Assembly (NCBI GenBank): GCA_037431425.1
Contig: GCA_037431425.1_4129.1
Strand: one strand, 5' to 3'
Length of the DNA stretch: 64,000 bases
Origin: a phage
Numbering within the stretch: the stretch's first letter is position 1; the number at the start of each line of letters is the position of its first letter. The position numbers were made by a program, and so were the translations under genes. This document shows positions 1-64,000 of the stretch, in pieces. Under the pieces are notes generated by a model. That model was not told the DNA's origin, made no database searches, and was given only the letters and a program-made list of their open reading frames with translations.

Positions 1-31
1 TTATGTATTATATGCATATTGAGGACTGATT

Positions 32-862
32 ATGTCATTGGAAAAATTAATCATTTCCGAATTCCGAAAGTACATCATGGATTGTGATAGAGATATCCAG
101 CGTAAATTCAATGAGTATCTTGACAAATATCCATATTTGATGTTTAATCCATTTGAAACTCAAACCGATGTCAAACTTGGATTTTACATTGGGTTTACTC
201 AACGAATTCTACAACAATATGAGATGAAACAAGCAGAGGTTTGGGTAGAAACTGATTCGAATGAGACGAATGTTTTTTACCTGTACTCTTATTATGCGGA
301 AATTGTTAGTTCAATGACACTAGAAGGGTATCTATTCGTCAAAACATCTGATATTGAAAAAATATACATAGAACCTGTATCTTTGGATATGGTTGCCCAG
401 CTTCCAACTATCCAGCAAATGGATGCGAATGAATTAACATATTCAGTATTTGAGTACCTTAATAGAGATGATTTAACTCAAGAAATTGAGAATATGGTTG
501 CATCATATACTTCAACTCTTATATCTAATGGTTCACTTAGAATAGAACTGATTTACGACGATACTAGTACTAATGCAGTACGAGGTACTCGAATTGGAAA
601 AGTTACTATACGTGTTGTCCACAATGATGTAGTACTTGGTTATATTTCGAAACGTGGTCATGACTTGTGTATGATTAACGCATATGTTATTGACCGAAAA
701 GAATGGAACGATTTAATGCAAAAAATCGTAGACGGAAGTGGAATTCGTGATATAATGAGTAATGAAACAGTGATAATTAATCCTGATATTGACTGTGATG
801 TATATTTTCCAGTTCCTGGATTTACACTACGTAATTTTGGTAAATTAAAGGATACAAAATGA
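32..862 (+). CDS. hypothetical protein (276 aa)
   Basis: Long track ORF; stop overlaps next start at 859. Confidence 0.6.
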   Translation: MSLEKLIISEFRKYIMDCDRDIQRKFNEYLDKYPYLMFNPFETQTDVKLGFYIGFTQRILQQYEMKQAEVWVETDSNETNVFYLYSYYAEIVSSMTLEGYLFVKTSDIEKIYIEPVSLDMVAQLPTIQQMDANELTYSVFEYLNRDDLTQEIENMVASYTSTLISNGSLRIELIYDDTSTNAVRGTRIGKVTIRVVHNDVVLGYISKRGHDLCMINAYVIDRKEWNDLMQKIVDGSGIRDIMSNETVIINPDIDCDVYFPVPGFTLRNFGKLKDTK

Positions 863-1149
863 AAATTTTAGAAGTTTTACTTGAAAAAGATGCATCTGGT
901 ACTCTTTATGTTGGTAATGATTTCAGTCCTGATCCAATTGATATGATGCAGCGTATTCAATCACTGACCCAATCAATTTCAGTTAAACAACCTTTCCTAA
1001 AAGAATTGGAAATTCATTGCGATAAAGACATGGAGCAGCATGATAATGTTATTTCTGATATCAAAAATCTGTTGACAAAGAACGGATATGTGGAGTATAA
1101 TCCTCCTATCGTAATCGTTATCCCTGGCTTCATGAGAGGAACATTGTAA
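859..1149 (+). CDS. hypothetical protein
   Basis: Track ORF; ATG at 859 after aaagga; co-oriented compact array. Confidence 0.55.
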   Translation: MKILEVLLEKDASGTLYVGNDFSPDPIDMMQRIQSLTQSISVKQPFLKELEIHCDKDMEQHDNVISDIKNLLTKNGYVEYNPPIVIVIPGFMRGTL

Positions 1150-1418
1150 TGACGAAAGAAGAAATGAAATCTCGCTTAAGCGAACTGAAGAAAGAACGCA
1201 AACTAGTCCGTTTGGACTGGGACATTCTTAACAAAAAAGATGAGCAATCATATGCTAATTGGAGTTCTGATAAAGTTCGCAATGAACGTAGTAAAGAAGA
1301 CAACAAACAGTTTATGGCACTGTCCAAGCGTTTATCTGCATTAAATAGTGAAATTACAGGTCTACAGAAAGAAATTATTTCGATTTTACGAGATGAGATT
1401 AAATCACTATATGAATAA
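1149..1418 (+). CDS. hypothetical protein, charged/coiled-coil-like
   Basis: Track ORF; start overlaps previous stop. Confidence 0.55.
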   Translation: MTKEEMKSRLSELKKERKLVRLDWDILNKKDEQSYANWSSDKVRNERSKEDNKQFMALSKRLSALNSEITGLQKEIISILRDEIKSLYE

Positions 1419-1707
1419 ACATGAAGTATTAGTATTAGATAATAAATTCTATGTACCAAATAATGATAGTACTGAAACATATTATCTAATTAATAAAATT
1501 ATGACTGAAACTAATACTTGTTGTCGTCAAATCCCAGGAAAATATGAGTTCAGTCAGTCTATTGGCTATTATCGTTATAATCCATTGGAATCATTTACAA
1601 TTGACGTGTTGAAAGTTATTGACATTCTTGTACAGAATGGGTATAATGAAAAACATGTAAATAACTCAGAATTACCAGTTTCAAAAATCGTTATTTCTAA
1701 TAATTAG
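1411..1707 (+). CDS. hypothetical protein
   Basis: Track ORF 1348..1707; start moved to in-frame ATG 1411 (ATGAATAA overlap with upstream stop). Confidence 0.5.
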   Translation: MNKHEVLVLDNKFYVPNNDSTETYYLINKIMTETNTCCRQIPGKYEFSQSIGYYRYNPLESFTIDVLKVIDILVQNGYNEKHVNNSELPVSKIVISNN

Positions 1708-1709
1708 AG

Positions 1710-1738
1710 TTGGATAATAACAGATGATGTGATATAAT
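1710..1738 (+). promoter_or_regulatory. sigma70-type promoter (TTGGAT-N17-TATAAT)
   Basis: Read directly from sequence; precedes ORF 1821. Confidence 0.5.
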
Positions 1739-1820
1739 GTTTTTATCGGCAGATGTTAAAATGCAAACCATTCCTCAATGATGAGGGTTTTTCATTAAAA
1801 AGAAATAAAAGGGTATTAAA

Positions 1821-2030
1821 ATGGCTAAAGAAATTCACGCACAAGTACTAGATATCACCGACTTCGACCGCACTGTGAACTACATTCAATTCCAGATTCA
1901 TCAAGCTGAAGAAGCTCTTGCTGCATTCCATGGTACTGGTGCAAGGCCAATCCGTTTTGCTCACCTAGTTGCATGGAAGAAAAGTCTACAAGAAGAACTG
2001 TCTGAAATGCGTAAAGCAAATCGTAAGTAA
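1821..2030 (+). CDS. hypothetical small protein
   Basis: Track ORF between promoter at 1710 and terminator hairpin at 2039. Confidence 0.55.
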   Translation: MAKEIHAQVLDITDFDRTVNYIQFQIHQAEEALAAFHGTGARPIRFAHLVAWKKSLQEELSEMRKANRK

Positions 2031-2038
2031 TCTGTTTT

Positions 2039-2067
2039 CGCCCCATCAATTCTGGTGGGGCATTTTA
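2039..2067 (+). terminator. rho-independent terminator
   Basis: GCCCCATCAATTCTGGTGGGGC hairpin followed by ATTTT. Confidence 0.6.
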
Positions 2068-2093
2068 ATCACATAAATCAAGAGGATTAACAC

Positions 2094-2600
2094 ATGAGTA
2101 TCGAGTATTGGTTTTTGTTTGTGTGTATTGGAACACTTGCATTAATTACAATTGGATTAATTTTTAATACAATGATTACTGGAAGTAAGTACTTTAAAAC
2201 ATTCCAGCTTTTAATGTCAGCTATGCCATATAGTGCAGAAGCCGAAAAAACAATTTCTCTAATTTTAGATAAGTTCGATGCAAATCTGTTAGTTGCGAAA
2301 ATTTCGGATTGTGATACAAATATGGTATTTTATTCTACCGTCGATGAATCAGGTTCAAAATATGACAAATGTACATCTCCTATAGTTGCTGAAATTTTTA
2401 TTGGTTCAAAATATTATGCTTACGGGTATGTAAGAAAATATTATTCCGAAGCAAAAGCTGAGTTGACGAAGAAACGCCCATCGGTAAAAACATTAAAACG
2501 TATCATTGCGTTGGAAAATAAACTTCGTGGAGAAATTAATACAAATGAACCACCATCAGTAATTAAATCAAAAAATAATATTGTCGTGGAGTTAGAATGA
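2094..2600 (+). CDS. hypothetical membrane protein
   Basis: Track ORF; hydrophobic N-terminus; SD aagagga upstream. Confidence 0.55.
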   Translation: MSIEYWFLFVCIGTLALITIGLIFNTMITGSKYFKTFQLLMSAMPYSAEAEKTISLILDKFDANLLVAKISDCDTNMVFYSTVDESGSKYDKCTSPIVAEIFIGSKYYAYGYVRKYYSEAKAELTKKRPSVKTLKRIIALENKLRGEINTNEPPSVIKSKNNIVVELE

Positions 2601-2601
2601 G

Positions 2602-2889
2602 ATGCAGCCTGAAAAATCAAAACAGATCCTTATTGATGTACAAGCTAAATTATTAGATGTTATGAAAATCATCGATGAGTTACCACAGGGTTATAAGTTC
2701 AAAGTTCGTGAGATGTTATCGTGTGCCGAAACTGTTGTTTCTATGTATGATGATGTGCAGAACGGAGTTATTCCTGATATTTTAAACGATGATGTAAATA
2801 ATACCGAAGTGGAAGAGACGATCTCAGAAACAGAAAATGTATCTAATAAAAAAGTACTTGATATTAGTGGTATAAAAATTAATATCTAA
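2602..2889 (+). CDS. hypothetical protein
   Basis: Track ORF, tightly abutting previous gene. Confidence 0.5.
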   Translation: MQPEKSKQILIDVQAKLLDVMKIIDELPQGYKFKVREMLSCAETVVSMYDDVQNGVIPDILNDDVNNTEVEETISETENVSNKKVLDISGIKINI

Positions 2890-2967
2890 AATATTCAATA
2901 AGAGAATTAATGAGTTATTAAATAGTTAGAGATCAAAACACATACATTCGCAGTTACGTCAAAAATC

Positions 2968-3003
2968 ACTTTATATTACCCAGTACTAGTACTGGGTATT
3001 TTT
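2968..3003 (+). terminator. terminator-like hairpin
   Basis: CCCAGTACTAGTACTGGG palindrome followed by TATTTTTAT. Confidence 0.5.
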
Positions 3004-3016
3004 ATAAGGATATAAA

Positions 3017-3409
3017 ATGACTAAATCTGAACTATATGAAATGATAGATTTCATTTATGAAATGGTACAGGATGAAAAACACATCAATACTATTGGATCA
3101 GGTCCAAGACAAATTGGTAACCAAATGACATATTCTTTGTCCTTATGGTTACACCAACAATTCAATGTTGATTGTTTGTATTTCCGTCCTGATATTGGTG
3201 CATATTATTTTGTCAATTATGATGCACTAATGAAACAAAGCAAGCGACCAGTTGATGAATCATTTGTTACATACCCATTTTACCTTGCTGAATCAGAGGA
3301 AGATGAATTTCAAAAAGAAACCGTTTTAAGCAAAGGCGAAATTTGTATCCCTTACGCACTTAAAGATAAAATGATTTACATCACAGAAGTTATGAAAACA
3401 TGCTGGTAA
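3017..3409 (+). CDS. hypothetical protein with C-terminal EExFQxxTV module
   Basis: Track ORF; C-terminal EDEFQKETV motif shared with about 9 other ORFs here. Confidence 0.55.
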   Translation: MTKSELYEMIDFIYEMVQDEKHINTIGSGPRQIGNQMTYSLSLWLHQQFNVDCLYFRPDIGAYYFVNYDALMKQSKRPVDESFVTYPFYLAESEEDEFQKETVLSKGEICIPYALKDKMIYITEVMKTCW

Positions 3410-3456
3410 GTGCAATGAAACTCAGATATAATACTATGACTTACTAAGGAGAACAT

Positions 3457-4026
3457 ATGAACTTTATTAAATTCAACACATCTGAGTCAGAAGCATACTT
3501 TAATACAAATAATAAATTTAATATTATTCTTAAAGACGGAACGGTTGTTATCGGAGTATCATTGCTTTCATTTGATGGCGAAAAACTCGAAACTGTTTAT
3601 AAATTCACCAATCTTGATGGTGATTATTGGGATACATCAGATGTATCTAAAATTTGCACACATTATGTATTTGAATCTATTGAAGTTGGTGATGGCTGGG
3701 CATTGACCTGCAATGGTAATAAAGTATTTTCTGGTAACATATTTGGGGTAATTTCCAGTAAAGAAATAGTAGACCATCATCTTCATGTTCTCAATAATAA
3801 CGCCAACACTTATACACCTGATAATATCAAAATTCACGATATTGTAACATATATTGATTATAATGGTTTCAGACATAAAGCAATTGTAACTGAAATTAAA
3901 AAACCAAAAAATTATTTCGATCACGGTTTGATTGAAGTATATATGGTAGGTGGCGAAAAACAATACTTTGAACATTTCACTTATACTGGTTGGGATAGAT
4001 TCCTAACCGTTATTGAGGAATACTAA
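3457..4026 (+). CDS. hypothetical protein
   Basis: Track ORF; SD aaggaga upstream. Confidence 0.55.
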   Translation: MNFIKFNTSESEAYFNTNNKFNIILKDGTVVIGVSLLSFDGEKLETVYKFTNLDGDYWDTSDVSKICTHYVFESIEVGDGWALTCNGNKVFSGNIFGVISSKEIVDHHLHVLNNNANTYTPDNIKIHDIVTYIDYNGFRHKAIVTEIKKPKNYFDHGLIEVYMVGGEKQYFEHFTYTGWDRFLTVIEEY

Positions 4027-4027
4027 C

Positions 4028-4516
4028 ATGCCGATTCGTGGTGTACCAGACCCAATACGTGAAATTCTTAAGCACATTCGCATTGAAACACTAGAAGTTA
4101 ACATGCGTCGTTATAATATATATTACTTTAAAACTTCCGAAATGAGTTCTGTACAGATTGTCATTGGTACATCTATTAAGATTACTCGTGTACTTGATGG
4201 CAGTACTGACTTTGTTGAATACAACGTACTTACTAATAAAGTAACACATACATATAAATGGAGTGGATATAAAACTATTAAATATGAGTTTGACTTAGCT
4301 AGAACCGAAGAAGAACGATTCATGTTGAGTACTATAAATCCAGAAAACTATCCTGACATTGATACATTTTTGCTAATTTTAAAATTGTATAATAAAGCAA
4401 ATGAGAAAGCTAAAGAGTACAATAGAATCATGTATGAACGCAAAAAAGAACGTGTACAAAAAAGTTATGATCTGTATGATAACCCATACGTGAAATATAG
4501 TAAGGGAAAGAAATGA
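4028..4516 (+). CDS. hypothetical protein
   Basis: Track ORF 4013..4516 begins with TTG; ATG at 4028 preceded by GAGGA is the better start. Confidence 0.5.
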   Translation: MPIRGVPDPIREILKHIRIETLEVNMRRYNIYYFKTSEMSSVQIVIGTSIKITRVLDGSTDFVEYNVLTNKVTHTYKWSGYKTIKYEFDLARTEEERFMLSTINPENYPDIDTFLLILKLYNKANEKAKEYNRIMYERKKERVQKSYDLYDNPYVKYSKGKK

Positions 4517-4917
4517 ATAATGAAGTTCAAATTATCATTACTCCACCTATACAAAGTCTGGATGTAACCATTAGTGATTTTTTGGAAAAATACTATGAAT
4601 GGTTTAATGAAGATTCAGTCATTTATAACCATTCATTACCTGATGGTTTCGTTGAGCTTATTGAATTAAATGCCAAATCACTATACTTCTGTGTTGAATA
4701 CAATGATTATATGACAGATGAAGCATATCGTTTTCGTTGTACATTGTATCCTAACCATTTTTCCATTGGTTATAAAGACTATCAGTACTGCACCACAAAC
4801 TATAGTGTAGAGGAAGAATTTCAGTACAATTTACTTTATCCTGATTTAGATTATACGATTGCAGTACTGTTGACTAAAATCATGGATTTTTATAAAGATA
4901 AATATAATGCAGCCTAA
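4513..4917 (+). CDS. hypothetical protein
   Basis: Track ORF; overlapping start/stop with neighbours. Confidence 0.5.
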   Translation: MNNEVQIIITPPIQSLDVTISDFLEKYYEWFNEDSVIYNHSLPDGFVELIELNAKSLYFCVEYNDYMTDEAYRFRCTLYPNHFSIGYKDYQYCTTNYSVEEEFQYNLLYPDLDYTIAVLLTKIMDFYKDKYNAA

Positions 4918-5092
4918 GACATTCGATGAGTGGTATCAAATACATTACAATATAAATGCAGCAGATATATACTATTTTAAGCTTGAATTGTATATATCAT
5001 TGCGTGACCCAGTTGAGTACTATAACAACATTATCAATTGTGATGATTTTGGTACATATTTTAGTATTGCAGTTATGGATAAAATAAGATGA
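4907..5092 (+). CDS. hypothetical small protein
   Basis: Track ORF. Confidence 0.45.
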   Translation: MQPKTFDEWYQIHYNINAADIYYFKLELYISLRDPVEYYNNIINCDDFGTYFSIAVMDKIR

Positions 5093-5259
5093 CACACAAA
5101 GAATGGTTAGATGAACTAAAGTTCAAACATGATCATTTTGGCCTTGGTATACGCCAGAGTCATTATGATGTGTTAAAAGATAAACAACTTTTCAAATCAT
5201 TAGTACTTGATGAGGATAGTAATCACTGGTACATCTATGAGCTTGCGGTTAGAGATTAG
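5089..5259 (+). CDS. small protein of the MTHxEW family (56 aa)
   Basis: Manually found ORF below track cutoff; ATGA overlap at 5089; N-terminus MTHKEWLDE resembles the tandem ORFs at 6345-6831. Confidence 0.4.
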   Translation: MTHKEWLDELKFKHDHFGLGIRQSHYDVLKDKQLFKSLVLDEDSNHWYIYELAVRD

Positions 5260-5269
5260 AAGATATAGT

Positions 5270-5562
<293 letters not shown>

Positions 5563-5569
5563 TTTTTCA

Positions 5570-5597
5570 TTGACAACCTCAGTATATTTGCTATAAT
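5570..5597 (+). promoter_or_regulatory. sigma70-type promoter (TTGACA-N16-TATAAT)
   Basis: Consensus hexamers; precedes ORF 5632. Confidence 0.65.
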
Positions 5598-5631
5598 CAC
5601 TTCAGATGAATAAATCCACGAGGTATCCAAA

Positions 5632-5832
5632 ATGACAAAAGCAGAACTTGTTGCATTATTGGAATCATACCCTGATGATGCATGTATTGAAATTGTACAT
5701 ACTACACGACATTTTGACATTGAAGATGTAGTACGTTATAATGATAAAGGTGTACTAATCATGGAACTGTGTATTGGTGAAGTGAAAACTGTACCTGAAT
5801 CAGAAAAACGTAAAAAAATTAATCAGGAGTAA
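5632..5832 (+). CDS. hypothetical small protein
   Basis: Track ORF downstream of promoter at 5570; SD-like sequence upstream. Confidence 0.55.
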   Translation: MTKAELVALLESYPDDACIEIVHTTRHFDIEDVVRYNDKGVLIMELCIGEVKTVPESEKRKKINQE

Positions 5833-5836
5833 TATT

Positions 5837-6109
5837 ATGCATTTTGAAAAATTCAACACAAGTCGTGACACACGCATTGATGCTCTTTATGAAACCCAAG
5901 ACTCAATTAGTATTCGTACACGTAGTGGTGATGTATATCATGACTGTACTATTGGTTGGGAACAGGGAAGAACACGTAGTGCAGAATTCGATAACTATCG
6001 CTTCTACCAAGGGGACATCACAATCTGGCCTGAAGACGTAGAAGATATTGCAATTGAAGATGAACATAAAGATGAATTTATCAAATTTAATCCCGAAACC
6101 GAATCATAA
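5837..6109 (+). CDS. hypothetical small protein
   Basis: Track ORF; SD aggag upstream. Confidence 0.55.
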   Translation: MHFEKFNTSRDTRIDALYETQDSISIRTRSGDVYHDCTIGWEQGRTRSAEFDNYRFYQGDITIWPEDVEDIAIEDEHKDEFIKFNPETES

Positions 6110-6114
6110 ATAAC

Positions 6115-6239
<125 letters not shown>

Positions 6240-6246
6240 CAAAAGA

Positions 6247-6320
6247 CGGGGTATAGCACAATTGGATAGTGCAAGAGAATTCTAATCTCTAGGTTGGGGG
6301 TTCAAGTCCCTCTACCTCGG
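6247..6320 (+). tRNA. tRNA-Arg (anticodon UCU)
   Basis: Hand-folded: acceptor CGGGGTA/TACCTCG (one GU), D-stem GCAC/GTGC, anticodon stem AGAGA/TCTCT loop ATTCTAA, T-loop TTCAAGT. Confidence 0.75.
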
Positions 6321-6344
6321 CCTACTTCAATTAAAGGTTAAACC

Positions 6345-6509
6345 ATGACGCATGAAGAATGGATGAATGACATTAATTTTAGATATGCAGGTATCGGTAA
6401 CTGGAGAAAGTATCATTGGGAAATCATATCAGACCCAGCAGAATACGATAAACTTATGAATCATGAAGTGTATCCGTGGTTCTTTATTGAAATAATGGTA
6501 CGATTATGA
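6345..6509 (+). CDS. small protein, MTHEEWMNDINFRY family, copy 1 (54 aa)
   Basis: Manually found; SD aaaggtta; ATGA overlap with copy 2; near-identical N-terminus across three tandem copies. Confidence 0.5.
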   Translation: MTHEEWMNDINFRYAGIGNWRKYHWEIISDPAEYDKLMNHEVYPWFFIEIMVRL

Positions 6510-6666
6510 CACATGAAGAATGGATGAATGACATTAATTTTAGATATTCGGGTATCGGTAAATGGCTAAAGTATCATTGGGAATTCATTTCAGAGCCACA
6601 TCTGTATGATAAACTTATCAACGATTCTGCATATAAAATGTACTTAATTGAACTACTGGTACGAAC

Positions 6667-6670
<4 letters not shown>
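6506..6670 (+). CDS. small protein, MTHEEWMNDINFRY family, copy 2 (54 aa)
   Basis: Tandem paralog; ATGA overlaps on both sides. Confidence 0.5.
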
Positions 6671-6839
<169 letters not shown>

Positions 6840-6843
6840 AATC

Positions 6844-7284
<441 letters not shown>

Positions 7285-7312
7285 GTATCTTAACAACAGA
7301 AGGTATATTGAA

Positions 7313-7552
7313 ATGGGTAAGTATTTTGTGAGTTATAGTTATAATGTATCACGAAAGATTCCACGCGGTGACGGAATGGGATGGTCTTATGATGCATATA
7401 CTTTAAATGAGTCATGTATCATCGAATTACAAGAAAAAGACCTTGACATTTTAAAAATCAAACAATATATTCTTGATGTTGAATTGGCACATCGTACTGA
7501 TACCTATCCAGATGTAAACAACATCAGCATCTTAGTACTAACCAAAGTATAA
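7313..7552 (+). CDS. hypothetical small protein
   Basis: Track ORF 7283..7552 starts with TTG inside the promoter; ATG at 7313 with SD agaaggta is preferred. Confidence 0.5.
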   Translation: MGKYFVSYSYNVSRKIPRGDGMGWSYDAYTLNESCIIELQEKDLDILKIKQYILDVELAHRTDTYPDVNNISILVLTKV

Positions 7553-7622
7553 GATAAAAAGAACTTTACTAAATAATTCCACTGGAGATTAATATGTTTA
7601 AAGATGAACGTCCAGATTTGTA

Positions 7623-7661
<39 letters not shown>

Positions 7662-7667
7662 GAATTC

Positions 7668-8002
7668 CACAATCAGACGTATATGGTGTAAGTTACGTCG
7701 ATGCTATCCAGAACAAGATCTCTGGTACTCTAGGAAGTGGTGAATGTTAACCTAGACGGGTTTGATAATTGGACGATAGGCAATTATTACTTGACTAGCA
7801 GGTTGAAACTAGAGGTGACAGTCCTTCACCAAACTGGAAAGCCGGATGGACTTTTATTTAAAAGGGTAAGGCGTGGAAATATGTTTACTGTAGTTGCTTT
7901 TAGTAGCCTGTACGCCCCACGTCAAGGTAGTCGAAAGGCAAGTTAAAACGGGTGGTTATAAAGCTGAATTAACAGCGGCGTTTAAAAGCGTCACCATCCA
8001 TT
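7668..8002 (+). ncRNA. candidate structured non-coding transcript (or small basic protein)
   Basis: Promoter 7633..7661 upstream, T8 run at the end; locally GC-richer; track ORF 7737..7946 inside has a GTG start and unconvincing composition. Confidence 0.3.
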
Positions 8003-8023
8003 TTTTTAATTAAAGTTGGCTAT

Positions 8024-8390
<367 letters not shown>

Positions 8391-8401
<11 letters not shown>

Positions 8402-8420
8402 TATTCAGTACTGATATAAT
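8391..8420 (+). promoter_or_regulatory. sigma70-type promoter (TGGACA-N18-TATAAT) upstream of tRNA-Ser(GCU)
   Basis: CAGTACTG then TATAAT, 7 nt before the tRNA 5' end. Confidence 0.55.
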
Positions 8421-8426
8421 TAATTT

Positions 8427-8513
<87 letters not shown>

Positions 8514-8525
8514 TAAATTGTTCCA

Positions 8526-8612
<87 letters not shown>

Positions 8613-8662
8613 CTGATATTGTTATTATATGAGTTCTAACGATAATGAAACACTAGGAACAT

Positions 8663-8833
<171 letters not shown>

Positions 8834-8857
8834 ACGAAATTACAATAGGAAATTAAA

Positions 8858-9043
8858 ATGCAACTTTTAATTCTTTCAATATTGTATATTATTATAATGG
8901 TTCCGATATCAATACGTTTAATTACAGTTGAACGATTTTTATCGAAACATGGAAATAGATCTATGATATTTGTACCAATCGGGTTGATATTGTTTGGTAT
9001 ATTTTCATTTATAATGGGAATTAACGCTACATTCATTTCATAG
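8858..9043 (+). CDS. hypothetical small membrane protein
   Basis: Track ORF; hydrophobic; agga upstream; immediately after the tRNA cluster. Confidence 0.45.
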   Translation: MQLLILSILYIIIMVPISIRLITVERFLSKHGNRSMIFVPIGLILFGIFSFIMGINATFIS

Positions 9044-9052
9044 GAAACAAAT

Positions 9053-9310
<258 letters not shown>

Positions 9311-9412
9311 ATAAAAAGAACGAAAAGTAGACGGTCGTATTCAGTACTGAATCACCAGGGGAGGTTGTGATTCCCGATTCAGTAGCTTAAAAGCAGACCC
9401 GTATGTGCCTAA

Positions 9413-9465
<53 letters not shown>

Positions 9466-9466
9466 T

Positions 9467-9512
<46 letters not shown>

Positions 9513-9513
9513 T

Positions 9514-9647
<134 letters not shown>

Positions 9648-9649
9648 TA

Positions 9650-9833
<184 letters not shown>

Positions 9834-9913
9834 TAAATAATACAGTAAGATGGCCTCCCCTCCATATCATGAGAGTATAGAGACTTGTTGGTTATCTTAC
9901 TTTTAAACAAACT

Positions 9914-9987
9914 GCCTCAATAGCAAAATTGGTAATGCACACGTTTTGTAAGCGTGAGATTTTTCCGTTCGAGTCGGAATTGGGGCA
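9914..9987 (+). tRNA. tRNA-Thr (anticodon UGU), tentative
   Basis: Hand-folded: acceptor GCCTCAA/TTGGGGC (one GU), anticodon stem CACGT/GCGTG loop TTTGTAA, T-arm TTCCG-TTCGAGT-CGGAA; D-arm and variable loop slightly irregular. Confidence 0.55.
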
Positions 9988-10004
9988 CAAAATAAAGGCA
10001 CACT

Positions 10005-10421
10005 ATGACATACAATATTGTTAAAATGGTGAACTATGTATTAAAAAACAACTCATGGTCACTGCATGATGTACAATTAGAAGATATTGGTGAAGTTAGA
10101 GTATTTTGCTATGATGACGATTTGAACGAAACCACTGATTTGAGTAAATGTTTTAATATTTTTCTTGGTTATGAAATCAATAATCATTTTTATTCATTTG
10201 ATGTGTATTTTGAACGAGTTAAAATCAGAATTGCTAATGTAAATAGTGATTATTATGACACTAGAATTGAATTGAATTTTGATGATATAGATACTGAAGA
10301 AAAATTCTTTCAGTACTGTCTCGTAAACGATCTAAATGGATTGACATTTGAGGACATTAAAGCTATACTTAAAGTTCAAAGATTGATACCAGAAGAGGTT
10401 CTAAATCCCTTTAATGACTAG
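10005..10421 (+). CDS. hypothetical protein with C-terminal EEKFFQY module
   Basis: Track ORF; paralog-like to 10414..10779. Confidence 0.55.
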   Translation: MTYNIVKMVNYVLKNNSWSLHDVQLEDIGEVRVFCYDDDLNETTDLSKCFNIFLGYEINNHFYSFDVYFERVKIRIANVNSDYYDTRIELNFDDIDTEEKFFQYCLVNDLNGLTFEDIKAILKVQRLIPEEVLNPFND

Positions 10422-10779
10422 TTTAATAACTCGTATAATGCAAGATGTTCGTAAGAATCTTTATACTGGTAATTTTGATGATCCTAACATAAAAATATTA
10501 TGTTATGATGGATTCACACTGGTACATCCATCAGAATCTAATAATATATACATAGCATATACTTCTCCTAATCTTTTGTATCAATTTGATTTATATAGTA
10601 CATTAGCGAAAGTAATCTTAGATGTTTCAAAGGAGCCAATTTTTATAGCAGTACGTGATATTGAGTACACAGAAGAATCATTATTCCAGTACTCAACGAT
10701 AAATGACATTGGTGGGTTGACATTGGATGAGGTTAATGCTATAATAGCAGTCTCACGTTTGATTGATACTCACAATTAG
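10414..10779 (+). CDS. hypothetical protein with C-terminal EESLFQYSTI module
   Basis: Track ORF; C-terminus alignable with 10005..10421. Confidence 0.55.
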   Translation: MTSLITRIMQDVRKNLYTGNFDDPNIKILCYDGFTLVHPSESNNIYIAYTSPNLLYQFDLYSTLAKVILDVSKEPIFIAVRDIEYTEESLFQYSTINDIGGLTLDEVNAIIAVSRLIDTHN

Positions 10780-10788
10780 GAGATTCAT

Positions 10789-10980
10789 ATGTTCTGGAAT
10801 TTATTATGCTTGTTTGGTCGTACATTAGTTCTTGCAATTATTCATACACCTGGCATTCGTAATTATGTTTCTTATGAATTTAAGAAAAATTATCACAACA
10901 ATACTGAAGATCGTGCAACTAAGATGTGCAAAGACTTCAATGTAGATGTTCCACCATTCAAGAAGTACGAGGATGAATAA
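10789..10980 (+). CDS. hypothetical small membrane protein
   Basis: Track ORF; SD aggag upstream. Confidence 0.5.
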   Translation: MFWNLLCLFGRTLVLAIIHTPGIRNYVSYEFKKNYHNNTEDRATKMCKDFNVDVPPFKKYEDE

Positions 10981-11264
10981 TGGAATTTATTGTTGCACCT
11001 GATGAACTAAAAACATTCACGTTCCGAGACAATAACAATTATCCTTATACAAATCATTCATTGAATTCATTACATGTTATTTCAATCATTGCATCTGAAT
11101 ACAGAGACAATCCATGTATTGATTTTAAAACCACTGATGGTGAATATACATGGGTGATCCCAAAAGATAAATATAGTTATCAAGGGGCAGTAGAAATTCG
11201 CGACTCGATTCTACAGCAAATTGAAGATGGACATACTCATCCTAAACTAAACATTCAGTACTGA
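10980..11264 (+). CDS. hypothetical protein
   Basis: Track ORF; ATAATGG overlap with upstream stop. Confidence 0.5.
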   Translation: MEFIVAPDELKTFTFRDNNNYPYTNHSLNSLHVISIIASEYRDNPCIDFKTTDGEYTWVIPKDKYSYQGAVEIRDSILQQIEDGHTHPKLNIQY

Positions 11265-11380
11265 AATCGCTTATCAGAATAACTTCTAATAATAATTATT
11301 TTTCTCTACTATCTAACAGTATTTTACAAGAATTCTGTATTTTTGAAGTTGATTTTTGAACTTCTTATATGTTATACTTA

Positions 11381-11411
11381 CGGCTGATTCAATTATGAAT
11401 CAGCCTTTTTT
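11381..11411 (+). terminator. rho-independent terminator
   Basis: GGCTGATTCA-ATTATG-AATCAGCC followed by T6. Confidence 0.65.
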
Positions 11412-11429
11412 CTTATGAGGATTAATATA

Positions 11430-11846
11430 ATGAACAGAGAAGTTATTAGTTTAATGGATGAGTATATAAACCAAACGCATCGTTTGATATTTTTAAATGA
11501 ATTCGAGTCCAGAACAACGTATCATTCTGGAGAATATGAGATAACGACTGGATCATTTCTGAACGGATATATGGAGTTTTTTGAACAAAGCGATAATGTT
11601 TTTATTTCCATATCTGAAAAACATGGTGATGGTTGTGTTATTGATGTATGGCCCAATAAAGTAGAGATTGATACTTCACACAAAATTGTAATTGATGTAG
11701 ACGAATCATTATATGATTTAACTGAAGATATGTATATGCAGCTAAATTTTGTATATGACCTAACTAATATAAGTTATTGTAATTTAAGTAAATTATTTTA
11801 TATTTGTGGTGTATTACATAATAATACACAACAAAATAAAGGATAA
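11430..11846 (+). CDS. hypothetical protein with C-terminal EDMYMQL module
   Basis: Track ORF 11415..11846; ATG at 11430 preceded by gagga is preferred. Confidence 0.5.
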   Translation: MNREVISLMDEYINQTHRLIFLNEFESRTTYHSGEYEITTGSFLNGYMEFFEQSDNVFISISEKHGDGCVIDVWPNKVEIDTSHKIVIDVDESLYDLTEDMYMQLNFVYDLTNISYCNLSKLFYICGVLHNNTQQNKG

Positions 11847-11854
11847 ACATTTAA

Positions 11855-12259
11855 ATGTTGAAAATTCCACAACAGGCATTATCTATACTAATTGAAAATG
11901 GTGTAATATTTTCTGAAGGATGTAGTTCATTCTATACATGTGATGTGGACCAGTACACATTTGAATACCGTTCATTTAAAAATACATTGAGTGTTTCGTG
12001 TGAAGCTTCTGACAACATTGTACTTGTTGTTTCTTTCTATGGTGTACCAAAATTCTTCATTGATATATATTATGATTCTTTTAAGATACAAACATACGAC
12101 CATTTTCTTGGTGAAGTGCTCTTGCAAATGCCAATTGAACATGTTACTATAAATGAAGATATGTTCTTTCAGCTATCTACGGTATATGATATGTGTGGTT
12201 TGACATTTGACAACATTAATGGTATTTTTGAAATTGCCAGAACCCTACGAGGAAGATGA
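11855..12259 (+). CDS. hypothetical protein with C-terminal EDMFFQLSTV module
   Basis: Track ORF. Confidence 0.55.
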   Translation: MLKIPQQALSILIENGVIFSEGCSSFYTCDVDQYTFEYRSFKNTLSVSCEASDNIVLVVSFYGVPKFFIDIYYDSFKIQTYDHFLGEVLLQMPIEHVTINEDMFFQLSTVYDMCGLTFDNINGIFEIARTLRGR

Positions 12260-12260
12260 T

Positions 12261-12668
12261 ATGGTCAAAATTTTAAGTGACAATACAGTTGATATTGTTA
12301 TTGATGTACTTGAAAACAGTAATACATTTGAGAAGAAACACAGTACTGTATACTTCGGTAAAGATTGTTGGCTGAACTATACATCTGATAGTTCATTTAT
12401 AATTCATGTTGAAAAGGGTGATATTGGATTAACGATACATGCTTCCTATAATAAAACAATCACTGTTATTGCCAACAAGCCAAGTTCTTCTGATTTCTGG
12501 GATATTATTGATGATTGTGATCATTTCATGTCAACATTCTATAAAACAGAAGAAGAACATTTCATGGATAGTACTGTTCGAGAATTACAAATTCCATTTA
12601 AATTAATGAAAGCGGCAAGGGATTTTATTTCAAAATACAAAAAAACAGGAGTATGTGATGCAATTTAA
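12261..12668 (+). CDS. hypothetical protein with C-terminal EEEHFMDSTV module
   Basis: Track ORF 12207..12668; ATG 12261 after gaggaag is preferred. Confidence 0.5.
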   Translation: MVKILSDNTVDIVIDVLENSNTFEKKHSTVYFGKDCWLNYTSDSSFIIHVEKGDIGLTIHASYNKTITVIANKPSSSDFWDIIDDCDHFMSTFYKTEEEHFMDSTVRELQIPFKLMKAARDFISKYKKTGVCDAI

Positions 12669-13119
12669 TGGTAATGTTTCTAAAGTTGCTTTAGTATTTG
12701 AAAATTGTGAGTGTGTGTATATTGATGTAAAGGATGTTTTATGGATGCATATTGGTGATGAGAAGACACTTTGTAGTCGTTTTTCGAATGGACTGACAAT
12801 TAGTACTGGTATTGGTGAGTTTGGAATTGCGTTACGTAGTAATACTCCAGCGGATTTTATGGACAATACCACACTGTTGGAACGTTTAAAAATGCGTGAC
12901 GTTACACATGTTTATCTATATGATAATCAAGACGTAGAACGTCATTATGTTGTTGAATGGGCTGATTATAACATGAATGGGCAATATTCCGTAAACCAGC
13001 GTGTACAAATTACACCAGGTGGTAATATTGTATTTGTTAGTACAACAGGTAAATTAATCAACGTAGATGATAAAAATATCGATCTATTTACGTCATACGA
13101 TAGTTATAATTTGAGGTGA
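12655..13119 (+). CDS. hypothetical protein
   Basis: Track ORF. Confidence 0.5.
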   Translation: MMQFNGNVSKVALVFENCECVYIDVKDVLWMHIGDEKTLCSRFSNGLTISTGIGEFGIALRSNTPADFMDNTTLLERLKMRDVTHVYLYDNQDVERHYVVEWADYNMNGQYSVNQRVQITPGGNIVFVSTTGKLINVDDKNIDLFTSYDSYNLR

Positions 13120-13123
13120 TATT

Positions 13124-13486
13124 ATGAACTTGTGGATATTTACACTTATTTGTTGTATTACTATTGTACTTTGTCGTCTAATTCATGTATACTCATATCA
13201 TAAAGCGTTACGTATTGAGCAAGAGACTTACTTAAAAAAACAGCCACCGAAGAAGTTACCATCACCGTATGGGTTGAAACGTGAAATGCACTCCAAAAGC
13301 AAAGAGTGGGGATATGCAATCACAAAAAATGGGTATATTTACACAGCGAGTAATGGTTATTTTCAAATTCACCACAAATTAGAGGTAGCAGTTAAGATTT
13401 TGTGGGAAATGGAGGATATTGGTGGTTATGAGCGTACTAAGTTTGAATACATATCAGATGATCCAGGAACTTCGCGAGAAACATGA
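13124..13486 (+). CDS. hypothetical protein with N-terminal membrane helix
   Basis: Track ORF. Confidence 0.5.
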   Translation: MNLWIFTLICCITIVLCRLIHVYSYHKALRIEQETYLKKQPPKKLPSPYGLKREMHSKSKEWGYAITKNGYIYTASNGYFQIHHKLEVAVKILWEMEDIGGYERTKFEYISDDPGTSRET

Positions 13487-13631
13487 TATAATTATCGATG
13501 TTGAGAAGAAGGAAGTTGTTATGAAAAAGCAAGAATATCGCATATTAGATAACTTCCGTCTAAAATCATTTATAATGAAGTTCTGTACAGATGAACATCT
13601 TACTGGACGAGCAATACGTAAGGAGTTGTAA
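13458..13631 (+). CDS. hypothetical small protein, start uncertain
   Basis: Track ORF 13419..13631 overlaps upstream gene; internal in-frame ATG chosen. Confidence 0.3.
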   Translation: MIQELREKHDIIIDVEKKEVVMKKQEYRILDNFRLKSFIMKFCTDEHLTGRAIRKEL

Positions 13632-13632
13632 A

Positions 13633-13974
13633 ATGAACTTAAGTTCAACAATTCAGTTTTTGAGCAATAACTTTGATAGGATCATATCTCGCGGTGGGAT
13701 GATTGTACATCCAGATACAGACGAAATGTATATCATTGGATTTGATAAAAATTCTTATGATCAAGTGCTTGTAATTTCAAAGTTAGAAAGTTATAATGAA
13801 GTCGTTCAGTTTTGTTGTACCGAATTTGGTATATACATTAAAGATGCTGAAACAAATACGATTTCACATTATTTTTATCACACACTGATGGGTACTAAAG
13901 ACTTCGGATTAAAGTTTGATGATTTAGTACAATGTCATTATATGTTTAAAACCTTCCCTGTTAGTGGACACTAA
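13633..13974 (+). CDS. hypothetical protein
   Basis: Track ORF 13591..13974; ATG 13633 preceded by aaggag is preferred. Confidence 0.5.
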   Translation: MNLSSTIQFLSNNFDRIISRGGMIVHPDTDEMYIIGFDKNSYDQVLVISKLESYNEVVQFCCTEFGIYIKDAETNTISHYFYHTLMGTKDFGLKFDDLVQCHYMFKTFPVSGH

Positions 13975-13988
13975 GGAGTGTATCAAAT

Positions 13989-14774
13989 ATGAACAACATT
14001 TTCTTCAAAACTATTTCTTTCAAAAAAGAATCTTACTCATATTCCTATGTTGATGGTAATGTGCTTAATATTGTTCTGAATGGGGTAGATGTTCCTGTGA
14101 AATTCGACTCACATGAAGAAGCAGTCGATGGGGCAAAAGAATTGAATTCAATTCTCAATGGTGAAGATAGTCAAAAACAAAAGGTAAAATCCGATTTAGA
14201 TGCACTTTTGGAAAAAATCAAAAGTGGTGAAGTTCTTGAAATTTTAGAAAACTGTAATGAAAAACTACGTAAAGTAGTCAATGATGTTCATGACCAGATT
14301 CAAGAAAAAGCACTAGACCAAGCCTTTAAACATGTATCTAAAAAAGCTGAATCACGTATTGATAATATGGTCAAAAACATTGATGATGTACTTTCACATC
14401 TCTTTACCAAAGAATACGAATGTAACACAGACGAGCCAGTTACTGAATCTAAAAAAGAAAAACGCAACTTTGGTTCAAGTGATGATGTATTTGGTTTTTC
14501 TAATGTACGAACAAGTGCAGATGAACCAAAGGAAATCAGTGAGATGCTCATTGGTGACATGACAACAAAACAACTTCGTAATGAAATTGACAAGTTTGTT
14601 ACTACATCTATCAAATCTGAACGTGCACAAAATATGTTCAAAAGTATCAGTGCTAATTTTGGTACTGAAGCCACCGAACAAGCACTAAATGCATTTAAAG
14701 AATTGATTTATAATGTTGCCATTCGCAATCCAGAAAAAACACTCGAAGAAGTCCTACGAGAAAATTTCAAATAA
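13989..14774 (+). CDS. hypothetical acidic protein (261 aa)
   Basis: Track ORF; followed by bidirectional terminator. Confidence 0.6.
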   Translation: MNNIFFKTISFKKESYSYSYVDGNVLNIVLNGVDVPVKFDSHEEAVDGAKELNSILNGEDSQKQKVKSDLDALLEKIKSGEVLEILENCNEKLRKVVNDVHDQIQEKALDQAFKHVSKKAESRIDNMVKNIDDVLSHLFTKEYECNTDEPVTESKKEKRNFGSSDDVFGFSNVRTSADEPKEISEMLIGDMTTKQLRNEIDKFVTTSIKSERAQNMFKSISANFGTEATEQALNAFKELIYNVAIRNPEKTLEEVLRENFK

Positions 14775-14788
14775 TTAGATAAAAGTAA

Positions 14789-14815
14789 AGCCACTACTTT
14801 CGTAGTGGCTTTTTT
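14789..14815. terminator. bidirectional terminator between convergent genes
   Basis: AAGCCACTAC-TTTC-GTAGTGGCTT flanked by A-run and T-run. Confidence 0.65.
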
Positions 14816-14816
14816 A

Positions 14817-15971
14817 TTATGCGTTATAACCAACAATAACGACAGTACAATCAATTGGATTTACTACTTTAACAGTTACGTTATCATCTTCATCAAACTG
14901 TATTTCGCTATGAACTACCTGTTTGGTTGAAGAATACAATTGAACTTGTGGTAATACTTTACCATGTTCAGTAACTGGAATAGATAGTGAATACATAGAG
15001 TCTTCATCTTCTACCCAATCACTCTCCACATATTCCTTATGGAATGGGGTGGTGTGTAGTGTTTTGCCCATAATACGCAAAGACACAGGCGAATTATCGC
15101 TTTGGTTCACTGTAATATCACCTTTATCATCAACAGACATATCAACACCTATTTGGTGTAAATCATCGCTATATGCTTGGAGAACTAATTTATTACCACG
15201 TTTATGAACATCATATGGTACGACCGCAGAAAAAACTCCATCACCTGATGGTTGGAATTGCGTCAATTGAACCGGAGTAACATAATCAACATCCTCGCCG
15301 TGTTCTTGAACATCAAATTCAACAACTTTAGTGTTATAATATGGGGAAGTTAATGTGGCAGTACCTTTGCCTTTTTGTTGAATAGCATCTACTTGAATCG
15401 TAAACTCATCATCAACAATTTGTTTAGTGACGTATTCTTTCCCTTCTGGTAATACAAATTTAATTTCCATGCCATTGGTATCAATTTCAGAACCAGCATT
15501 GAATAGTTTACCACTAATTGATTTATCACCAACAAATACTGGTGAAATAATAATATTATCAATATCCCTATCAATAATACTACATTCTGGGGTATACATA
15601 TTATAAAGAGATTTTGAATTTCCTAAAATAGTTTTGTGTAGTAGGAATTTATAAACAAATCCAGTATCTGCCTCTTGCTGCTCATTAGTGTGTCCACGAA
15701 CAAAGAAACTGTTTCTATTAATTTCACTTAATAGTTCATCATTAGATTTACTATAATTTAGCAGATAACCTTTATTATCTTTAGTTGTTAGTTGGACTTT
15801 ACGGTAAATTATATTAGTTCTTGGGTCAACCAAATCATATAATTTGTGACTTCTCTGACGATAGATTCTAATATTTTTAAGTTTAGTTCCGTCATTAAGT
15901 ATCGCTCCATCAACGACATAACCACATTCGCCAAACTTGTATCTACCTGCTGACGCTATAGACCTTGACAT
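14817..15971 (-). CDS. hypothetical protein (384 aa); isolated minus-strand gene
   Basis: Long track ORF convergent with 13989..14774, sharing the hairpin at 14789..14815. Confidence 0.65.
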   Translation of the reverse strand: MSRSIASAGRYKFGECGYVVDGAILNDGTKLKNIRIYRQRSHKLYDLVDPRTNIIYRKVQLTTKDNKGYLLNYSKSNDELLSEINRNSFFVRGHTNEQQEADTGFVYKFLLHKTILGNSKSLYNMYTPECSIIDRDIDNIIISPVFVGDKSISGKLFNAGSEIDTNGMEIKFVLPEGKEYVTKQIVDDEFTIQVDAIQQKGKGTATLTSPYYNTKVVEFDVQEHGEDVDYVTPVQLTQFQPSGDGVFSAVVPYDVHKRGNKLVLQAYSDDLHQIGVDMSVDDKGDITVNQSDNSPVSLRIMGKTLHTTPFHKEYVESDWVEDEDSMYSLSIPVTEHGKVLPQVQLYSSTKQVVHSEIQFDEDDNVTVKVVNPIDCTVVIVGYNA

Positions 15972-16029
15972 TTATCCTTCCTTTGTTATAATTATTATAA
16001 CATATTTATTGTATAGATTAAAAAAATGA

Positions 16030-16058
16030 TTGACACGTGTAAGAAAAACTGATACTAT
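16030..16058 (+). promoter_or_regulatory. sigma70-type promoter (TTGACA-N17-TACTAT)
   Basis: Precedes ORF 16089 in the divergent intergenic region. Confidence 0.5.
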
Positions 16059-16088
16059 AACATTTAATTATTAAGTGAGGATTTTTGT

Positions 16089-16673
16089 ATGAATGTTATT
16101 GAAGATAGATTAGTACTGAAAAATGGAAAAATGACTGTTAAGTTATATAAAGACGAAGCTGATTCATTCATGGCAAAAGCTATTGAAAAATCAGAACGAT
16201 ATAAATTATTAGCACCTGCTAGTAAATCACCGTATGGTTTTAATCATGCCCATAGTCATTTTGTAGGAATGGTTTGTGAACATGCATCTTTAGTTCTTTT
16301 TAATGAAATTGAAAATAATACTGGTATTAAACTTAATATTGATCCTGCATTTCAAAATGATGCACGCGATGGGGAGTGTGATATTAAGGTAAACAACCTT
16401 CGTATAGAAGTAAAAGGTATTAAGTATAAATCATGGACCGACTTTGGACCGTGTGTCAGCACTCGACAGTTGAAAAATATCCAAAAAAAAGCTGACGTAA
16501 TACTATGGGTATTGTATAATGAGAAAAAACAAGAGTTCACGTTTGAGGGTTTCAACTATGTGAAAGATATTAGTTCTATCCCAGTTGTGCTCACGGGTGT
16601 CCCAGGGCGACCAATGATTGAAAATCATCCAGTACTGAGTATTATCAAACCACTTCAGGAGTTACCGTTATGA
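16089..16673 (+). CDS. hypothetical protein; weak PD-(D/E)xK-like motif (DGECDIK...EVK)
   Basis: Track ORF downstream of promoter at 16030; nuclease assignment is speculative. Confidence 0.5.
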   Translation: MNVIEDRLVLKNGKMTVKLYKDEADSFMAKAIEKSERYKLLAPASKSPYGFNHAHSHFVGMVCEHASLVLFNEIENNTGIKLNIDPAFQNDARDGECDIKVNNLRIEVKGIKYKSWTDFGPCVSTRQLKNIQKKADVILWVLYNEKKQEFTFEGFNYVKDISSIPVVLTGVPGRPMIENHPVLSIIKPLQELPL

Positions 16674-16897
16674 TTACAGCCACTGTATACCAAGATATCA
16701 ATGAAGAGTTTAATTCCAAAATTGCATTTTTACAATTCCCAGTTATCCCACCAGTTGGGGCAACATTAAATCTAACCATTTGTGGGTTTGAAAAATATTA
16801 CGAAATTCTAGATATTGAGTACTGTGCTGATGTGTATTCATGTAATAGTGAATTTGCCATTCCGGTATCAATCGATATTATCGTTAAAGAGGTTTAA
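16670..16897 (+). CDS. hypothetical small protein
   Basis: Track ORF; ATGA overlap. Confidence 0.45.
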   Translation: MITATVYQDINEEFNSKIAFLQFPVIPPVGATLNLTICGFEKYYEILDIEYCADVYSCNSEFAIPVSIDIIVKEV

Positions 16898-16900
16898 AAT

Positions 16901-17356
16901 ATGTTTAAAAATTTTATTGTTATTGTAGCAGTACTGTTTGGTGCATCATGTTTTATTACACCAGTACATGCAGAAGAACAACGTCAAACTATTAAAACTA
17001 TTGGTACTGGTAAAACACCACCTAAACGTACTGCGGAAGAATACATGCCGGAAATCCGTGAGCGTTATCGCCAGACATACAGGGAAAAACATGCAAATGA
17101 CAAACCAATCAAAAAGCACAAATGGGAAGTAGTTAAATCCCCTTCATTTTGTGCTGGTTATGCGAAGGTAAAGGTTGAACAACACAACAACCAGTACTAT
17201 AAGGATATGTATTACTTCTATGACTCCAGAATTTCTGACACTGATTTGATGGCAGGGAAGGTTGATAAAGAAGAATTTCTTCAAGGTTATGATATGATGG
17301 ACGATGCTAAGATCATGGAGTGTGTAGATGTGTATGAAAAATATAGAGGGTTCTAA
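16901..17356 (+). CDS. putative secreted protein
   Basis: Track ORF; N-terminus MFKNFIVIVAVLFGASCFITPVHA looks like a signal peptide. Confidence 0.55.
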   Translation: MFKNFIVIVAVLFGASCFITPVHAEEQRQTIKTIGTGKTPPKRTAEEYMPEIRERYRQTYREKHANDKPIKKHKWEVVKSPSFCAGYAKVKVEQHNNQYYKDMYYFYDSRISDTDLMAGKVDKEEFLQGYDMMDDAKIMECVDVYEKYRGF

Positions 17357-17817
17357 TGATACTACTAGTATTATTATCAAGCCCGTTTGCTTATTTTATT
17401 CTGTATAATATTTTTAGTAATGCTCATCATTTTAAATACGCACAAACAATTGCAAAACATGAAGGATGGTGGCATTTTTTTCCAGCACTACTGTGTTCAT
17501 ATATGTTCAATGAACGCTATTTTATTTTTCCAGAATATACAAAGTACTATTATGATACTAAAATAAATGGCATAATTGAGTACTGTCTACGTAATTATCT
17601 GAACAATACAGATAATGTTAAAGTGAATTTATTAAATGGAAATTCACCAAGAATAGTCTTTACATCTTACATAGAAGACCCCATTTACTTATATCTATAT
17701 GATTATAGTATTTCGGTTCGTTGTTCTATGCGTAGTAGTTGTGAGTACTTTATCTTACTACCTACACAAATAAGATTAATAGAAAAATACTTGAAATTGA
17801 TTGACAAAAAAGATTAG
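17356..17817 (+). CDS. hypothetical membrane protein
   Basis: Track ORF; hydrophobic N-terminus. Confidence 0.5.
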   Translation: MILLVLLSSPFAYFILYNIFSNAHHFKYAQTIAKHEGWWHFFPALLCSYMFNERYFIFPEYTKYYYDTKINGIIEYCLRNYLNNTDNVKVNLLNGNSPRIVFTSYIEDPIYLYLYDYSISVRCSMRSSCEYFILLPTQIRLIEKYLKLIDKKD

Positions 17818-17829
17818 TAGGGTTATAAT
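17801..17829 (+). promoter_or_regulatory. sigma70-type promoter (TTGACA-N17-TATAAT)
   Basis: Consensus hexamers; precedes ORF 17862. Confidence 0.65.
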
Positions 17830-17861
17830 CATAAGACTAACCGACAAAAGAGGAACTGAAA

Positions 17862-18320
17862 ATGGACGTATTGGCTACCAATTTCAAACGTAACACAGAA
17901 GAGCGTGAAGGATACCTTAGTATTAGCGATGTAGTTGATGATAACTTCAAACAATACATTTTTAATAGTGCGATTAAGTTAAAATGCACAAAGGATGCAC
18001 CAGACCGTAGTTTTACTAAATGGATTGCATATTGGGAAGATTCACCAATTGCAATTGAAATGACAGTTATTACAACAGTTCTGGAAACGGGATATATCAA
18101 AGCTATTGTAGTTGATAAGAAAGTCAGATCTCTTGATGAAATTAACCCATATCCAGCCCGAAATTCTAAAGTTTTTGGGTTTTTGGTTGAAGGTAAGTTT
18201 ATGATTGAAAAAGATGCAAAAGAATATGTAATTAATATGCTACAAACACCAACCGAGAAAAAAAAGGTCGTTGACCAGAATGCTATTGATTCCATCAAGA
18301 AAGCATGGGGACTTAAGTAA
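17862..18320 (+). CDS. hypothetical protein
   Basis: Track ORF downstream of promoter 17801..17829; SD aagaggaa. Confidence 0.6.
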   Translation: MDVLATNFKRNTEEREGYLSISDVVDDNFKQYIFNSAIKLKCTKDAPDRSFTKWIAYWEDSPIAIEMTVITTVLETGYIKAIVVDKKVRSLDEINPYPARNSKVFGFLVEGKFMIEKDAKEYVINMLQTPTEKKKVVDQNAIDSIKKAWGLK

Positions 18321-18321
18321 C

Positions 18322-18744
18322 ATGTTCACACTAAGTAATACAAAATATCTTTTTCTTATTAGTATTATTGGTTGGGTTATGGCTCCAGTGCTTAATGCAC
18401 TGGGGATTCCAGAGGAACACAAACTTGTCAATATTTCAGGTTTAATCCAAGCTATTTCGTGGTATTCATTAATCATATTTTTTGTGTGTATTAACACATT
18501 TGCACGCGAGTATCGACGCTTACTTTATTTTAAAGTTTTCGGAACCACATACTATAGTTTTCTTTATACATTTATTTTAGTTCCATGTGTAGTATATGCC
18601 TTTGTTTTTGATTACTATACATATATGTGGGTGTGTAGTACAATGTTTGTTATGTTAGAATATACAAGAACTATTCAAAACTCATATGCAGAAGAGTTTC
18701 ATGATCAAGAAGTCAAACGCAAATTAACGGAGCTAAACAAATGA
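18322..18744 (+). CDS. hypothetical multi-pass membrane protein
   Basis: Track ORF 18271..18744; ATG 18322 directly after upstream stop is preferred. Confidence 0.5.
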   Translation: MFTLSNTKYLFLISIIGWVMAPVLNALGIPEEHKLVNISGLIQAISWYSLIIFFVCINTFAREYRRLLYFKVFGTTYYSFLYTFILVPCVVYAFVFDYYTYMWVCSTMFVMLEYTRTIQNSYAEEFHDQEVKRKLTELNK

Positions 18745-19166
18745 GAGTATATAATAAAATTTGTATTTTTGTATTTTTAGTTTGTGCGTTCAATTCCTTT
18801 GGCTACTACTGCAACGAAAACAATATTTCATATGGATTAAATCCTTTGTGGTTTTCAATTTCAAATGTAGCTCAAACTGGTATTGCTATTATGTCTGCCC
18901 TTATGTTCTTTCCAATAGTTACGATGGATACTGATTATGAAAGGCTTGGATTTATCCGTGATACTGGTGACGAACCTTACAGTAGATTGATTGTGTTGTA
19001 TCCATTTATTGTTATATTAGGTACTAATATCCAACTTGGGTCTTTATCTAATAGTCTTACTTCAGCAGTCATTACCATCTTTGCATTCATATTTTTTATG
19101 GTACACAAATCAGTACTTAAATGGCACATCACTCAATTGGCAGAGAAGGGTACAGAAATCAGTTGA
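18741..19166 (+). CDS. hypothetical multi-pass membrane protein
   Basis: Track ORF; ATGA overlap. Confidence 0.5.
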   Translation: MRVYNKICIFVFLVCAFNSFGYYCNENNISYGLNPLWFSISNVAQTGIAIMSALMFFPIVTMDTDYERLGFIRDTGDEPYSRLIVLYPFIVILGTNIQLGSLSNSLTSAVITIFAFIFFMVHKSVLKWHITQLAEKGTEIS

Positions 19167-19225
19167 CGTGATGTATCGAGTCATATATAATTATTACATC
19201 AAAACGATCAAATGGTAAGGAACTT

Positions 19226-19477
19226 ATGAACATTGATAAGGTCAAAGAACTTAGTGCAGCACTAATTAAGAACGAAGAAGTATGTGAAGAACTTCGCAGT
19301 ACTATCAAAGTGGAGTATGCACGTCTTCAAGCTATGCTTCAGGAGTCAGAATGGGTTGTAACGAAATCTATCGAATCCATCTATAAGGATATCGAATCTC
19401 TTTTTAACAAGAAAAGTAAAATCGAATCTGATTCATATAACAAACGCAAAGAATTAAATTCAGTACTTGGAATCTAA
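19226..19477 (+). CDS. hypothetical small protein
   Basis: Track ORF; SD aaggaa upstream. Confidence 0.5.
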   Translation: MNIDKVKELSAALIKNEEVCEELRSTIKVEYARLQAMLQESEWVVTKSIESIYKDIESLFNKKSKIESDSYNKRKELNSVLGI

Positions 19478-19554
19478 AAAAAAGTATTTGACATAAAACA
19501 AAATATGGAGTACAGTGTGCTCCATATTTAATTATAAGATAAAAGGAAACCGTT

Positions 19555-19824
19555 ATGAAATCTATTCTCGTTGCAGTTAACCAGATTGCTTCTCCATCTT
19601 TCAACTTCAAACAAGCTGTTGCTGATAAATTGAAGAAAATCTGCCCCAACGCTGAATTAACGTTCTGTGTGTTTGATTCTGAAAAAGTATCAACGGTTGA
19701 TCTAAACTATATCATCAACGACATTAAAAGCATTTCAGGCGAAAGTAATTTAAACTTACTAAATGAGATTGCTGATGATTATGATCATACACTAGTAATT
19801 TCGGAGAAATATTCAATCAAATGA
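19555..19824 (+). CDS. hypothetical small protein
   Basis: Track ORF; SD aaaggaaa upstream. Confidence 0.5.
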   Translation: MKSILVAVNQIASPSFNFKQAVADKLKKICPNAELTFCVFDSEKVSTVDLNYIINDIKSISGESNLNLLNEIADDYDHTLVISEKYSIK

Positions 19825-20240
19825 TTAGATTACTTCAGTACTTAATCATTAAATTTTTTGGCTGTCATACAATTGAAGGAAAAGCTACACTTGCACATAA
19901 AATTTTTGTAGCATTGTGTACAGGTGATTATGACGTATTGAATAAGTACTGTAAATCTCAAGCATGTATTGATATAATGGCACTTCGTATCTATGAGTGT
20001 CAATTCAATAGATATAATTTTTACCAGTACAGATATGATAAACAAGAATTTGATAGTTTTGGAATGTTAAAAAATTTATGCAACAATAAAAAGAATATGC
20101 ATATATCTGAATTTATTGCTTTGTATTTTTATTTAAAAAGTTCATTGTTCATGAACACGAGTCAACTTTTTGATACTAGATTTAATGCATTCAAAGGTGA
20201 AGAATTTTACATATATAATAAATTCTTAGATAAGGTTTAA
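19821..20240 (+). CDS. hypothetical Cys-rich protein
   Basis: Track ORF. Confidence 0.5.
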   Translation: MIRLLQYLIIKFFGCHTIEGKATLAHKIFVALCTGDYDVLNKYCKSQACIDIMALRIYECQFNRYNFYQYRYDKQEFDSFGMLKNLCNNKKNMHISEFIALYFYLKSSLFMNTSQLFDTRFNAFKGEEFYIYNKFLDKV

Positions 20241-20241
20241 T

Positions 20242-20739
20242 ATGACAACAGTTTACATTGATAAACGATTAAATTTATTGATTACTGATTCTAGAGTTAC
20301 ATTAACCATACCACGAAACTTATTTGGTATTTTCCCACTAAAACCAAAATATCAATATGAAGTTGTTAATCAAAAAACTTTATATGTACATGACCGTTTA
20401 TTCAGTGCTAGTGGGACAATAAGTGAAATTGATAAAGTACTGAATTGGTTAATTAACAAAGAACCTGTTATACCGCACAAAAAACTAGGTTGTCATTGTG
20501 TTCTACTATCCAAAGATTATATCATTCACATGAATATATCTAATGGTAAGTTCACTAAGAAACTTCAATATCTTCATGAAGACTATACATTCTTTATGGG
20601 AAGTGGTGGAGAGTATATGGTAGATGCAGCAATACATGAAGACACTACGACTTTATGTAATAAAGTTTTTAGTACATTCATGGACGTTCATAACCATGAT
20701 TCTTTTACAGATAGTAATATTAATGTGTATAAATTTTAA
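20242..20739 (+). CDS. hypothetical protein
   Basis: Track ORF. Confidence 0.5.
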   Translation: MTTVYIDKRLNLLITDSRVTLTIPRNLFGIFPLKPKYQYEVVNQKTLYVHDRLFSASGTISEIDKVLNWLINKEPVIPHKKLGCHCVLLSKDYIIHMNISNGKFTKKLQYLHEDYTFFMGSGGEYMVDAAIHEDTTTLCNKVFSTFMDVHNHDSFTDSNINVYKF

Positions 20740-20760
20740 TTTCGTCAATAGGAGAAGTAG

Positions 20761-21726
20761 GTGAAAAAACTTGATTTGAATACAATTGCAGATGAAGTTC
20801 TGGATGAATGCTTTGGTAATGAAGAAGTGAATACGCTGGATGCGTTAGAACCAGTTCAAGAAAAAGATAACATTGACGAGAAAAATAATGGTAATTTCAA
20901 GTTTAATATTAGTCTTAAGCGACCAGCAAATGTAACAAATGAAGATATTATTCGTGATATTCAAGCAGGTATTAACGTAAAGAAAAATACTGAACTATTA
21001 GTTCGTTATAATTACGGTTTGATTATTGATGTTGCAAGTAAATGCACGTGTTATATTCCATTTGAAGATAAGATTTCATATGGCATTGAGGGATTCATGC
21101 GAGCATTAAAAACATTTGACCTTAGTAAGAATGTAAAGTTCGCTACGTATGCATCGTCAAGTATCTATATGACTGTATACAATGAAAGCTCAGATGCTAA
21201 TCATCTGGTCCACTTCCCTCGTTACATGAGTGTTAATAAGATACAAGTGAAACGCTTCTGTCATAATTATGAGCGTCAGCATGGTTGTCGTCCTACACCT
21301 GAAATTATTTCTGAAGAGACTGGTATTGAAATCCAGCACGTTAAGAATTGTTTATTATTCCAAAGTGAATATACTTCACTGGATGCACCATTGGATGGTG
21401 TTTCTGATGGGACGATGAGTGATATTCTGCATTCATCTGAAGGTGATTATAATCTTAATGTTGACAGTATTCGTGCACCGTTGCGTTATACCATCAACGA
21501 ACTAACTAATGAGTTGAGTGCTAAGGAATGTGAGATTATTCAACGTGTTCATGGATTAGGTGAATTTAATCCTGAAACACTACGTGAAATTGCTGATAGT
21601 GGTTTTATTGATGACAATGGTAAGTGTGTAAAATCCAGATCTTCGGTTCATCGTAAATACAGTGATGCTCTTAAGAAACTCAAGAAATTAGTGCTCGCTA
21701 AAGGGTACGAATACGAAGATTTCTAA
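20761..21726 (+). CDS. sigma70-family RNA polymerase sigma factor
   Basis: Region-2-like stretch LLVRYNYGLIIDVASK...GIEGFMRALKTFD...KFATYASSSI and region-4-like HTH near the C-terminus (ECEIIQRVHGL...TLREIA...KYSDALKKLKK); GTG start with strong SD aggagaag; terminator follows. Confidence 0.75.
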   Translation: MKKLDLNTIADEVLDECFGNEEVNTLDALEPVQEKDNIDEKNNGNFKFNISLKRPANVTNEDIIRDIQAGINVKKNTELLVRYNYGLIIDVASKCTCYIPFEDKISYGIEGFMRALKTFDLSKNVKFATYASSSIYMTVYNESSDANHLVHFPRYMSVNKIQVKRFCHNYERQHGCRPTPEIISEETGIEIQHVKNCLLFQSEYTSLDAPLDGVSDGTMSDILHSSEGDYNLNVDSIRAPLRYTINELTNELSAKECEIIQRVHGLGEFNPETLREIADSGFIDDNGKCVKSRSSVHRKYSDALKKLKKLVLAKGYEYEDF

Positions 21727-21733
21727 ATTGTAA

Positions 21734-21762
21734 AGGTTGGCATATGCCAACCTTTTTTATTG
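21734..21762 (+). terminator. rho-independent terminator after the sigma factor gene
   Basis: AAGGTTGGCATATGCCAACCTT followed by T-run. Confidence 0.65.
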
Positions 21763-22314
21763 GGACACAGAATAAATATATGATATAATAATTATGTACA
21801 ATCCTGTTGAATGCAGAAATGCATATAAATTAGAACCTGATCCTATCGAAAACGTAGATGGCAGATGAGCAGTTCAGCAGTGCGATGAGCAGAAGAAACC
21901 CGTCAGAAGTGGGCATAGTTTGAACCCCTCACGGCAATGCGGCTCAATAAAGAACTCCGATAAGCATACAGAGAGTTCCTAGATAGACATATAAGGAATC
22001 ACACCTTACCAGATTTGCTAAGGGAGTCTTGAAATAAGACAGCTTGAGCTTTGATTGTATAGAGTTTCAAGTGAGTGCTGGGATGAAAAGACCAGTGACC
22101 GTTGCATATGACCGTGATAGGGAGAAACAGAGCAACCCGCTTCCGTTTGTGATTGATCATTTTAACAATATAGATCCGTCCAAAATTCACGATACAATAA
22201 TATCCGATGCCATCAGCGTCAAGAAGAGACTTAATTGTCTCTTTTTTATTACTTTCATTCCCCTGTGGGGGGATGAAATAGTCCTCAACAAATCCCGTCA
22301 AGTATTAAAAGTCC

Positions 22315-22343
22315 TAGACAGTTATGAAACATTCGCGTATAAT
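22315..22343 (+). promoter_or_regulatory. sigma70-type promoter (TAGACA-N17-TATAAT)
   Basis: Precedes ORF 22408. Confidence 0.5.
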
Positions 22344-22407
22344 ACGTAGTATTAGAAGCGAACAGACATCTCGAAGAGATGGATGATTAACTATTAAGGA
22401 ATATCCA

Positions 22408-22617
22408 ATGAATTCAATCATATTTTTAGTAGTAGCTTTCTCTGTTAATTCCGGTGTACAAATAACCCCAATGAATTCCATGAATCAATGTATAGCAGTT
22501 CGTGATAGTACATACGAACAAGTAAACAAAAATATTAGAATGACAGTTAGTAAAGAACAAATGTGGTGTTACAATAGTAATACTAACGCAAAGCTTATTG
22601 TAGGACAAACTCAATGA
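22408..22617 (+). CDS. putative small secreted protein
   Basis: Track ORF downstream of promoter 22315..22343; signal-peptide-like N-terminus. Confidence 0.5.
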   Translation: MNSIIFLVVAFSVNSGVQITPMNSMNQCIAVRDSTYEQVNKNIRMTVSKEQMWCYNSNTNAKLIVGQTQ

Positions 22618-22844
22618 GTTATGGTGTTCGTTTTGAGATTCGCTCTATTGTTATTAATGATGATAAGAAAGCATCGTTAGATAGTGATATACGTGAAATT
22701 TATCTATCATGTATCCGTGCAAAATCTGAAGCAGATGCATTAGCACAAATGTATAGTTTTAACTTTTCAAACGGATTTAATTTGGAACGAGTTATTGAAG
22801 TGAAAAAAGTACTTATAGGTTGTAGCATAGAAGGAATCATGTAA
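22614..22844 (+). CDS. hypothetical small protein
   Basis: Track ORF; ATGA overlap. Confidence 0.5.
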   Translation: MSYGVRFEIRSIVINDDKKASLDSDIREIYLSCIRAKSEADALAQMYSFNFSNGFNLERVIEVKKVLIGCSIEGIM

Positions 22845-22845
22845 A

Positions 22846-23634
22846 ATGTGCACTATAGATGAACTGATTCGACGGAATTCAAAATATTACAAACCATCAG
22901 AAATTGTAGATAACATTACTAAATCAGAGTTCGGACCAAATACACGAAAACTAATTCATGTAATGTTACGTGATGGCTTTAAATGTGATTGTTGTGGTGA
23001 ATCCAATGTGGTATTCACTTTACATAAGCACAGTACTAAAGAACGTTATAAATTCAGACCTTATGTACTTAAAGGGAAACGCCTTGTACGCATGACGTTA
23101 GACCATAATGTACTGGACTGTCTTCAGGGCGGTAATGATAAAGAAAACATGACTGCACTGTGTGAGGATTGCAATGCATTACGCCAGCATAAATTTGCTG
23201 AGTACAGCGAGTTTAAGTTCTGGTATCATAATGCAGATCGTTCTATTGAACCTGACGTTAACTACTGCTTTATCGAGTACATTAAGAATGCAAAAGATAC
23301 ATACATTCTTAAATCTATGGAACCAATTACCGTGTTTCCAATGAACCTATACACTACATTAAAGAATAGTTTTATGGTAGGTGATATTGATGCATTCAAG
23401 TATTTTGACAAAGGTGCAAAACATTTTGAAGTTCAATGTCTTAGTACTGCACTATGTGAACTTATTAAAATTTACATAAAAGATTATTTGGGTATTGACA
23501 ATGTACGCGTACCAGAGTATACTTTTTCTATTGATTTCGATTGTGAATCAATCAAAGAGTTTGGGATTCTTTTCAATAAACAAATAGAACTTGCAATTCA
23601 AAACGAAATCAAGTACTATAATACTAACATTTAA
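22846..23634 (+). CDS. HNH endonuclease-like protein
   Basis: Track ORF; CxxC pair and LDHNVLDCLQGGNDKENMTALCEDCNALRQH fit the HNH motif. Confidence 0.6.
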   Translation: MCTIDELIRRNSKYYKPSEIVDNITKSEFGPNTRKLIHVMLRDGFKCDCCGESNVVFTLHKHSTKERYKFRPYVLKGKRLVRMTLDHNVLDCLQGGNDKENMTALCEDCNALRQHKFAEYSEFKFWYHNADRSIEPDVNYCFIEYIKNAKDTYILKSMEPITVFPMNLYTTLKNSFMVGDIDAFKYFDKGAKHFEVQCLSTALCELIKIYIKDYLGIDNVRVPEYTFSIDFDCESIKEFGILFNKQIELAIQNEIKYYNTNI

Positions 23635-23649
23635 TCAGAGGAAATTATT

Positions 23650-23832
23650 ATGCAAATCATCATTCTTATCGTAGGTATCATTCTTGGTGTATATGGTCAC
23701 TCCTGGATGAACGAGAAGTTCCCTAATACCCGTCCTGAGTATTGCAGTACGAATGTATACCAGAATGGTGAGAAACCAAAGGAAAGTATTGGTAAAAAGC
23801 TGGACAAAGTACTTGACGTTATCAACGAATAA
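23650..23832 (+). CDS. hypothetical small membrane protein
   Basis: Track ORF; SD gagga upstream. Confidence 0.5.
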   Translation: MQIIILIVGIILGVYGHSWMNEKFPNTRPEYCSTNVYQNGEKPKESIGKKLDKVLDVINE

Positions 23833-23841
23833 GGGTAAAGT

Positions 23842-24042
23842 ATGTTTAAATCAAATACAAATGTTGGTAAGAAGGTTAAATTACTTGAGGATGTATCCAC
23901 CTTGAGTGGAATTTTCCCAAGAGGTCACATCATGACTATTATTGCAGAAACATCCCGTGGGTGGGATTTGGAAGATGCTGATGGTAATCGCATCCTTGAG
24001 GCTGGATTCTATGGTCATCGTGAATATAAAATCATTGATTAA
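23842..24042 (+). CDS. hypothetical small protein
   Basis: Track ORF. Confidence 0.5.
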   Translation: MFKSNTNVGKKVKLLEDVSTLSGIFPRGHIMTIIAETSRGWDLEDADGNRILEAGFYGHREYKIID

Positions 24043-24051
24043 GGATGTAAC

Positions 24052-24135
24052 ATGACTTTAGAGATTGTCTTTGGTATTGTTAGCTTAGTCGTCTGTGTGG
24101 GTTGGTTTGGGTATCTGATGATTTTTGGTGATTAA
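24052..24135 (+). CDS. hydrophobic peptide (27 aa), tentative
   Basis: Manually found; SD aaggatg; entirely hydrophobic. Confidence 0.3.
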   Translation: MTLEIVFGIVSLVVCVGWFGYLMIFGD

Positions 24136-24138
24136 TAC

Positions 24139-24166
24139 TTGACATAAGATATCAGTACTGTATAAT
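24139..24166 (+). promoter_or_regulatory. sigma70-type promoter (TTGACA-N16-TATAAT)
   Basis: Consensus; CAGTACTG immediately upstream of -10. Confidence 0.7.
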
Positions 24167-24259
24167 GTTTATATCAAAGGGAATGCAGTGAAAGGAAAGA
24201 CAGCATAATCGTACTCGTCACTGTGTTCCTTTACTTTTAAATTAAATGAGGAATTAACT

Positions 24260-24568
24260 ATGTTTCAAACTAACACTCAAGGTTTTGTAATCATTGATTT
24301 GAATCAAAACAGCGGTAATTGGATGAAACCTACTGACGCATGTATGCAGTTTGATTTCTTAGGTTACAGAATTAGTGTAAGCACTGGTGCTTCTGTACTG
24401 AGGGGTGGTTGTATTGTTGAACATCTGGTAACTGATCCAGAAGGTCGTGAGTATGAAATCGCAGGTTCAGTACAAGATGCCATTATGTTTGTATGTCAGC
24501 GTGAAATGAATGGTTCGAATTCAAATGCACTGACTCATGCTCTTTCTCAAGAAGTGGAGATTCGTTAA
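24260..24568 (+). CDS. hypothetical protein
   Basis: Track ORF downstream of promoter 24139..24166; SD gagga. Confidence 0.6.
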   Translation: MFQTNTQGFVIIDLNQNSGNWMKPTDACMQFDFLGYRISVSTGASVLRGGCIVEHLVTDPEGREYEIAGSVQDAIMFVCQREMNGSNSNALTHALSQEVEIR

Positions 24569-24819
24569 TGAAATACATTGTAGCAGTACTCGTCGCATTT
24601 TTACTCACTGCATGTGATGCTTCAACCAAAGAACGCACAAGTGATTTTATTCTCCCGACTGAATTAAAAGAAGCCGGATGTAAGATTTATCGTATGCAAA
24701 AGGACGGTGCTGATGTAACCTTGTATACAGTTTATTGCCCTAATGCAAATACCAGTACTGGATACACTAGCGGTAAAACACGAGTCAATACTTCAGTGAT
24801 TAATGGAGTACAACAATGA
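24568..24819 (+). CDS. putative lipoprotein
   Basis: Track ORF; N-terminus MKYIVAVLVAFLLTAC carries a lipobox-like LTAC. Confidence 0.55.
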   Translation: MKYIVAVLVAFLLTACDASTKERTSDFILPTELKEAGCKIYRMQKDGADVTLYTVYCPNANTSTGYTSGKTRVNTSVINGVQQ

Positions 24820-25184
24820 GCCTTGATACAACCCGTGCAACAGATTTATTAACTCGTCTGAATGATGAAGAATATCTTGCTGAAATAAAGTACAAGCTTG
24901 ACAAACTGGTTCGAAGTGCTGAAGTAATTGAAGTTGAAGGTCACTTACCAATGGATCAATTCCATACGTTCAACGAAGAGATGGTTTATTATCCTAATGA
25001 AATTTGGATTGAGTGGCAACATTGGACTGGTAAAACACTACGTATTGAAGGGTATTGTGTGAAGTATGAACGTGATCCTGGTTATGTGACAAAAACTTTG
25101 TCAATTTGGTGTACAAAAACACATGAACTCGTTGAGGTGAATTTGAATTATATGAATGGCTTCCGTTGGGGTGATGTTAAATGA
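24816..25184 (+). CDS. hypothetical protein
   Basis: Track ORF. Confidence 0.5.
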   Translation: MSLDTTRATDLLTRLNDEEYLAEIKYKLDKLVRSAEVIEVEGHLPMDQFHTFNEEMVYYPNEIWIEWQHWTGKTLRIEGYCVKYERDPGYVTKTLSIWCTKTHELVEVNLNYMNGFRWGDVK

Positions 25185-25456
25185 TTAAAAAACTCTTGAC
25201 GGTGTTCTTTGTATTCAGTACAATGTTTCTTACAGCATGTAACGATGACGGCAGGTTAAGTGCAAAAGACTTAGCTCGATTAGATTGTGCATACACAGGT
25301 AAGTCTTTTATTAACGAGTATGAGGTATGCACACAATCAGGTCGTATCTGTGGTGGTTGGGAGAAACGTCAGGAGCGATTGTATGTATATGAATGTCCTG
25401 GACAACTCAACAAAGTACTAAGCACACAAAAACTTGTTTATGATAAGGTTGAATAA
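25181..25456 (+). CDS. putative lipoprotein
   Basis: Track ORF; N-terminus MIKKLLTVFFVFSTMFLTAC carries a lipobox-like LTAC. Confidence 0.55.
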   Translation: MIKKLLTVFFVFSTMFLTACNDDGRLSAKDLARLDCAYTGKSFINEYEVCTQSGRICGGWEKRQERLYVYECPGQLNKVLSTQKLVYDKVE

Positions 25457-25671
25457 TGACTACTAATGAAATGATGCAGGTTATTTGGGATAAAGGTTGT
25501 GATATTAAAATCACTAGTACTGATGTTCGTGTATTCAAAACTGAATACCTGGAGTACTTGGACCTTGATACTTATAATAATATTGTATCAATTGAACATA
25601 AAGGTGCAGTACTTGAAACTATTGATGTGGTTCTGAAGAAAGCAACAGACCTATTAGGTGCGTCAGTGTGA
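25456..25671 (+). CDS. hypothetical small protein
   Basis: Track ORF. Confidence 0.5.
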   Translation: MTTNEMMQVIWDKGCDIKITSTDVRVFKTEYLEYLDLDTYNNIVSIEHKGAVLETIDVVLKKATDLLGASV

Positions 25672-25822
25672 ATAATAAAGAGTGGGAAGAATACCGAAAA
25701 AAATGCCGAGAGTTTGATAAAGAACTAACTGGTACTATTAATGCAGTAATGGGTGTATCTGTTTTTATTGCAGTTGTGTCATTATTTGCTGTTATTATTA
25801 ATAAATTTTTATAGGAACTCCC

Positions 25823-26020
25823 ATGTTTACTTTATATCTCGCAGTGGTTCTTACTAATGGTGAAATCACTCGTACTATTGGTGAAGGTGTATATAAAACG
25901 CCTGAGCAATGTTACTCTGCTACACATTGGCCTCGTGATAGTGATGATACTCGTACCGAATTTAAATGCATGAAAGTAAAAGGTGATTTTGTTAACCTTA
26001 AAGTTATTGAGGATAAATGA
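25823..26020 (+). CDS. hypothetical small protein
   Basis: Track ORF; SD aggaa. Confidence 0.5.
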   Translation: MFTLYLAVVLTNGEITRTIGEGVYKTPEQCYSATHWPRDSDDTRTEFKCMKVKGDFVNLKVIEDK

Positions 26021-26535
26021 TGAATATTAATGAGTTGTTAATATTATTGTTTAATCGTGGAAATGATGTAAGACGTACTATCTATCAAGACAAAATACAC
26101 ATTGAAACTGATAAATGTTATGGTAAAACAACTCATGAGATTTTAAAACCGAACGGTAAACGATATGCCGACGTATGTTTTCATGAAAGAAGTGATGGTA
26201 GTGACATAATCAGTACTGATATTGTGTTTTATGCTAGATCATCGGCAGAATCGTATGAAATCGAACTTGTATATTGCCCTAGTTCAAAAGCACACAATAA
26301 GCGTCAGATATTGTATGATGTTTATTCACCACCAGGTGTAGCTGAACATTTTGTTATCGATTACAGTACTGAAGAAAGTGTGTTTCAACAGAGTTTGATT
26401 CATAACTTCCAGTTGAACGATCCAAATGTACCAAAGATGTTCAAACTACTCGATGTAATTGATGTTGATTTTGAATTTGTTATGTGCATCAGAACTTCTT
26501 TAATCGATGAATTTATGGAATTACTTAATATATGA
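26017..26535 (+). CDS. hypothetical protein
   Basis: Track ORF. Confidence 0.5.
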   Translation: MMNINELLILLFNRGNDVRRTIYQDKIHIETDKCYGKTTHEILKPNGKRYADVCFHERSDGSDIISTDIVFYARSSAESYEIELVYCPSSKAHNKRQILYDVYSPPGVAEHFVIDYSTEESVFQQSLIHNFQLNDPNVPKMFKLLDVIDVDFEFVMCIRTSLIDEFMELLNI

Positions 26536-26753
26536 ATCGTTACTACATTGTTTATGAGCATGTATCTGAGTTTAATAATATACGTGGATATAAGAAAGAA
26601 GTTCAGAAGATTGATGTATTTGTACATGCTTTTAATCCTACTCATGCACTAATGAAACTGTTTGATGAAGTAACTAAGTACAACACACCAAAAACACAAC
26701 GCTATGTTGGAACTGTACATAGTGTAATGCTTACTGAATATGATGGAGAATGA
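26532..26753 (+). CDS. hypothetical small protein
   Basis: Track ORF. Confidence 0.5.
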   Translation: MNRYYIVYEHVSEFNNIRGYKKEVQKIDVFVHAFNPTHALMKLFDEVTKYNTPKTQRYVGTVHSVMLTEYDGE

Positions 26754-26756
26754 CAA

Positions 26757-26975
26757 ATGAATTTATATCTTGTTGAAGGGTCAGTGCAAGTGTGCACCGT
26801 AGATGGTGAAGGTTATCGCTTTTCACATGTAGAAGATTTTAAGTACGTTGTACATGCGGAAGGTCAGTATGACGCAGAAATTCAGGTTAAAGAATCATTC
26901 CGTAATAAGAATGCCATTGGAAAATTCAAATACCAGAACTTACAATTCATTGTATGGCCCAGCATTAATGACTAA
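26757..26975 (+). CDS. hypothetical small protein
   Basis: Track ORF. Confidence 0.5.
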   Translation: MNLYLVEGSVQVCTVDGEGYRFSHVEDFKYVVHAEGQYDAEIQVKESFRNKNAIGKFKYQNLQFIVWPSIND

Positions 26976-26976
26976 G

Positions 26977-27183
26977 ATGTGGTGGTGTCATGGTGTCTAC
27001 AATGTCTATGAATATGGTAGATTCAAAATGAGCAGTACATATGCCAGACGTGTAAATGCGAAAAACCAAGTTGATGCTGCTTGTGAGATTGTAGAGTGGT
27101 ATGCAGAGTTCAATGCAATTGAATATATGTACGAAATAGTCACAATAAATGTTGTACAAATTGACACTTCTTTGATACAATAA
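26977..27183 (+). CDS. hypothetical small protein
   Basis: Track ORF 26848..27183; ATG 26977 right after upstream stop is preferred. Confidence 0.4.
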   Translation: MWWCHGVYNVYEYGRFKMSSTYARRVNAKNQVDAACEIVEWYAEFNAIEYMYEIVTINVVQIDTSLIQ

Positions 27184-27214
27184 CTTTATCAAAACAACTT
27201 CATCTGAGGATTTT

Positions 27215-27877
27215 ATGTTAGTAAATCTCAACTTTATCACTTCTCCTGATTGGGCATTGCGTGGTGTTTCTTTGAACTTTAAAGAAACTCATTTTGAACA
27301 CATTGGTGATTGTACTTTAGTTAATGCTACATTTGATCCACATCATCCTTTTTGGGCTAAAATTCACGATCCAAATGTAAACAATAGTACATCAGTCATG
27401 ACTATTGTTCAAACGAAACATCCTGGTATTCTTGCAGGCTACCGTCCTGAACATGCAATTGAACACTTCACTGATTACGATGTGGTTGATGAATATCCAA
27501 TGATCCATAAAGATGGAAGTTTATACACATCTGAAGACGTTCGTGCTATCTTTAATAGTACTGATGATATTCTACCAAGTGGACGAGCACGTCCTAAGTC
27601 TTATCTTATGCATTCATCTTATGGTGTAGCAGACACACTTGAGCAGATTATGAAGAAGTTCAAGAACCTAATTGAAGGTCCAGAAGAAATTGTTTTATGC
27701 TATCATCCAGTACTGAAATCTGACCAACCAGAGAGTGGTGGGTGGCGTTGGCATAAGAATGGTGAGTACATCGGAACTAAGCGTAGTAAAGAACGCTTTG
27801 AGTACTTGTATGATGAGCCAGATGTTGATGTTGTTTTGTGTTATAATTTTCTTAAGGTGAAAAAGAAATGTATCTAG
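27215..27877 (+). CDS. hypothetical protein (220 aa)
   Basis: Track ORF; SD gagga. Confidence 0.6.
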   Translation: MLVNLNFITSPDWALRGVSLNFKETHFEHIGDCTLVNATFDPHHPFWAKIHDPNVNNSTSVMTIVQTKHPGILAGYRPEHAIEHFTDYDVVDEYPMIHKDGSLYTSEDVRAIFNSTDDILPSGRARPKSYLMHSSYGVADTLEQIMKKFKNLIEGPEEIVLCYHPVLKSDQPESGGWRWHKNGEYIGTKRSKERFEYLYDEPDVDVVLCYNFLKVKKKCI

Positions 27878-28110
27878 TATTGAATTTTGTAGTTGTGTTT
27901 TTGTTTATGTTATATCCTACACTTGTAGCATTAGCCACTAAACGAACATGGACACACATTATTACTGTTTTCTTTCTTAACGTTGTTCTTGTATTTGTGT
28001 CTATTATTATTCCAATAAGCTTTACATATACTGACATTGTATTTGTATTACTCTTTGTGTTCAGTTATCTTATGCTCATTGATGAAAATAATATTGACAA
28101 ACGTTCTTAG
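27868..28110 (+). CDS. hypothetical membrane protein
   Basis: Track ORF; two hydrophobic helices. Confidence 0.5.
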   Translation: MYLVLNFVVVFLFMLYPTLVALATKRTWTHIITVFFLNVVLVFVSIIIPISFTYTDIVFVLLFVFSYLMLIDENNIDKRS

Positions 28111-28121
28111 AACTGTATAAT
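28094..28121 (+). promoter_or_regulatory. sigma70-type promoter (TTGACA-N16-TATAAT)
   Basis: Consensus hexamers with extended TG. Confidence 0.65.
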
Positions 28122-28164
28122 AGTTACTGTAGTTTAAAAACACTTTATTTTGAGGATATGAAAT

Positions 28165-28485
28165 ATGTTATCAGTATTGTTTTCGATTCCATCCCTAGTT
28201 CTGATTTGGCTTATTGTTTACGAATTCTTTATCACTGATGTTAATGATAAAAAAGAGTTTGTACAGTTGTTTCTGCTAGATTCACCGATTGTCCGAATTT
28301 ATTATACTATCGTTTGTGTTTCAGTACTTGTATGGATTGTGAGTTTTATTTTTCCATTGGGATCATTAGTATATACATTGAATTTTATGGAAAATGTAGT
28401 GGCTATTCTATGGCTAATTGCAGCATGGTATGCAGGTAATGTTAGTATTTGGATTGATATTTTAAAATCTAAATTCACAAAATAA
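28165..28485 (+). CDS. hypothetical membrane protein
   Basis: Track ORF downstream of promoter 28094..28121; SD gagga. Confidence 0.55.
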   Translation: MLSVLFSIPSLVLIWLIVYEFFITDVNDKKEFVQLFLLDSPIVRIYYTIVCVSVLVWIVSFIFPLGSLVYTLNFMENVVAILWLIAAWYAGNVSIWIDILKSKFTK

Positions 28486-28568
28486 TATTTAATAGTAAAA
28501 AAATACCCCTATGATATTAAATACTTGTATACTATATGTACAAATGTATTTTTCTATAGGGGTTTGTT

Positions 28569-28928
28569 ATGGGTAGATATATAAAATTAATAGCATTTGC
28601 TTGCTTATTATTTTCATGTTTTAGTTATGGTTCGTCATCTGTAACACAATGTCGTAGTTCGAATGGAACTATATATTCATTGACAAACGATCCGAATAAT
28701 GGTAAAAACATTGTTATCAATGGTGTAACTTATCGTGTTAAAGCTCAGAGTACCATCGGTAATAAAAAGATAACGACTTATGTAAATGATTCTGGAACAA
28801 TTGCGAATGTTATATTAATCGTTAACCCAATAACAGGTAATGGTGATATCTATATTGTGATTTATTTGGATACAGCATTACAACGAGAACTAAATTTGGA
28901 TGAATTAAATCTGCACTGCAAAATATAG
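28569..28928 (+). CDS. putative secreted protein
   Basis: Track ORF; signal-peptide-like N-terminus. Confidence 0.5.
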   Translation: MGRYIKLIAFACLLFSCFSYGSSSVTQCRSSNGTIYSLTNDPNNGKNIVINGVTYRVKAQSTIGNKKITTYVNDSGTIANVILIVNPITGNGDIYIVIYLDTALQRELNLDELNLHCKI

Positions 28929-28938
28929 GATATAATAT

Positions 28939-29316
28939 ATGCTCAATTCTATTGTGATTTGGTTTTTAAGTATTCCAATTATTTTATCTTTTGTAATTTC
29001 TATTTGTATGATTTTATATTTTATTTTTGCTGGGGTGTATTTTATTTTTACAAACAAAGATATTTTTATTTCTAAACTTGATTCTATATTTGCTTGTGAG
29101 TCGTTAGCTTATAATTTGTGGATAATTTGTTCTTGTATCATGGGTATGGCATTCCTACTACACGAATTTAATGTCATTGATGATAATGTTGTATATATTA
29201 GTACTGGGTTAGCATTATATCCAGCTACATGGTACTTGATTTATGTTGTCGATATATGGTATAGTACTTACAAAGAATACCAGTGTAAAAAGTCATCAAA
29301 AGTTGAGAGGAAATGA
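28939..29316 (+). CDS. hypothetical multi-pass membrane protein
   Basis: Track ORF. Confidence 0.5.
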   Translation: MLNSIVIWFLSIPIILSFVISICMILYFIFAGVYFIFTNKDIFISKLDSIFACESLAYNLWIICSCIMGMAFLLHEFNVIDDNVVYISTGLALYPATWYLIYVVDIWYSTYKEYQCKKSSKVERK

Positions 29317-29669
29317 TTATGAAAATTATCTTGTTTTTTGTATCTATGTTAGTTTGTGGTTTAGTGTCAGCAGAACCGTTGGAAGGTGTTGTTTGTACAG
29401 ATGGAAATACCAAACACACATATCAAGGTGATAGCTATGACCGCGATATCGTTTATATTGATGGTCAACAATACAGCTTTGTTAAAGAACATACCATTGG
29501 TGACATTAGTTTTACTGAGTTCGCGAAAGATGAGAATCCGAAGGAATTGGCATTTATTGAAGTTGATTTGTATGAAGACAGTAATGGCTCTCAATATGCT
29601 AAACTTGTATTGATGCGTCGTGGTGCAAAAGAAACAAGTTTTGGTGGTTTATGTAAATACAAGGACTAA
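29313..29669 (+). CDS. putative secreted protein
   Basis: Track ORF; signal-peptide-like MIMKIILFFVSMLVCGLVSAEP. Confidence 0.55.
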   Translation: MIMKIILFFVSMLVCGLVSAEPLEGVVCTDGNTKHTYQGDSYDRDIVYIDGQQYSFVKEHTIGDISFTEFAKDENPKELAFIEVDLYEDSNGSQYAKLVLMRRGAKETSFGGLCKYKD

Positions 29670-29674
29670 ATTTT

Positions 29675-29866
29675 ATGTTGATTTATCAATGTGACGGTAT
29701 TCGTGTTCTACAACATCCTTATCTTCAAATCTTTCATGTTCAGATGTTTATGGAAGGTGATAATCCGAGAACTTATGAACGCACATATGATTATTTCACG
29801 GTCAAAGAGTGCGACAACATCGATGAAGTACGACGATTAGTACATGAACTCCAAAACAAAGGTTGA
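29675..29866 (+). CDS. hypothetical small protein
   Basis: Track ORF ending inside the first PeSL-like module. Confidence 0.5.
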   Translation: MLIYQCDGIRVLQHPYLQIFHVQMFMEGDNPRTYERTYDYFTVKECDNIDEVRRLVHELQNKG

Positions 29867-29892
29867 CTTCGGTCAGCCTTTTTTGTTATAAT
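29858..29892 (+). promoter_or_regulatory. PeSL-like module 1: terminator hairpin with embedded -35 TTGACT plus downstream -10
   Basis: GGTTGAC-TTCG-GTCAGCC stem-loop, T-run, then TATAAT 18 nt after TTGACT. Confidence 0.65.
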
Positions 29893-29920
29893 TATTTTAT
29901 ATTCTAATGGAGTTTAAATT

Positions 29921-30361
29921 ATGTTAGTATATCGTTTTGAACTTAAATTTAGTTACATTGAACCTGATTTGAAACCAGCAACAAATGTTGGTCCATTTGC
30001 ACGGTATTCTTCAAAATATAGTACTAAAAATGGTTTTGACCGTTTGTATATGTCTACGCCTACGCAGTTCCAACCTGAACCAACTGATGATGGGATCTAT
30101 TCAATCAAATATGGATGGGCATTTGGCTGTCAAAGTTTGAATGATTTGTTTCGGTTCTTTACTATGGACTTGGGTAAATTACATCGTGCTGGGTTTGCTA
30201 TTTCCGTATATGACGTACCTGATAATCACGTTGATATTGGACGAAACCAGGTTCAGTTCCATTATAGGAGTGCAACTTTGGTTCGTATTATGTCTATTAA
30301 GGAAGCAAAGGATGAGTACCGCCATAGTAAAAGAATAATACATGAGGCTGTATATGGATAA
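29921..30361 (+). CDS. hypothetical protein
   Basis: Track ORF downstream of PeSL-like promoter; SD ggag. Confidence 0.55.
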   Translation: MLVYRFELKFSYIEPDLKPATNVGPFARYSSKYSTKNGFDRLYMSTPTQFQPEPTDDGIYSIKYGWAFGCQSLNDLFRFFTMDLGKLHRAGFAISVYDVPDNHVDIGRNQVQFHYRSATLVRIMSIKEAKDEYRHSKRIIHEAVYG

Positions 30362-30698
30362 GACTCAAATAGAATTAAAAAAATTTGTATCGTTCTATCT
30401 ACCAAATGATCCACGTAATTCACAAAAAGATTTTGAATATTATAATATCCTAAGTAAACAGTTAATGAGAAAGTTTCAACAGTGTTTAAGTATATTCAAT
30501 ACTGATGGTAGACGTAGATACCGAATCATTTCAATGAATGATGAAAACGCAAACTACTTTGATTATGATGTTGTTTTTAGAGCATATAATGATGACCGAA
30601 TTAAATTAAATTATGATCAAATAATATTTGATCTAAGTGCTATATCTGTTATAATTACTCACATCGCCGAGATTAATGGTTTTAAAGAGTGGTATTGA
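30354..30698 (+). CDS. hypothetical protein
   Basis: Track ORF 30342..30698; ATG 30354 is an alternative start. Confidence 0.45.
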   Translation: MDKTQIELKKFVSFYLPNDPRNSQKDFEYYNILSKQLMRKFQQCLSIFNTDGRRRYRIISMNDENANYFDYDVVFRAYNDDRIKLNYDQIIFDLSAISVIITHIAEINGFKEWY

Positions 30699-30712
30699 AT
30701 AGAGGACAATAT

Positions 30713-30979
30713 ATGAAGCTTAAATTGCAATATAATGGATTTACTTTACGTAATGATACTGAGTTTGTCAATCGTTCACCTGGTGCTGAACTTTTTTTGC
30801 GAGAGATGAACATTCCTTTCATCATCACTACTGTAGGAGATCGTGAAGTTTTACAATACGCAGAGCATCCTATTATTGATGTTCCTTGGTACTCTGAACA
30901 TATGTACATGGATATGGCACGTCGCTACAACTGTAAGTTCATAGTAGAAGGTGATAAAATTACAGTACAATTTAAATGA
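30713..30979 (+). CDS. hypothetical protein
   Basis: Track ORF 30689..30979; ATG 30713 after agagga is preferred. Confidence 0.5.
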   Translation: MKLKLQYNGFTLRNDTEFVNRSPGAELFLREMNIPFIITTVGDREVLQYAEHPIIDVPWYSEHMYMDMARRYNCKFIVEGDKITVQFK

Positions 30980-31120
30980 TGTGAATTGAAATGATCATTT
31001 AAGCATCATTGTAAATGTAGAAATGGTGTACATGAAGTATAATATAAAAAGGGAAATCATATATGGTTTCCCCTTTTTCTTATTACGTACAATTAAGGAC
31101 ATATATTAATTGAGGAAATT

Positions 31121-31693
31121 ATGAATCGTAAAGGTCGTTTTAAGGTATCAAAGAAGAACAAAAGTTCTAGATTTAAGCCTATAGTTTTAACCGTTAAAGC
31201 CAAAGCGGAATTAACTGCACTTAGTAAAAAGATCATTTCATCTAAGATTAAAGTATCATACGTAAATTCGGTAAAATATCGAAAGGTTAAACCACAAGAC
31301 CTACTCATTTCACTTATATTTGAACGTAATGATTTTGAGATATCAGTGGATGATTATAGAGCCTATAATGCTGGTTTCATTAATGTTACTTGTACTACAG
31401 AACTAACTGAATTAGAACATTTGTCATGTATAGTAAATCTCGATAAAGGTGTAGTGAAATACCACTTTGTACATTTTACTAATATTAATGATGGAAAGGG
31501 TGTACAATCCAGAACTATAGTACCTACATGTGATGTGACTAAATTATCAAAGCTCAATGACGAAGAATATTTTCAAGAAAGTACTGTAACTGAATATATA
31601 GATGAAATTATAGCAACTTACAAAGAATGTATATGGGTTTTAAATGCAATGAAGCCTAAATTATGTTTGATGAATATTGTACGTGATTTATGA
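31121..31693 (+). CDS. hypothetical basic protein with C-terminal DEEYFQESTV module
   Basis: Track ORF; SD gaggaaa. Confidence 0.55.
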   Translation: MNRKGRFKVSKKNKSSRFKPIVLTVKAKAELTALSKKIISSKIKVSYVNSVKYRKVKPQDLLISLIFERNDFEISVDDYRAYNAGFINVTCTTELTELEHLSCIVNLDKGVVKYHFVHFTNINDGKGVQSRTIVPTCDVTKLSKLNDEEYFQESTVTEYIDEIIATYKECIWVLNAMKPKLCLMNIVRDL

Positions 31694-31706
31694 ATAAGGA
31701 ATTGAA

Positions 31707-32150
31707 ATGTGTTGGGTAAATGTAAACAGTATTGAGCTTAATGAAAAAGATATTTTTGCATTTGTAAATTTAACAAATAATACAGTTCTAAAAGGTCGAT
31801 TGTTCAGTTCCAGCACTGGTGAAAAATGGATTTCATTGATGAATGATTGTGGTGAGATTTATAATGTGATGTCGTTACCACAATGGGTCTATAGTAACAC
31901 TGCGGATGATGTTCTTGCAGCAGTTATGCGTGAGTTTGAAAAACTTCCCGGTGGTGATATCAAAAACAAAGTTTTTAATGCCGAGCGTAAAAATTATACA
32001 GCACAGCAATTAGAATCACTCGCTATTGCTGCATATCAAGCTGCTATTAAGAAGCCAGAATGTGTTATTCTTAAGTATATTCCAGACTTAAAACTCACAT
32101 TGGAAGATATGGATGCATTCATTTTTACATCTGAACTTGAACAGTACTGA
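31707..32150 (+). CDS. hypothetical protein
   Basis: Track ORF; SD aaggaa. Confidence 0.55.
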   Translation: MCWVNVNSIELNEKDIFAFVNLTNNTVLKGRLFSSSTGEKWISLMNDCGEIYNVMSLPQWVYSNTADDVLAAVMREFEKLPGGDIKNKVFNAERKNYTAQQLESLAIAAYQAAIKKPECVILKYIPDLKLTLEDMDAFIFTSELEQY

Positions 32151-32263
32151 TTTAACTTTGGGACAAACCTTCCTATAATGATATAATTTTTTTGTCAGTT
32201 TATTTAAATGACATATGAAATATAAATATTATTGTAAAGTTTATCTCTTATAGGAGTTATAAA

Positions 32264-32647
32264 ATGGTTGATAAATGGAATAAGAAAGAACCATCTCATG
32301 ATGTGGATATTTCTGACCTAGATAATGAACATAAACACAAGTACCTAGATTCACTAGGACTACTAAAGCCGGACCAAAGTATTGCACATGATCGTCCTTC
32401 ACGTGAAAAAGCATTCAGTCTGGAATCTCTAGGTCATGAGCTAAATCGTGTGTTTGAAGAACACCCAATCTATGTACGTGATATTATTGAGAAACTTAAA
32501 GTAACTCCTAAAGAGCACTTTAAAGCAACTGTACACTCTGCATTCAATGCATTACATGAAGCACTTAAGAAAACTCACAACCTTCGTAAGATTCATGATG
32601 ATATTGTAAATGCAATTGAAAGTGAAAAGCATAAGTTCAAAAAGTAA
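32264..32647 (+). CDS. hypothetical charged protein
   Basis: Track ORF; SD aggag; followed by PeSL-like module. Confidence 0.55.
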   Translation: MVDKWNKKEPSHDVDISDLDNEHKHKYLDSLGLLKPDQSIAHDRPSREKAFSLESLGHELNRVFEEHPIYVRDIIEKLKVTPKEHFKATVHSAFNALHEALKKTHNLRKIHDDIVNAIESEKHKFKK

Positions 32648-32653
32648 TAGAAA

Positions 32654-32686
32654 GGGTTGACTTCGGTCAGCCTTTTTTTATATACT
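32654..32686 (+). promoter_or_regulatory. PeSL-like module 2
   Basis: GGGTTGACTTCGGTCAGCC + T7 + TATACT. Confidence 0.6.
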
Positions 32687-32711
32687 ATAAATATAATCAT
32701 AGAGAAAAAAC

Positions 32712-33983
32712 ATGAAATCTATGGAGAGAAATCAAATGCCAAGTAATTTTACTGATAAAAATGGTGGTAACATGGCAGGTCACTCGGATAAATGGAGTGA
32801 ACGCAACCGCCGCCCAAATAGTTACCAAGCAGGCCAAGGTTCCCGTGGCTCCAGAAACCAAGGAACGGGACTTGCTGGCAAGGCAAACGCAGAAGCAGGT
32901 GAAGTTAAGAGTACTGAGAACATGACTGAGCTAGAAAAGCTACGTTATGTTAATTCATTAGGACTTCTTAATGCTACACAAAAACAACGTCTAGCTGATA
33001 TGGAACGCGAAGAAAAAGAAAAAACAACTACTAAAGAAGAATCAAAACAGGAAGCACCGAAGCCGTCTAACCCTGTCAAAGAACTGTCTGATAAGTTAGG
33101 TAAGATCTTTGCAAATAAACCCCAACTTATTCAAGGTATTGTCAAAGAATTACAATCTGTACCTAAAGAAGAATTAAAAGTCAAAGCACAAGCTGTTCTG
33201 GATGCAATGAAAGGAAATACCAGTACTGAACCAACTGAAGTGTTCAGTACTATTATGCGTGCACTGGAAGGTAAACAACAAGGTGAAGAACGTGGTGATG
33301 AAGTAAGTCTTGAACGTATTCTTAAAACATTTGATAGTATTGGGAAAGAAGATCGTGTTAATGCACAACAGGTTAAAAATGTTCTAGCAAAATTGGAAAA
33401 CCGTCTAGAAGGTAAAGATGATAAGATTAAATTGGTATCTGATGTAGTTGACAATGCACTTAAATCTTATGTACAAGGTGAAAAGAGTCGTTTTGTGACC
33501 GCGATGGATGCAGCATTCAATACTATGAAAAAGTACGAAGCTGACCATGGTGAGAAGGTTACACCTGATGGTTATCTGATGCGTGATGATGAAGAAGGTG
33601 CAGTAGAACAGAATGATGTTCATTCTGACGAAGATATTGATGACATGGAAGCTGAACTGTCACAAGATCGCCAAATGACTGAAAAATCACACAACGAACT
33701 AAAGAAATTAATGCAGTGGGTCGCTGATGTTGGAGAAAAAGCGGGTGCTGATAAGAAAAGTATAAACCGAAATCTTAGTTGGATTAAAGATAAAGTAGGT
33801 AACAACGCTCGCAAACTACAAAAAGCATGGACTGATGTAGTGAATGGTGCAGTAGATATTGACGTTGAATCTGGTGAAGCATATGATTATGCATTGACTA
33901 CACTTGATGATTCTTTTCGTGACTACGAAAAAGGAAACGTGACTCCTTGGGAAAAGGACATAATGAGCAAATACGGCAAATGA
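32712..33983 (+). CDS. hypothetical highly charged, low-complexity protein (about 420 aa)
   Basis: Long track ORF flanked by PeSL-like modules; N-terminal start ambiguous (ATGs at 32712, 32721, 32736). Confidence 0.6.
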   Translation: MKSMERNQMPSNFTDKNGGNMAGHSDKWSERNRRPNSYQAGQGSRGSRNQGTGLAGKANAEAGEVKSTENMTELEKLRYVNSLGLLNATQKQRLADMEREEKEKTTTKEESKQEAPKPSNPVKELSDKLGKIFANKPQLIQGIVKELQSVPKEELKVKAQAVLDAMKGNTSTEPTEVFSTIMRALEGKQQGEERGDEVSLERILKTFDSIGKEDRVNAQQVKNVLAKLENRLEGKDDKIKLVSDVVDNALKSYVQGEKSRFVTAMDAAFNTMKKYEADHGEKVTPDGYLMRDDEEGAVEQNDVHSDEDIDDMEAELSQDRQMTEKSHNELKKLMQWVADVGEKAGADKKSINRNLSWIKDKVGNNARKLQKAWTDVVNGAVDIDVESGEAYDYALTTLDDSFRDYEKGNVTPWEKDIMSKYGK

Positions 33984-33991
33984 TAACAAAA

Positions 33992-34024
33992 AGGTTGACT
34001 TCGGTCAGCCTTTTTTGTTATGAT
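33992..34024 (+). promoter_or_regulatory. PeSL-like module 3
   Basis: GGTTGACTTCGGTCAGCC + T6 + TATGAT. Confidence 0.6.
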
Positions 34025-34052
34025 AGTGCTATCCACTATTGAGGCCAGAGAG

Positions 34053-34694
34053 ATGACAAAGCAAGAAATATTCAAAACTTTAATTGACATATTACGTCCA
34101 TCTAAATTACGGTGTGCAATGGAGTTTGATATTCCTTATGCTGAACAGGTAATCTTTCCACAAGTGAAATCGGCAGGACTTACGTTACTTGGTATGGGAA
34201 TGTACTCTGTAGTAGTTGAACATAAAAACTATCCAGGTCGTGCATTTAAAGTAACCACGTCACGATGGGATGGTTTTCGTGCTTATGCAAAGTACTGCAT
34301 TGAAAACGCAGGAACTAAATTTCTTCCTGTTATATACAGTGCAAATGAGCAAGGAAACTTCGGCTGGTATGAGATGGATAAGTATTACCCTATAATTAAA
34401 CAAAAAAATAATTACGATGATTTTGTGAGTACTAAAATTGGTGATTTATATTCGTATGCACATGCTGGACAATATGCTTCATCAATATCTAATATGCGTG
34501 GTAGTCCAGAAGAAATTGCTATTGCAACAGTTGTTGCGAACATAATGAAAGAGTTTCATGGTCGTTTTGTACCAGACATTCATTCCAGAAATGTAATGAT
34601 GGACAAAGATGGTAACGTATATATCACAGATCCTATTTCATGTGATGTACGGAGAGAAATACCAATCACACAAGAAGACCCAGTTTTTTATTGA
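34053..34694 (+). CDS. putative protein kinase-like protein
   Basis: Track ORF 34020..34694 (start inside promoter -10; ATG 34053 preferred); DIHSRNVMMDKDGNVYITDP resembles a kinase catalytic loop plus DFG-like segment; GRAFKV resembles the VAIK lysine strand. Confidence 0.55.
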   Translation: MTKQEIFKTLIDILRPSKLRCAMEFDIPYAEQVIFPQVKSAGLTLLGMGMYSVVVEHKNYPGRAFKVTTSRWDGFRAYAKYCIENAGTKFLPVIYSANEQGNFGWYEMDKYYPIIKQKNNYDDFVSTKIGDLYSYAHAGQYASSISNMRGSPEEIAIATVVANIMKEFHGRFVPDIHSRNVMMDKDGNVYITDPISCDVRREIPITQEDPVFY

Positions 34695-34757
34695 CAGAAC
34701 TTTAATACTGTTATATTATTTAAAAATGATAAACGAATTGCATCTAAGGGTAAAATC

Positions 34758-35039
34758 ATGCGTTCATTTGAAAACTTAATCGGAAAAAACCGTTTAGCAG
34801 AAATTGAAGCAGATGTAAAAGAATTGTCACAATCAAAAAGTTATATCCACTTAGATGAACTTTTTATTAAGTACGGTGAAATTGGATTTAAGACACTATT
34901 TGTTTTTACTTTGAAAGTACACAGTTTAAAGTACTTCGATTTAAGTTATAAAAATGGTCAACCGAATCTATATCATATGTATTATCTCAAGAATATAGAA
35001 GAAGCTCATTCCTTATTTTCTGAATATCTGAAGGTATAA
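34758..35039 (+). CDS. hypothetical small protein
   Basis: Track ORF. Confidence 0.5.
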   Translation: MRSFENLIGKNRLAEIEADVKELSQSKSYIHLDELFIKYGEIGFKTLFVFTLKVHSLKYFDLSYKNGQPNLYHMYYLKNIEEAHSLFSEYLKV

Positions 35040-35040
35040 A

Positions 35041-35379
35041 ATGGAACAATATTTTGAATTAATTAATAAAGTGTCATTCTATGTAGTGTCATTGACGTGG
35101 GTTTATTTCATGTTTTGCTACATTATTGCATTCTTCCGATATACTACTTTATATGAACGTATCTATTATGATGCACCAATTTCATTCTTGGTGTTCTGTG
35201 CATGTACGTGGGGAATATTAGAAGTACTGATATGTGGATATAGAACTGATGAATTAAATCTGGTATCGGTATTGACTGGGTTATCACTTGGTGTTATGAT
35301 ATCTTTCTTTCCAGTATGGTTGTTCTTTGAACTGATCCATCGCATTGATGTATGGCGTTCTAATATCCCTGAAAAATAA
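35041..35379 (+). CDS. small two-helix membrane protein, RxxIPE family, copy A1
   Basis: Track ORF; hydrophobic segments; C-terminal WRSNIPEK. Confidence 0.55.
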   Translation: MEQYFELINKVSFYVVSLTWVYFMFCYIIAFFRYTTLYERIYYDAPISFLVFCACTWGILEVLICGYRTDELNLVSVLTGLSLGVMISFFPVWLFFELIHRIDVWRSNIPEK

Positions 35380-35388
35380 GGATTGATA

Positions 35389-35730
35389 ATGATTTTCTAT
35401 ACTAATGCGTTTGCTTATGCTATTGCATCAATCTACATTGTGTACTTCTTATTTGGTGGAGTACTGTACTTCTTTAAGTACAAAACATTGTTTAACCGAA
35501 TGTATCCAAATCACCCAATTGTAGTAGTACTTTTGATAATTTCTGTTGCTCATATCATTGTAGAAACAATAATGGGTATCAGTGCAGTACATTACAGTCT
35601 AGGTACTATTGTAATTATTACTATGATCATAGCATACATTTTAGTAATGGGTTCTGGTTTATTTGGGAATGTAGCAATGAAAATGTATAATCGAATCAAA
35701 ACATTACGTGATAATCTACCGGAGCGTTGA
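35389..35730 (+). CDS. small two-helix membrane protein, RxxIPE family, copy A2
   Basis: Track ORF 35383..35730; ATG 35389 after aagga; C-terminal LRDNLPER. Confidence 0.55.
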   Translation: MIFYTNAFAYAIASIYIVYFLFGGVLYFFKYKTLFNRMYPNHPIVVVLLIISVAHIIVETIMGISAVHYSLGTIVIITMIIAYILVMGSGLFGNVAMKMYNRIKTLRDNLPER

Positions 35731-35731
35731 G

Positions 35732-36076
35732 TTGTATAATTTAAATTTAATATCATATATCATAACAACAATGTTTACTTTCTATGCCTTTGTTGGTATA
35801 ATCCTACTGTACTTTAAATTTTATAAAGTCTTTGACCGTTTATTTCCATCATTGGAACATGAATTCTTAGTGGTGATGTACATATGTTTAACGTGTATGT
35901 CTACATTTTTCACTGTATTTGATGGTATCATCGGTATTAAAGCTGAAGATCCAAATGGAAGTACACTTGTTGCCTTTATCCTGGTAGGATTCTTCGGCAC
36001 TTATATCACTTTCATTTCAACATGGTCTGTGGTTGATTATCTCATTAGATTACGAGATAAAATGCCAAATCGATAG
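35732..36076 (+). CDS. small two-helix membrane protein, RxxIPE family, copy A3
   Basis: Track ORF 35708..36076; TTG start at 35732 inferred from paralog alignment and ggag SD; C-terminal LRDKMPNR. Confidence 0.45.
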   Translation: MYNLNLISYIITTMFTFYAFVGIILLYFKFYKVFDRLFPSLEHEFLVVMYICLTCMSTFFTVFDGIIGIKAEDPNGSTLVAFILVGFFGTYITFISTWSVVDYLIRLRDKMPNR

Positions 36077-36085
36077 GGGATTGCT

Positions 36086-36343
36086 ATGTTTGCATTGCGT
36101 AATAAAAATACAAAAGAGATTCTATGTATCTCAGCAGTATGGGATTGTGCAGGAAGTGAAATGATCCTCGAAGAAGGTTCAGGTGATTGTGTTTATGTTG
36201 TTCAGGATCGTCGTGAACTTGAATCATTACTTGATGAATTTAATGCTGGTGGTAATCCTAAAAGTACTGAATTCCCTGTGATTATTAATCCAGCACCACC
36301 TGGTTCTTATGAAATTCTACAACTGTGGGAGATGGATAAGTAA
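36086..36343 (+). CDS. hypothetical small protein
   Basis: Track ORF. Confidence 0.5.
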   Translation: MFALRNKNTKEILCISAVWDCAGSEMILEEGSGDCVYVVQDRRELESLLDEFNAGGNPKSTEFPVIINPAPPGSYEILQLWEMDK

Positions 36344-36723
36344 TGCGTCAAATGTACAAAGTAACCGAGCTAAACAAGCGTCTGATTAAACAATCAATGT
36401 TCGAGGACAAAGAGTCTTATTATAACTTTAAACGTGCTGTAGAGGCTGCTATCCATATCCAGAAGCTTAAAGATAGTGGTTGTATTATTCTCGAAAATGG
36501 TTCTGATGTTGTAACGGATGACTTTAGTGTAGCGTTTGATGTTTCACCAGATGGTATACTATCAATGCCACGATTAGGAACTGGAAACATGACTGTTTGG
36601 GTCGGCTTCACTATGGGTAATGTACCAGACACGGTGTATGTAGATGATATTGAGTTGAAAGAAAGCTTCAAAAACTTATCTTATCTTGAACCACAATACG
36701 CACATGAAATGAATTTATTTTGA
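36343..36723 (+). CDS. hypothetical protein
   Basis: Track ORF; ATGA-type overlap. Confidence 0.5.
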   Translation: MRQMYKVTELNKRLIKQSMFEDKESYYNFKRAVEAAIHIQKLKDSGCIILENGSDVVTDDFSVAFDVSPDGILSMPRLGTGNMTVWVGFTMGNVPDTVYVDDIELKESFKNLSYLEPQYAHEMNLF

Positions 36724-36724
36724 G

Positions 36725-36752
36725 TTGACAAACAGATTTAGTACTGTATAAT
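36725..36752 (+). promoter_or_regulatory. sigma70-type promoter (TTGACA-N16-TATAAT)
   Basis: Consensus; TAGTACTG immediately upstream of -10. Confidence 0.7.
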
Positions 36753-36799
36753 GTTTACCAACGGGATGAATTTCCCATCCCTACTATCGAGGAATTACC

Positions 36800-37354
36800 A
36801 TGATTACTTTTAAGAAAACAGCTAACCATATCCATGAAATTTACATTAACGGTCATAAAGCTGGGCTTCTTCGCTTACTGGCACATCATCCTAATGTAGA
36901 CGTATCTGATAATGAACCTAAAGATTGGCGTGTCTTTTTCTTTGGAAAGTACAGTGATTTTCAAGTATCAAATCTGAAGAAGATTCGTTCAGTATGCACG
37001 TTAACTGAAATTAAAGAAAAGTTAGCAGAAGCACTGAAAACCAATCCAGATGGAATCCTTCCTCCTGATAACTTTGTAGATAAAGGTTATGCTTTAGCTC
37101 ATTTCAAAGATGGTACTATTCAATCTATTAGTACTGAATATGAATATCAATGGACTGAGTACTTCACTTATGGCTCACCTAATACATTGATGGCTTCACG
37201 TAGTAAATTGGAAGAAGTACTGACACGTATTAATGAACGCGAGCGTCAGTTCTATGACAAACCAGAAATGTGGAGTTCAACTCACATTGACCGTATTGAC
37301 TATGTTATTATGACTCCAATCTTTAACACTGCTTACTATGATTCTTTGAAATAA
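36800..37354 (+). CDS. hypothetical protein
   Basis: Track ORF downstream of promoter 36725..36752; SD gaggaa. Confidence 0.6.
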   Translation: MITFKKTANHIHEIYINGHKAGLLRLLAHHPNVDVSDNEPKDWRVFFFGKYSDFQVSNLKKIRSVCTLTEIKEKLAEALKTNPDGILPPDNFVDKGYALAHFKDGTIQSISTEYEYQWTEYFTYGSPNTLMASRSKLEEVLTRINERERQFYDKPEMWSSTHIDRIDYVIMTPIFNTAYYDSLK

Positions 37355-37365
37355 GGATAACTTAT

Positions 37366-37542
37366 ATGAAACTACGTACTCGTAATCGCCTGATGGATGC
37401 ACTGTACCATGAACAGTATTCATTAAATGAAGTAAAGAGACAGTTAATGTATACATATCAGTTACCTGCCCGTGCTGCGAAACAACGTGCTAAAGAATTA
37501 CTGAAAGAAGCTATCGAGTACTGGGAGTCTGATTCGTATTAA
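37366..37542 (+). CDS. hypothetical small protein (58 aa)
   Basis: Manually found; SD aaggata upstream. Confidence 0.4.
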   Translation: MKLRTRNRLMDALYHEQYSLNEVKRQLMYTYQLPARAAKQRAKELLKEAIEYWESDSY

Positions 37543-37581
37543 TATTACGTGATATGTCACATTAATTAAGTGAGACGATAA

Positions 37582-37833
37582 ATGAAAATTTTATTAGTTC
37601 TAATACTACTAATTGTTTTACCATTTACTTTAGTATCTCCTGAACTTGCATGGAATGTGTTTGTGTACTTGGTATGTACTATTGCGGTAAATGGTATCTT
37701 GTTCTTAGTTCTATTCATAAATGGAATAGGACACGGTGGTGGATGGACCAGTACTGCTAATATTGTACATAAAACCACTATGTCTTTATTTGTAGTGTGG
37801 AATTTATTCTGGACTTGGTTTGTGTTCTTCTAA
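37582..37833 (+). CDS. hypothetical membrane protein
   Basis: Track ORF; hydrophobic throughout. Confidence 0.5.
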   Translation: MKILLVLILLIVLPFTLVSPELAWNVFVYLVCTIAVNGILFLVLFINGIGHGGGWTSTANIVHKTTMSLFVVWNLFWTWFVFF

Positions 37834-37841
37834 TTAAAAAT

Positions 37842-38213
37842 ATGAATATAGATTTGAAAGGTTCAACACGAACTGTTATCCTTATTGGTGATTATGCTAT
37901 TAAGATTCCAACCTTTAAAAGTTGGAAGTTATTCCTAACTGGAATGATAGCGAACCTCAATGAACGTTCATGGATGCAGTACTCCAATCGTAGTGATAGT
38001 GGAATATCCCCTACGCTGTGGTCCTCTCGTACTGGTTTAATAACAATACAGAAACGTTGTAAACCTGTACAACATAGGGGTTTATTTTGGGTTGAGTTGT
38101 GTGCGTTGGCATCAAAATCAGAGTTGAATACTGACTTCTTCTATTCAGATGCGAAGCCAGAAAACTTTGGGTATCTGTGTGGTAAGTTGGTTAAACTTGA
38201 TTATGGAGATTAA
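37842..38213 (+). CDS. putative small protein kinase-like protein
   Basis: Track ORF 37797..38213 trimmed to ATG 37842; SDAKPENFG...LVKLDYGD resembles a kinase catalytic loop plus DFG; IGDYAIKIP is VAIK-like. Confidence 0.5.
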   Translation: MNIDLKGSTRTVILIGDYAIKIPTFKSWKLFLTGMIANLNERSWMQYSNRSDSGISPTLWSSRTGLITIQKRCKPVQHRGLFWVELCALASKSELNTDFFYSDAKPENFGYLCGKLVKLDYGD

Positions 38214-38214
38214 T

Positions 38215-38484
38215 ATGTACGCATTGTATAATAAAGAAAAGAAACGATTTGCTAAGGTTGAAATTTCGATTGATACATTTGACATGTTGGAGTACTGTAT
38301 TGTAACGGATTTATATGCTAACTTGTATTACGTTCTTGATGACGTATCAGTACTGCAACGATTGCTTGAGAATTCCAAAAGTCAATGCCAGGGCATCTAT
38401 GATGGTTCATCTTATGAAACACCTGAGTGTTCCTACGGCTATCTGGACGGGTATGAGATTGTGAAGTTGGGGATTGTTGAATAA
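38215..38484 (+). CDS. hypothetical small protein
   Basis: Track ORF 38149..38484; ATG 38215 after ggagatt is preferred. Confidence 0.45.
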   Translation: MYALYNKEKKRFAKVEISIDTFDMLEYCIVTDLYANLYYVLDDVSVLQRLLENSKSQCQGIYDGSSYETPECSYGYLDGYEIVKLGIVE

Positions 38485-38496
38485 ATGGATTAAACA

Positions 38497-38910
38497 ATGA
38501 AGAAGTGTATCACGTGTAATATTGAAAAAGACATTAGTGAATTTGGTATAAGAAAAGATACTGGGAAACATAGAAATACATGCAAAGGTTGTAGTAATAT
38601 TACCAGTAAGAAAACCAGAAATAAAAAAACTGATGTCAAAAAACTTGAAGAAATCAAAAGAAAAAATAAAGATTTCATGTCCAGAGTTAAATCATTTTAT
38701 GGTTGTAGTATTTGTATGATGAAGTATCCAGAATGTTTAGACTTTCATCATCTTGATCCGAATATCAAAGAACATACACCAAGTTCTATGTTCAGTAAAA
38801 GTCGAGATGCTATCAAAGATGAAATTCGAAAGTGTATGATTCTTTGTTCTAATCATCATCGCATGGTCCATTCTGGAAGACTATGCTTAATTGAAAGAAA
38901 AAAGGGTTGA
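38497..38910 (+). CDS. HNH endonuclease-like protein (homing-endonuclease-like)
   Basis: Track ORF; CxxC...CxxC and DFHHLDP...CSNHHRMVH fit an HNH/zinc-finger motif. Confidence 0.6.
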   Translation: MKKCITCNIEKDISEFGIRKDTGKHRNTCKGCSNITSKKTRNKKTDVKKLEEIKRKNKDFMSRVKSFYGCSICMMKYPECLDFHHLDPNIKEHTPSSMFSKSRDAIKDEIRKCMILCSNHHRMVHSGRLCLIERKKG

Positions 38911-38936
38911 CTTCTGTCAGCCCTTTTTGCTATAAT
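38904..38936 (+). promoter_or_regulatory. PeSL-like module 4
   Basis: GGGTTGACTTCTGTCAGCCC + T5 + GCTATAAT; downstream roughly 25 bp identical to module 6. Confidence 0.65.
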
Positions 38937-38966
38937 CATTTCATCGAAGCTTGAGGATATTAAAAA

Positions 38967-39449
38967 ATGAACTACTTAGATTTGATTAACTCATATGTAA
39001 TTAGCCCATATATTAACGATGAAAGTATTAAATGTGTAGTATCAGTTGAGGATCACCCAACTGGTGCATTAAAACTATTTGGTGCAGGTCAAATTAACAA
39101 CCGCAACGGGTATACATTTGAATATTTACCATCAAGTGATAAGTTTGGATGTTATGACCACGAAACAAATAAGGGATATATTTGGGGAACACACTTAAGT
39201 ATTGCACAATCTTCGCTTTTCGAAGACCATAATGGGTATATGTGGCGATATTTAGGTGCAGTACTGCTTGATATCGCCCGTAGGTATAAGAAGTGTATAA
39301 CATTAACTTATACTCATACAAATGAATATAAAAACGAAGTTCAAGTTATTGATGAGGATTTTTTTAAAAATATTCCTTATATTGATTTTAACTGTCAAAA
39401 TGGTTATGCTACATACCCAGCAAGTTTTGAAGGTGAAAGATACTTTTAA
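38967..39449 (+). CDS. hypothetical protein
   Basis: Track ORF downstream of PeSL-like promoter; SD gagga. Confidence 0.6.
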   Translation: MNYLDLINSYVISPYINDESIKCVVSVEDHPTGALKLFGAGQINNRNGYTFEYLPSSDKFGCYDHETNKGYIWGTHLSIAQSSLFEDHNGYMWRYLGAVLLDIARRYKKCITLTYTHTNEYKNEVQVIDEDFFKNIPYIDFNCQNGYATYPASFEGERYF

Positions 39450-39541
39450 AAAGAGTTGATTTAAAATGTATAAGTGATATACTTATCATATCAAGACGAA
39501 ACAACAACCAACATGTAAACGCTACTAATTAGGAGACACAC

Positions 39542-39952
39542 ATGATCAACAAACATTTCGCAGTTTCCAAAACTGTAACCATCGATAATGAATGGGAAAT
39601 TACCATTCTAAATGATACGGCTCGTGGACTACTGGCAGAGAATATTCTCCAGAAGTATATTGACTGTGAATCTGAGTTGATCATTCATGAACGCACTAAA
39701 TTTCTTCTAATTGGTGGAAAGAAATGTAAAGTTCTGGTATTCACCGACAAAATGACTCGTGCAGATATCATTACTAAATTGGTTAGTTCTTCACGTCATC
39801 GTCCGGGTGTTAATAGATCAATTGATGAGATTAAAGAAATGAAGCCAGGTGATTTATTCATTGTTGCAGGGTTTGATTCAAAAACAAGAAAAATGAGTAT
39901 TTCAGAAATGTATACTAATGCTGAAATGCGTAACAAATTCTTTTCTAACTAA
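39542..39952 (+). CDS. hypothetical protein
   Basis: Track ORF; SD aggaga. Confidence 0.55.
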   Translation: MINKHFAVSKTVTIDNEWEITILNDTARGLLAENILQKYIDCESELIIHERTKFLLIGGKKCKVLVFTDKMTRADIITKLVSSSRHRPGVNRSIDEIKEMKPGDLFIVAGFDSKTRKMSISEMYTNAEMRNKFFSN

Positions 39953-39987
39953 TCAACCCATGTAGTGTAATCTTATACACATTTTAG

Positions 39988-41205
39988 ATGGATAAAAATA
40001 TGATCTTCGAAACTGAAAAAACATTACTTGAAACTTACACTTTGGATAATCTAGTTAAACTTAACCTTGAACGACCAGATATCCAACGCAATTGGCAATG
40101 GAAAAATAATAACCAAAACAATCTTATTATTTCCATTCTAAAGAATTCTCCAATTGGTCAATTTTTAGTATGGAATGAAACTAGTTCAAATACGATGTAC
40201 ATCACTGATGGTCGTCATCGCTATACAGTAATTTCAAACTTCATGAACAATAAATTCCCAGTCACTGTTAGAACTGAAGATGGGACTAAGGATTATTATT
40301 ATGGTTCTGATGATCCAGTAGAAGAAGAAAGCATTTCACTGAAACTTGGTGGAAAGCGTAAAACATGGGATTTTTTATCTAAAGAAGAGCGTGATGCTTT
40401 TCGTGCAAAGGAAGTATCAGTAACATTCGTTCATACAGACGATGCTGAAAAGATTTCAGATATGTTTATTGCAATTAATACTGCATCATCTAATCTATGT
40501 AAAGTTGATTTGTTAGTATGTAAGCACCACACAAATACATATATGAAACGTATTGATAAGCTATTTTCAATTGAGTTTGGCAAAGATGAACCCATGGCAG
40601 CATTAGTGAGTGATTTTTACCGTGCAATCGGTCATTGTTGTGTTAATGGTAATCATGAGAAACACTTATCGAAGCTTAAAGCTAACCCTAAAGTACAGAA
40701 GCGTGAATTTTTTGAAATGTTCTTTATGGTCAAAGCGTTCGCGAAATTATGTGCTAGTGCACTAGATGGTAAGCTAAACTCATACCGTATGCCAAAGATG
40801 AACCAACAAATTGAAGAAGCAATTATTAGTACTGAATCTCTTAGTGAGAAACATGCTGATGCTGATTTTGTTCAGTTTGTTAATGCAGTTCGTGAGATGA
40901 ATTTGGTATCACCTGTAAAATCTGCACAAAAATTTCAATTTATCCATGAAGATATGAAGAATACCTTTAATAAGAGACTCTTTTGTATTTTGATGGGATT
41001 GTTTTATGCTTATGGTACAAGATTGCCATTACATTTTCGTGATGTATGGGGTGACATTTATAATGAAATGTCAGAAAAAAGTTCAGAACTACCTACTAAT
41101 GGAACCGATAGTCCTTCCGCAATTTTAGCTGGCATTGAAATGATTGAACCATACTTTAGTTCAGCATTTAATAATATTCCATTGAGTGCTTACGTGGGAA
41201 AGTGA
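39988..41205 (+). CDS. DUF262/ParB-like nuclease-domain protein (GmrSD N-terminal-like)
   Basis: N-terminal PDIQRNWQW and DGRHR motifs resemble the DUF262 signature (QR..W and DGQQR); stop overlaps the GTG start of the next HNH ORF. Confidence 0.6.
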   Translation: MDKNMIFETEKTLLETYTLDNLVKLNLERPDIQRNWQWKNNNQNNLIISILKNSPIGQFLVWNETSSNTMYITDGRHRYTVISNFMNNKFPVTVRTEDGTKDYYYGSDDPVEEESISLKLGGKRKTWDFLSKEERDAFRAKEVSVTFVHTDDAEKISDMFIAINTASSNLCKVDLLVCKHHTNTYMKRIDKLFSIEFGKDEPMAALVSDFYRAIGHCCVNGNHEKHLSKLKANPKVQKREFFEMFFMVKAFAKLCASALDGKLNSYRMPKMNQQIEEAIISTESLSEKHADADFVQFVNAVREMNLVSPVKSAQKFQFIHEDMKNTFNKRLFCILMGLFYAYGTRLPLHFRDVWGDIYNEMSEKSSELPTNGTDSPSAILAGIEMIEPYFSSAFNNIPLSAYVGK

Positions 41206-41414
41206 AAAAACGTGGTGTACTAAATACACCACAAAAACAATATCTTTTGAAAAGATATTCTTTGTGTTATCTTTGTGGACAGAAGATATCGGATTCAGAT
41301 ATACTACATTTTGACCATGTTCAATCATTAAAAGATGGTGGTAGTAATGAATTAAGTAATATACGACCAACGCACTCCATTTGTAATTTACGTAAAGGTG
41401 CTAAGAGTATGTAA
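41202..41414 (+). CDS. small HNH endonuclease
   Basis: CxxC followed by HFDHVQSLKDGGSNELSNIRPTHSICNLRKG (HNH); GTGA overlap with upstream stop suggests translational coupling. Confidence 0.65.
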   Translation: MKKRGVLNTPQKQYLLKRYSLCYLCGQKISDSDILHFDHVQSLKDGGSNELSNIRPTHSICNLRKGAKSM

Positions 41415-41463
41415 AGCTAATACTCCCCAAAGATGGGGAGTATATATAATTAAAGGGATTTAT

Positions 41464-42300
41464 ATGAGTATTAAAAATAAATTAGATCAGTATTATACAA
41501 ATCCAGAGTATGCTAAAAAATGTTATACTAAATCATTAGAGTTTATTTCGTCTCGAATGGACATTAATTCATCTTATTATATGGAGCCTTGTGTTGGGAC
41601 TGGTTCGTTTTATCTACAGTTTCCTGAATCCCGTCGATTTGGGTGTGACATTGATCCGGTACATCTTGATGAAAATGTTATCCATTCCGATTTTTTACTT
41701 GAATTTGGTATCAATGCAAGAAGTAAAGGTGAACCAATACTTGTTATAAGTAATCCACCTTTTGGGAAAATTTCTTCTTTAGCCATTAAGTTTTTTAATA
41801 AATGTGCATCAATGCCTGAAGTGAAATATATTTGTTTTATTGTCCCTATGACATTTCGAAAAGCAGCAACACAAAATAAACTCAATGAGATGTTTCACCT
41901 GGTATTAGATGAAGATTCACCAAATGACGCTTTTATACTGCACGGAGAACCACATCATGTACCATGCGTATTTCAGATATGGGAACGTAGGGATACAGTT
42001 CGTGAGAAACATGAGATTAAGAACAAATCAGACTATTTCGACTATTGTACTAAGGAAGAGGCTGATGTTTTTATAAAACGTGTAGGAACCAAAGCAGGTG
42101 AGTATGCCGAGCCAGGGAAAGAACACAAAGATGCAAGTATGTACTACATTAAAACTAAGTATGTTGATGAAATCATTAAGGTTTTGAAAAGTAAAGATTA
42201 CCTTGATGAGATAAAACGTATACGTAAAACCACAGCAGGGGTATACTGTGTGTCCAAATCTGAAATCGTTCTTAATATTGAAAAACGTTTGAATCTTTGA
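41464..42300 (+). CDS. N6-adenine DNA methyltransferase (NPPF-type)
   Basis: Track ORF 41398..42300 trimmed to ATG 41464 with SD aaaggga; motif I EPCVGTGSF and motif IV SNPPFGK. Confidence 0.7.
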   Translation: MSIKNKLDQYYTNPEYAKKCYTKSLEFISSRMDINSSYYMEPCVGTGSFYLQFPESRRFGCDIDPVHLDENVIHSDFLLEFGINARSKGEPILVISNPPFGKISSLAIKFFNKCASMPEVKYICFIVPMTFRKAATQNKLNEMFHLVLDEDSPNDAFILHGEPHHVPCVFQIWERRDTVREKHEIKNKSDYFDYCTKEEADVFIKRVGTKAGEYAEPGKEHKDASMYYIKTKYVDEIIKVLKSKDYLDEIKRIRKTTAGVYCVSKSEIVLNIEKRLNL

Positions 42301-42308
42301 AAATTATA

Positions 42309-42340
42309 GGTTGACTTCGGTCAGCCTTTATTGTTATAAT
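42309..42340 (+). promoter_or_regulatory. PeSL-like module 5 (upstream of denV)
   Basis: GGTTGACTTCGGTCAGCC + TTTATTG + TTATAAT. Confidence 0.6.
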
Positions 42341-42368
42341 CATTTTATATAACCAAGAGGATGATTAC

Positions 42369-42872
42369 ATGACACGCATTAATTTAGTACACGTTAAAGA
42401 ACTTGCTGACCAACATTTGATGGCTGAATATCGTGAACTTCCACGGGTGTTCGGTGCTGTACAAAAACACGTTCAAGCACGTAAGCGTGTCCGTGATTTT
42501 AAAATTAACAGTACTTATCTGTTAGGTTCAGGCCATGTGACATTCTTCTACGACAAGTTACTGTACTTACAAAAGCGTCATGTTGAGATTGTTAACGAAT
42601 GTTTGCGTCGTGGTATGAAGATTCAAAACACGGAAGTAAACGACATCAGCGGCTTCCCTGATGAGTTTTGTAATGACTACGTACCATCGGAGTCAGAGAT
42701 TAAAATGTCTCGTGACCGTTTGATTGAGAAGCTCCAGATGAAGCCTAAGTGGTATAAGTTTACTGCTGTTGAAATTCCACAGTACGTTAAAGATATGCAG
42801 AACGTAAAATCTAGTACTGATATGTTCGAAGAAATTGAAGAGCAAATCAAAGATGAAATGAATAATTATTAA
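42369..42872 (+). CDS. denV: endonuclease V, pyrimidine-dimer DNA glycosylase/AP lyase
   Basis: N-terminal half [35 protein letters not shown]...[10 protein letters not shown] closely matches T4 DenV as recalled; flanked by PeSL-like modules. Confidence 0.9.
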
Positions 42873-42876
42873 AGGT

Positions 42877-42911
42877 AAGGGTTGACTTCGGTCAACCCTT
42901 TTTGCTATAAT
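42877..42911 (+). promoter_or_regulatory. PeSL-like module 6 (downstream of denV)
   Basis: AAGGGTTGACTTCGGTCAACCCTT perfect 10-bp stem + T-run + GCTATAAT. Confidence 0.65.
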
Positions 42912-42939
42912 CATTTCATCAACTACAGAGGGTAACGAA

Positions 42940-43713
42940 ATGAACCGTACAGAAAAAGCACTTCAAATCGAAAAAAACTTCAACTCCATGATGGCAGCAC
43001 TGGAATGTCTTCTGGATACGCAAACTAACTCCATCAATTCTTTGATTGTATCAGGAAAAGGTGGTGTTGGTAAAACTTACAACGTTGACCAGCGTTTACG
43101 GAAAGCGGATGATAACTTTGAAATTGACTACAAAAAAATCAGTGGTAAAGTAACTACTGTGGGTCTGTACGAAGCACTGTATCGTTCACGTCATGCTGCT
43201 TCTGTACTGTTGCTGGATGATGTTGATATCTTCTCTGATGAGACTAACATTGACTTACTCAAAGCTGTATTGGATACATCTGAAAAGCGTGTAGTATCAT
43301 ATGCAACATCTGCTAAGTACCTTGAACAGCAGGGTATTCCTAAGCAGTTTGAATTCCGTGGTAAGGTTATTTTCCTGACGAACAAAAACCTGTCACAGAT
43401 TGCTAAAGGTAAAAGTAGTTTAGCACCACACATCGATGCACTGATTACTCGTAGCATCTTTGTTGATCTGCAACTGTTTACAAATGAAGAAGTAATGATT
43501 CACATTGAAAATATTATGAACAAAACAAACATCCTTGAAAACAATGGTGTTAACAAAAATGGTTGCAAAGCAATTCTGAATTGGATGCTGAACAATGAAG
43601 ATCGTCTGCGTAGCCCATCACTGCGTATGCCAGTACTGATCGCTGGTTTGTATAATAAATTTCCATACGACTGGGAGTCTATGGCAGAGAATATGTTCCT
43701 TGAGAAAATTTAA
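42940..43713 (+). CDS. P-loop NTPase
   Basis: Walker A SGKGGVGKT and Walker B-like VLLLDDVD; SD gagggtaa. Confidence 0.6.
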   Translation: MNRTEKALQIEKNFNSMMAALECLLDTQTNSINSLIVSGKGGVGKTYNVDQRLRKADDNFEIDYKKISGKVTTVGLYEALYRSRHAASVLLLDDVDIFSDETNIDLLKAVLDTSEKRVVSYATSAKYLEQQGIPKQFEFRGKVIFLTNKNLSQIAKGKSSLAPHIDALITRSIFVDLQLFTNEEVMIHIENIMNKTNILENNGVNKNGCKAILNWMLNNEDRLRSPSLRMPVLIAGLYNKFPYDWESMAENMFLEKI

Positions 43714-43775
43714 TTATATGTGTTGACGATTCTACTATAGTGTAGTTCTATAATACTTCATACTGGAGATACGAT

Positions 43776-44117
43776 ATGCTTGAGTTTTTTAATTCAAATA
43801 CAATGCTTGGTATTACTTTAATTTACATGTTTGTATTTTTGTTTTATCATTCAATTGTAATTAGTCTGTGGTATTTTAAAAGGAAAGTTGTTTTTAAATT
43901 GTATTCGTATGATAATGTATTCTTAGTTGTATATAGTATTGTACAAGGTGGGTTTATTTTATTTGGTATTATGACTTATTTCATTTATCGATTGGAAATT
44001 GATAATACACCACACATTACACAATATGTTGTGTTTTCGGGACTAATCGTGTGGTTGTTGACATGTGTCGTGTACTTTATTATTAAAGCTCGTGACAAAA
44101 TTAAAGGGGAATTCTAA
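43776..44117 (+). CDS. small two-helix membrane protein, RxKI family, copy B1
   Basis: Track ORF; first of eight tandem paralogs; C-terminal ARDKIKGEF. Confidence 0.55.
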   Translation: MLEFFNSNTMLGITLIYMFVFLFYHSIVISLWYFKRKVVFKLYSYDNVFLVVYSIVQGGFILFGIMTYFIYRLEIDNTPHITQYVVFSGLIVWLLTCVVYFIIKARDKIKGEF

Positions 44118-44455
44118 TGTTAACATTTTTTCAGTCAGATACAATGATTAGTATTACGTTGATTTATCTGTTTGGATTTTTCTTTTATCATGCACTAGTT
44201 GTAGTACTATGGTATTTTAAAAAGAATATAGTTTTCAAACTGTATCCTAAAGGAAACGTTTCATTACTTCTTTTCACTATTATCCAAGGTATCTTTGCAA
44301 TTTTTGGTATTACTGCACATTTAATTTATTGTGCTAATCCACATTTGAACTCAATATCACAATACATTGTATTTTTTGGATTACTAATTTGGGTACTAAT
44401 ATACGTAACTAATCTCATCATTAATGGTAGAGCTAAAATTCACGGGGACTTTTAA
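44117..44455 (+). CDS. small two-helix membrane protein, copy B2
   Basis: Tandem paralog; N-terminus nearly identical to B1; ATGA-type junction. Confidence 0.55.
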   Translation: MLTFFQSDTMISITLIYLFGFFFYHALVVVLWYFKKNIVFKLYPKGNVSLLLFTIIQGIFAIFGITAHLIYCANPHLNSISQYIVFFGLLIWVLIYVTNLIINGRAKIHGDF

Positions 44456-44802
44456 TGTTTGAATCTTATCTTGACTTTTTAAGGAATAGTCCAGTAGCAC
44501 ACTCACTTGCTGGGATTGTTCTATCAGGCTATATCACATTTTGGGTAGTTATGTTTCTAGGATGGTATTTTAAACGACAATTCTATAAGCGTAACGGTGA
44601 AGATTTTATGAATTCTGCTATTAATCAATCGTTGTTTGCATCAACATTGATAGCATCAATTGTAGCAACACTCACTGGTGCAGTTCTACCAGCATTCGCC
44701 GCAGTTTACGGCACACTTGGAGTGGTATGTTTATCTTTTATATTGATCATTAAACTTTGTTGTGTTATGATTGAACTTCGAAATAAGATACCGGAGGAAT
44801 GA
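44455..44802 (+). CDS. small membrane protein, copy B3
   Basis: Tandem paralog; C-terminal LRNKIPEE. Confidence 0.55.
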   Translation: MFESYLDFLRNSPVAHSLAGIVLSGYITFWVVMFLGWYFKRQFYKRNGEDFMNSAINQSLFASTLIASIVATLTGAVLPAFAAVYGTLGVVCLSFILIIKLCCVMIELRNKIPEE

Positions 44803-45137
44803 TGGAGTATTTTATTGATTTACTGCCGTGGTATATGAAAGTGAGTATTTTATACTATATTATTAGTACTGGATTCTACTTCCTGATGTGGTTTTTTAAA
44901 CGACCAATTTCAGTGTACATCGCTGATAACATGCTGCAATTAAAATTACAAGCATGGTTTTATATGGCGATGTTTATGCCTATTATTCACTACTCAATGA
45001 TTAGTCTAGGTTTACGTTCTAATGGTGAACCAATTGTATTAGTATTCTATTGGGCTTCAACTCTAGTATATGTCGGTTTGTTGTTATACCCAATCGTTCA
45101 TATATTACGTGCTAAAGTTCCTGATGCGAGGTACTAA
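44799..45137 (+). CDS. small membrane protein, copy B4
   Basis: Tandem paralog; C-terminal LRAKVPDARY. Confidence 0.55.
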   Translation: MMEYFIDLLPWYMKVSILYYIISTGFYFLMWFFKRPISVYIADNMLQLKLQAWFYMAMFMPIIHYSMISLGLRSNGEPIVLVFYWASTLVYVGLLLYPIVHILRAKVPDARY

Positions 45138-45451
45138 TGGATATAGTAACATTGATTTACACGTTGTATTCATTCTATTTTATTATGTGTTGGATTGGAT
45201 TTTTATTTGTACTGAAGACGTTTGATTATGTTGAAAGACAGATAAAAGAATTTTGTATTCCTTTTATTGGGTCAACCATAATTAGTATTACTTGTTTGTA
45301 TTATTTGGTATGTGATCCACCAGATAACACTGCAATGATTGACTTTATGTTAGCACCAACTACTGTTATTTTTTTATGTAGTCTGCTGCCACCTATTAGT
45401 CGTGGGTTAGCAGAATTTAGACGCAAACAAAAGCTTAAACGAGGGATGTAA
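45137..45451 (+). CDS. small membrane protein, copy B5
   Basis: Tandem paralog; overlapping start/stop. Confidence 0.5.
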   Translation: MDIVTLIYTLYSFYFIMCWIGFLFVLKTFDYVERQIKEFCIPFIGSTIISITCLYYLVCDPPDNTAMIDFMLAPTTVIFLCSLLPPISRGLAEFRRKQKLKRGM

Positions 45452-45819
45452 TGGAAATCACACTTATTATATTAACTTCTATGTTGTTTATTAGTACAGT
45501 TGTTATTATTGGCAAGTTCTTCTGTGTATCCTTCTTGGAAACCGTATATGATGAAATTGCAGATGATTATGAATTAGAAGCAGGATTTTTTATTACGTAT
45601 TGGGTTAGTTTATTACTGCTTATCACAGTATGGGTTTTGCATATATTCCAATGGGGTATGGTTGGTGATGATCCATTACTGGGAATTATTTGTGCGACAT
45701 TTGGGCTACTGACTGGTGCTGCCCACAATCTGATAGTAATTGTGCAAACTATAAAATGCGTATTAGTTCCACATTTTCAGAGAATGCACCAAAACATTAA
45801 ACGCCGCAAACGAGGTTAA
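45451..45819 (+). CDS. small membrane protein, copy B6
   Basis: Tandem paralog. Confidence 0.5.
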   Translation: MEITLIILTSMLFISTVVIIGKFFCVSFLETVYDEIADDYELEAGFFITYWVSLLLLITVWVLHIFQWGMVGDDPLLGIICATFGLLTGAAHNLIVIVQTIKCVLVPHFQRMHQNIKRRKRG

Positions 45820-45820
45820 T

Positions 45821-46183
45821 ATGAACGGGATAGAGTTATCTGTGTTTGGTCAATCGCTAATAATTATTAATACTTTCTTTTTCTCACTTAATGCATTTAT
45901 GTGTATTGGGAAGTATTTTCATAAACGACCATTATCAAATATATATGATGTAATTCAAACGAGATATAGTCCAGCATATACTATAGTTATTAGCAGTTTC
46001 AATTTTGGTTTTGTTTTATTAGTAATTGGAATGTTAACATCAACGTTGAATATCATCACATTCGGTCTTATGATATGTTCATTGGCATTAACATTAGTTA
46101 TATGTTGTTTAGTACTACACCTTATGGTTCTATTATATTTAAAGATATATGCAATTCACCACCGCTTAGGTACGAGGAAATGA
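45821..46183 (+). CDS. small membrane protein, copy B7
   Basis: Tandem paralog. Confidence 0.5.
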   Translation: MNGIELSVFGQSLIIINTFFFSLNAFMCIGKYFHKRPLSNIYDVIQTRYSPAYTIVISSFNFGFVLLVIGMLTSTLNIITFGLMICSLALTLVICCLVLHLMVLLYLKIYAIHHRLGTRK

Positions 46184-46184
46184 T

Positions 46185-46556
46185 ATGAGTTATCGTGAAG
46201 TATTTTCTATAATTTCAATTATTATGTTCAGTGCTGGGACATTGATTTGGTTATTATACTTTTTCTGTATTAATCCAGTGTATAATATGTTATGCAATAT
46301 TAAATCAAGTACTGGCTATATGACCTTTATGATCTTTATGGGATATTATTGTCTAAGCATTTTAGGTGTTTTTTTGGTTGTTATATTTGATCTAGGACCA
46401 AACAGGGACGGTCTGCAAATGTATGAGTTAATAACTATGTTTGGGTGTATGATACCAACTGCACTAATGTTTGTAGCTATTGGTGCTGGATGTATAAAGT
46501 TATACAATTATTTAAAATCCATTCATCATTACATTCATAATAAACGTATGTCCTAA
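46185..46556 (+). CDS. small membrane protein, copy B8
   Basis: Tandem paralog. Confidence 0.5.
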   Translation: MSYREVFSIISIIMFSAGTLIWLLYFFCINPVYNMLCNIKSSTGYMTFMIFMGYYCLSILGVFLVVIFDLGPNRDGLQMYELITMFGCMIPTALMFVAIGAGCIKLYNYLKSIHHYIHNKRMS

Positions 46557-46601
46557 TAAAAATCCAGTACTATTAAGTACTGGATTATTTGAGGTAGAGC
46601 A

Positions 46602-47249
46602 ATGAAATCGAAATTAGGTTTGTTTTACAGTAATTATTTTGTTAAGCAGCGTAAATTTATAAAGAAATACTTCTCTACAGAGAAGTCCGGTCCTATAATT
46701 TTTAAAAGATCAAAATATTATACTTACTTAGCTGGTGTTAAACAGTCTAAAAAATTTATTGCTCTATTAAATAAAAATAAAGTGAAAGCTTCTTATGTTG
46801 AAACCAGAAAAAATTCCCCTATAACTCCTAGTGATTTTATTGAGTACGGGTGTTTTTATATTGAGAATAATGGTAACACCTATTTTATGGATATTGATTG
46901 TAATACATCGAATCTTTTTAACATTGTAATAAAACCATCAAAACAATATAATGTTTATGGTGATGCTAATATAAAATTGATCAAAAACAAAGATTGGTTT
47001 GATTTTGAAATAAATGTTTTAGATGAAAATTTTGATGAAGTGCCCAGTAAACCTGAAATATGTGATATTCTAAATAGTTTAAAAGGTAGTAGCTACAATA
47101 TACCATCTGATTTAATGTTTCAGTACTCTTTAATAGATAAAGATATTGAAGATTATATTGCGTGTGCTAAAATCTTGAATTATCTGTATGATGAATTTAA
47201 AAAGAGTTCTAAAATCACAGCATTCACACTTTATAATATTTCTATATAA
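46602..47249 (+). CDS. hypothetical protein (215 aa)
   Basis: Track ORF; SD gaggtaga; followed by bidirectional terminator. Confidence 0.6.
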   Translation: MKSKLGLFYSNYFVKQRKFIKKYFSTEKSGPIIFKRSKYYTYLAGVKQSKKFIALLNKNKVKASYVETRKNSPITPSDFIEYGCFYIENNGNTYFMDIDCNTSNLFNIVIKPSKQYNVYGDANIKLIKNKDWFDFEINVLDENFDEVPSKPEICDILNSLKGSSYNIPSDLMFQYSLIDKDIEDYIACAKILNYLYDEFKKSSKITAFTLYNISI

Positions 47250-47259
47250 TTTAAAATAT

Positions 47260-47290
47260 TAAAGCCAGTTCTCTCGTACTGGCTTTAATA
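47260..47290. terminator. bidirectional terminator between 46602..47249 (+) and the RCC1-like array (-)
   Basis: AAAGCCAGT-TCTCTCG-TACTGGCTTT with flanking A/T runs. Confidence 0.6.
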
Positions 47291-48436
47291 TTATTTTTTC
47301 CAAGGAAGTAACGAAGTTGGTATTTTGATAGGTATATTTGATGAAACAACATCAGGAAAATTTGCATCCCCACAAACATACAAATTATCGTCTTCGTCTA
47401 TCAATAATATATAGTTGTAACTTCTACAAAACCCATTTAAACCTCTTCCCTCTAATGCAGATAAATTTATTTCAGTGAATTGTGTTATATATGTTTCATT
47501 TGAACCAACACCACATTGACCATTAGCATTTATACCACAAGTAAGCAATTTATTATTGTTTTGAATTATACATGATGGTCCAGCAAGGTTTGTACCTAGT
47601 TCACCTACAACGTTGACCTCACCTTGTAATGATAAATTTGGAATCACTGTACTCATTGGGACACGAGATGTATTTCCAACACCTGCTTGTCCTGAACCAT
47701 TAGTGGATGCTACTTTAACAGTACCGTCATTAAGAAAAATATAAGATGTTTCGATTGTATTAACTGCTTGAGTAGCTGATGTTATTGACGTATCCTGTTT
47801 GAATTTGAGTACATTTGTTGTTGTCGAACCAGAGATATATGTAGCACCTGCGTACCAATATGTTCCATCCTGGAGTACTAAACCAGTACTTCTAATTGAA
47901 CACCCAGCACTTCGAACATTTTCTATATGACTATATGTAAAGGTTGATACAATTGAAGATTCACCATTACCAAATACCCCACCAGTACCTGCACCACAGA
48001 AAAACCATTTACCGTTTTTCAAAAATACACGCATACAAGCAGAAATAACCACACTATCAATATCACTTGCAGTTACACCAAAATCGGTAAAGAAATGAGT
48101 TATATCAATCCAATTGCCACCAGTATTTGATGGGAGATGTGGAATTACAACTCTAGTCCCTGTGTACCAGATTGTATCATCATCTTTAATAACAAGCGTA
48201 CCTTGAACACCCCCCCAATACCTGGTTACATTAGTATTAACAAGTGTCCACTCATTAGATGATTCCGTTGAGCCATTACCACCTTGACCATATGATGATG
48301 AACCGCACCAGTATAAATTGCCATTTTTATTTAAATAAAATTTTGCATCAGCCGAACATTGTAATCTGTATTTGAATACAGTTTTTGGTGCTGGTGCAAT
48401 ATTTGCATACTTAATCATTCTTCCAAAAGGTAACAT
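47291..48436 (-). CDS. RCC1-like repeat (beta-propeller-type) protein, paralog 1
   Basis: N-terminus MLPFGRMIKYANIAP shared by all seven; Gly/Ser/Thr/Asn-rich with GxNxxGQxG-type repeats; own SD gagggag and TATAAT upstream. Confidence 0.7.
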   Translation of the reverse strand: MLPFGRMIKYANIAPAPKTVFKYRLQCSADAKFYLNKNGNLYWCGSSSYGQGGNGSTESSNEWTLVNTNVTRYWGGVQGTLVIKDDDTIWYTGTRVVIPHLPSNTGGNWIDITHFFTDFGVTASDIDSVVISACMRVFLKNGKWFFCGAGTGGVFGNGESSIVSTFTYSHIENVRSAGCSIRSTGLVLQDGTYWYAGATYISGSTTTNVLKFKQDTSITSATQAVNTIETSYIFLNDGTVKVASTNGSGQAGVGNTSRVPMSTVIPNLSLQGEVNVVGELGTNLAGPSCIIQNNNKLLTCGINANGQCGVGSNETYITQFTEINLSALEGRGLNGFCRSYNYILLIDEDDNLYVCGDANFPDVVSSNIPIKIPTSLLPWKK

Positions 48437-48484
48437 AATTTCTCTCCCTCATTCATTATACTGTATTTAACCCAATTAAGAAAA

Positions 48485-48503
48485 GCCAGTATCAAGTACT
48501 GGT
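48485..48503 (-). terminator. intergenic hairpin between RCC1-like paralogs
   Basis: CCAGTA-TCAAG-TACTGG preceded by A-run on + (T-run on - strand). Confidence 0.55.
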
Positions 48504-48509
48504 ATTTTA

Positions 48510-49859
48510 TTATTGTAATGGAATTTCAGTGAGTGTTTTATATGTACTTCCGTTATACACCCCTCTCCAATATACTTTACCATCAGTACTAACCACTAAT
48601 AATCCATATGTTGTAAACCCAAGAGTACCACCAACATACATAGCATCTTTGATTCTAATACCAATGTCTTCATATGTAAATGACGCGACTGCACCCGCTT
48701 GCCATGAAGGACTAGCGTAGTAATCACTATAAACACCATGTGCTTTATATATTGATGTTGTTCCTGGTTCAAAAATGACAGTTCCACAGTAGTTCATTCG
48801 TATTTTAGTACTGGATGAAGTTGGTACATTTATACCTACATCATCTTTTATCCCTGTGGTTAGGACGTTAAAACCACCCGCCACACGGTTGACGTCATTC
48901 GCACCGATTAAATACATACCAACGTTGTAGCCCATATAAAACACACTAGAGCTTCCATTCCAGAAAGAAAAACCACCACCATTCCCACAGCGATATAGTT
49001 GTGAATTTGAGCAGTACATCATACCTTCGTTTGTCGCATCAAATTCATCTGCTTTTCCTATTGTAGCTACAGTAGTCCAAGTTTTAATTACTTGGTTTGT
49101 ACTAGCTGGTGTTTGTATACCATATCGTATATTATACCCTTTACCGACTATTGTACCATCTTCTAATTTGGCATAAAGTACAGGTCTATTACCAACAAAA
49201 TACATATTATTGTGTGACATGTCTATTGTGCATCTTAATGAAACTACTTTTTGTTTCAATTGATTATCTTTAGTAAAAGAAGTAAAGTAGTAATCTGATG
49301 TTGAGTTGTTTATTAAACCTTGTATTGACAACCCCATATACCAGATTTCTCCCTTACTATTCAAAGCTGCCAAAATACAACTATATTTTGAAGTGTATGT
49401 TGGGTTTACTGAAGTTGCTGGTCCTTTGTCATATCCACCACAGAATACCATCTCCACAACTTCACCTACGTTAGCAAAATAAGAAGATACATTGATAAAA
49501 CCATTTGTTATAAAAGGTGCTGTATTTATACTTGAATGTGTGAATATCCCATTTGCATATACACCACAAAAATGATATGAACCATCATTATCTTGGACTA
49601 TTATTCCATTTGATAGTAACCAAAAATTGTTTACATTTTTTCTTACTAATTCGATTCCTGCCCCATTAGTTGGCGTTATACCAAAAGAAACATATTTTGT
49701 TTGACCAATTCCATATAAATTTCCATTTGATGCTAATATTGCACCAAACCAATTACCACCACCATTCTTGTTATGACCCATACCTATAGAATCAAATTTC
49801 TTAACAGTAGGAGCTTGTACTTTGTTCCCATAATTCACCATTCTTCCAAAAGGTAACAT
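48510..49859 (-). CDS. RCC1-like repeat protein, paralog 2 (449 aa)
   Basis: Conserved N-terminus MLPFGRMVNYGN; upstream aaggaggg SD and TATAAT; terminator hairpin. Confidence 0.7.
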   Translation of the reverse strand: MLPFGRMVNYGNKVQAPTVKKFDSIGMGHNKNGGGNWFGAILASNGNLYGIGQTKYVSFGITPTNGAGIELVRKNVNNFWLLSNGIIVQDNDGSYHFCGVYANGIFTHSSINTAPFITNGFINVSSYFANVGEVVEMVFCGGYDKGPATSVNPTYTSKYSCILAALNSKGEIWYMGLSIQGLINNSTSDYYFTSFTKDNQLKQKVVSLRCTIDMSHNNMYFVGNRPVLYAKLEDGTIVGKGYNIRYGIQTPASTNQVIKTWTTVATIGKADEFDATNEGMMYCSNSQLYRCGNGGGFSFWNGSSSVFYMGYNVGMYLIGANDVNRVAGGFNVLTTGIKDDVGINVPTSSSTKIRMNYCGTVIFEPGTTSIYKAHGVYSDYYASPSWQAGAVASFTYEDIGIRIKDAMYVGGTLGFTTYGLLVVSTDGKVYWRGVYNGSTYKTLTEIPLQ

Positions 49860-49906
49860 ATTTCCCTCCTTTATTCATTATACTATATTTAATACTAAAA
49901 GAAAAA

Positions 49907-49925
49907 GCCAGTACAGAGTACTGGC
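49907..49925 (-). terminator. intergenic hairpin between RCC1-like paralogs
   Basis: GCCAGTAC-AGA-GTACTGGC; T-run on - strand. Confidence 0.6.
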
Positions 49926-49931
49926 ATTATT

Positions 49932-51083
49932 TTAAATTGGTGAATCTTCAACAAATATAGTACTAGCAGTACCACCTGATACTGGGTTAGTACCACTTGA
50001 ATATATTTTGTTTCCATCTGTCATATATGTTTTACCATAGCAACTTTGGATTTTAACATCTTTGAAATTCAAATCAGGAGTAATAGATTTAGTGTAAGTT
50101 AATACGTTAGTAGTTGAACCTGTACTTAATTGTCCATAGTATGAAGTTGCAGAGTTATTACCAGCAACGTATACGCCAGTATCAGTAATAACAAAGTTCG
50201 AGTAATATCCGTACCCATATCCTATATCTAATATATTTCCTTGTGGTTGATTTACCACTGCTGTTGTCAATATTTGGGTTGTAGCCCCAGTACCAGTCGC
50301 TGCCTGACCATATGTTTGGTCACCACCTGTGTACACTGAAACAACTGACGTGCTTTTGTTTCTTGCAATACCTTGCACCATTCCATTAATTGTACTTATA
50401 AATGCAATAGTGTTAACAGTTGCTGGTAATCTGGATGACAATGTGAAGAATTTATAAGAAGTAGGACCGTCAGTGTTCCCATAAACTTCACCTGTGTAAT
50501 ATAATCTACCACTTTCAGCAATAAATGAACACATGTTTATACCTGCAATAATCCTTTTCGGTATCGCACCAGTTGGTATAATTGATTGTACTAAAGTAGA
50601 AAAACTACTAGTATAAGAATAATTACCAAGCTGTCCTCTTGTGTTATAACCACCACACCAAATGGTCCCATTACTCATAAGTATTGAAATGAAGTTATTT
50701 CCTAGTGATATTTCTGTAATTGTTCCTTGTGATTTGACTTGGTTAATAACGGTTTGCATAGAAGTCCATGCATTAACAGATGACGTACCCATACACACAT
50801 TGTATTGTTGTCCTGTGTATTGATATGTCCCATCTGACTTGTGAATCATTGTAGCATACTGACCACACCATACATCAGTGACATCAGATGCAGTTACAGT
50901 CCATGATGATCTGGCTATATTGTCACCTAAACCCAACTGACCATTTGAATTGTTACCACGGGTGTATAACTTACCATTACTACCCAATACCATAACCCAG
51001 TTATACCCTGCAACTAATTTTTTAATGGCAGCAGGGGATGGTGCAACATTCCCATAATCAAACATTCTAACAAAAGGTAACAT
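49932..51083 (-). CDS. RCC1-like repeat protein, paralog 3
   Basis: N-terminus MLPFVRMFDYGNVAP; repeats such as GNNSNGQLGLGDN. Confidence 0.7.
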   Translation of the reverse strand: MLPFVRMFDYGNVAPSPAAIKKLVAGYNWVMVLGSNGKLYTRGNNSNGQLGLGDNIARSSWTVTASDVTDVWCGQYATMIHKSDGTYQYTGQQYNVCMGTSSVNAWTSMQTVINQVKSQGTITEISLGNNFISILMSNGTIWCGGYNTRGQLGNYSYTSSFSTLVQSIIPTGAIPKRIIAGINMCSFIAESGRLYYTGEVYGNTDGPTSYKFFTLSSRLPATVNTIAFISTINGMVQGIARNKSTSVVSVYTGGDQTYGQAATGTGATTQILTTAVVNQPQGNILDIGYGYGYYSNFVITDTGVYVAGNNSATSYYGQLSTGSTTNVLTYTKSITPDLNFKDVKIQSCYGKTYMTDGNKIYSSGTNPVSGGTASTIFVEDSPI

Positions 51084-51130
51084 ATTTCCCTCCTTTATTC
51101 ATTATACTATATTTAATACTAAAAGAAAAA

Positions 51131-51150
51131 GCCAGTACTTGAGTACTGGC
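51131..51150 (-). terminator. intergenic hairpin between RCC1-like paralogs
   Basis: GCCAGTACTTGAGTACTGGC; T-run on - strand. Confidence 0.6.
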
Positions 51151-51157
51151 TTTCTTA

Positions 51158-52348
51158 TTACAATTTTCTAGGTGTATCCAGAACATATCTATTTGTTTTA
51201 GGGCCACCATCATCATAAGTTCCGGTTGAATATATATTTTTCATATCAGCAGTTAGGAAAGTACGCAACGAACCGCGATATATTTTTATTTTATCATACA
51301 TAGAATATGTTATTTCTGACGGCAATGGACATGCAGTAAATTTACCAATGGTAGCATCATAACCAACACCCAATGTACCAGCATAACTACTCGCATTTAA
51401 ACCAGTTGCATATACACCTGCACTCGTAACTAGTATACTAGATTGTGCTGGGTATCCAGTATGGATTGAATAATAAGTACCAGGTGGCAATGTGGCACTA
51501 TTATTTCCTAAAACTCCATTAACATTGCTAGATGTAGTTTTATTTCCCCATGCTCCATTATTAGCTAATCCACCAACTAGAAACTGACGTGCTCCTGTAC
51601 TTGGATTCTCTACTAAAGCACTGACAGCACCAAATGAACAAACAGTATATTGTAATGTTTTTGTATATGTGGTACTTGGCTGATATAAAGTATATTCATT
51701 AAATGGTGTCCATGTGGTACTAGTACTTATGCCAGATGTAATACCACCAATATATAAATTATTTTGTTTATCAAACAACATTACACAGTTATATGTTGAC
51801 ATTATTTGTGCAATATCAACATCTGGTGTTACAGCTTTAACAAATGAGCCATCGGTTATTTGTTGAGTTTTTCCAGTACCATCTGCGAATTGTCTAGCAC
51901 TATTCCACCCTGTACTCCATATTGTATTATTATCCATTAAGAAAGTAAACCACGTAGTACCTGCATACATTTGTTTAATTGAAGTACTTGAACTTTGTTT
52001 GTACAAATTTTCAATATATTGGTTATAACTTAAAAACGTAGTAGTACTAGTTTCTAAACCAATATGACTACCATATCCACAATAAAAATAATTTAAGTCA
52101 TTATCTTGAACTAACAAAGTTCCTTGTGTCATCCAGCAATCTTTGATATTTTCTCTAATTAATGTCCACGACCTTACTGCATTATTATTTCCTCTACCAA
52201 ACTTCCCCCAACTATTACTGCCTCGTGCGTATAGTTGACCGTCGGTATAAAGTACAACAACCTCAGTATCAGTTGGTATTATTTTCTTAATTTGAAGTGG
52301 GACGGGTACAATATTCCCGTACTTAACTATTCTTCCAAAAGGTAACAT
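51158..52348 (-). CDS. RCC1-like repeat protein, paralog 4
   Basis: N-terminus MLPFGRIVKYGNIVP; repeat GSNSWGKFGRGNN. Confidence 0.7.
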   Translation of the reverse strand: MLPFGRIVKYGNIVPVPLQIKKIIPTDTEVVVLYTDGQLYARGSNSWGKFGRGNNNAVRSWTLIRENIKDCWMTQGTLLVQDNDLNYFYCGYGSHIGLETSTTTFLSYNQYIENLYKQSSSTSIKQMYAGTTWFTFLMDNNTIWSTGWNSARQFADGTGKTQQITDGSFVKAVTPDVDIAQIMSTYNCVMLFDKQNNLYIGGITSGISTSTTWTPFNEYTLYQPSTTYTKTLQYTVCSFGAVSALVENPSTGARQFLVGGLANNGAWGNKTTSSNVNGVLGNNSATLPPGTYYSIHTGYPAQSSILVTSAGVYATGLNASSYAGTLGVGYDATIGKFTACPLPSEITYSMYDKIKIYRGSLRTFLTADMKNIYSTGTYDDGGPKTNRYVLDTPRKL

Positions 52349-52391
52349 ATCCCCTCCTTATTCATTATACTATATTTAATCAAAAATAAAA

Positions 52392-52410
52392 GCCAGTATC
52401 AAGTACTGGC
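52392..52410 (-). terminator. intergenic hairpin between RCC1-like paralogs
   Basis: GCCAGTATCAAGTACTGGC. Confidence 0.6.
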
Positions 52411-52424
52411 ATAGTTTTATAATA

Positions 52425-53531
52425 TTATTTCGGCATCGTAATTGCAGACCATGAATTTGTAGTAATTGGACCTGGTATGTACACTAAAGAACCACATGCA
52501 TAAATTTGTCTATTCCCATCATACACAACACTAAAGTTAGTACAAGTAAACAATGACGAATTTAATGGATTGTAAGTATCTAATGTTAGTGTATTCACCC
52601 ACTTATTTGAACCTAGACCACCTGACCTACCAAATGCACCAGTACTGTATATCTTACCTTCAGTTGTTGCATATATATTAACATATGAAGTTGAACTGGA
52701 TTTAGCTATTTTATGTATCTTACTATCAATAGCACTGGAGTTAAATGTAAAAGGATATATTTCTACGTTAGTTGATGAACCATTACCGAGTTGACCAGAA
52801 TACTGCAAGCCAGCGACGTATGTACCACCACCTGAATATGCTATAGTACTAGTACTGTTACCTCCCATTATTTTAACACTAGTTAAACGACTTACTAAAG
52901 TAGTGTACTGACCTTTACTAACACCTAGTGAACCATAACTACTAGTACCACATCCAATAAGGTTACCGTTGGATGTTAAGATTAATGTGTTGTTTTGTGT
53001 ACCATATATATCAGCAACTTCATTTGTACCAGTATTCAGTACTAACACAAAAGCACTCTGTGAATTAGGATATCCACCACCGAGTGAATAGTTACTGTTC
53101 ATGCCTCTTCCATAAACCTTTGTACCACTAGCATCTACGTAGTGCATCGTATCTGAACCAATTGATATCATTTTAATATTAGATATGTGTGGAAATGAAG
53201 AAGTAACATCTAAACCACCCAAGGGGATTGCAGTATTACCCGTACCTAACTGAGAAGTAACTCCGTGCATTCTGAACTCTTCTCCTTTGAGATACAGAAG
53301 ATTGTACCCACCAGCCCATGCATCAGAAACACCCTCTGCAACTAATATCCAATTATTTTTTTCCGCTGTACCAACGGCATTCAACTGCCAATATGAATTA
53401 TCTCCACATCCATATAATGTACCATCACTATATAGTACGTACAAATTATTGGTTCCACAAAATACTTTCTTGATCGTTATACCTTCTGGAGCTATATTTC
53501 CATAGGTCATTATTCTTGCAAAAGGTAACAT
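52425..53531 (-). CDS. RCC1-like repeat protein, paralog 5
   Basis: N-terminus MLPFARIMTYGNIAP; repeat GDNSYWQLN. Confidence 0.7.
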   Translation of the reverse strand: MLPFARIMTYGNIAPEGITIKKVFCGTNNLYVLYSDGTLYGCGDNSYWQLNAVGTAEKNNWILVAEGVSDAWAGGYNLLYLKGEEFRMHGVTSQLGTGNTAIPLGGLDVTSSFPHISNIKMISIGSDTMHYVDASGTKVYGRGMNSNYSLGGGYPNSQSAFVLVLNTGTNEVADIYGTQNNTLILTSNGNLIGCGTSSYGSLGVSKGQYTTLVSRLTSVKIMGGNSTSTIAYSGGGTYVAGLQYSGQLGNGSSTNVEIYPFTFNSSAIDSKIHKIAKSSSTSYVNIYATTEGKIYSTGAFGRSGGLGSNKWVNTLTLDTYNPLNSSLFTCTNFSVVYDGNRQIYACGSLVYIPGPITTNSWSAITMPK

Positions 53532-53576
53532 ATCCCCTCCTTATTCATTATACTATATTTAATACAAATAAGAAAA

Positions 53577-53595
53577 GCCAGTATCAAGTACTGGC
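53577..53595 (-). terminator. intergenic hairpin between RCC1-like paralogs
   Basis: GCCAGTATCAAGTACTGGC. Confidence 0.6.
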
Positions 53596-53601
53596 CTATA
53601 T

Positions 53602-54771
53602 TTAAACTGGCGAATCTAATATAAATTCTAAACTACTAATGCCACCATATGTGACATCTGTTCCCGTGCTATATACAAAATTACCATCAGTTATATAAGT
53701 TCGGTTATAACTACCTGCCATCTGTGACTTACTATAATCAAACCCATCAGGTACGATTGCTTTGGTATATACTAATGCATTAGTAGATGTACCAATACCT
53801 AACATACCAGCTTGTGTAGATTGATTGTAGCCGCAACAATATATACCATCTGTTGTAGCAATAACTTGGTTATAATATGAAGTATTGTTAGCAATGCTTA
53901 CTACATCACCAGGTGGCATTAGTGATGCTGTTTGTACCTCAAATGCTCTATAATCTTTGAGAGAACCATCTTTCCCATCTGCTTGTGCACCAAATATTCT
54001 TGAACCACCATTTGCGATGATAGTTTTACCAGTAGGATCAGTGCCTATTGCCATTGCCATTGAAGTACCATTATTCACATAGTACTTTATATTAATTGTA
54101 TTACTTAAGCTGGTAGGAGCACCATAATATATATTATATAACTTACTTCCTGAACTTGTAACTGCATTGACTCTTCCTGTATAAAATAACCATCCTTGGT
54201 TTGTAACATAACCGTGCATTAAATTACTTGCAAACAATTTAACAGGTAATTGATTTGCTACGGTAGGAACAGTACTTTTGACGAATCTACCAGAAACATA
54301 GTTAATTGTTGTTCCATCACCCAACTGACCATCCGACCCTACTCCAGTACTCCATATTGTTTGGTCTGATAGTAACACACTTGTAGTCTGATAACTAATG
54401 GCTATATCTAATATTGGTAATGTTAATGTATTGAATATAGGCATAGCAGATGTCCATATTGATACTCCTGACCCTTTCATACCAACAGTTGTTGAACTTC
54501 CACTGTACCATATTTCATTATTGCTTTTCTTAACAACTATCGACGTGGCTCCCATCCAAAAATCTTCAACACCAGAAGTACTAAAAGTCCATGTAGTAAC
54601 AGTATTTTTGTGACCTAAACCCAAAATACCATATGCATTATCACCACGCACATATAAATCACCACTGTTTGTTAAAACAGCAACATTATCGTTGTTAGCA
54701 AGTATTTTTTTAATATTTGGTTTAGCAGGTGCAATATTCCCGTACTTAACCATCCTCGCAAAAGGTAACAA
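53602..54771 (-). CDS. RCC1-like repeat protein, paralog 6
   Basis: N-terminus MLPFARMVKYGNIAP; repeat GDNAYGILGLGHKN. Confidence 0.7.
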   Translation of the reverse strand: MLPFARMVKYGNIAPAKPNIKKILANNDNVAVLTNSGDLYVRGDNAYGILGLGHKNTVTTWTFSTSGVEDFWMGATSIVVKKSNNEIWYSGSSTTVGMKGSGVSIWTSAMPIFNTLTLPILDIAISYQTTSVLLSDQTIWSTGVGSDGQLGDGTTINYVSGRFVKSTVPTVANQLPVKLFASNLMHGYVTNQGWLFYTGRVNAVTSSGSKLYNIYYGAPTSLSNTINIKYYVNNGTSMAMAIGTDPTGKTIIANGGSRIFGAQADGKDGSLKDYRAFEVQTASLMPPGDVVSIANNTSYYNQVIATTDGIYCCGYNQSTQAGMLGIGTSTNALVYTKAIVPDGFDYSKSQMAGSYNRTYITDGNFVYSTGTDVTYGGISSLEFILDSPV

Positions 54772-54816
54772 AATTAAATCTCCAAAATTAAAATAATTAT
54801 ATAGTATTTACAAAAA

Positions 54817-54842
54817 TACCAGTACATATTTCAGTACTGGTA
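54817..54842 (-). terminator. intergenic hairpin between RCC1-like paralogs
   Basis: TACCAGTAC-ATATTTCA-GTACTGGTA. Confidence 0.55.
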
Positions 54843-54847
54843 TATTA

Positions 54848-55969
54848 TTAAAAGGGCAACGGTAACTCAGTAAAAGAACTTACGTCCGGTAAACCATACA
54901 TTGAATTAGCATCACCACAGTAATACCACTTCGTAGAATCATGTACCACCGATAAACGCAGTGCACATAACACTTCCTGTATGTCATTAAACACCATCGG
55001 GACTAACTCATATGTATCTGCAAATGAAGATACACCACCACTCGCATGAAAAGTATTTGTCCCAGCATAAAATAACTGATTAGTGTTCTTACCCACAGCA
55101 AATGTAATCAAATTCCCATCATTCTCCCATAAAGAAGAAAACTTATCAACACTACCAGAAAGCTCTGTGTAAGTACTCGTAATGGCATTAACCGCCGCCG
55201 CATTACCCATCTGTTTATTCAAGTTCTGCCCAGCAATAAAATATCTCGTTCGTGCACTAGAATCAGTATATAATAACCCAGTGTTCGTGGTCATCATTCC
55301 AATGTCCTTAATCGTCATACCAGGCTGTGAATAACTTAGATACGAAGTTAAATTAACATTATTACCCAACGAACCGTTAGAACTCATGCCACAACGATGT
55401 AATATACCACTTGTATCAACGTAGATAGTACTAACACCACTCGTATACAACTCTTGTACATTATTCGCAATAAACACAGCAGTCGCCTTATTACTAACCC
55501 CACCAAATGATAGGTTATTATCAAATCCCTTAGCGTATAATTGATTATTAGTAGTCAATAATCCAATCGTGTAATAAGACATTTTCATATCCCTTACTGT
55601 ACTCAAATCTACTGCCCCAAATTGATACGTAACATCTGTCCATTTGAAAATCTGTGCACTACCAACACCACCCGTTTCAAACCATTTGTCACCACAGTAC
55701 AATATGCGATTATCCTTAGTAAAGATAACTGTTAACGCTCCACTACCACACGCAAACTTTACATCACTTCTAACCTTCGTCCAATCACGTACATAGGTAG
55801 TGGTGTTATTACCTATACCTAACTTGCCATAACGGTTATAACCACGCACCCATAAATCACCACTCTTAGTAATTAATAGTAATGCGTCTCCTGTACTTAT
55901 TATTCGAAATCCCGATCTAGGATCAGGTACAATATTCCCGTACTTAACCATTCTCCCAAAAGGTAACAT
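54848..55969 (-). CDS. RCC1-like repeat protein, paralog 7
   Basis: N-terminus MLPFGRMVKYGNIVP; repeat GYNRYGKLGIGNN; first gene of the minus-strand array. Confidence 0.7.
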   Translation of the reverse strand: MLPFGRMVKYGNIVPDPRSGFRIISTGDALLLITKSGDLWVRGYNRYGKLGIGNNTTTYVRDWTKVRSDVKFACGSGALTVIFTKDNRILYCGDKWFETGGVGSAQIFKWTDVTYQFGAVDLSTVRDMKMSYYTIGLLTTNNQLYAKGFDNNLSFGGVSNKATAVFIANNVQELYTSGVSTIYVDTSGILHRCGMSSNGSLGNNVNLTSYLSYSQPGMTIKDIGMMTTNTGLLYTDSSARTRYFIAGQNLNKQMGNAAAVNAITSTYTELSGSVDKFSSLWENDGNLITFAVGKNTNQLFYAGTNTFHASGGVSSFADTYELVPMVFNDIQEVLCALRLSVVHDSTKWYYCGDANSMYGLPDVSSFTELPLPF

Positions 55970-56013
55970 AATTCCCTCCTTTATTCATTATATCATATTT
56001 ACCCAAAAAACAC

Positions 56014-56042
56014 TTGACACCCTTTCAGTACTGTTGTACGAT
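56014..56042 (+). promoter_or_regulatory. sigma70-type promoter (TTGACA-N17-TACGAT) at the head of the small-ORF array
   Basis: Lies in the divergent region between the RCC1-like array and the small-ORF array; contains CAGTACTG. Confidence 0.5.
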
Positions 56043-56067
56043 AGAAGGAATATTAGGAGAACTACAC

Positions 56068-56295
56068 ATGACAAATACCCTTAAGTACTACCTCAATACT
56101 CTGCCCGACCTAGAGTACGGGAAGTTTCTCGCAGATAGTTCGTGGCTGATTGAGCTAAAAACACATAACAGCCCTGGATGCACCCTTATGATGAACAATG
56201 CTATTGATACCCTTATAGTGAGTATTTTACATAGCAATATCTACAAGGATAACAATAAACAATTAACAAAAATATTAGTACTGCTATCTCTATGA
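56068..56295 (+). CDS. small protein, first member of tandem small-ORF array
   Basis: Track ORF 56014..56295 trimmed to ATG 56068 with SD taggaga, downstream of promoter 56014..56042. Confidence 0.5.
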   Translation: MTNTLKYYLNTLPDLEYGKFLADSSWLIELKTHNSPGCTLMMNNAIDTLIVSILHSNIYKDNNKQLTKILVLLSL

Positions 56296-56495
56296 ATATC
56301 GAACAGTTCTACATCAATGCACTACCAACTAAAAGTCTTCAAGAAAGCCTACTGTATACACAAAAGAATTTTAAAAACTTCAAACGTTGCCCTAAACTAC
56401 TGAACTCGTACATGAATAATATCATAAGAAATGTTTTACAAGGAGAAGAAAGTATGCAATACTATCACATCATTATCCTTATATTGGAGTACTAA
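56292..56495 (+). CDS. small array protein (about 67 aa)
   Basis: Track ORF; ATGA junction; hydrophobic C-terminus YHIIILILEY. Confidence 0.5.
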   Translation: MNIEQFYINALPTKSLQESLLYTQKNFKNFKRCPKLLNSYMNNIIRNVLQGEESMQYYHIIILILEY

Positions 56496-56496
56496 T

Positions 56497-56706
56497 ATGA
56501 ATACCGAACATAAAGAATTCTACACCAAATACCTCAGCAACGAAGAACAATTGTTTCTAAGAAGTGTATCACCTTTACGTATAGATACACCACACGCCAG
56601 AGAATGCTTTAATAATTGTATACGTAGTACCCTAGAAGCAATCGAATATAATAACAAAAATATTATGTACTCCAGTTTAATCGGACTAATATACTTCTAT
56701 GAATAA
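56497..56706 (+). CDS. small array protein (HKEFY...LIYFYE type)
   Basis: Track ORF 56431..56706 trimmed to ATG 56497 after upstream stop; near-paralog of 59716..59925. Confidence 0.5.
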   Translation: MNTEHKEFYTKYLSNEEQLFLRSVSPLRIDTPHARECFNNCIRSTLEAIEYNNKNIMYSSLIGLIYFYE

Positions 56707-56890
56707 TCATAAAGATTTCTATTGCAGTAAACTACACAAACAATACAGAGATTCATTTCCCAATGAACCTATGGATATGAATAGTCCCTTTTATAACTTT
56801 GACTTCAGACTGGAGACACGTTATGCAATAGAACATCAATTTCCTGAAACTAAGTACTTATCTATCATGAACCTCATCTTTAAGTTCTAA
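56699..56890 (+). CDS. small array protein
   Basis: Track ORF; HKDFY N-terminal motif. Confidence 0.45.
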   Translation: MNNHKDFYCSKLHKQYRDSFPNEPMDMNSPFYNFDFRLETRYAIEHQFPETKYLSIMNLIFKF

Positions 56891-56942
56891 AAGGTGCACC
56901 AAGGACAGAGTATTTTAATATAGTAAGGCTAATTACACTACC

Positions 56943-57128
56943 ATGAATCACATAAGCTACTACTACCAACAACTATCCGACAGAGACAAGTACAGTCACA
57001 ACTCCCATGTGTGGTACTACAAACGCGGCAGTATAAGAGACAAACATCATTACTTCAGTGCTGCTATAACAGAAGTACTAACAACTAAGTACACGTACAG
57101 AGCAGTACTGAAACTTATCTCTATATAA
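56943..57128 (+). CDS. small array protein, LKLISI subfamily
   Basis: Track ORF; C-terminal YTYRAVLKLISI. Confidence 0.5.
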   Translation: MNHISYYYQQLSDRDKYSHNSHVWYYKRGSIRDKHHYFSAAITEVLTTKYTYRAVLKLISI

Positions 57129-57136
57129 GGTACTAT

Positions 57137-57322
57137 ATGAATACATTTGAGTACTATACCAATAAACTATCTATGCCTGAAAGATCTCATCTCTATGTGT
57201 GGAGAAATGCGTATAAAAACGGAAATAAACTTATACAAAGAAATTCCCTTACAGTGTGTACCAATTTAATTAACGCAGAGTACCGCACATATATTGAAGT
57301 ACTGAAACTCATCTCTATCTAA
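57137..57322 (+). CDS. small array protein, LKLISI subfamily
   Basis: Track ORF; NTFEYY N-terminus; C-terminal YIEVLKLISI. Confidence 0.5.
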   Translation: MNTFEYYTNKLSMPERSHLYVWRNAYKNGNKLIQRNSLTVCTNLINAEYRTYIEVLKLISI

Positions 57323-57330
57323 GGTACTCT

Positions 57331-57510
57331 ATGCAAGAATTCTATATCTATAATCTCCAGCACAAAGATAGATACAACTATAATCAATTCCAAAGGTACT
57401 ACACCGTCGGGAACATCAAAGATAAAAAACGATACCTACTATCATGTACTGTAGATGCACAAAACAAAAAGTACACGTACAGAGAAGTACTGAAACTAAT
57501 TTCTATTTGA
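57331..57510 (+). CDS. small array protein, LKLISI subfamily (59 aa)
   Basis: Manually found, just under the track cutoff; C-terminal YTYREVLKLISI. Confidence 0.45.
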   Translation: MQEFYIYNLQHKDRYNYNQFQRYYTVGNIKDKKRYLLSCTVDAQNKKYTYREVLKLISI

Positions 57511-57518
57511 GGTAATAT

Positions 57519-57707
57519 ATGAATACTTTTGAGTACTACTTCAATAAACTAAATTCCATAGAACAAAATATGTACAATTCATATATTAAGTACTATCAAT
57601 CATCTGCACCTGGAATTAAAAATATATCAATAAAGATTATCACTAACCGTGTACTGACATCTGAACGTTATATGTATATGGATGCACTGAAACTCATCTC
57701 TATGTAA
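57519..57707 (+). CDS. small array protein, LKLISI subfamily
   Basis: Track ORF; NTFEYY N-terminus; C-terminal ALKLISM. Confidence 0.5.
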   Translation: MNTFEYYFNKLNSIEQNMYNSYIKYYQSSAPGIKNISIKIITNRVLTSERYMYMDALKLISM

Positions 57708-57717
57708 GGAATAAACT

Positions 57718-57897
57718 ATGAACAATTTCTATATAGAACACATAACCATAAAAGACCGTTTCATGTACGACACCTTCGTGAAGTACTACAACCTCGCAAC
57801 TAACAGTACTAAAAATATCAATCTCAATAGCTGCATACACCAAGCACTAACAAAAGAAAATCCCTTCAGGGAAATCCTTGCACTTGCATCTGTATAA
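57718..57897 (+). CDS. small array protein (59 aa)
   Basis: Manually found; C-terminal FREILALASV. Confidence 0.4.
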   Translation: MNNFYIEHITIKDRFMYDTFVKYYNLATNSTKNINLNSCIHQALTKENPFREILALASV

Positions 57898-57907
57898 AGG
57901 AATTCAA

Positions 57908-58573
57908 ATGAAACTTAATCCACAAAGTAAACAATACCTTAAGCACTTTAAGTACCTCAACAGTATTCAAGCAGAATCTATTACATCTTCTTATACTTAT
58001 CACCCGAATATACTAAAGAAACGAAATAAAAAGAATAAATCCAGTACAGATCTAGTATCAAAGAACCTCAAATCGTACTTGAAGAAAAATAATATCTCTA
58101 TTCATTGTGCGAATATCTATAATACTGATTTAAAAGCATTGAGTACTAATACCAGCACAAAAACACTAAAGAATACATCTATCTATATCTATATGCACCT
58201 GGATAATATCCCGTGCACTATAATTCTATCTTTCGGGAATGTATACTTCTTCGGGAATTGTAATACCACCCATGATATCCGTACAGCACAATTCCAAATC
58301 GGAGATATGTACTGCATGGGTTCAGAAAAAATACACGATAACATGCATTTCTTCCAACAGCAACGTACAGAAGAAACTAATACAGTACTAGAATTCCTCA
58401 AAGAACTTCAAAACAAAGAATTATCTCAAGAAGAACTATTCATGTACAGCACCGTAATCAATAATCCAGAACTCTACAAAAACGCGTACAATCTAACAAA
58501 ACATGTGCAGGAACTTATTAGTACTAATAAGAAAATTCATCACCTCATGACATATATTGCAAACTATGCATAA
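57908..58573 (+). CDS. hypothetical protein (about 221 aa) embedded in the small-ORF array
   Basis: Track ORF 57878..58573 trimmed to ATG 57908 with SD aaaggaa. Confidence 0.55.
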   Translation: MKLNPQSKQYLKHFKYLNSIQAESITSSYTYHPNILKKRNKKNKSSTDLVSKNLKSYLKKNNISIHCANIYNTDLKALSTNTSTKTLKNTSIYIYMHLDNIPCTIILSFGNVYFFGNCNTTHDIRTAQFQIGDMYCMGSEKIHDNMHFFQQQRTEETNTVLEFLKELQNKELSQEELFMYSTVINNPELYKNAYNLTKHVQELISTNKKIHHLMTYIANYA

Positions 58574-58751
58574 AGAATACTACCAAAATAAACTCCCAAT
58601 GCATCTACAACACCTTGTACCAACAGAACCATTGGGTATAGAAAAAGACTACGAAAAAGACTACTTCATTAAGTGCACCAAATCCTCAATAGATATTGAG
58701 GACTATAATCGAGTACTGTATCACATCCTTTTACTAATATATAAGTACTAA
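58566..58751 (+). CDS. small array protein, KEYYQNKLPM subfamily
   Basis: Track ORF 58557..58751 (TTG) trimmed to ATG 58566; C-terminal LLLIYKY. Confidence 0.5.
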   Translation: MHKEYYQNKLPMHLQHLVPTEPLGIEKDYEKDYFIKCTKSSIDIEDYNRVLYHILLLIYKY

Positions 58752-58752
58752 T

Positions 58753-58947
58753 ATGAATAATGAATACTATAAAGAATACTACCAAAATAAACTCCCTATG
58801 TATCTACAACACCTTATACCAACAAAACCTATTGGCATAAAAGATCATGAAAAAATAATGTTCCAACAATGTTCTAAGTACATCCTAATAGACGATCACA
58901 ATCCATATATGCTGTACTATATAATAATGCTAACATTCAGGTACTAA
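58753..58947 (+). CDS. small array protein, KEYYQNKLPM subfamily
   Basis: Track ORF; close paralog of 58566..58751. Confidence 0.55.
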   Translation: MNNEYYKEYYQNKLPMYLQHLIPTKPIGIKDHEKIMFQQCSKYILIDDHNPYMLYYIIMLTFRY

Positions 58948-58948
58948 T

Positions 58949-59131
58949 ATGCACAAAGAATACTACACACAATTTCTCCCCAGTATATTTGAACACTACG
59001 CCAGATATAAAGTCCCACTGGATAACGATTTGGCAGTACTCGGATTCAATAACTGCATAGAACGCAGTATAGAAAATAGTAGTTCATATGACCAACTATA
59101 TAACACTATCCTACTTATATTCAGGTACTAA
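58949..59131 (+). CDS. small array protein
   Basis: Track ORF; HKEYY N-terminus; C-terminal LLIFRY. Confidence 0.5.
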   Translation: MHKEYYTQFLPSIFEHYARYKVPLDNDLAVLGFNNCIERSIENSSSYDQLYNTILLIFRY

Positions 59132-59132
59132 T

Positions 59133-59321
59133 ATGTTTAAAGAATACTACGCAAAATATTTCCCAATGTATCTCAGAACTAATCTATTAGATAAACCTCG
59201 CGATATCAATGCTCAAAACGATAAAGTGTACTTTATTATGTGCACTAAAGCATGTATACTAGATCATGACAGCTACCATCGAGTACTCTATCATACACTG
59301 TACCTAACATTCGTGTACTAA
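59133..59321 (+). CDS. small array protein
   Basis: Track ORF 59088..59321 trimmed to ATG 59133; FKEYY N-terminus. Confidence 0.5.
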   Translation: MFKEYYAKYFPMYLRTNLLDKPRDINAQNDKVYFIMCTKACILDHDSYHRVLYHTLYLTFVY

Positions 59322-59331
59322 AGAGAACATT

Positions 59332-59526
59332 ATGCAACACAAGTTCAAAGAATTCTACTTAAGCCGCCTGGAACTAAACTCCCAAATGCTTATACCACTA
59401 AAACCAATAGATATCAAGGATAAGAAAAATACCCAACAATTCATCTACCATACACAGTGTGCTATCTCCCCAGATTATAATACATATAAATTGTACTATA
59501 TCATCGCCCTAATACTCAGGTACTAA
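59332..59526 (+). CDS. small array protein
   Basis: Track ORF; FKEFY N-terminus; C-terminal ALILRY. Confidence 0.5.
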   Translation: MQHKFKEFYLSRLELNSQMLIPLKPIDIKDKKNTQQFIYHTQCAISPDYNTYKLYYIIALILRY

Positions 59527-59528
59527 TC

Positions 59529-59714
59529 ATGTATAAAGAATACTACACACAATTTGTTAAAGAAAACTACAAATATGCCGTCCCCATAAAACCCTTAAAT
59601 GCTAATGACCCAAATACTATATTCCTGTTTAATGACGCAATACGTACAGTACTCAATACTAAAGATGAACAAGTGCAGTACGTATTCTTACTTTTACTTA
59701 TATACAGACACTAA
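59529..59714 (+). CDS. small array protein
   Basis: Track ORF; YKEYY N-terminus; C-terminal LLLIYRH. Confidence 0.5.
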   Translation: MYKEYYTQFVKENYKYAVPIKPLNANDPNTIFLFNDAIRTVLNTKDEQVQYVFLLLLIYRH

Positions 59715-59715
59715 T

Positions 59716-59925
59716 ATGAATAAAGTACATAAAGAATTCTATTCCAGATACCTCAGCCTATCAGAACAAATGTTTATAAGATCTACACCACCATTAAGTA
59801 CTGATACTTACTTCGGTAGAGTATGCTACAATAAATGTGTACAAATGACTTTAAACGCAAACGACAATAATAACAGTACTAACCTGTACTCAGGCATCAT
59901 AGGTATACTATTTCTATATGATTAA
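59716..59925 (+). CDS. small array protein
   Basis: Track ORF 59599..59925 trimmed to ATG 59716; near-paralog of 56497..56706. Confidence 0.5.
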   Translation: MNKVHKEFYSRYLSLSEQMFIRSTPPLSTDTYFGRVCYNKCVQMTLNANDNNNSTNLYSGIIGILFLYD

Positions 59926-60100
59926 AGAATATAAAGACTTCTACATAAGAAAACTAACATTCGTCCCCGTAAGAATATACAAAGAATGCGACCCAAGATT
60001 ATACCTATGGCACTTCAATGAGTGCATAAAAGATTCTATATACCCTAAGAACTATAAAGAACAATTGTGCTCAGTACTAACACTAGTACTATCATATTAA
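59918..60100 (+). CDS. small array protein
   Basis: Track ORF; IKEYKDFY N-terminus. Confidence 0.5.
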   Translation: MIKEYKDFYIRKLTFVPVRIYKECDPRLYLWHFNECIKDSIYPKNYKEQLCSVLTLVLSY

Positions 60101-60113
60101 TAGAGATAATACT

Positions 60114-60326
60114 ATGAATAAAGAACATAAAAACTTCTATATAAGTAAACTAAAAGAAAATGAACAAGTATGGATTAGATCTATAATAGAACTGGCATTT
60201 AATAGATACGCACTGAATAGATGTACACAGATTGCTATAGACCCTTATCCCATTGAAGAGGATGAAAAGGATGTACAGTACAATCAGTACTACTATATCT
60301 TAATGCTTATATATAGACCTATATAG
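60114..60326 (+). CDS. small array protein, last member
   Basis: Track ORF; NKEHKNFY N-terminus; C-terminal LMLIYRPI. Confidence 0.5.
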   Translation: MNKEHKNFYISKLKENEQVWIRSIIELAFNRYALNRCTQIAIDPYPIEEDEKDVQYNQYYYILMLIYRPI

Positions 60327-60340
60327 GAAACTACACAGGC

Positions 60341-60426
60341 GAATTGCTAAAATTCAGCCTGCTATACGTCTGAATTGTTAAAATTCAGCCTGCTATACGT
60401 CTGAATTGTTAAAATTCAGCCTGGAC
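60341..60426. repeat. tandem direct repeat, about 29-bp unit x 2.5
   Basis: AATTG(C/T)TAAAATTCAGCCTGCTATACGTCTG repeated head-to-tail. Confidence 0.8.
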
Positions 60427-60467
60427 AAATGCGATCACCAGGATTCTCTCCAGGCTAAACACCGTAG

Positions 60468-60535
60468 TCATAAGTAATCATAAGTAATCATATATAAACA
60501 TTTATATGAGCATTTATAAGCATTTATAAGCACCG
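60468..60535. repeat. short tandem repeats
   Basis: ATAAGTAATC x2 then ATTTATAAGC x2. Confidence 0.7.
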
Positions 60536-61027
60536 TAGAATCACAGAATGATTATATATGATTCAGTACTGCCCCAAAAGTATTCAGTACTGAAGAATTA
60601 CCCCTGAATGATTCAGTACTGATATGCCACTAAGTAGGCAGAGGAAGTCTGCCGTACTTTGTAGTTTCCAAGCTCCTTTTCCATTTTGCAAATTACATCA
60701 AATGTAATCAAAAGTAATCACGTAATGATTAGTACTGAAATATTAGTTTCATCTTTTTTCAAATACCTTTTTACCCTTCGGGGTAAATGTATTTTTACCC
60801 ATTTACCTTTGGGGTAAAATCCCATTACCCCTTGAGGCTCCAGCAAAAAGTTGGAAAGTACTCCATCCTAAATCTCGATCCTAAAAATTTTGGAGTACCT
60901 ATGAAATAAAAGTTGGATCTTCGAAAGTTGAAATTTACGTTGGGACGTTTATGATTTGTGGGATATAATGATGTTTGTAGTCGGGTAGTTCTCAAGAATA
61001 TCAGTACTGAATGGTGAAAGAAAGTTA

Positions 61028-61055
61028 TTGACATTATGATTCAGTACTGTATAAT
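61028..61055 (+). promoter_or_regulatory. sigma70-type promoter (TTGACA-N16-TATAAT) in the non-coding region
   Basis: Consensus; TTCAGTACTG immediately upstream of -10; no obvious ORF downstream. Confidence 0.55.
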
Positions 61056-61383
61056 GTTCTACATAGAGAGATGAGTTGCTGCGAACAATTCATTTACTCT
61101 ACCTCCTGTCGTGAGACAGTACAGAAAAGATAGTTCCTCCTGTGGTGGTACATCTTTTTGAACCTCATATGAAAATCGTAATAACAGTACTGGTATTAAC
61201 AGAATGGTATCAGTACTGACTTTAATCTAATACATTATACCACCAGCTTGTGCTGGTGGATTCCCTCTAACAGTATTCAGTACTACATGATAGTCTTCAT
61301 CCTCCTAGGGTAACATAGTGAGGGCTATTGTGGGAGTACTGAATACTCCTTTCAAAAGATAGAATAATGGTATAGTACCGACG

Positions 61384-62000
61384 GATTTTGGGCGTAGTTA
61401 CCCTGGGTGTATTTTGGACGTAGATATGTCTAGCCCTCCAGAAGTCTGGAAGTAAAGATGGCTATCTATCTAGACGGCTAAACGGCTAGATTTCTAGATG
61501 GCTGTATGGCTAGACGTTTGGATGGCTAAACGGCTAAACGGCTAGATGGTTACACGTCTGGAAGTATAGACGGCTAAATCAAAATTTTTATTTTGTTTTT
61601 CCAATAGTTCCCCTACCGCGTGAGGATATTTTTTCCCCGCAGTATCTGGAGTTAGATTTTTCTGAATCTGGAATCATTATCTAATAAACTGGGGGCAATG
61701 TCAACCGCCTGGATGAATATTTTTAAAAAATAATCTAGTACTAAATTTTGGGCGTAACTATGCACCCGGTGGGCTTGAGTCTTTCTCGACTTGATGAAAT
61801 AATTATATCAGTACTGAAAAAATAAAGCAATACCCTAAACGCAAAAAAAATTTAATTAATTTGCTTGCTATTCTGGGCCGTACTATGGTACTATTAATTC
61901 AGTACTGAGAAAGTGCTTTTACCTGCTAGGGTGCGGGAGTGTATCCTTTTTAAATTTTATGAATTTTGGGCAGATCTCCGCACCCTGTGGGTTAGTGCCT
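61384..62000. repeat. dispersed copies of ATTTTGGGCG...CACCC(G/T)GTGGG element
   Basis: Copies near 61384, 61745, 61958, with a partial copy at 63940. Confidence 0.55.
61441..61575. repeat. iteron-like cluster of degenerate short repeats
   Basis: At least 8 copies of GGCTA(A/G/T)ACGG / ATGGCT(A/G)T units bracketed by CCAGAAGTCTGGAAGTA and CACGTCTGGAAGTAT. Confidence 0.75.
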
Positions 62001-62204
62001 TGTGTCCGGCTTATGTAGTAATTATACGCTTTTTCAGTACTGAGTCAATACCTAAAAACAAAATAATTGAAAATAATTTAACGCGTTTAAACGGCCCGTA
62101 AAGCCCTGGAATGATTAGAATGGTGCAAATGTATAGCTTAGGTGTAATATCTCGTTAGAATGCGACTGAGGCCGTTTTACGGGGTATAGGGATGATTTAG
62201 TGGA

Positions 62205-62296
62205 TTGATTCAGTACTGAATAATAGTACTCCTATATAGAAAGATAGTTCCCCTGGATGGTTGCAGTACTGAATAATAGTACTCCTATATAGAAAG
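62205..62296. repeat. direct repeat pair, about 38 bp
   Basis: CAGTACTGAATAATAGTACTCCTATATAGAAAGA occurs twice about 50 bp apart. Confidence 0.8.
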
Positions 62297-62329
62297 AAAA
62301 CTATTTTAAAAAGTATTTGTAGAAAGTAC

Positions 62330-62358
62330 TTGCACCGTACTGATAAAAGCGTATAATG
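62330..62358 (+). promoter_or_regulatory. promoter (TTGCAC-N17-TATAAT) plus conserved leader hairpin
   Basis: Followed by GAGAGCGGGAGCACTTCCCGCT stem-loop before ORF 62356. Confidence 0.6.
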
Positions 62359-62775
62359 TTTTACATCGAGAGCGGGAGCACTTCCCGCTACACATTAAGA
62401 GAGATTAAAACGATGGCGACTCAAATCAATAAAATTATTGCTAACCTGGTTAACTTCCGTGAAGAGATGAAAGGTCTTCCGGCTGAAACGGTAAAAATTC
62501 ACATTTCAGCTTATCGGGAACTTATTGCAATGTTACCGCTTAAGCGTGAACAATACGCCGCTACCGTGATGCTTGATGCGATGATCAATAAGATGATCGC
62601 CAGTGATTTAACGATGGTTTATCAGTACATGGGCGAAAATTTCGCGGTGTCTGGTAAGCCAGTACCAGGGATGGCAACTACTGAGGAATTGCACGGTTTA
62701 AATTTAAAACAAGATGCATGGGATAATATGCCTCGTTTCCTGGTATGGGCTGACAGTGGCAAAATTTACAAATAA
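62356..62775 (+). CDS. hypothetical protein (139 aa)
   Basis: Track ORF with own promoter 62330..62358 and leader hairpin; more G/C-rich codons than the rest of the window. Confidence 0.6.
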   Translation: MFYIESGSTSRYTLREIKTMATQINKIIANLVNFREEMKGLPAETVKIHISAYRELIAMLPLKREQYAATVMLDAMINKMIASDLTMVYQYMGENFAVSGKPVPGMATTEELHGLNLKQDAWDNMPRFLVWADSGKIYK

Positions 62776-62790
62776 GTTTAATAAAGTACT

Positions 62791-62819
62791 TGCCAACTAA
62801 GTTTAAAAGCGTATAATAC
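62791..62819 (+). promoter_or_regulatory. promoter (TTGCCA-N17-TATAAT)
   Basis: Same AAGCGTATAAT core as 62330 and 63496; leader hairpin GGGAAGTTTAAAAACTTCCC. Confidence 0.6.
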
Positions 62820-62896
62820 TTTACATCAGGTGCAACGGGAAGTTTAAAAACTTCCCTATAGGGGAATAGTTCCCCACTATATAAGAGGATTAAAAA

Positions 62897-63136
62897 ATGG
62901 CTAAATCAAAAATGTTCTTAGGTCACAAAAACAAAACTCATTGGAATGTAAGCCTTTGGATTAATAACGATGAATCATTATACCGGTTGGCCCTGGACTT
63001 TATTGCCGCTAATACTAATCGCAATGATGCGGCCCGTCATATGATGTTATTTTTAGAACAGACTGGACAAGATAAAACACCGGACGGATTCAAATATAGC
63101 ACTACTGCGATCCGTGCGGCGATGGTTGGAATGTAA
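62897..63136 (+). CDS. hypothetical small protein
   Basis: Track ORF with own promoter 62791..62819; SD agagga. Confidence 0.6.
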   Translation: MAKSKMFLGHKNKTHWNVSLWINNDESLYRLALDFIAANTNRNDAARHMMLFLEQTGQDKTPDGFKYSTTAIRAAMVGM

Positions 63137-63150
63137 TAGAATTTATTTAA

Positions 63151-63184
63151 AGTACTATCGCAAAAAATGATAGTACTTTATAAT
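63151..63184 (+). promoter_or_regulatory. palindromic operator-like site (AGTACTATC-N9-GATAGTACT) overlapping a -10 TATAAT
   Basis: Perfect 9-bp inverted repeat flanking a 9-bp spacer, ending at the TATAAT at 63179. Confidence 0.45.
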
Positions 63185-63221
63185 AGTGTTTTATTCATAC
63201 ACCAACGATAAGGGCAATAGC

Positions 63222-63488
63222 ATGAATATTAAGTATTTTGCGACGCGTGAACAAGCTCGGAAGGCGGCGAAAGTGGAAGGTGCAACGTTTAAAGATATGG
63301 GCATACAATCGGAACGTGGTAAACGTTGGGCCATTGTAAAGCGTAGTACAGCCAGATCATTACAGTACTGGTTAGCGGCTTTAAAAAGTCCTGCTAGTGT
63401 ATCGCGTCGAGTGGTAGAAATAAAGCTCGACCGTAAGGGGAATCGTGTTACCGTGTACCGTACTAAAAAGATAGCAGTACTTGAATAA
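63222..63488 (+). CDS. hypothetical basic protein
   Basis: Track ORF 63186..63488 starts upstream of the predicted TSS; ATG 63222 after aaggg is preferred. Confidence 0.5.
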   Translation: MNIKYFATREQARKAAKVEGATFKDMGIQSERGKRWAIVKRSTARSLQYWLAALKSPASVSRRVVEIKLDRKGNRVTVYRTKKIAVLE

Positions 63489-63495
63489 AAAGAAC

Positions 63496-63523
63496 TTGCA
63501 AACTATGTTTAATGGCGTATAAT
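63496..63523 (+). promoter_or_regulatory. promoter (TTGCAA-N16-TATAAT) plus conserved leader hairpin
   Basis: Followed by GAGAGCGGGAACACTTCCCGCC, near-identical to the leader at 62370. Confidence 0.6.
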
Positions 63524-63575
63524 GTTTTACATCGAGAGCGGGAACACTTCCCGCCTATAAACTGGAGTAATAAAA

Positions 63576-63806
63576 ATGACTAATATGTATATGACTGAAG
63601 TTAAAACCGTAAAAGATACTACCACGAATAAAACTACTTACTTACAGCGGATCTGCGGTGTATGGCAACGTATCAGCAAATCAAAGTACTATAAATTAAC
63701 ATCATATGCCAATCGTTCGGATTCATTCAGTACTGAAATAAAAGGTAATAAAGTACACCAATACGGCACTTATTATTATTATAGCCTGGACGCGATTGCA
63801 GTATAA
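63576..63806 (+). CDS. hypothetical small protein
   Basis: Track ORF with own promoter 63496..63523 and leader hairpin. Confidence 0.55.
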   Translation: MTNMYMTEVKTVKDTTTNKTTYLQRICGVWQRISKSKYYKLTSYANRSDSFSTEIKGNKVHQYGTYYYYSLDAIAV

Positions 63807-63836
63807 GTAGTTTACAAATCTTTACAATTGCCGGTA

Positions 63837-63865
63837 TTGACTTAAAATGTCAGTACTGGCATAAT
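63837..63865 (+). promoter_or_regulatory. sigma70-type promoter (TTGACT-N17-CATAAT)
   Basis: Contains CAGTACTG; near the window end. Confidence 0.45.
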
Positions 63866-64000
63866 GTATCTATTGAAACGAACAATTTGGCCCACGGGGT
63901 GCGGGAGTGTATCTATAGCAAAATTAGTTTAGTATAATTACAATTGTGCACCCGGTGGGTTAGCTGTTGTCATGGGGTATATTATGCCAGTACTTGATAA

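Follow-up and report, generated by a model that had tools for sequence, protein, structure and literature searches.

Why should a single palindromic hexamer, AGTACT, recur so densely in the DNA of a large phage, within genes as well as beside them? The window examined here, meaning the whole 64-kb stretch of DNA that was analysed, belongs to an Asteriusvirus-like jumbo coliphage genome.

AGTACT is strongly over-represented throughout the window

Copies of AGTACT are dispersed along the window (1..64000, with no strand assigned) to a total of 184, where base composition predicts 21.8 and 100 dinucleotide-preserving shuffles yield 19.3 ± 4.4, with a maximum of 32. It is the most over-represented hexamer in the window (8.4-fold, z ≈ 35). 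A 4th-order Markov model predicts 152 copies and was rejected as a null because it is itself informed by the enriched 5-mers AGTAC and GTACT. Only AGTACT itself is strongly enriched; hexamers one mismatch away are enriched just 1- to 2.4-fold and GTAC-containing neighbours mildly. The excess proved stronger than the original prediction had claimed, and the ≈19 copies that it placed between 60.5 and 62.3 kb were counted as exactly 19, against ≈0.6 expected. AGTACT does not show the under-representation of an avoided restriction site, being over-represented instead; seven other 6-bp palindromes are absent from the window. The Chi sequence is itself also enriched in the window.

Coding DNA has 2.5 copies of the hexamer per kb, and non-coding DNA has 5.3. 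Recurrence inside coding regions, as anticipated, accounts for 142 copies (77%). Its description as a motif of regulatory DNA captures part of the pattern: AGTACT is present at promoters and terminators, but most copies are coding and isolated, and ≈144 of the 184 (≈80%) stand outside any promoter or hairpin context. The remainder occur in three settings, namely early sigma-70-type promoters, terminator stems, and an array at the boundary of the terminal repeat.

Copies inside genes and across the lineage

In coding DNA, synonymous-codon shuffling leaves 35.4 ± 5.7 copies, an ≈4-fold shortfall from the 142 observed, so that with composition and codon usage modelled the count is nowhere near expectation. 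Plus-strand genes use the three reading frames evenly (43/38/37). Amino-acid usage is bent toward Ser-Thr, with 141 such dipeptides against 89 expected, 61 of them spelled AGTACT against 18.6 expected, and tyrosine following xAG is encoded by TAC in 69% of cases versus 29% elsewhere. In PBECO4, GAP32, and Yen9-04, conserved Ser-Thr positions of the tail-sheath gene hold 6 to 11 AGTACT copies; the PA5oct gene has none. Codon bias and a repeat element were each tested as the source of the excess and rejected; a dispersed repeat or miniature mobile element fails in particular because similarity does not extend past ±3 bp of AGTACT.

An excess of 4- to 15-fold is common to PBECO4 (72 to 181 observed vs 17 expected per 50 kb), RaK2 (247 vs 17), GAP32 (114 vs 17), Yersinia fHe-Yen9-04 (58 vs 10), and XbC2 (99 vs 10), whose annotated host is Xanthomonas. 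It is absent from the more distant Pseudomonas relative PA5oct (1 vs 10; 4 copies in 40 kb) and from coliphage rV5 (5 vs 7.4), and in Escherichia coli DNA the hexamer is under-represented (3 vs 11.6). Because the excess is present in the Xanthomonas-annotated XbC2 and absent from an E. coli phage, it tracks phage lineage and not host. At 88% identity, 71% of AGTACT sites are conserved compared with 51% of background hexamers, and site turnover is seen. AGTACT is under DNA-level selection, genome-wide and across the whole RaK2-like lineage. We found no published report of the motif.

Shape of the site

The flanks are symmetric: C-1 and G+1 are preferred, G-1 and C+1 are depleted ≈3-fold on both sides, and information content is ≈0 beyond ±3 bp. 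The original prediction of a recurring 12-bp palindrome was overstated: the window has just 6 occurrences of the complete 12-mer TTCAGTACTGAA, compared with 15 of TCAGTACTGA and 43 of CAGTACTG. What is conserved is the exact hexamer, or an 8-mer at most. Distances between sites sharply favour 20 bp, with z = 7.3 in one data set and 13.7 in another. On these patterns, the recognition site is best explained as a two-fold symmetric element, roughly (T)(T)C-AGTACT-G(A)(A), with AGTACT as invariant core and G-1 and C+1 disfavoured. The same symmetry disposes of a Chi-like recombination hotspot, as AGTACT is palindromic and so not asymmetric. Chi (GCTGGTGG) resembles it as a short, over-represented motif under genome-wide selection but is orientation-dependent and is read on single-stranded DNA by RecBCD.

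Phased copies at early promoters and paired copies in terminators

In early sigma-70-type promoters, the -35 hexamer lies between two AGTACT copies that are spaced by exactly 20 bp, or about two turns of the helix, and that abut the -10 element. Two plus-strand promoters show the complete arrangement: AGTAC[TTGACT]-N9-AGTACT-GA-TATAAT at 7628..7661, with its sites 20 bp apart, and AGTAC[TGGACA]-N9-AGTACT-GA-TATAAT at 8387..8420, directly 5' of a tRNA-Ser at 8426. A spacer copy is found, also on the plus strand, in TTGACT-N9-AGTACT-G-TATAAT at 7253..7280, in TTGACA-N9-AGTACT-G-TATAAT at 24139..24166 and 36725..36752 and, as a perfect-consensus promoter of that sequence ≈400 bp inside the left end, at 61028..61055, and in TTGACT-N9-AGTACT-GG-CATAAT at 63837..63865. 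Two further plus-strand promoters have AGTACT abutting the -35: AGTAC[TTGCAC], followed by a degenerate cGTACT in the spacer and TATAAT, at 62325..62357, and AGTAC[TTGCCA]-N16-TATAAT at 62785..62817. The six copies predicted directly 5' of a -10 element are real, at ≈7268, 7648, 8407, 24154, 36740, and 61043, with the predicted coordinates off by 1 to 3 nt; the site at 36740, given as CAGTACTG, reads TAGTACTG instead.

The design AAAAGTACTTGcat-N8-tcAGTACTGTATAAT is shared by Asteriusvirus, RaK2, and Yen9-04, and its occurrences in IMG/VR are confined to contigs of 345 to 371 kb and one 109-kb contig that is equally AGTACT-rich. Three things lead us to infer that the AGTACT promoters are early: a sigma-70 consensus, a place in the terminal repeat, and RNA-seq of PA5oct (PMC7318152). 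Sigma-70 positioning (TTGACA-N9-AGTACT-G-TATAAT; AGTAC[TTGACA]) holds for a subset of copies, and an alignment of all sites (n = 183) gives no -10 or -35 signal. In promoters with a 17-bp spacer, the spacer copy doubles as the source of the TG in an extended -10 element, a role that could explain part of its conservation there.

Terminators carry the hexamer as inverted pairs, with 22 terminator-like AGTACT sites in the window against 8.2 in shuffles. The plus-strand hairpin CCCAGTACTAGTACTGGG at 2979..2996, followed by a T-run, has a stem made of two copies, and a further hairpin, AATCCAGTACT-atta-AGTACTGGATT, lies at 46561..46586 (no strand assigned). The claim that AGTACT forms the stems of the RCC1-array terminators was correct (CCAGTAC(T)/(A)GTACTGG). 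Six intrinsic terminators with stems GCCAGTAC(T)/(A)GTACTGGC stand 3' of the RCC1-like genes on the minus strand (48485..54843), at 48486-48502, 49907-49925, 51126-51155, 52392-52410, 53575-53597, and 54816-54843.

An array at the left boundary of the terminal repeat

The start of an ≈21-kb direct terminal repeat, the left end of the packaged genome, occupies 60633..64000 on the plus strand. Its boundary falls at window position 60632|60633, as position 1 of fEgEco12, whose genome end was mapped by PhageTerm and restriction mapping (PMC13070987), aligns to 60633. Directly left of this physical end is a plus-strand array of three TTCAGTACTG sites (60565, 60586, and 60615) followed by the conserved GATATGCCACTA (60565..60632). 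To its right, a non-coding leader has 16 AGTACT copies up to 62.3 kb, including four in two tandem copies of CAGTACTGAATAATAGTACTCCTATATAGAAAGA (62211..62297, plus strand) 5' of the first terminal-repeat gene, and the first small early genes follow.

Three independently mapped termini, those of fEgEco12, Muenster, and CBB, each lie 12 to 17 bp right of an AGTACT array. The number of copies varies (three in the window, five in RaK2, six in Muenster, and four in CBB), and the design is the same in three genera. The junction at 60611-60635 is 100% conserved in Klebsiella phages, across genera and in surroundings that are otherwise unalignable. No AGTACT array is present at the right boundary of the repeat. 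The arrays are short-element clusters beside a mapped terminase cut, as in pac sites, and we regard the array at 60565..60632 as a putative pac-like recognition array. A packaging or recombination signal had been offered as an alternative role for the motif; its packaging part gains direct support because the arrays end 12 to 17 bp from the mapped left boundary in three genera. Phased AGTACT copies, in sum, occupy two landmarks, the left terminal-repeat boundary where terminase cuts and the early promoters.

A putative DNA-binding protein as the reader of AGTACT

We favour, at a probability of roughly 0.5, the reading that AGTACT is recognised by a putative lineage-specific, phage-encoded, dimeric protein that binds double-stranded DNA sequence-specifically. 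The original prediction of a dimeric binding site agrees with the symmetric flanks, the 20-bp spacing, and the fixed promoter positions, but as a promoter operator alone it leaves the isolated intragenic copies unexplained; neither a pac nor an operator role gives a direct reason for selecting hundreds of them. Sites of restriction or modification enzymes, more typically than helix-turn-helix operators, have a contiguous exact 6-bp core, which also counts against a binding protein. At the boundary, the putative reader would be all or part of a pac-like recognition complex that sets where the terminase cuts. One candidate for this role is the small terminase; the gene 5' of the large terminase, which putatively encodes it, can be detected in Asteriusvirus and Alcyoneusvirus only. 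At early promoters, a reader bound at -38 and -15 would occlude RNA polymerase and so time or shut off early transcription.

An unlikely alternative, which overlaps with a binding protein in that a reader is still needed, is that AGTACT is the target of a phage DNA-modifying enzyme such as a PF05869 Dam-family adenine methyltransferase, with the mark regulating early promoters and pac cleavage in step with replication. Exact 6-bp palindromic specificity is typical of modifying enzymes, and the boundary array resembles P1 pac. These phages encode an N6-adenine methyltransferase (PBECO4 gp148, PF05869; PMC7247149, PMC11895373), and a study of RaK2 reports methylated DNA (PMC3622015), but the sole methylation described there is m5CpG, and AGTACT contains no CpG. 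fEgEco12 DNA is cut as predicted by 10 enzymes, no C-to-T decay signature is seen (AGTATT, 65 vs 44 expected; mixed UE-S1 substitutions), and protective methylation offers no reason for the target to be enriched.

It is distinctly improbable that AGTACT is instead cleaved or nicked by a phage endonuclease, with the breaks starting recombination-dependent replication or loading late-transcription factors and the terminase cut as a special case. The enzyme-like exactness of the specificity, the fixed short distance from an AGTACT copy to the terminase cut, and the many HNH endonuclease genes and UvsX/UvsY recombination system of the genome would suit such a role. Gene conversion, however, should remove cut sites rather than enrich them, and it would be hazardous for a genome to have ≈900 places open to double-strand cutting. 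Neither assemblies nor restriction maps hint at fragmentation, and the 20-bp phasing of the pairs around the -35 suggests that the sites are bound, not cut.

Recruitment of a host protein to block cell division, the obvious candidate being the nucleoid-occlusion factor SlmA, is very doubtful. SlmA-binding sequences (SBS) share the AGTACT core, as in the site GTGAGTACTCAC (PMC3020112), Sharanji-infected cells filament with DNA spread through the cell (PMC11895373), and the Pseudomonas relative PA5oct lacks the motif. The SBS, however, is a 12-bp palindrome, GTRAGYRCTYAC, in which G1, T2, A4, and G5 are required (PMC3020112), whereas the phage flanks are T/A, T, and C, and GAGTACTC occurs once. 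Only 6 AGTACT sites come within two mismatches of the SBS consensus, where random flanks would give 16, a worse fit than chance that largely refutes this reading; the excess in XbC2 and its absence from rV5 also count against it. Least credible is that the excess has no function and simply follows from codon or dipeptide usage, from a bias in mutation or repair, or from the multiplication of a repeat or promoter cassette: motif-bearing promoter and terminator cassettes are indeed multiplied and GTAC-containing neighbours mildly enriched, but the even frames, the 4-fold excess over synonymous shuffles, the bend toward Ser-Thr, the lack of sequence information past ±3 bp, the ≈144 of 184 copies outside any cassette, site conservation above background, and the phased boundary arrays in three genera all speak against it.

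Comparison with known systems

In P1 pac, TGATCA/G hexamer repeats flank the pacase cut, and Dam methylation of the hexamers regulates replication-coupled cleavage. The boundary array is similar in clustering one short, (near-)palindromic hexamer directly beside the terminase cleavage point. Unlike P1 pac, the AGTACT array is one-sided and outside the terminal repeat, and its hexamer is enriched 8- to 15-fold over the whole genome, genes included, and built into early promoters; P1 also packages by headful permutation, whereas this phage has fixed 21-kb terminal repeats.

The phi29 p6 and SPO1 TF1 proteins are abundant and coat the genome; they act at its ends as well as repressing early promoters. 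The proposed logic is alike, in that one abundant protein would prefer phage DNA, repress early promoters, and work at the termini, but p6 and TF1 recognise DNA shape or hydroxymethyluracil rather than an exact hexamer. SlmA (PMC3020112) and Noc sites are likewise palindromes scattered genome-wide and read by a dimer, as proposed for AGTACT, and the SlmA site shares its core. SlmA sites, however, number ≈50 per 4.6-Mb chromosome, compared with 184 copies per 64 kb here (scaling to ≈900 per 350-kb genome), and AGTACT has flanks that do not fit SlmA and copies that are part of promoters and the pac region.

The DUS of Neisseria and USS of Haemophilus are short lineage-specific motifs, one per 0.3 to 1 kb, that mark "self" DNA for a DNA-handling machine. 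AGTACT has the features of such motifs in its comparable density, in its lineage-specific excess that includes genes in all frames, in the accompanying codon and peptide shifts, and in its inverted pairs in terminator stems; it differs as a 6-bp palindrome in a virus. Building terminator stems from AGTACT may be a cheap way of placing extra copies, and the isolated hexamers (≈80%) may be maintained because selection acts on how dense they are and not on where each one lies. With phage DNA ≈50 times richer in AGTACT than host DNA, the hexamer would concentrate its putative reader on phage DNA and may thus serve these phages as a mark of "self".

AGTACT is over-represented in coding and non-coding DNA

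The window (64 kb, 33.7% G+C) is assigned to an Asteriusvirus-like jumbo coliphage and shares 96-98% nucleotide identity with ph0011 and ~87% with PBECO4, 121Q, UE-S1, and phAPEC6. It carries ~120 small genes, most of them on the + strand, along with six tRNA genes, and the tRNAs were the sole matches of an Rfam search. Within it, the palindromic hexamer AGTACT occurs 184 times and is the top over-represented hexamer, against 21.8 copies expected from base composition and 19.3 ± 4.4 (maximum 32) in dinucleotide-preserving shuffles. The excess claimed in the original prediction is therefore borne out, as are the 19 copies that it counted at 60.5-62.3 kb and the recurrence of the motif inside genes. 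ORFs contain 142 copies, or 2.5 per kb, while the non-coding DNA has 41, or 5.3 per kb. The enrichment concerns the exact word; variants with one mismatch are 1-2.4 fold enriched, and CGTACG and GGTACC are at zero. A 12-bp palindrome had also been proposed as the recurring unit, and TTCAGTACTGAA does exist but is rare, with six copies against 43 for CAGTACTG.

A codon or dipeptide artefact is ruled out by two results. Copies in + strand genes are spread equally over the reading frames (43, 38, and 37), and synonymous-codon shuffling that keeps protein sequences and codon usage yields 35.4 ± 5.7 copies rather than the 142 observed, so that the excess persists once composition and codon usage are modelled. 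A repeat element is ruled out because similarity between sites ends at ±3 bp; codon bias, mutation bias, and a repeat element are thus excluded as causes by the present results. A high-order Markov null predicts 152 copies and is uninformative because the model is built from the enriched 5-mers themselves. No other 6-bp palindrome rises above z = 3 under the synonymous shuffle, and seven are at zero. The palindromes wholly missing from the window are GGTACC, CTGCAG, CAGCTG, TGGCCA, CGTACG, TCCGGA, and TGCGCA, and GATC has half of its expected frequency. This is a classic pattern of restriction avoidance, which suggests that the DNA is largely unmodified, and against it the AGTACT excess stands out further. 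Two gaps without the motif, 3.3 kb and 2.4 kb long, are not kept in UE-S1.

Site density is under selection at the DNA level

The motif alters both codon choice and protein sequence. Ser-Thr dipeptides number 141 against 89 expected (1.6-fold), and 61 of these 141 are spelled AGT-ACT, compared with 18.6 expected from codon usage. Similarly, the Tyr codon TAC is used in 69% of cases after a codon ending in AG and in 29% elsewhere. The conserved tail-sheath gene, for which ~1 copy is expected, contains 6 in PBECO4, 7 in GAP32, and 11 in fHe-Yen9-04, the majority at conserved Ser-Thr positions common to several genera; the orthologue in PA5oct, a more distant relative, has zero. Across the 88% nucleotide identity that separates the window from UE-S1, 71% of AGTACT sites are intact; the figure is 51% both for hexamers in general and for those matched in composition. 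Each genome also has ~15 private sites. It is therefore density that is selected, with individual sites turning over.

The flanks of the motif show a weak preference with two-fold symmetry, for C at −1 and for G at +1. The opposite choice, G at −1 or C at +1, is depleted by a factor of ~3 on either side, in late and core genes as well. Beyond ±3 bp, an alignment of all sites is without information. Symmetry of this kind points to a symmetric dimer that reads double-stranded DNA rather than to an RNA signal. Being palindromic with symmetric flanks, AGTACT lacks the asymmetry and orientation bias of a Chi-like hotspot. Approximately 144 of the 184 copies stand alone, with no promoter or hairpin around them. 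When site-to-site distances were pooled over loci of the RaK2-like lineage (the window, L001-L007, L010, L015, and L020-L034), a sharp peak appeared at 20 bp (z = 7.3 and 13.7 in two data sets), nearly all of it due to the two-site promoter described below. A second favoured distance of 75-79 bp (36 versus 18 expected, z = 4.3), which replicates weakly (23 versus 13.8 expected, z = 2.5), comes mostly from pairs within unrelated coding DNA.

The excess tracks phage lineage rather than host

The four 50-kb blocks of PBECO4, structural and replication genes included, contain 94, 153, 181, and 72 copies against ~17 expected in each. Comparable excesses are present in RaK2 of Klebsiella (247 versus 17 expected), GAP32 of Cronobacter (114 versus 17), fHe-Yen9-04 of Yersinia (58 versus 10), and the Mimasvirus XbC2, whose annotated host is Xanthomonas (99 versus 10). 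The Pseudomonas phage PA5oct has 1 copy where 10 are expected and 4 in its 40-kb terminal repeat, an rV5-like coliphage has 5 (7.4 expected), and a 50-kb sample of E. coli K-12 has 3 (11.6 expected); AGTACT density is ~50 times higher in phage DNA than in host DNA. The excess thus tracks phage lineage rather than host, which argues for a phage-encoded cause. No palindrome substitutes for AGTACT in PA5oct; CTGCAG reaches 14 versus 2.3 in one region, yet has 5 copies in the 40-kb terminal repeat.

AGTACT in early-type promoters and in terminator stems

In a subset of near-consensus sigma-70 promoters, AGTACT lies exactly nine bases past the −35 hexamer and adjoins the −10, in the forms TTGACA-N9-AGTACT-G-TATAAT, -GA-TATAAT, and -GG-CATAAT. 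The predicted placement directly upstream of the −10 in early-type promoters is confirmed at seven sites (7253, 7633, 8392, 24139, 36725, 61028, and 63837), all with the fixed N9 spacing. Many such promoters have a second AGTACT whose last base is also the first of the −35 hexamer (AGTAC[TTGACA]). The alignment of all sites shows no −10/−35 signal, and the promoter position is fixed for this subset only. Matches in IMG/VR to the two-site arrangement AGTACTTG-N12-AGTACTGTATAAT (21 specified bases) fall almost all in contigs of 345-371 kb, fHe-Yen9-04 included; the remaining three loci, on two 6.7-kb contigs and a 109-kb contig, are equally AGTACT-rich. We infer that these promoters are early from their consensus sequence, from how they concentrate in the terminal repeat, and from RNA-seq data on the PA5oct terminal repeat (PMC7318152).

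The motif also forms the terminator stems that had been noted in the array of seven RCC1-like genes (47.3-56 kb, − strand), where the hairpins past these genes share stems of CCAGTAC(T)/(A)GTACTGG with two others, at 2979 and at 46561. A two-site promoter (8387-8420) directly precedes one tRNA-Ser gene (8426), and a copy at 6147-6153 adjoins another (6153); since AGTACT lies beside both, the phage tRNA clusters seem to be transcribed from promoters of this class. A second promoter cassette, aaagggTTGACTtcggtcagccctttttg(t/c)TATAAT, is without AGTACT and occurs at 29863, 32657, 33995, 38907, 42311, and 42882. Its −35 hexamer lies inside an intrinsic terminator stem, making it a combined terminator and promoter.

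AGTACT arrays adjoin the left boundary of the terminal repeat

The Asteriusvirus fEgEco12 has direct terminal repeats of 20,993 bp, as determined by PhageTerm and restriction mapping (PMC13070987), and its first base aligns to position 60633 of the window. Directly to the left are three TTCAGTACTG sites followed by GATATGCCACTA. The genome of Klebsiella phage Muenster, as defined by PhageTerm, has AGTACTattcAGTACTattcAGTACTgatatgccacta as its last bases and starts with the base that follows them. This junction recurs in RaK2, together with five AGTACT copies that are partly spaced by 20 bp. In Pectobacterium phage CBB (Mimasvirus), four copies lie within ~120 bp, and the repeat boundary is 17 bp away from the last copy. 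A 25-bp junction is 100% conserved between the Escherichia and Klebsiella phages, though the surrounding DNA is unalignable. Repeated short elements beside a mapped terminase cut, as expected of a pac-type site, are thus found in the AGTACT arrays. The P1 pac site likewise consists of hexamer repeats, and the boundary array resembles it. The suggestion of a packaging signal, raised as an alternative in the original prediction, agrees with the arrays in fEgEco12, Muenster, and CBB but not with the right boundary of the terminal repeat, where no AGTACT array was found.

Other elements occur around the genome end. Starting 5 nt in from the physical left end is a G+C-rich hairpin, GGCAGAGGAAGTCTGCC (60637-60653). 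The end is flanked at 60470-60530 and 61470-61560 by short iteron-like direct repeats (ATAAGTAATC twice, GCATTTATAA twice, and GGCTAAACGGCTAGAT-type copies), located in the unique DNA just to its left and in a non-coding leader ~840 bp inside the terminal repeat; they may have an accessory role at an origin or in packaging. Four copies of the E. coli Chi octamer GCTGGTGG are present in the window (0.37 expected), at 36245, at 53308, and as an inverted pair, CCACCAGCttgtGCTGGTGG (61240-61259), that forms a hairpin ~610 bp inside the left end. Its orientation bias across early and terminal-repeat regions, 7:1 in PBECO4 (L003) and 9:1 in RaK2 (L005), suggests that the linear ends are protected from RecBCD. 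The second gene of the terminal repeat, a 79-aa ORF (62897-63136) with no Pfam family, has 84-90% nucleotide identity with unrelated coliphages (rV5-like Vequintavirinae, phAPEC8-like Phapecoctavirus, and Justusliebigvirus) and looks like a small early gene exchanged recently.

A dimeric DNA-binding protein as the putative reader of AGTACT

A lineage-encoded, sequence-specific dimeric DNA-binding protein best accounts for the symmetry of the sites, for their helical phasing, and for the constant places that they take at two functional landmarks. The dimeric-protein site originally predicted agrees with the symmetry and 20-bp phasing, and its conserved unit is shorter than the 12 bp proposed. 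We infer binding, the identity of the protein, and a benefit of the dispersed copies from these patterns. At the repeat boundary, the array would be the pac-type recognition element of this putative reader; at early promoters, the two sites around the −35 and adjoining the −10 would be operators that exclude RNA polymerase; and the dispersed copies, selected for density at a cost in codons and amino acids, would make phage DNA its preferred substrate. The logic of such dispersed copies is comparable to that of DNA uptake sequences or of phi29 p6 and SPO1 TF1, phage proteins that coat the genome.

A broader reading, to which we give a probability of roughly one in four, is that RaK2-like jumbo phages have in AGTACT a "self" mark that spans the genome and through which one protein couples transcription shut-off, genome recognition, and packaging. 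This single reader, which might be the small terminase or a chromatin protein of the phage, would nucleate at the phased array and so define the packaging cut, would close the strongest early promoters by bracketing the −35, and would coat or condense phage DNA over host DNA through ~900 dispersed sites per genome. AGTACT would then be a viral counterpart of bacterial DNA uptake sequences, with which it shares a lineage-specific excess that includes coding DNA, a shift in codons and peptides, and inverted repeats in terminators.

It is unlikely that AGTACT is instead a modification mark. Its exact 6-bp specificity is enzyme-like, and these phages encode a PF05869 adenine methyltransferase, but the sole methylation reported for RaK2 is m5CpG (PMC3622015), fEgEco12 DNA is cut normally by ten enzymes (PMC13070987), and protection gives no ground for enriching a target. 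A nuclease or nickase site is less likely, as cut sites are usually lost, not gained. Recruitment of SlmA, whose site GTGAGTACTCAC has an AGTACT core, fails despite the filamentation of Sharanji-infected cells (PMC11895373): SlmA requires G1, T2, A4, and G5 (PMC3020112), the phage flanks match its consensus worse than random flanks, and the host distribution disagrees, with an rV5-like coliphage lacking the excess and XbC2 having it.

No candidate for the dimeric reader emerged among the proteins examined. In a Pfam scan of 24 proteins (20 window ORFs and 4 PBECO4 genes), the sigma-70-family sigma factor (20761-21726) has the only DNA-binding domain. Its distribution is that of the motif, present in all AGTACT-rich genera and absent from the Pseudomonas phages, but a palindromic hexamer without −10/−35 signal is implausible as a sigma element, and the match is most simply co-inheritance within the lineage. 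An XRE-type helix-turn-helix regulator adjoining the sigma gene is found in Mimasvirus only, and the putative small terminase (PBECO4 gp501, encoded upstream of the large terminase) belongs to no known family in PHROGs and is detectable in just two genera. A 405-aa protein (39988-41205) with a GmrSD_N/DUF262 (ParB-like, DndB-like) domain and no nuclease domain fails on distribution, its relatives being confined to ph0011 and GAP32 (22% identity in GAP32); its gene is an accessory one, possibly with a role in defence or counter-defence.

Implications for RaK2-like jumbo phages

The motif is not mentioned in the openly available full-text literature searched or in the papers on RaK2, CBB, phAPEC6, fEgEco12, Sharanji, and PA5oct. 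Dispersed, selected DNA words are already known; what is new is that such a word, here a palindromic hexamer, marks a whole phage lineage and at the same time serves in promoters and as a putative pac element. Its excess is a diagnostic signature for the RaK2-like lineage in metagenomes, and with ~900 ScaI sites in each genome, these phages should be extremely sensitive to ScaI-type restriction if the sites carry no modification. It is poorly understood how large lytic phages whose DNA is unmodified distinguish self from host DNA, shut off early transcription, and define the ends of 20-kb repeats. Here, selection for one exact hexamer is strong enough to shift the choice of codons, and even of amino acids, throughout genomes of 350 kb from at least four genera, and the presence of this hexamer at both early promoters and the packaging cut offers a direct experimental handle on all three questions.

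What the first reader, a model, noticed from the sequence alone, without database searches (positions are those of the whole stretch)
14817..15971. Isolated minus-strand 384-aa gene inside a + strand early array
It is the only substantial minus-strand gene in the first 47 kb; it converges on 13989..14774 at a bidirectional terminator and diverges from 16089 across an A/T-rich intergenic region with promoters. It may be a later-expressed or moron-like gene, possibly a structural or adhesin-like protein.
Basis: inference. Interest (0 to 1): 0.4.

Follow-up and report, generated by a model that had tools for sequence, protein, structure and literature searches.

The report
Late-expressed Ig-domain virion surface protein
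The lone opposite-strand gene is real and encodes an accessory particle protein of a giant E. coli phage, made of a clade-specific N-terminal anchor plus three antibody-like (Ig-like) domains; it appears to be switched on late, relatives carry it in their virions, and it is a known kind of protein whose exact place on the particle is still unassigned.

Summary
14817..15971(-) is an intact 384-aa gene and the only real minus-strand gene in the first 47 kb. It ends at a bidirectional terminator (14787..14812) and is separated from 16089(+) by a 117-nt, 20% GC spacer holding two sigma70-type promoters. The window is an Asteriusvirus jumbo coliphage (121Q/PBECO4 group).

Orthologs were found in purified virions by mass spectrometry in two genera (phAPEC6 gp077, CBB_496). 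A conserved T4-type late-promoter element (AATAAATA-N3-TATAAT) lies 12 nt before the ribosome-binding site (22 nt before the ATG). In phAPEC6 this motif precedes 32% of virion genes against 2% of other ORFs.

The protein is a basic ~125-aa N-terminal module plus three acidic Ig-like beta-sandwiches. The N-module is always N-terminal in 91 protein clusters, fused to zero to many Big_1/Big_2/invasin-type Ig domains. It also exists alone as phAPEC6 gp347, the virion protein with the highest MS coverage. It has no relative among solved structures.

The closest relative, ph0011, keeps only a decayed remnant, so the gene is dispensable. The best reading is a late, non-essential, surface-exposed adhesin-like decoration protein that works like Hoc or pb10 but is not homologous to Hoc. 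Whether it sits on the capsid or the tail is unresolved. It is not a moron. Interest is modest.

The parts
14817..15971 (-). CDS, 384 aa, 43.3 kDa, pI 5.1: virion accessory protein. Ortholog of 121Q gp155, phAPEC6 gp077 and CBB_496; PHROG 10468.
   Evidence: (E=3e-162); purifying selection
15594..15971 (-). N-terminal anchor module (residues 1 to ~126), basic (pI 9.6) and the most conserved part. Homologous to the stand-alone 125-aa virion protein phAPEC6 gp347 (PHROG 33171).
15306..15560 (-). Ig-like beta-sandwich module 1 (residues ~138-222), acidic
   Evidence: AF2 model; Foldseek
15057..15284 (-). Ig-like beta-sandwich module 2 (residues ~230-305), acidic and variable
14820..15044 (-). Ig-like beta-sandwich module 3 (residues ~310-384), acidic and the least conserved
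15975..15982 (-). Shine-Dalgarno AGGAAGGA, 3 nt before the ATG
15994..16010 (-). Predicted T4-type late promoter AATAAATAtgtTATAAT with no -35 element. Invariant in 121Q, UE-S1, phAPEC6 and the ph0011 remnant; the same block is found in CBB and Yen9-04 orthologs.
14787..14812 (.). Bidirectional intrinsic terminator shared with the convergent gene 13989..14774
   Evidence: annotated in UE-S1
15965..15992 (+). Sigma70 consensus promoter P1 for the rightward early genes. Its -35 TTGACA is the reverse complement of the target's codons 1-3 (ATG TCA AGG). Its -10 is one arm of the palindrome TATAAT-A-ATTATA, whose other arm is the TATAAT of the minus-strand element.
16030..16058 (+). Second sigma70-type promoter P2 (TTGACA-17-TACTAT), 30 nt before the ATG at 16089
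13989..14774 (+). Convergent neighbour, 261 aa, Lys/Glu-rich. Also a virion protein (phAPEC6 gp078c, CBB_494) and adjacent to the target across genera. It has no late motif of its own.

Best explanation
The gene encodes a non-essential accessory protein of the phage particle. Late in infection, RNA polymerase carrying the phage's gp55-like late sigma factor starts at the AATAAATA element on the minus strand. It makes a monocistronic mRNA of about 1.2 kb that stops at the bidirectional hairpin at 14787..14812. During early infection the same spacer drives rightward transcription from two sigma70 promoters, so the opposite orientation and the terminator keep the gene out of the early programme. 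The protein has two parts. A basic, conserved ~125-residue N-terminal module docks it onto the virion. This module is used across Rak2-like jumbo phages as an N-terminal anchor, either alone (gp347, very well represented in the virion proteome) or carrying one to many Ig domains. Three acidic, faster-evolving Ig-like domains project roughly 10 nm from the surface and probably make weak, multivalent contacts with carbohydrates on cells or mucus, as proposed for Hoc and other phage Ig-domain proteins. Shown: the gene and its signals; virion presence of orthologs; the domain architecture; the modular anchor family; natural loss in ph0011. Inferred: late timing, surface exposure, adhesive role, and the docking site. 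I favour the capsid, where unassigned hexon-centre and ridge densities exist, but a tail or neck location is not excluded.
For: Virion presence comes from MS on phAPEC6 gp077 (10 unique peptides, 37.8%) and CBB_496 (4 peptides, 17.5%). For late timing, TAAATA-N3-TATAAT occurs 8 times in the window against 0.12 expected by chance. All 8 are on the minus strand: 7 before RCC1-like virion genes and 1 before the target. In phAPEC6, ATAAATA precedes 20/62 virion genes against 10/505 other ORFs (p=4e-14), and TAAATA precedes 36/62 against 28/505 (p=5e-23). The genes with the motif include the major capsid and sheath genes. The block is invariant in relatives and present in other genera. The same motif was predicted as the late promoter in CBB and GAP32 (PMC5259590), and a gp55-like sigma is annotated in phAPEC6. 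For architecture, the AF2 model has pLDDT 78.5 with three beta-sandwiches; Foldseek matches tandem Ig arrays, SiiE, Bap and phage 'surface protein' paralogs. For the anchor, exhaustive HMMER finds 91 clusters with the module always at residues 1 to ~125 and protein lengths from 76 to 1859 aa. The cargo is Big_1, Big_2 x7, Invasin_D3 or Fn3. The paralog gp347 is the anchor alone, with 75.2% MS coverage. The conservation gradient runs N > Ig1 > Ig2/Ig3, and the charge split is pI 9.6 for the anchor against 4.3-4.9 for the Ig modules. For dispensability, the ph0011 remnant has two internal deletions. Unassigned decoration and fibre densities on phAPEC6 and 121Q are reported.
Against: There are no transcript data for any Asteriusvirus, so the timing rests on motif association alone. 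In this window the element also reads as an extended -10 (TGtTATAAT), so host sigma70 might use it. That TG is not conserved in 121Q or UE-S1. The paralog gp347 lacks the late motif. The target's own Ig modules hit no Pfam family. The anchor has no structural relative in the PDB (best E=0.6), so the docking site is not supported by homology. MS coverage of 37.8% is lower than that of the most fully covered virion proteins, which fits poorly with hundreds of copies on the capsid, although coverage is a poor proxy for copy number. No binding data exist.
Confidence: 0.62

Rival explanations
1. Tail or neck accessory protein. The anchor docks on the sheath, collar or baseplate rather than the capsid, and the protein forms the base of, or decorates, the 'hairy' fibres seen at annular positions along the tail of phAPEC6, 121Q and CBB.
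For: Fibres and a decoration protein at two tail levels are unassigned in phAPEC6. Long fibres surround the sheath of 121Q and whiskers cover the CBB tail. Intermediate MS coverage would suit tens to about 150 copies. Big_2 domains are common on major tail proteins and tail fibres.
Against: The 'major tail protein' label on the CBB_112 paralog rests only on its Big_2 domain. CBB hairs are about 119 nm long, far longer than three Ig domains. The anchor-only paralog gp347 has the highest coverage in the proteome, which would suit a high-copy capsid site. The anchor-family genes examined lie away from tail genes.
Confidence: 0.25
2. Capsid cement rather than adhesin. The protein's main role is mechanical stabilisation of the very large T=28 shell, and the Ig domains bridge neighbouring capsomers.
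For: An elongated protein forming a hexagonal network over the capsid is unassigned. [quoted passage not shown]
Against: [quoted passage not shown] The distal Ig modules evolve fastest, which is unusual for a lattice contact. Family cargo varies from 0 to more than 7 Ig domains, which is incompatible with a fixed bridging geometry.
Confidence: 0.07
3. Internal or ejected virion protein. It would be packaged in the head (for example with the inner body) and delivered to the cell, with the Ig folds serving another purpose.
For: phAPEC6 and 121Q have an inner body of unknown composition. The neighbour gp078c is a charged, probably helical virion protein with no late promoter of its own.
Against: Ig/BIg arrays are typically extracellular or surface modules. 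Structural neighbours are adhesins and phage surface proteins. The cargo length varies over more than 1700 residues within the family.
Confidence: 0.04
4. Moron: a recently acquired, independently transcribed accessory gene that benefits the host or the infection and is not part of the particle.
For: It has its own promoter and terminator and the opposite orientation. It is absent from the closest relative ph0011.
Against: GC content equals that of the genome. It is conserved full-length at 36-41% identity in Rak2-like phages of other host genera, and CBB and Yen9-04 keep the same local arrangement. Orthologs are in virions. ph0011 holds a decayed remnant, so this is a loss, not a primary absence.
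Confidence: 0.02

Closest known systems
T4 Hoc (highly immunogenic outer capsid protein)
   Same: Similar size (376 vs 384 aa). A string of Ig-like domains plus one non-Ig virion-binding module. Late-expressed and dispensable. Found on a gp23-family capsid with an unassigned molecule at each hexon centre in 121Q and phAPEC6.
   Different: No detectable homology by hhalign (probability 0.4% for the whole family, 4% for the anchor). Hoc is not among the top Foldseek hits. Domain order is reversed: the conserved non-Ig module is N-terminal here and C-terminal in Hoc (the Hoc order is from established knowledge). The location is not demonstrated.
T5 pb10 decoration protein
   Same: Same order of parts: an N-terminal virion-binding domain followed by Ig-like domain(s). 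Non-essential (from established knowledge and the review PMC7602432 listed).
   Different: Three Ig modules instead of one. The anchor model matches no solved chain at all (best E=0.6), so there is no evidence of common ancestry.
Phage Ig-like domain additions (Fraser et al. 2006; Big_2, I-set, FN3 on tail, decoration and fibre proteins)
   Same: Ig domains appended to a virion protein. A short form and a long form of the same base module both occur in the particle (gp347 and gp077). A weak carbohydrate-binding role is proposed.
   Different: Here the short and long forms are separate paralogous genes about 214 kb apart in phAPEC6, not products of a programmed frameshift.
121Q gp155 / phAPEC6 gp077 / CBB_496 / GAP32_475 (PHROG 10468 'virion structural protein')
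   Same: Direct orthologs at 78-86% identity within Asteriusvirus and about 39% in Mimasvirus. Same length and same opposite-strand position.
   Different: None of substance. The window's allele is a distinct variant (86% identity to the nearest phage record, UE-S1).

Membership tests
PHROG 10468 / 121Q gp155-like virion structural protein | Full-length sequence homology | tested here: met
   E=3.2e-162 over residues 1-383 of a 384-position profile; 61 phage records with at least 80% coverage
PHROG 10468 / 121Q gp155-like virion structural protein | Protein present in purified virions | not testable with these tools
   Shown for orthologs only, by published MS: phAPEC6 gp077 and CBB_496
T4 Hoc family | Sequence or profile homology to Hoc | tested here: not met
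   hhalign probability 0.4% (A2 vs T4 Hoc) and 4.4% (A6 vs Hoc); no Hoc PHROG hit
T4 Hoc family | Tandem Ig-like domains | tested here: met
   Three beta-sandwich modules in the AF2 model; Foldseek matches Ig arrays with E from 3e-5 to 1e-3
T4 Hoc family | C-terminal capsid-binding domain | tested here: not met
   The conserved non-Ig module is N-terminal in all 91 clusters
T4 Hoc family | One molecule at the centre of each major-capsid-protein hexamer | not testable with these tools
   Hexon-centre density exists in 121Q and phAPEC6 but is not assigned to a gene
T4 Hoc family | Dispensable for propagation | tested here: met
   ph0011 carries only a remnant with two deletions
Pfam bacterial Ig-like domains (Big_1, Big_2, Invasin_D3) | Profile match above the gathering score | tested here: not met
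   No Pfam family at E<=1 for the target. Proteins sharing its anchor do match (Big_2 up to 362 bits; Invasin_D3 117 bits).
Pfam bacterial Ig-like domains (Big_1, Big_2, Invasin_D3) | Ig-like beta-sandwich fold resembling bacterial adhesin domains | tested here: inconclusive
   Foldseek hits SiiE BIg, Bap and phage inverse-autotransporter-like proteins, but with low global TM because the inter-domain geometry is flexible
T4-type late promoter | TATAAATA-like element about 20-50 nt before the ATG, without a -35 element | tested here: met
   AATAAATA at 16003..16010(-), a 7/8 match. The -35 position reads TTTAAT, 3/6.
T4-type late promoter | Motif associated with late/structural genes in the same phage group | tested here: met
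   Fisher p=4e-14 and 5e-23 in phAPEC6; predicted independently in CBB and GAP32
T4-type late promoter | gp55-like late sigma encoded by the phage | tested here: inconclusive
   Annotated in phAPEC6 (gp237c). The gene lies outside this 64-kb window.
T4-type late promoter | Transcript appears late, with a 5' end just downstream of the element | not testable with these tools
   No transcriptome of an Asteriusvirus was found
Moron | Own promoter and terminator | tested here: met
Moron | Patchy, recent acquisition with atypical composition; not a virion component | tested here: not met
   GC 33.8% vs 33.7% for the window. Conserved across genera, with conserved position in CBB and Yen9-04. Orthologs are virion proteins.

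The most novel reading that the evidence does not exclude
The ~125-residue N-module is an undescribed docking fold specific to Rak2-like jumbo phages. The anchor-only protein (gp347) and anchor-plus-Ig proteins such as this one would compete for, or co-assemble at, the same repeated site on the T=28 capsid. That would be a two-gene equivalent of the frameshift-generated short and long forms of other phage structural proteins. It would identify the hexon-centre and ridge decoration densities in 121Q and phAPEC6 that have so far not been assigned to genes. It would also explain why cargo can range from 0 to more than 7 Ig domains and be swapped by recombination.
Probability: 0.3. Interest if true: 0.55.

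Novelty: new member of a known kind. Interest (0 to 1): 0.3.

Why it matters
For the scan, this resolves the finding as an ordinary late structural gene placed inside an early-gene array; nothing about it is exotic. Three by-products may be useful. (1) It gives a concrete pair of candidates, gp347-like and gp077-like proteins, for the decoration and fibre densities that two cryo-EM studies of this capsid type could not assign to genes. (2) ph0011 is a natural deletion mutant, which would allow a difference-map or adsorption comparison in a phage group without a genetic system. (3) The N-terminal anchor, which tolerates very different cargos, could serve as a display scaffold on jumbo phage particles, as Hoc does in T4.

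Tried and rejected
1. Paralogy with the seven tandem minus-strand genes at 47.3-56.0 kb, which have similar sizes: rejected. Best BLASTP E=3.6, and those genes are RCC1-like propeller proteins.

2. Pfam on the target: no hit.

3. PDB sequence search with the family profile: nothing below E=0.9.

5. Foldseek of the anchor alone against the PDB: no match (best E=0.6, TM<0.3) despite pLDDT 84.5 and pTM 0.78. The docking site therefore could not be inferred.

6. Word-indexed homolog search: found only 10 and then 4 clusters. tblastn against phages and exhaustive HMMER were needed to see the real spread.

7. phiKp24 high-resolution structure: that capsid has a 597-aa MCP and no decoration proteins, so it is uninformative.

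8. Homology to T4 Hoc: rejected.

9. Positive selection on the Ig part: not supported. Pairwise dN/dS for the Ig region is 0.10-0.19, only slightly above the anchor in comparisons with the window allele.

10. Transcriptome literature for this genus: none found.

11. Using MS coverage as a copy-number proxy to choose between capsid and tail: judged too unreliable. The candidate tube proteins encoded next to the sheath gene have very low coverage.

Full report
**1. What is in the sequence**

The ORF 14817..15971 on the minus strand is present as described: 384 aa with an ATG start. It has a strong ribosome-binding site, AGGAAGGA, 3 nt before the ATG. GC skew, positive throughout the first 47 kb, turns negative only in the 15-16 kb bin, as expected for one real gene on the other strand.

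A greedy ORF map shows no other credible minus-strand gene before 47 kb. The remaining minus ORFs are 67-85 aa fillers, plus a 153-aa shadow of the + strand gene 17862..18320. The annotations of three relatives agree for the regions examined.

The gene converges on 13989..14774 at an 11-bp hairpin with 5 G-C pairs (14787..14812), flanked by A- and T-runs. The hairpin is stable on both strands (-18.1 and -17.7 kcal/mol; z -4.8 and -6.5).

The gene diverges from 16089 across a 117-nt spacer of 20.5% GC. The spacer carries a perfect sigma70 consensus TTGACA-16-TATAAT (15965..15992) and a second TTGACA-17-TACTAT (16030..16058), both pointing right.

**2. Whose genome**

Megablast places the window in Asteriusvirus, the ~350-kb 'Rak2-like' jumbo coliphages (121Q, PBECO4, phAPEC6). 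Identity is about 85% to most members and about 98% to phage ph0011. The first 47 kb corresponds to their array of small early genes, which includes an RpoD-like sigma factor gene.

**3. The product is a virion protein**

PHROGs assigns the protein to family 10468, 'virion structural protein' (E=3e-162). RefSeq calls 121Q gp155 'virion structural protein; Ig-domain'.

The phAPEC6 ortholog is gp077. In the published ESI-MS/MS proteome of purified phAPEC6 particles, gp077 was detected with 10 unique peptides and 37.8% coverage. The ortholog of the convergent neighbour, gp078c, gave 4 peptides and 21.4% (PMC7247149 Table 1).

In a different genus, the ortholog CBB_496 was detected in virions with 4 peptides and 17.5%, and the neighbour CBB_494 with 1 peptide (PMC5259590 Table 4).

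**4. Expression signals**

The upstream regions of the target and of the seven RCC1-like genes at 47-56 kb were compared; orthologs of several of those genes are in the phAPEC6 virion proteome. All eight share TAAATA-N3-TATAAT, which ends 15-22 nt before the ATG, and none has a -35 element.

The motif occurs exactly 8 times in the 64-kb window, all on the minus strand and all at these eight genes. Chance expectation is 0.12, and allowing one mismatch adds no site. Because the seven RCC1 copies are paralogs, the independent datum is the target's own perfect copy.

I then assembled the whole phAPEC6 genome and asked which genes carry the core motif 12-70 nt upstream:
- ATAAATA precedes 20 of 62 MS-confirmed virion genes against 10 of 505 other ORFs (p=4e-14).
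- TAAATA precedes 36 of 62 against 28 of 505 (p=5e-23).
- Genes with the motif include the major capsid protein, sheath, scaffold, baseplate wedge and gp245.
- The ten 'other' genes with ATAAATA all lie between 93 and 207 kb, the part of the genome that holds the DNA-metabolism and structural genes, and none lies in the arrays of small early genes.

The block AATAAATA-N3-TATAATAATTATA is invariant in 121Q, UE-S1, phAPEC6 and even the ph0011 remnant, while the rest of the spacer varies. The equivalent block sits at the same distance from the ATG in the CBB and Yen9-04 orthologs.

The CBB authors had already predicted ATAAATA plus A/T-rich sequence as the late promoter of CBB and GAP32, noting its likeness to T4's TATAAATA. 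phAPEC6 also encodes a gp55-like 'sigma factor for late transcription'.

Late expression is therefore well supported by inference, but no transcript data exist for this genus. One caveat: in this window the element also reads as an extended -10 (TGtTATAAT). That TG is not conserved in 121Q or UE-S1.

A structural curiosity: the -35 of the rightward consensus promoter is the reverse complement of the target's invariant first three codons (Met-Ser-Arg). The palindrome TATAAT-A-ATTATA supplies a TATAAT to both strands.

**5. Architecture of the protein**

An AlphaFold2 model (mean pLDDT 78.5) is all-beta. It has an N-terminal module (about residues 20-116) and three well-predicted beta-sandwiches (about 138-222, 230-305 and 310-384).

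Foldseek against the PDB returns strings of Ig/FnIII domains: DIP, filamin, the Salmonella adhesin SiiE, Sidekick and Bap. Against viral models it returns orthologs, Yersinia-phage paralogs labelled 'possible surface protein ... cell adhesion domain', and inverse-autotransporter-like phage proteins. The target itself hits no Pfam family and no PDB sequence.

Conservation falls from the N-module (54-92% identity) to the last Ig module (28-78%). The N-module is basic (pI 9.6) and the Ig modules are acidic (pI 4.3-4.9).

dN/dS is 0.11-0.16 overall. Against the window's allele it is 0.05-0.09 for the N-module and 0.14-0.19 for the Ig part. This is purifying selection, somewhat relaxed distally, with no sign of overall positive selection.

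**6. The N-module is a portable anchor**

A second tblastn match in phAPEC6 is gp347, a 125-aa protein about 30% identical to residues 3-124 of the target (blastp E=7e-14). It corresponds to PHROG 33171. gp347 has the highest sequence coverage in the phAPEC6 virion proteome (75.2%, 8 peptides).

An exhaustive HMMER search with a profile of the module found 91 cluster representatives, 83 of them below 1e-10. In every one the module occupies the extreme N-terminus. Total lengths run from 76 to 1859 aa: about 124 (stand-alone), 210-240, 300-345, 375-390, many around 600-650, and a few above 800.

The C-terminal cargo of sampled members is Big_1, Big_2 (up to seven in tandem), Invasin_D3, HYDIN/VesB-type Ig or Fn3-like domains.

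Among sequenced phages the module is confined to the Rak2-like supergroup, commonly with two to four matching places per genome. The Big_2 cargo, by contrast, is the widespread phage Ig domain of Hoc-like, major-tail and fibre proteins.

One paralog, CBB_112 (anchor plus one Big_2), is labelled 'major tail protein' only because of its Big_2 domain; it is also a virion protein by MS.

A deeper alignment gave a confident model of the module (pLDDT 84.5, pTM 0.78), yet Foldseek found no relative among solved structures (best E=0.6, TM<0.3). The pattern fits a conserved docking module displaying variable Ig cargo. What it docks to cannot be read from homology.

**7. Dispensability and turnover**

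ph0011 is about 98-99% identical to the window in the flanking genes, but has only 269 bp between them. That remnant keeps, in order:
- the promoter and codons 1-21,
- codons ~128-150,
- the last codons and the terminator.

So it has suffered two internal deletions. It is 88% identical to the UE-S1 allele but only 72% to the window's allele. The cassette, from terminator loop to the next start codon, has therefore also been exchanged by recombination between otherwise near-identical genomes.

In SD-6_S16 the gene is about 58 nt shorter and split into two ORFs. This could be a real mutation or an assembly error. Sixty other records hold an intact copy. The gene is functional but not essential for propagation.

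**8. Not a moron**

GC content equals that of the genome. Full-length homologs at 36-41% identity occur in phages of Cronobacter, Pectobacterium, Serratia, Yersinia, Erwinia, Salmonella, Klebsiella and Xanthomonas.

In CBB (Mimasvirus) and Yen9-04 (Eneladusvirus) the ortholog is again a lone opposite-strand gene beside the ortholog of the neighbouring virion protein. The paralogs gp347 and CBB_112 are also lone opposite-strand genes.

**9. Most likely mechanism**

This is a late, monocistronic, terminator-insulated gene for a virion-surface accessory protein.
- The basic N-terminal anchor docks on the particle.
- The three acidic Ig-like domains extend outward and make weak, multivalent contacts. 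This is the role proposed for Hoc and for phage Ig domains in general.
- Loss of the protein is tolerated.

Two cryo-EM studies of this capsid type describe densities not assigned to genes: a molecule or flexible fibre at each hexon centre, a ridge network, a penton decoration, and fibres on head and sheath. I therefore favour a capsid site, with the well-represented anchor-only gp347 as a possible partner or competitor. A tail or neck site remains a serious rival.

**10. Comparison with known systems**

It works like T4 Hoc and T5 pb10, being an Ig-bearing, dispensable decoration protein, but it is not a Hoc family member:
- hhalign finds no homology.
- The binding module is at the opposite end of the protein.
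- The anchor matches no solved structure.

It is an ortholog of already catalogued, MS-verified 'virion structural proteins'. The finding itself is thus a new member of a known kind. The undescribed element is the modular anchor family.

**11. Verdict**

Interest is modest (0.3). The best residual novelty is that this protein and gp347 may be the unassigned decoration proteins of the T=28 jumbo capsid.

Noticed in passing
window 47291..55969 (-): Seven tandem paralogous genes (368-449 aa) encoding RCC1-like beta-propeller proteins. Six of the seven are followed by a near-identical terminator hairpin, and all are preceded by the TAAATA-N3-TATAAT element. Orthologs of several of them are in the phAPEC6 virion proteome, where the authors suggested a DNA-condensation or inner-body role. 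They are unrelated in sequence to the target.
   Followed up: partly
window 21735..22040 (+): After the sigma-factor gene and its terminator there is a site, GAATAAATAtatgaTATAATAATTAT, that closely resembles the target's promoter. It is followed by about 250 nt with no ORF over 28 aa and higher GC. There is no Rfam match and no unusual folding energy (z -0.48). The equivalent gap is unannotated in phAPEC6.
   Followed up: partly
window 13989..14774 (+): The convergent neighbour (261 aa, Lys/Glu-rich) is also a virion protein by MS in phAPEC6 and CBB, and it stays adjacent to the target across genera. Yet it lies on the early strand and has no late-promoter motif of its own.
   Followed up: partly
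window 15965..16010: The -35 hexamer of a perfect sigma70 consensus promoter for the rightward genes is the reverse complement of the target's invariant first codons (ATG TCA AGG). The palindrome TATAAT-A-ATTATA gives both strands a TATAAT, so an early and a putative late promoter overlap back to back.
   Followed up: partly
L002 (ph0011, OP557969) 4777..5046 vs window 14775..16088: The window and ph0011 are about 98-99% identical in the flanks, but the cassette between the terminator loop and the next start codon is only about 72% identical (88% to UE-S1). In ph0011 it is reduced to a remnant by two deletions. This is a local recombination hot spot with gene loss.
   Followed up: yes
window 32222..32228 and 32687..32693 (+): Two perfect TATAAATA elements lie directly upstream of 32264..32647 and 32712..33983. 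The equivalent phAPEC6 genes, gp037c and gp035c, are MS-detected virion proteins and have the same elements upstream. So some late-type promoters also sit on the early strand of this array. The gene equivalence is by matching length and position only.
   Followed up: partly
window 6153..9988 (+): Six tRNA genes (Ser-TGA, Arg-TCT, Ser-GCT, Met, Asn, Thr-TGT) are interspersed among the small early genes.
   Followed up: no
L015 (Salmonella phage SD-6_S16, OR699182) 301..1397: The ortholog is about 58 nt shorter and annotated as two ORFs (242 and 97 aa). Three sister isolates have it intact. It is undetermined whether this is a real frameshift or an assembly error.
   Followed up: partly

What the first reader, a model, noticed from the sequence alone, without database searches (positions are those of the whole stretch)
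16901..29669. Cluster of small secreted proteins and lipoproteins
Several small ORFs have signal-peptide-like N-termini (16901, 22408, 28569, 29313), and two have lipobox-like LTAC motifs (24568, 25181). Phage-encoded periplasmic or outer-membrane proteins commonly act in superinfection exclusion or receptor masking.
Basis: inference. Interest (0 to 1): 0.35.

Follow-up and report, generated by a model that had tools for sequence, protein, structure and literature searches.

The report
Early envelope-targeted proteins of a jumbo coliphage
A 121Q-like jumbo E. coli phage encodes, in its early gene region, three exported periplasmic proteins and two lipoproteins among many small membrane proteins; the export signals are real and conserved, the function is untested, and the public "Cor/Llp exclusion protein" labels on the lipoproteins rest only on signal-peptide similarity.

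Summary
The window is an Asteriusvirus jumbo coliphage, 97.6% identical to phage ph0011. All six flagged ORFs exist at the stated coordinates.

- **Export signals.** Five ORFs carry signals conserved across relatives down to 25-50% identity.
  - Signal peptidase I type: g16901, g28569, g29313.
  - Invariant lipoboxes: g24568 and g25181.
  - g22408 is doubtful because its N-terminus has no basic residue.
- **Enrichment.** Signal-like N-termini occur in 10/32 genes inside the region against 2/107 outside. The genes lie in at least four units behind perfect sigma-70 promoters. Orthologues are absent from the phAPEC6 virion proteome.
- **g24568.** It belongs to a large family of small phage lipoproteins of unknown function (PHROG 902; 1,288 clusters). 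Asp at +2 predicts inner-membrane retention. Similarity to Cor and T5 Llp covers only the signal peptide.
- **g28569 and g29313.** They are fast-evolving paralogues modelled as eight-stranded beta-barrels. Each follows a small membrane-protein gene in one early operon, found only in 121Q/RaK2-like phages.

Superinfection exclusion or envelope protection is plausible but untested. The result is ordinary-to-moderate: a new member of a known kind.

Aside: an apparently undescribed multi-copy structured RNA of about 450 nt lies at 21797-22290.

The parts
16901..17356 (+). g16901, 151 aa. Predicted periplasmic protein: signal peptidase I signal (cleavage after VHA24), a variable charged linker, and a conserved C-terminal domain with 2 invariant Cys.
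   Evidence: PHROG 36332, unknown function. Found only in Asteriusvirus.
22408..22617 (+). g22408, 69 aa. Doubtful exported protein: conserved hydrophobic N-terminus without a basic residue, possible cleavage SG|VQ, 2 invariant Cys.
   Evidence: The PHROG 37707 profile starts at residue 25.
24568..24819 (+). g24568, 83 aa. Lipoprotein with lipobox LLTAC16 and Asp at +2 (predicted inner-membrane retention). Two further invariant Cys (C38, C57). Member of the large PHROG 902 family.
25181..25456 (+). g25181, 91 aa. Lipoprotein with lipobox FLTAC20, Asn-Asp-Asp after the Cys, and 4 further conserved Cys. Unrelated to g24568.
28165..28485 (+). g28165, 106 aa. Three-helix membrane protein; first gene of the early envelope operon.
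28569..28928 (+). g28569, 119 aa. Periplasmic protein (signal peptidase I type), paralogue of g29313, with 2 invariant Cys.
28939..29316 (+). g28939, 125 aa. Multi-helix membrane protein between the two paralogues.
29313..29669 (+). g29313, 118 aa (likely start 29319). Periplasmic protein; the mature part is modelled as an eight-stranded beta-barrel.
28094..28121 (+). Perfect sigma-70 promoter (TTGACA-N16-TATAAT) of the operon g28165-g29675.
29858..29881 (+). Intrinsic terminator that closes the operon.
24139..24166 (+). Perfect sigma-70 promoter upstream of g24260, g24568, g24816, g25181 and the genes that follow.
15965..15992 (+). Perfect sigma-70 promoter upstream of g16089, g16670, g16901 and g17356.
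17356..17817 (+). g17356, 153 aa. N-terminally anchored membrane protein, highly divergent between relatives.
18322..19166 (+). g18322 and g18741. Two multi-helix membrane proteins behind the perfect promoter at 17801.
23650..23832 (+). g23650, 60 aa. N-terminally anchored small membrane protein.
25668..25814 (+). g25668, 48 aa. C-terminally anchored small membrane protein.
27868..28110 (+). g27868, 80 aa. Two-helix membrane protein.

Best explanation
The region is part of the host-RNA-polymerase-transcribed early (accessory) region of a 121Q-like jumbo coliphage.

Soon after infection it sends a set of small proteins to the cell envelope:
- three Sec/signal peptidase I periplasmic proteins (g16901, g28569, g29313);
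- two signal peptidase II lipoproteins (g24568, g25181);
- at least eight small integral membrane proteins;
- g22408, which is doubtful.

These are several independent modules, not one system.
1. g24568 is a disulfide-bonded mini-lipoprotein of a very widespread phage family. It probably stays on the periplasmic face of the inner membrane because it has Asp at +2.
2. g25181 is an unrelated Cys-rich lipoprotein.
3. The operon P28094-[membrane protein, beta-barrel, membrane protein, beta-barrel, g29675]-terminator holds two paralogous periplasmic eight-stranded beta-barrels. Each presumably works with the membrane protein encoded just upstream.

Most likely role (inferred, not shown): they modify or guard the envelope of the infected cell. 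That could mean excluding superinfecting phage at the periplasm or inner-membrane step (as T4 Imm/Sp, P1 Sim or TP-J34 Ltp do), or neutralising periplasmic attack. Masking an outer-membrane receptor, as Llp and Cor do, is less likely.

My confidence is about 0.85 that at least five of the six are exported early non-virion proteins, and about 0.35 that the function is exclusion or envelope protection.
For: - **Identity of the phage:**
- **Export signals conserved while the sequences diverge:**. Shine-Dalgarno sites. An even number of invariant Cys in every mature part.
- **Enrichment in the region:** Fisher P = 5.7e-6.
- **Early transcription:** 12 perfect TTGACA-N16-18-TATAAT promoters, all on the coding strand, against 0.245 expected. 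Four lie directly upstream of these gene groups. The related phage PA5oct depends on host RNA polymerase (PMC7318152).
- **Not virion proteins:** the phAPEC6 virion proteome lists nothing between gp037c and gp077, which brackets the orthologues gp045c-gp076c.
- **g24568 family:** 582 phage records and 1,288 representative clusters. Asp at +2 in 45% of members, with N or E in a further 26%.
- **g28569/g29313 paralogy:** cross BLASTP hits at 2e-6 to 7e-4 and a shared Cys/Asp/Tyr/Gly pattern.
- **g29313 model:** pLDDT 84, pTM 0.74, eight strands. Its nearest folds are calycin-type barrels.
- **Fast evolution:** the block g27868-g29319 and g17356 are the most divergent genes of the region (42-70% against 80-95% in the flanks, versus phage vB_Ec-M-J). 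This is expected for proteins at a host or competitor interface.
Against: - No dedicated signal-peptide predictor could be run.
- No experiment exists for any of these proteins.
- No homology to any characterised exclusion protein was found beyond the signal peptide.
- PADLOC, Pfam, NCBIfam and PDB searches were all empty.
- The g24568 model is of low confidence (pLDDT 63.5) and has no structural match.
- The +2 rule is a prediction; only 45% of the family has Asp there.
- Early timing is inferred from promoter sequence, not from expression data.
- The pairing of each membrane protein with the following beta-barrel rests on gene order alone. The two membrane proteins are not detectably homologous.
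- The strong hhalign score for the paralogues was inflated, because one g28569 orthologue was in the g29313 profile.
Confidence: 0.45

Rival explanations
1. The periplasmic beta-barrels, and possibly the lipoproteins, are inhibitors or binders of periplasmic enzymes or toxins. Examples of such targets are lysozymes, proteases and colicin-type attack. They would protect the infected cell wall, not block phage entry as such.
For: - The g29313 model is a small eight-stranded barrel with an N-to-C disulfide.
- Its nearest PDB folds include staphostatin (a lipocalin-like protease inhibitor) and lipocalins.
- Weak BFVD matches include 'Putative lysozyme inhibitor [Serratia phage Moabite]' (E 0.09) and a phage lipoprotein (E 0.048).
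Against: - All these matches are weak (E at least 0.05, TM 0.45-0.58).
- None of 21 family members hits Pfam MliC/PliC or any inhibitor family, even at E up to 10.
- There is no PDB sequence hit.
Confidence: 0.2
2. The proteins belong to lysis or lysis-timing control, as spanin, antiholin or lysis-inhibition proteins. In T4 RI and Rz/Rz1 systems such proteins are also periplasmic or lipoproteins.
For: Small lipoproteins and periplasmic proteins are typical of spanins and antiholins (established knowledge). One family member gave a weak Pfam 'Lysis_col' hit at E 0.082.
Against: - No inner-membrane spanin-like partner is embedded in, overlapping or adjacent to g24568 or g25181. The neighbours g24260 and g24816 have no membrane helix.
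- Neither lipoprotein has a C-terminal membrane helix, as a unimolecular spanin would.
- No endolysin or holin lies nearby.
- The promoters are consensus sigma-70 (early type), not late.
- In Felix O1-like, Certrevirus and Vibrio phages, g24568 relatives sit among replication and early genes.
Confidence: 0.1
3. Some or all of the hydrophobic N-termini are uncleaved membrane anchors or annotation artefacts, so the proteins are not secreted.
For: - g22408 lacks a basic n-region.
- UE-S1 and PHROG 37707 use a shorter start for g22408.
- My heuristic also flags true membrane proteins, so it is not specific.
Against: - For five of the six, canonical -3/-1 sites or lipoboxes persist while the surrounding signal sequence diverges.
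- The mature parts are polar, with paired invariant Cys.
- Shine-Dalgarno sequences precede the long forms.
Confidence: 0.1
4. They are virion (structural) proteins, as the CRJP21 record labels the g29313 orthologue.
For: CRJP21 gp_527 is annotated 'structural protein'.
Against: - The phAPEC6 virion mass-spectrometry list has no protein from gp038c to gp076c.
- The CRJP21 labels look displaced. 'RNA polymerase sigma factor' sits on the g17356 orthologue, while the real sigma factor is labelled hypothetical.
- The proteins carry cleavable Sec signals and have early-type promoters.
Confidence: 0.03

Closest known systems
T5 Llp (lytic conversion lipoprotein; blocks FhuA)
   Same: A small, early-expressed phage lipoprotein of about 60-70 mature residues with a canonical lipobox and a Cys pair in the mature part. 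The fEgEco12 record names the orthologues of both g24568 and g25181 'lytic conversion lipoprotein'.
   Different: - The alignment covers only the signal peptide: 18 columns with the 100-sequence profile. A shallower profile gave 34 columns at 54% probability.
- Llp has Ser at +2 and sits in the inner leaflet of the outer membrane (bioRxiv 10.64898/2026.03.26.714494). g24568 has Asp at +2.
- The Cys spacing differs: 10 and 47 residues in Llp against 22 and 19 in g24568.
- llp lies beside the receptor-binding gene oad. These genes do not.
- Foldseek against the PDB gave no significant match of any kind (best E 3.5), but from a low-confidence model.
Cor (phi80/N15/T1/HK022 superinfection exclusion lipoprotein)
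   Same: A small phage lipoprotein. There is a weak PHROG 1119 hit (E 1.5e-3). The vB_Ec-M-J orthologue is annotated as Cor.
   Different: - hhalign aligns only 22 columns, all signal peptide and lipobox.
- There is no RAGYPF motif, and the Cys spacing differs.
- Cor has Ser at +2.
- Cor genes lie in the tail-fibre region.
Ltp of Streptococcus phage TP-J34; T4 Imm/Sp; P1 Sim
   Same: These are exclusion proteins that act at the cytoplasmic membrane or periplasm to block DNA entry or the tail lysozyme. Ltp is a lipoprotein anchored on the outer face of the cytoplasmic membrane, which is the location predicted for g24568. This rests on established knowledge, not on a test here.
   Different: No sequence or structural relationship was detected or tested. 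The resemblance is functional and topological only.
Calycin-type eight-stranded beta-barrels (lipocalins, Tp0751 pallilysin, staphostatin, avidins; MliC/PliC lysozyme inhibitors)
   Same: The g29313 mature domain is modelled as eight antiparallel strands of about 98 residues with terminal Cys residues. The best PDB match is Tp0751 (E 0.068, TM 0.55).
   Different: The scores are weak. No sequence-family match exists. MliC and PliC are not among the top 50 PDB hits.
PHROG 902 (uncharacterised phage lipoprotein family)
   Same: g24568 matches at E 3.2e-14, and 7/7 diverse relatives match at up to 2.9e-18. This is true membership.
   Different: The family has no known function, so membership says nothing about mechanism.

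Membership tests
Bacterial-type lipoprotein (signal peptidase II substrate) | Lipobox [LVI][ASTVI][GAS]C at residues 15-35, preceded by a basic n-region and an uncharged h-region (PROSITE PS51257 logic) | tested here: met
   g24568 has MK...LLTAC16 and g25181 has MIKK...FLTAC20. The Cys is invariant in 100/100 family members, -3 is L/I/V in 97% and -1 is G/A/S in 100%. The g25181 lipobox is conserved in 6/6 relatives.
Bacterial-type lipoprotein (signal peptidase II substrate) | Actual diacylglyceryl modification and globomycin-sensitive cleavage | not testable with these tools
   Needs labelling or globomycin experiments.
Sec/signal peptidase I secretory protein | n-region with a positive charge, h-region of 7-15 hydrophobic residues, c-region with small residues at -3 and -1 | tested here: met
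   g16901 (K3; VHA|E), g28569 (R3, K6; SYG|S) and g29313 (K4; VSA|E). The design is kept in relatives whose signal sequences have diverged. SignalP was not available.
Sec/signal peptidase I secretory protein | The same features, applied to g22408 | tested here: inconclusive
   There is no K/R in the n-region and the h-region is about 10 residues, with an SG|VQ site. The N-terminus is conserved and the SD sequence precedes the long form.
Cor superinfection exclusion protein (PHROG 1119) | Homology of the mature domain (conserved CT...GG.E...RAGYPF...NF.S..C) | tested here: not met
   hhalign of A1/A3 against N15 plus T1 Cor aligns 22 columns, all signal peptide and lipobox.
Cor superinfection exclusion protein (PHROG 1119) | Gene located in the tail or host-recognition module | tested here: not met
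   Cor lies next to tail-fibre genes in N15 and T1. g24568 lies among early hypothetical genes.
Cor superinfection exclusion protein (PHROG 1119) | Exclusion of FhuA-dependent phages | not testable with these tools
   Needs plating assays.
T5 Llp | Homology or fold similarity of the mature domain | tested here: not met
   A3 against Llp aligns 18 columns, signal only. g25181 against Llp gives no BLASTP alignment and 5% hhalign probability. Foldseek of the g24568 model against the PDB gave no significant match (best E 3.5); the model is of low confidence, so the structural part is weak evidence.
T5 Llp | Outer-membrane sorting (non-Asp residue at +2) and a gene adjacent to the receptor-binding protein gene | tested here: not met
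   Llp reads C-S-T and lies next to oad. g24568 reads C-D-A, g25181 reads C-N-D, and neither has a receptor-binding gene nearby.
Spanins (outer-membrane or unimolecular type) | An outer-membrane lipoprotein gene embedded in or adjacent to an inner-membrane spanin gene, or a lipoprotein with a C-terminal membrane helix; located in the lysis cassette | tested here: not met
   The neighbours have no membrane helix. The lipoproteins have no C-terminal helix. There is no endolysin or holin nearby.
MliC/PliC lysozyme inhibitors | Match to Pfam PF09864 or its conserved motifs | tested here: not met
   0/21 family members hit it at E up to 10. There is only a weak structural echo to a phage 'putative lysozyme inhibitor' (E 0.09).
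Calycin/lipocalin-like fold | Eight-stranded antiparallel up-and-down barrel with significant structural similarity | tested here: inconclusive
   The model has eight strands and pLDDT 84. The best PDB match has E 0.068 and TM 0.55.
PHROG 902 | Significant full-length profile match | tested here: met
   E 3.2e-14 for g24568, with 7/7 diverse relatives matching.

The most novel reading that the evidence does not exclude
The g24568 family (PHROG 902) may be a distinct and very widespread class of phage exclusion or entry-blocking factor. It counts at least 1,288 clusters across Felix O1-like, Certrevirus, Vibrio, Acinetobacter and jumbo phages. Its members would be inner-membrane-anchored, disulfide-bonded mini-lipoproteins acting from the periplasmic face of the inner membrane. 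They are unrelated to Llp and Cor. Separately, the duplicated 'membrane protein + periplasmic beta-barrel' operon of 121Q/RaK2-like phages may be a new two-component envelope-guard module under diversifying selection.
Probability: 0.2. Interest if true: 0.6.

Novelty: new member of a known kind. Interest (0 to 1): 0.3.

Why it matters
- **Phage biology.** Exclusion and envelope-remodelling genes decide which phages can co-infect, how phage cocktails interfere with each other, and how lysates re-adsorb. Jumbo coliphages of this group are being proposed for therapy, yet more than 80% of their genes are unannotated.
- **Experimental targets.** This work names concrete small targets for simple plasmid-based exclusion assays: two lipoproteins and one five-gene operon.
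- **Annotation error.** 'Cor' and 'lytic conversion lipoprotein' labels are spreading through GenBank on the strength of signal-peptide similarity alone.
- **An open family.** The g24568 family is large enough that finding its function would annotate more than a thousand phage gene clusters.

Tried and rejected
- **Curated libraries.** Pfam, NCBIfam and PADLOC scans of the flagged proteins gave nothing significant. The weak hits (TrbK, LPAM_1, acineto_lipo) are signal-peptide matches.
- **PDB sequence searches.** Nothing for A1, A4, g29313 or g16901.
- **Cor and Llp homology.** Rejected by profile-profile comparison.
- **g24568 and g25181 as paralogues.** Rejected.
- **g16901 and g28569 as lipoproteins.** Both match the permissive PROSITE pattern at Cys17. 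Rejected because that Cys is not conserved.
- **g28165 and g28939 as paralogues.** A tandem duplication of a two-gene unit is not supported for the membrane partners (hhalign probability 0.4%).
- **Other membrane-protein arrays.** The three-helix arrays elsewhere in the window (35041-36076, 43776-46556) are not related to the membrane proteins of this region by BLASTP.
- **MliC/PliC identity of the beta-barrels.** Not supported.
- **Spanin and virion-protein readings.** Rejected; see the rival explanations.
- **g24568 structure.** The AlphaFold model was too poor (pLDDT 63.5) for a meaningful fold search.
- **PF16225 tag.** The precomputed 'PF16225' label on all g24568 relatives was not reproduced by hmmscan at E up to 10. 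I did not use it.
- **PA5oct ncRNA002.** It is not a detectable homologue of the RNA candidate noticed in passing.

Full report
**Source and setting.**
The window is 33% G+C and matches Escherichia phage ph0011 at 97.6% identity over the region. It matches the 121Q/PBECO4/phAPEC6 group at about 85%. It is therefore an Asteriusvirus jumbo myovirus.

Region 16901-29669 is a block of about 34 small genes on the + strand. Nearly all are 'hypothetical' in public records. The exceptions are a sigma-70-family factor (20761-21726) and an HNH endonuclease (22846-23634).

**Checking the observation.**
No SignalP or LipoP was available. I used a PROSITE-type lipobox pattern, an n/h/c heuristic and, above all, conservation in relatives. 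The relatives were ph0011, UE-S1, E9.1, vB_Ec-M-J, A4, Turkey5 and RaK2.

- **Signal peptidase I type.** Three proteins have classical signals. The cleavage motif persists while the rest of the signal drifts.
  - g16901: PV[HY]A followed by E/D/S.
  - g28569: SYG, STA, ANA, VEA or VSA.
  - g29313: VSA, SYA, AHA or ARA followed by E.
- **Not lipoproteins.** The permissive lipobox matches at Cys17 of g16901 and g28569 are not conserved.
- **True lipoboxes.** g24568 (LLTAC followed by D) and g25181 ([FI]LTAC followed by ND; Turkey5 has LTGC followed by DE) are invariant.
- **Doubtful case.** g22408 has a conserved hydrophobic N-terminus and an SG|VQ site, but no basic residue.

All six keep an even number of invariant cysteines in the mature part. 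That is what one expects of periplasmic disulfide-bonded proteins.

Applied uniformly, my heuristic flags 10/32 genes inside the region and 2/107 outside (Fisher P = 5.7e-6). The region also encodes at least eight uncleaved small membrane proteins. The 'cluster', however, is loose and spans several transcription units.

**Expression context.**
The window holds 12 perfect TTGACA-N16-18-TATAAT promoters, all on the coding strand. A first-order Markov simulation expects 0.245.

Four of them stand directly before gene groups that contain the flagged ORFs, at 15965, 17801, 24139 and 28094. An 11/12 match at 22315 precedes g22408.

The last unit is self-contained: promoter 28094, g28165 (membrane), g28569 (secreted), g28939 (membrane), g29313 (secreted), g29675, then the terminator at 29858-29881.

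Consensus sigma-70 promoters are the mark of host-polymerase early genes. The related phage PA5oct depends on host RNA polymerase (PMC7318152).

The phAPEC6 virion proteome lists no protein between gp037c and gp077 (PMC7247149). That interval contains every orthologue of this region. These are therefore early, non-structural proteins. The timing is inferred, not measured.

**g24568.**
tblastn finds relatives in 582 phage records. They include Felix O1-like, Certrevirus, 114-kb Vibrio phages, Eneladusvirus and Acinetobacter ME3.

A profile search of 1.84 billion representatives finds 1,288 clusters at E up to 1e-3 and 708 at E up to 1e-10. Nearly all are stand-alone proteins of 75-130 residues. 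The family is PHROG 902, of unknown function.

In 100 members the lipobox Cys is invariant. Two further Cys are present in 86%. The +2 residue is Asp in 45%, and Asn or Glu in 26%. By the E. coli +2 sorting rule (established knowledge), Asp at +2 predicts retention in the inner membrane.

In other phages the gene sits among early and replication genes, not next to receptor-binding genes.

Two public records give functional names:
- 'Cor superinfection exclusion protein' in vB_Ec-M-J;
- 'lytic conversion lipoprotein' in fEgEco12, for this gene and for the g25181 orthologue. That annotation used BLASTP and HHpred according to PMC13070987.

I tested both names. hhalign against N15/T1 Cor aligns 22 columns, and against T5 Llp 18 columns with the deep profile. 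All of these columns are signal peptide and lipobox. A shallower profile had suggested a short P.[DE][IL].C.[AI]Y.MQ resemblance to Llp at 54% probability. It did not survive the deeper profile.

The Cys spacing, the +2 residue and the genomic context also differ. The AlphaFold model was poor (pLDDT 63.5) and had no PDB match. Membership in Cor or Llp is not supported.

**g25181.**
This is an unrelated Cys-rich lipoprotein (PHROG 31263). It occurs in Asteriusvirus and a few Salmonella and Klebsiella jumbo phages. It shows no similarity to g24568, Llp or Cor beyond the signal.

**g28569 and g29313.**
These are paralogues, on three grounds:
- direct BLASTP at 7e-4;
- cross hits between orthologues down to 2e-6;
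- shared invariant Cys-Asp...Cys and near-invariant Asp, Tyr and Gly.

The very strong hhalign score is inflated, because one g28569 orthologue was included in the other profile.

The family exists only in Asteriusvirus and RaK2-like Alcyoneusvirus: 45 phage records and 19 clusters among 5.8 billion proteins.

The mature g29313 model is confident (pLDDT 84.4, pTM 0.74) and has eight strands. Foldseek places it weakly among calycin-type barrels. Tp0751 is the best hit (E 0.068, TM 0.55), followed by lipocalins, avidins and staphostatin.

In the viral library, beyond the orthologues, there are only weak matches. One is a 'putative lysozyme inhibitor' of Serratia phage Moabite at E 0.09. No Pfam family, MliC/PliC included, matches any of 21 members.

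Each paralogue follows a small multi-helix membrane protein gene. This order is kept in RaK2. The two membrane proteins are not detectably related to each other.

The block g27868-g29319, together with g17356, is the most divergent part of the region between Asteriusvirus genomes. Identity to vB_Ec-M-J is 42-70% there, against 80-95% in the flanks.

**g16901.**
The signal peptide is followed by a charged linker that is deleted in A4 and expanded in Turkey5. Then comes a conserved domain of about 80 residues with two invariant Cys. It occurs only in Asteriusvirus, and no family or structural lead was found.

**Interpretation.**
Shown:
- conserved export signals;
- early-type promoters;
- absence from virions;
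- family sizes;
- lack of homology to Llp, Cor, spanins or MliC.

Inferred:
- the proteins act on the envelope of the infected cell;
- the most plausible role is superinfection exclusion or envelope protection at the periplasm or inner membrane;
- the fast-evolving membrane-plus-barrel operon is the best candidate for a specificity-determining module.

Outer-membrane receptor masking in the manner of Llp or Cor is less likely for g24568 because of Asp at +2. Spanin, lysis and virion roles are unlikely, for the reasons given under the rival explanations.

**Novelty.**
Every gene already exists in GenBank as a hypothetical protein, and early envelope-targeted accessory proteins are a known kind. 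The new points are these:
- evidence that five of the six are genuinely exported;
- the Cor and Llp labels are signal-peptide artefacts;
- g24568 belongs to a very large uncharacterised lipoprotein family, probably of the inner membrane;
- the clade-restricted, duplicated beta-barrel operon is defined here.

I rate the interest as low to moderate.

**Noticed in passing.**
Inside the finding's coordinates, at 21797-22290, lies a non-coding stretch of about 450 nt that is richer in G+C.

- It is conserved at 72-91% nucleotide identity in distant jumbo phages (CBB, BF, GAP32, Xanthomonas XbC2), where nothing is annotated.
- It has a conserved extended -10 promoter and a covarying intrinsic terminator.
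- RNAalifold predicts 78 pairs, of which 32 show compensatory double changes.
- It matches no Rfam family.
- A covariance model of its 5' domain finds full-length matches in all 28 IMG/VR loci recovered by a motif scan, with 2-4 copies per genome.
- It does not match PA5oct ncRNA002.

It looks like an undescribed multi-copy structured RNA of RaK2-like jumbo phages, and it deserves its own follow-up.

Noticed in passing
window 21797-22290 (+): A candidate new structured non-coding RNA of about 450 nt, between the sigma-factor terminator and g22408. It has an extended -10 promoter at 21779-21789 and a terminator at 22221-22246. It is conserved in distant jumbo phages (CBB, BF, GAP32, XbC2) at unannotated intergenic sites. 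RNAalifold predicts 78 pairs, 32 with compensatory changes. There is no Rfam match. There are 2-4 copies per genome in 28 IMG/VR loci, all matched by a covariance model of the 5' domain. It is not detectably related to PA5oct ncRNA002. The 101-aa ORF at 22044-22349 inside it is probably spurious.
   Followed up: partly
whole window, + strand (1072, 1619, 5570, 5714, 9591, 10717, 15965, 17801, 24139, 28094, 36725, 61028): Twelve perfect TTGACA-N16-18-TATAAT promoters, all on the + strand, against 0.245 expected by chance. Several share an extended 'AGTACTGTATAATG' -10 context. This marks a host-polymerase early region.
   Followed up: partly
window 35041-36076 and 43776-46556 (+): Two tandem arrays (3 and 8 genes) of small membrane proteins of about 105-123 aa, mostly with three predicted helices. 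Only some neighbours are detectably paralogous by BLASTP. They are unrelated to the membrane proteins of the finding.
   Followed up: partly
window 47291-55969 (-): Seven tandem paralogous genes of about 370-450 aa, all starting MLPF[GAV]RM. Possibly the 'DNA/chromosome condensation' proteins named in Asteriusvirus papers. Not examined.
   Followed up: no
window 6345-6831 and 56431-60326 (+): Tandem arrays of very small paralogous ORFs: three 54-aa 'MTHEEWM...' genes, and a dozen or so Tyr-rich genes of about 60 aa. Not examined.
   Followed up: no
window 6153-9988 (+): A cluster of six tRNA genes: Ser-TGA, Arg-TCT, Ser-GCT, Met, Asn and Thr.
   Followed up: no
public records, orthologues of window 17356, 20761, 24568, 25181, 28569, 29313: Annotation problems. 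In CRJP21 the 'RNA polymerase sigma factor' label sits on the g17356 orthologue, while the real sigma factor is 'hypothetical', and its 'structural protein' labels look displaced. phAPEC6 does not annotate either lipoprotein gene or the g28569 orthologue. vB_Ec-M-J ('Cor') and fEgEco12 ('lytic conversion lipoprotein', twice) carry names not supported by mature-domain homology.
   Followed up: yes
window 20242-20739 (+): A 165-aa protein just upstream of the sigma factor has a weak PHROG 'peptidase HslV family' hit (E 8.7e-5). It is annotated as an HslV-like protease subunit in fEgEco12 and as an ATP-dependent protease in Turkey3.
   Followed up: no
proteins P0001-P0120 (g24568 relatives): All carry a precomputed Pfam tag, PF16225. 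hmmscan against the Pfam-A copy at hand did not reproduce it, even at E up to 10.
   Followed up: partly
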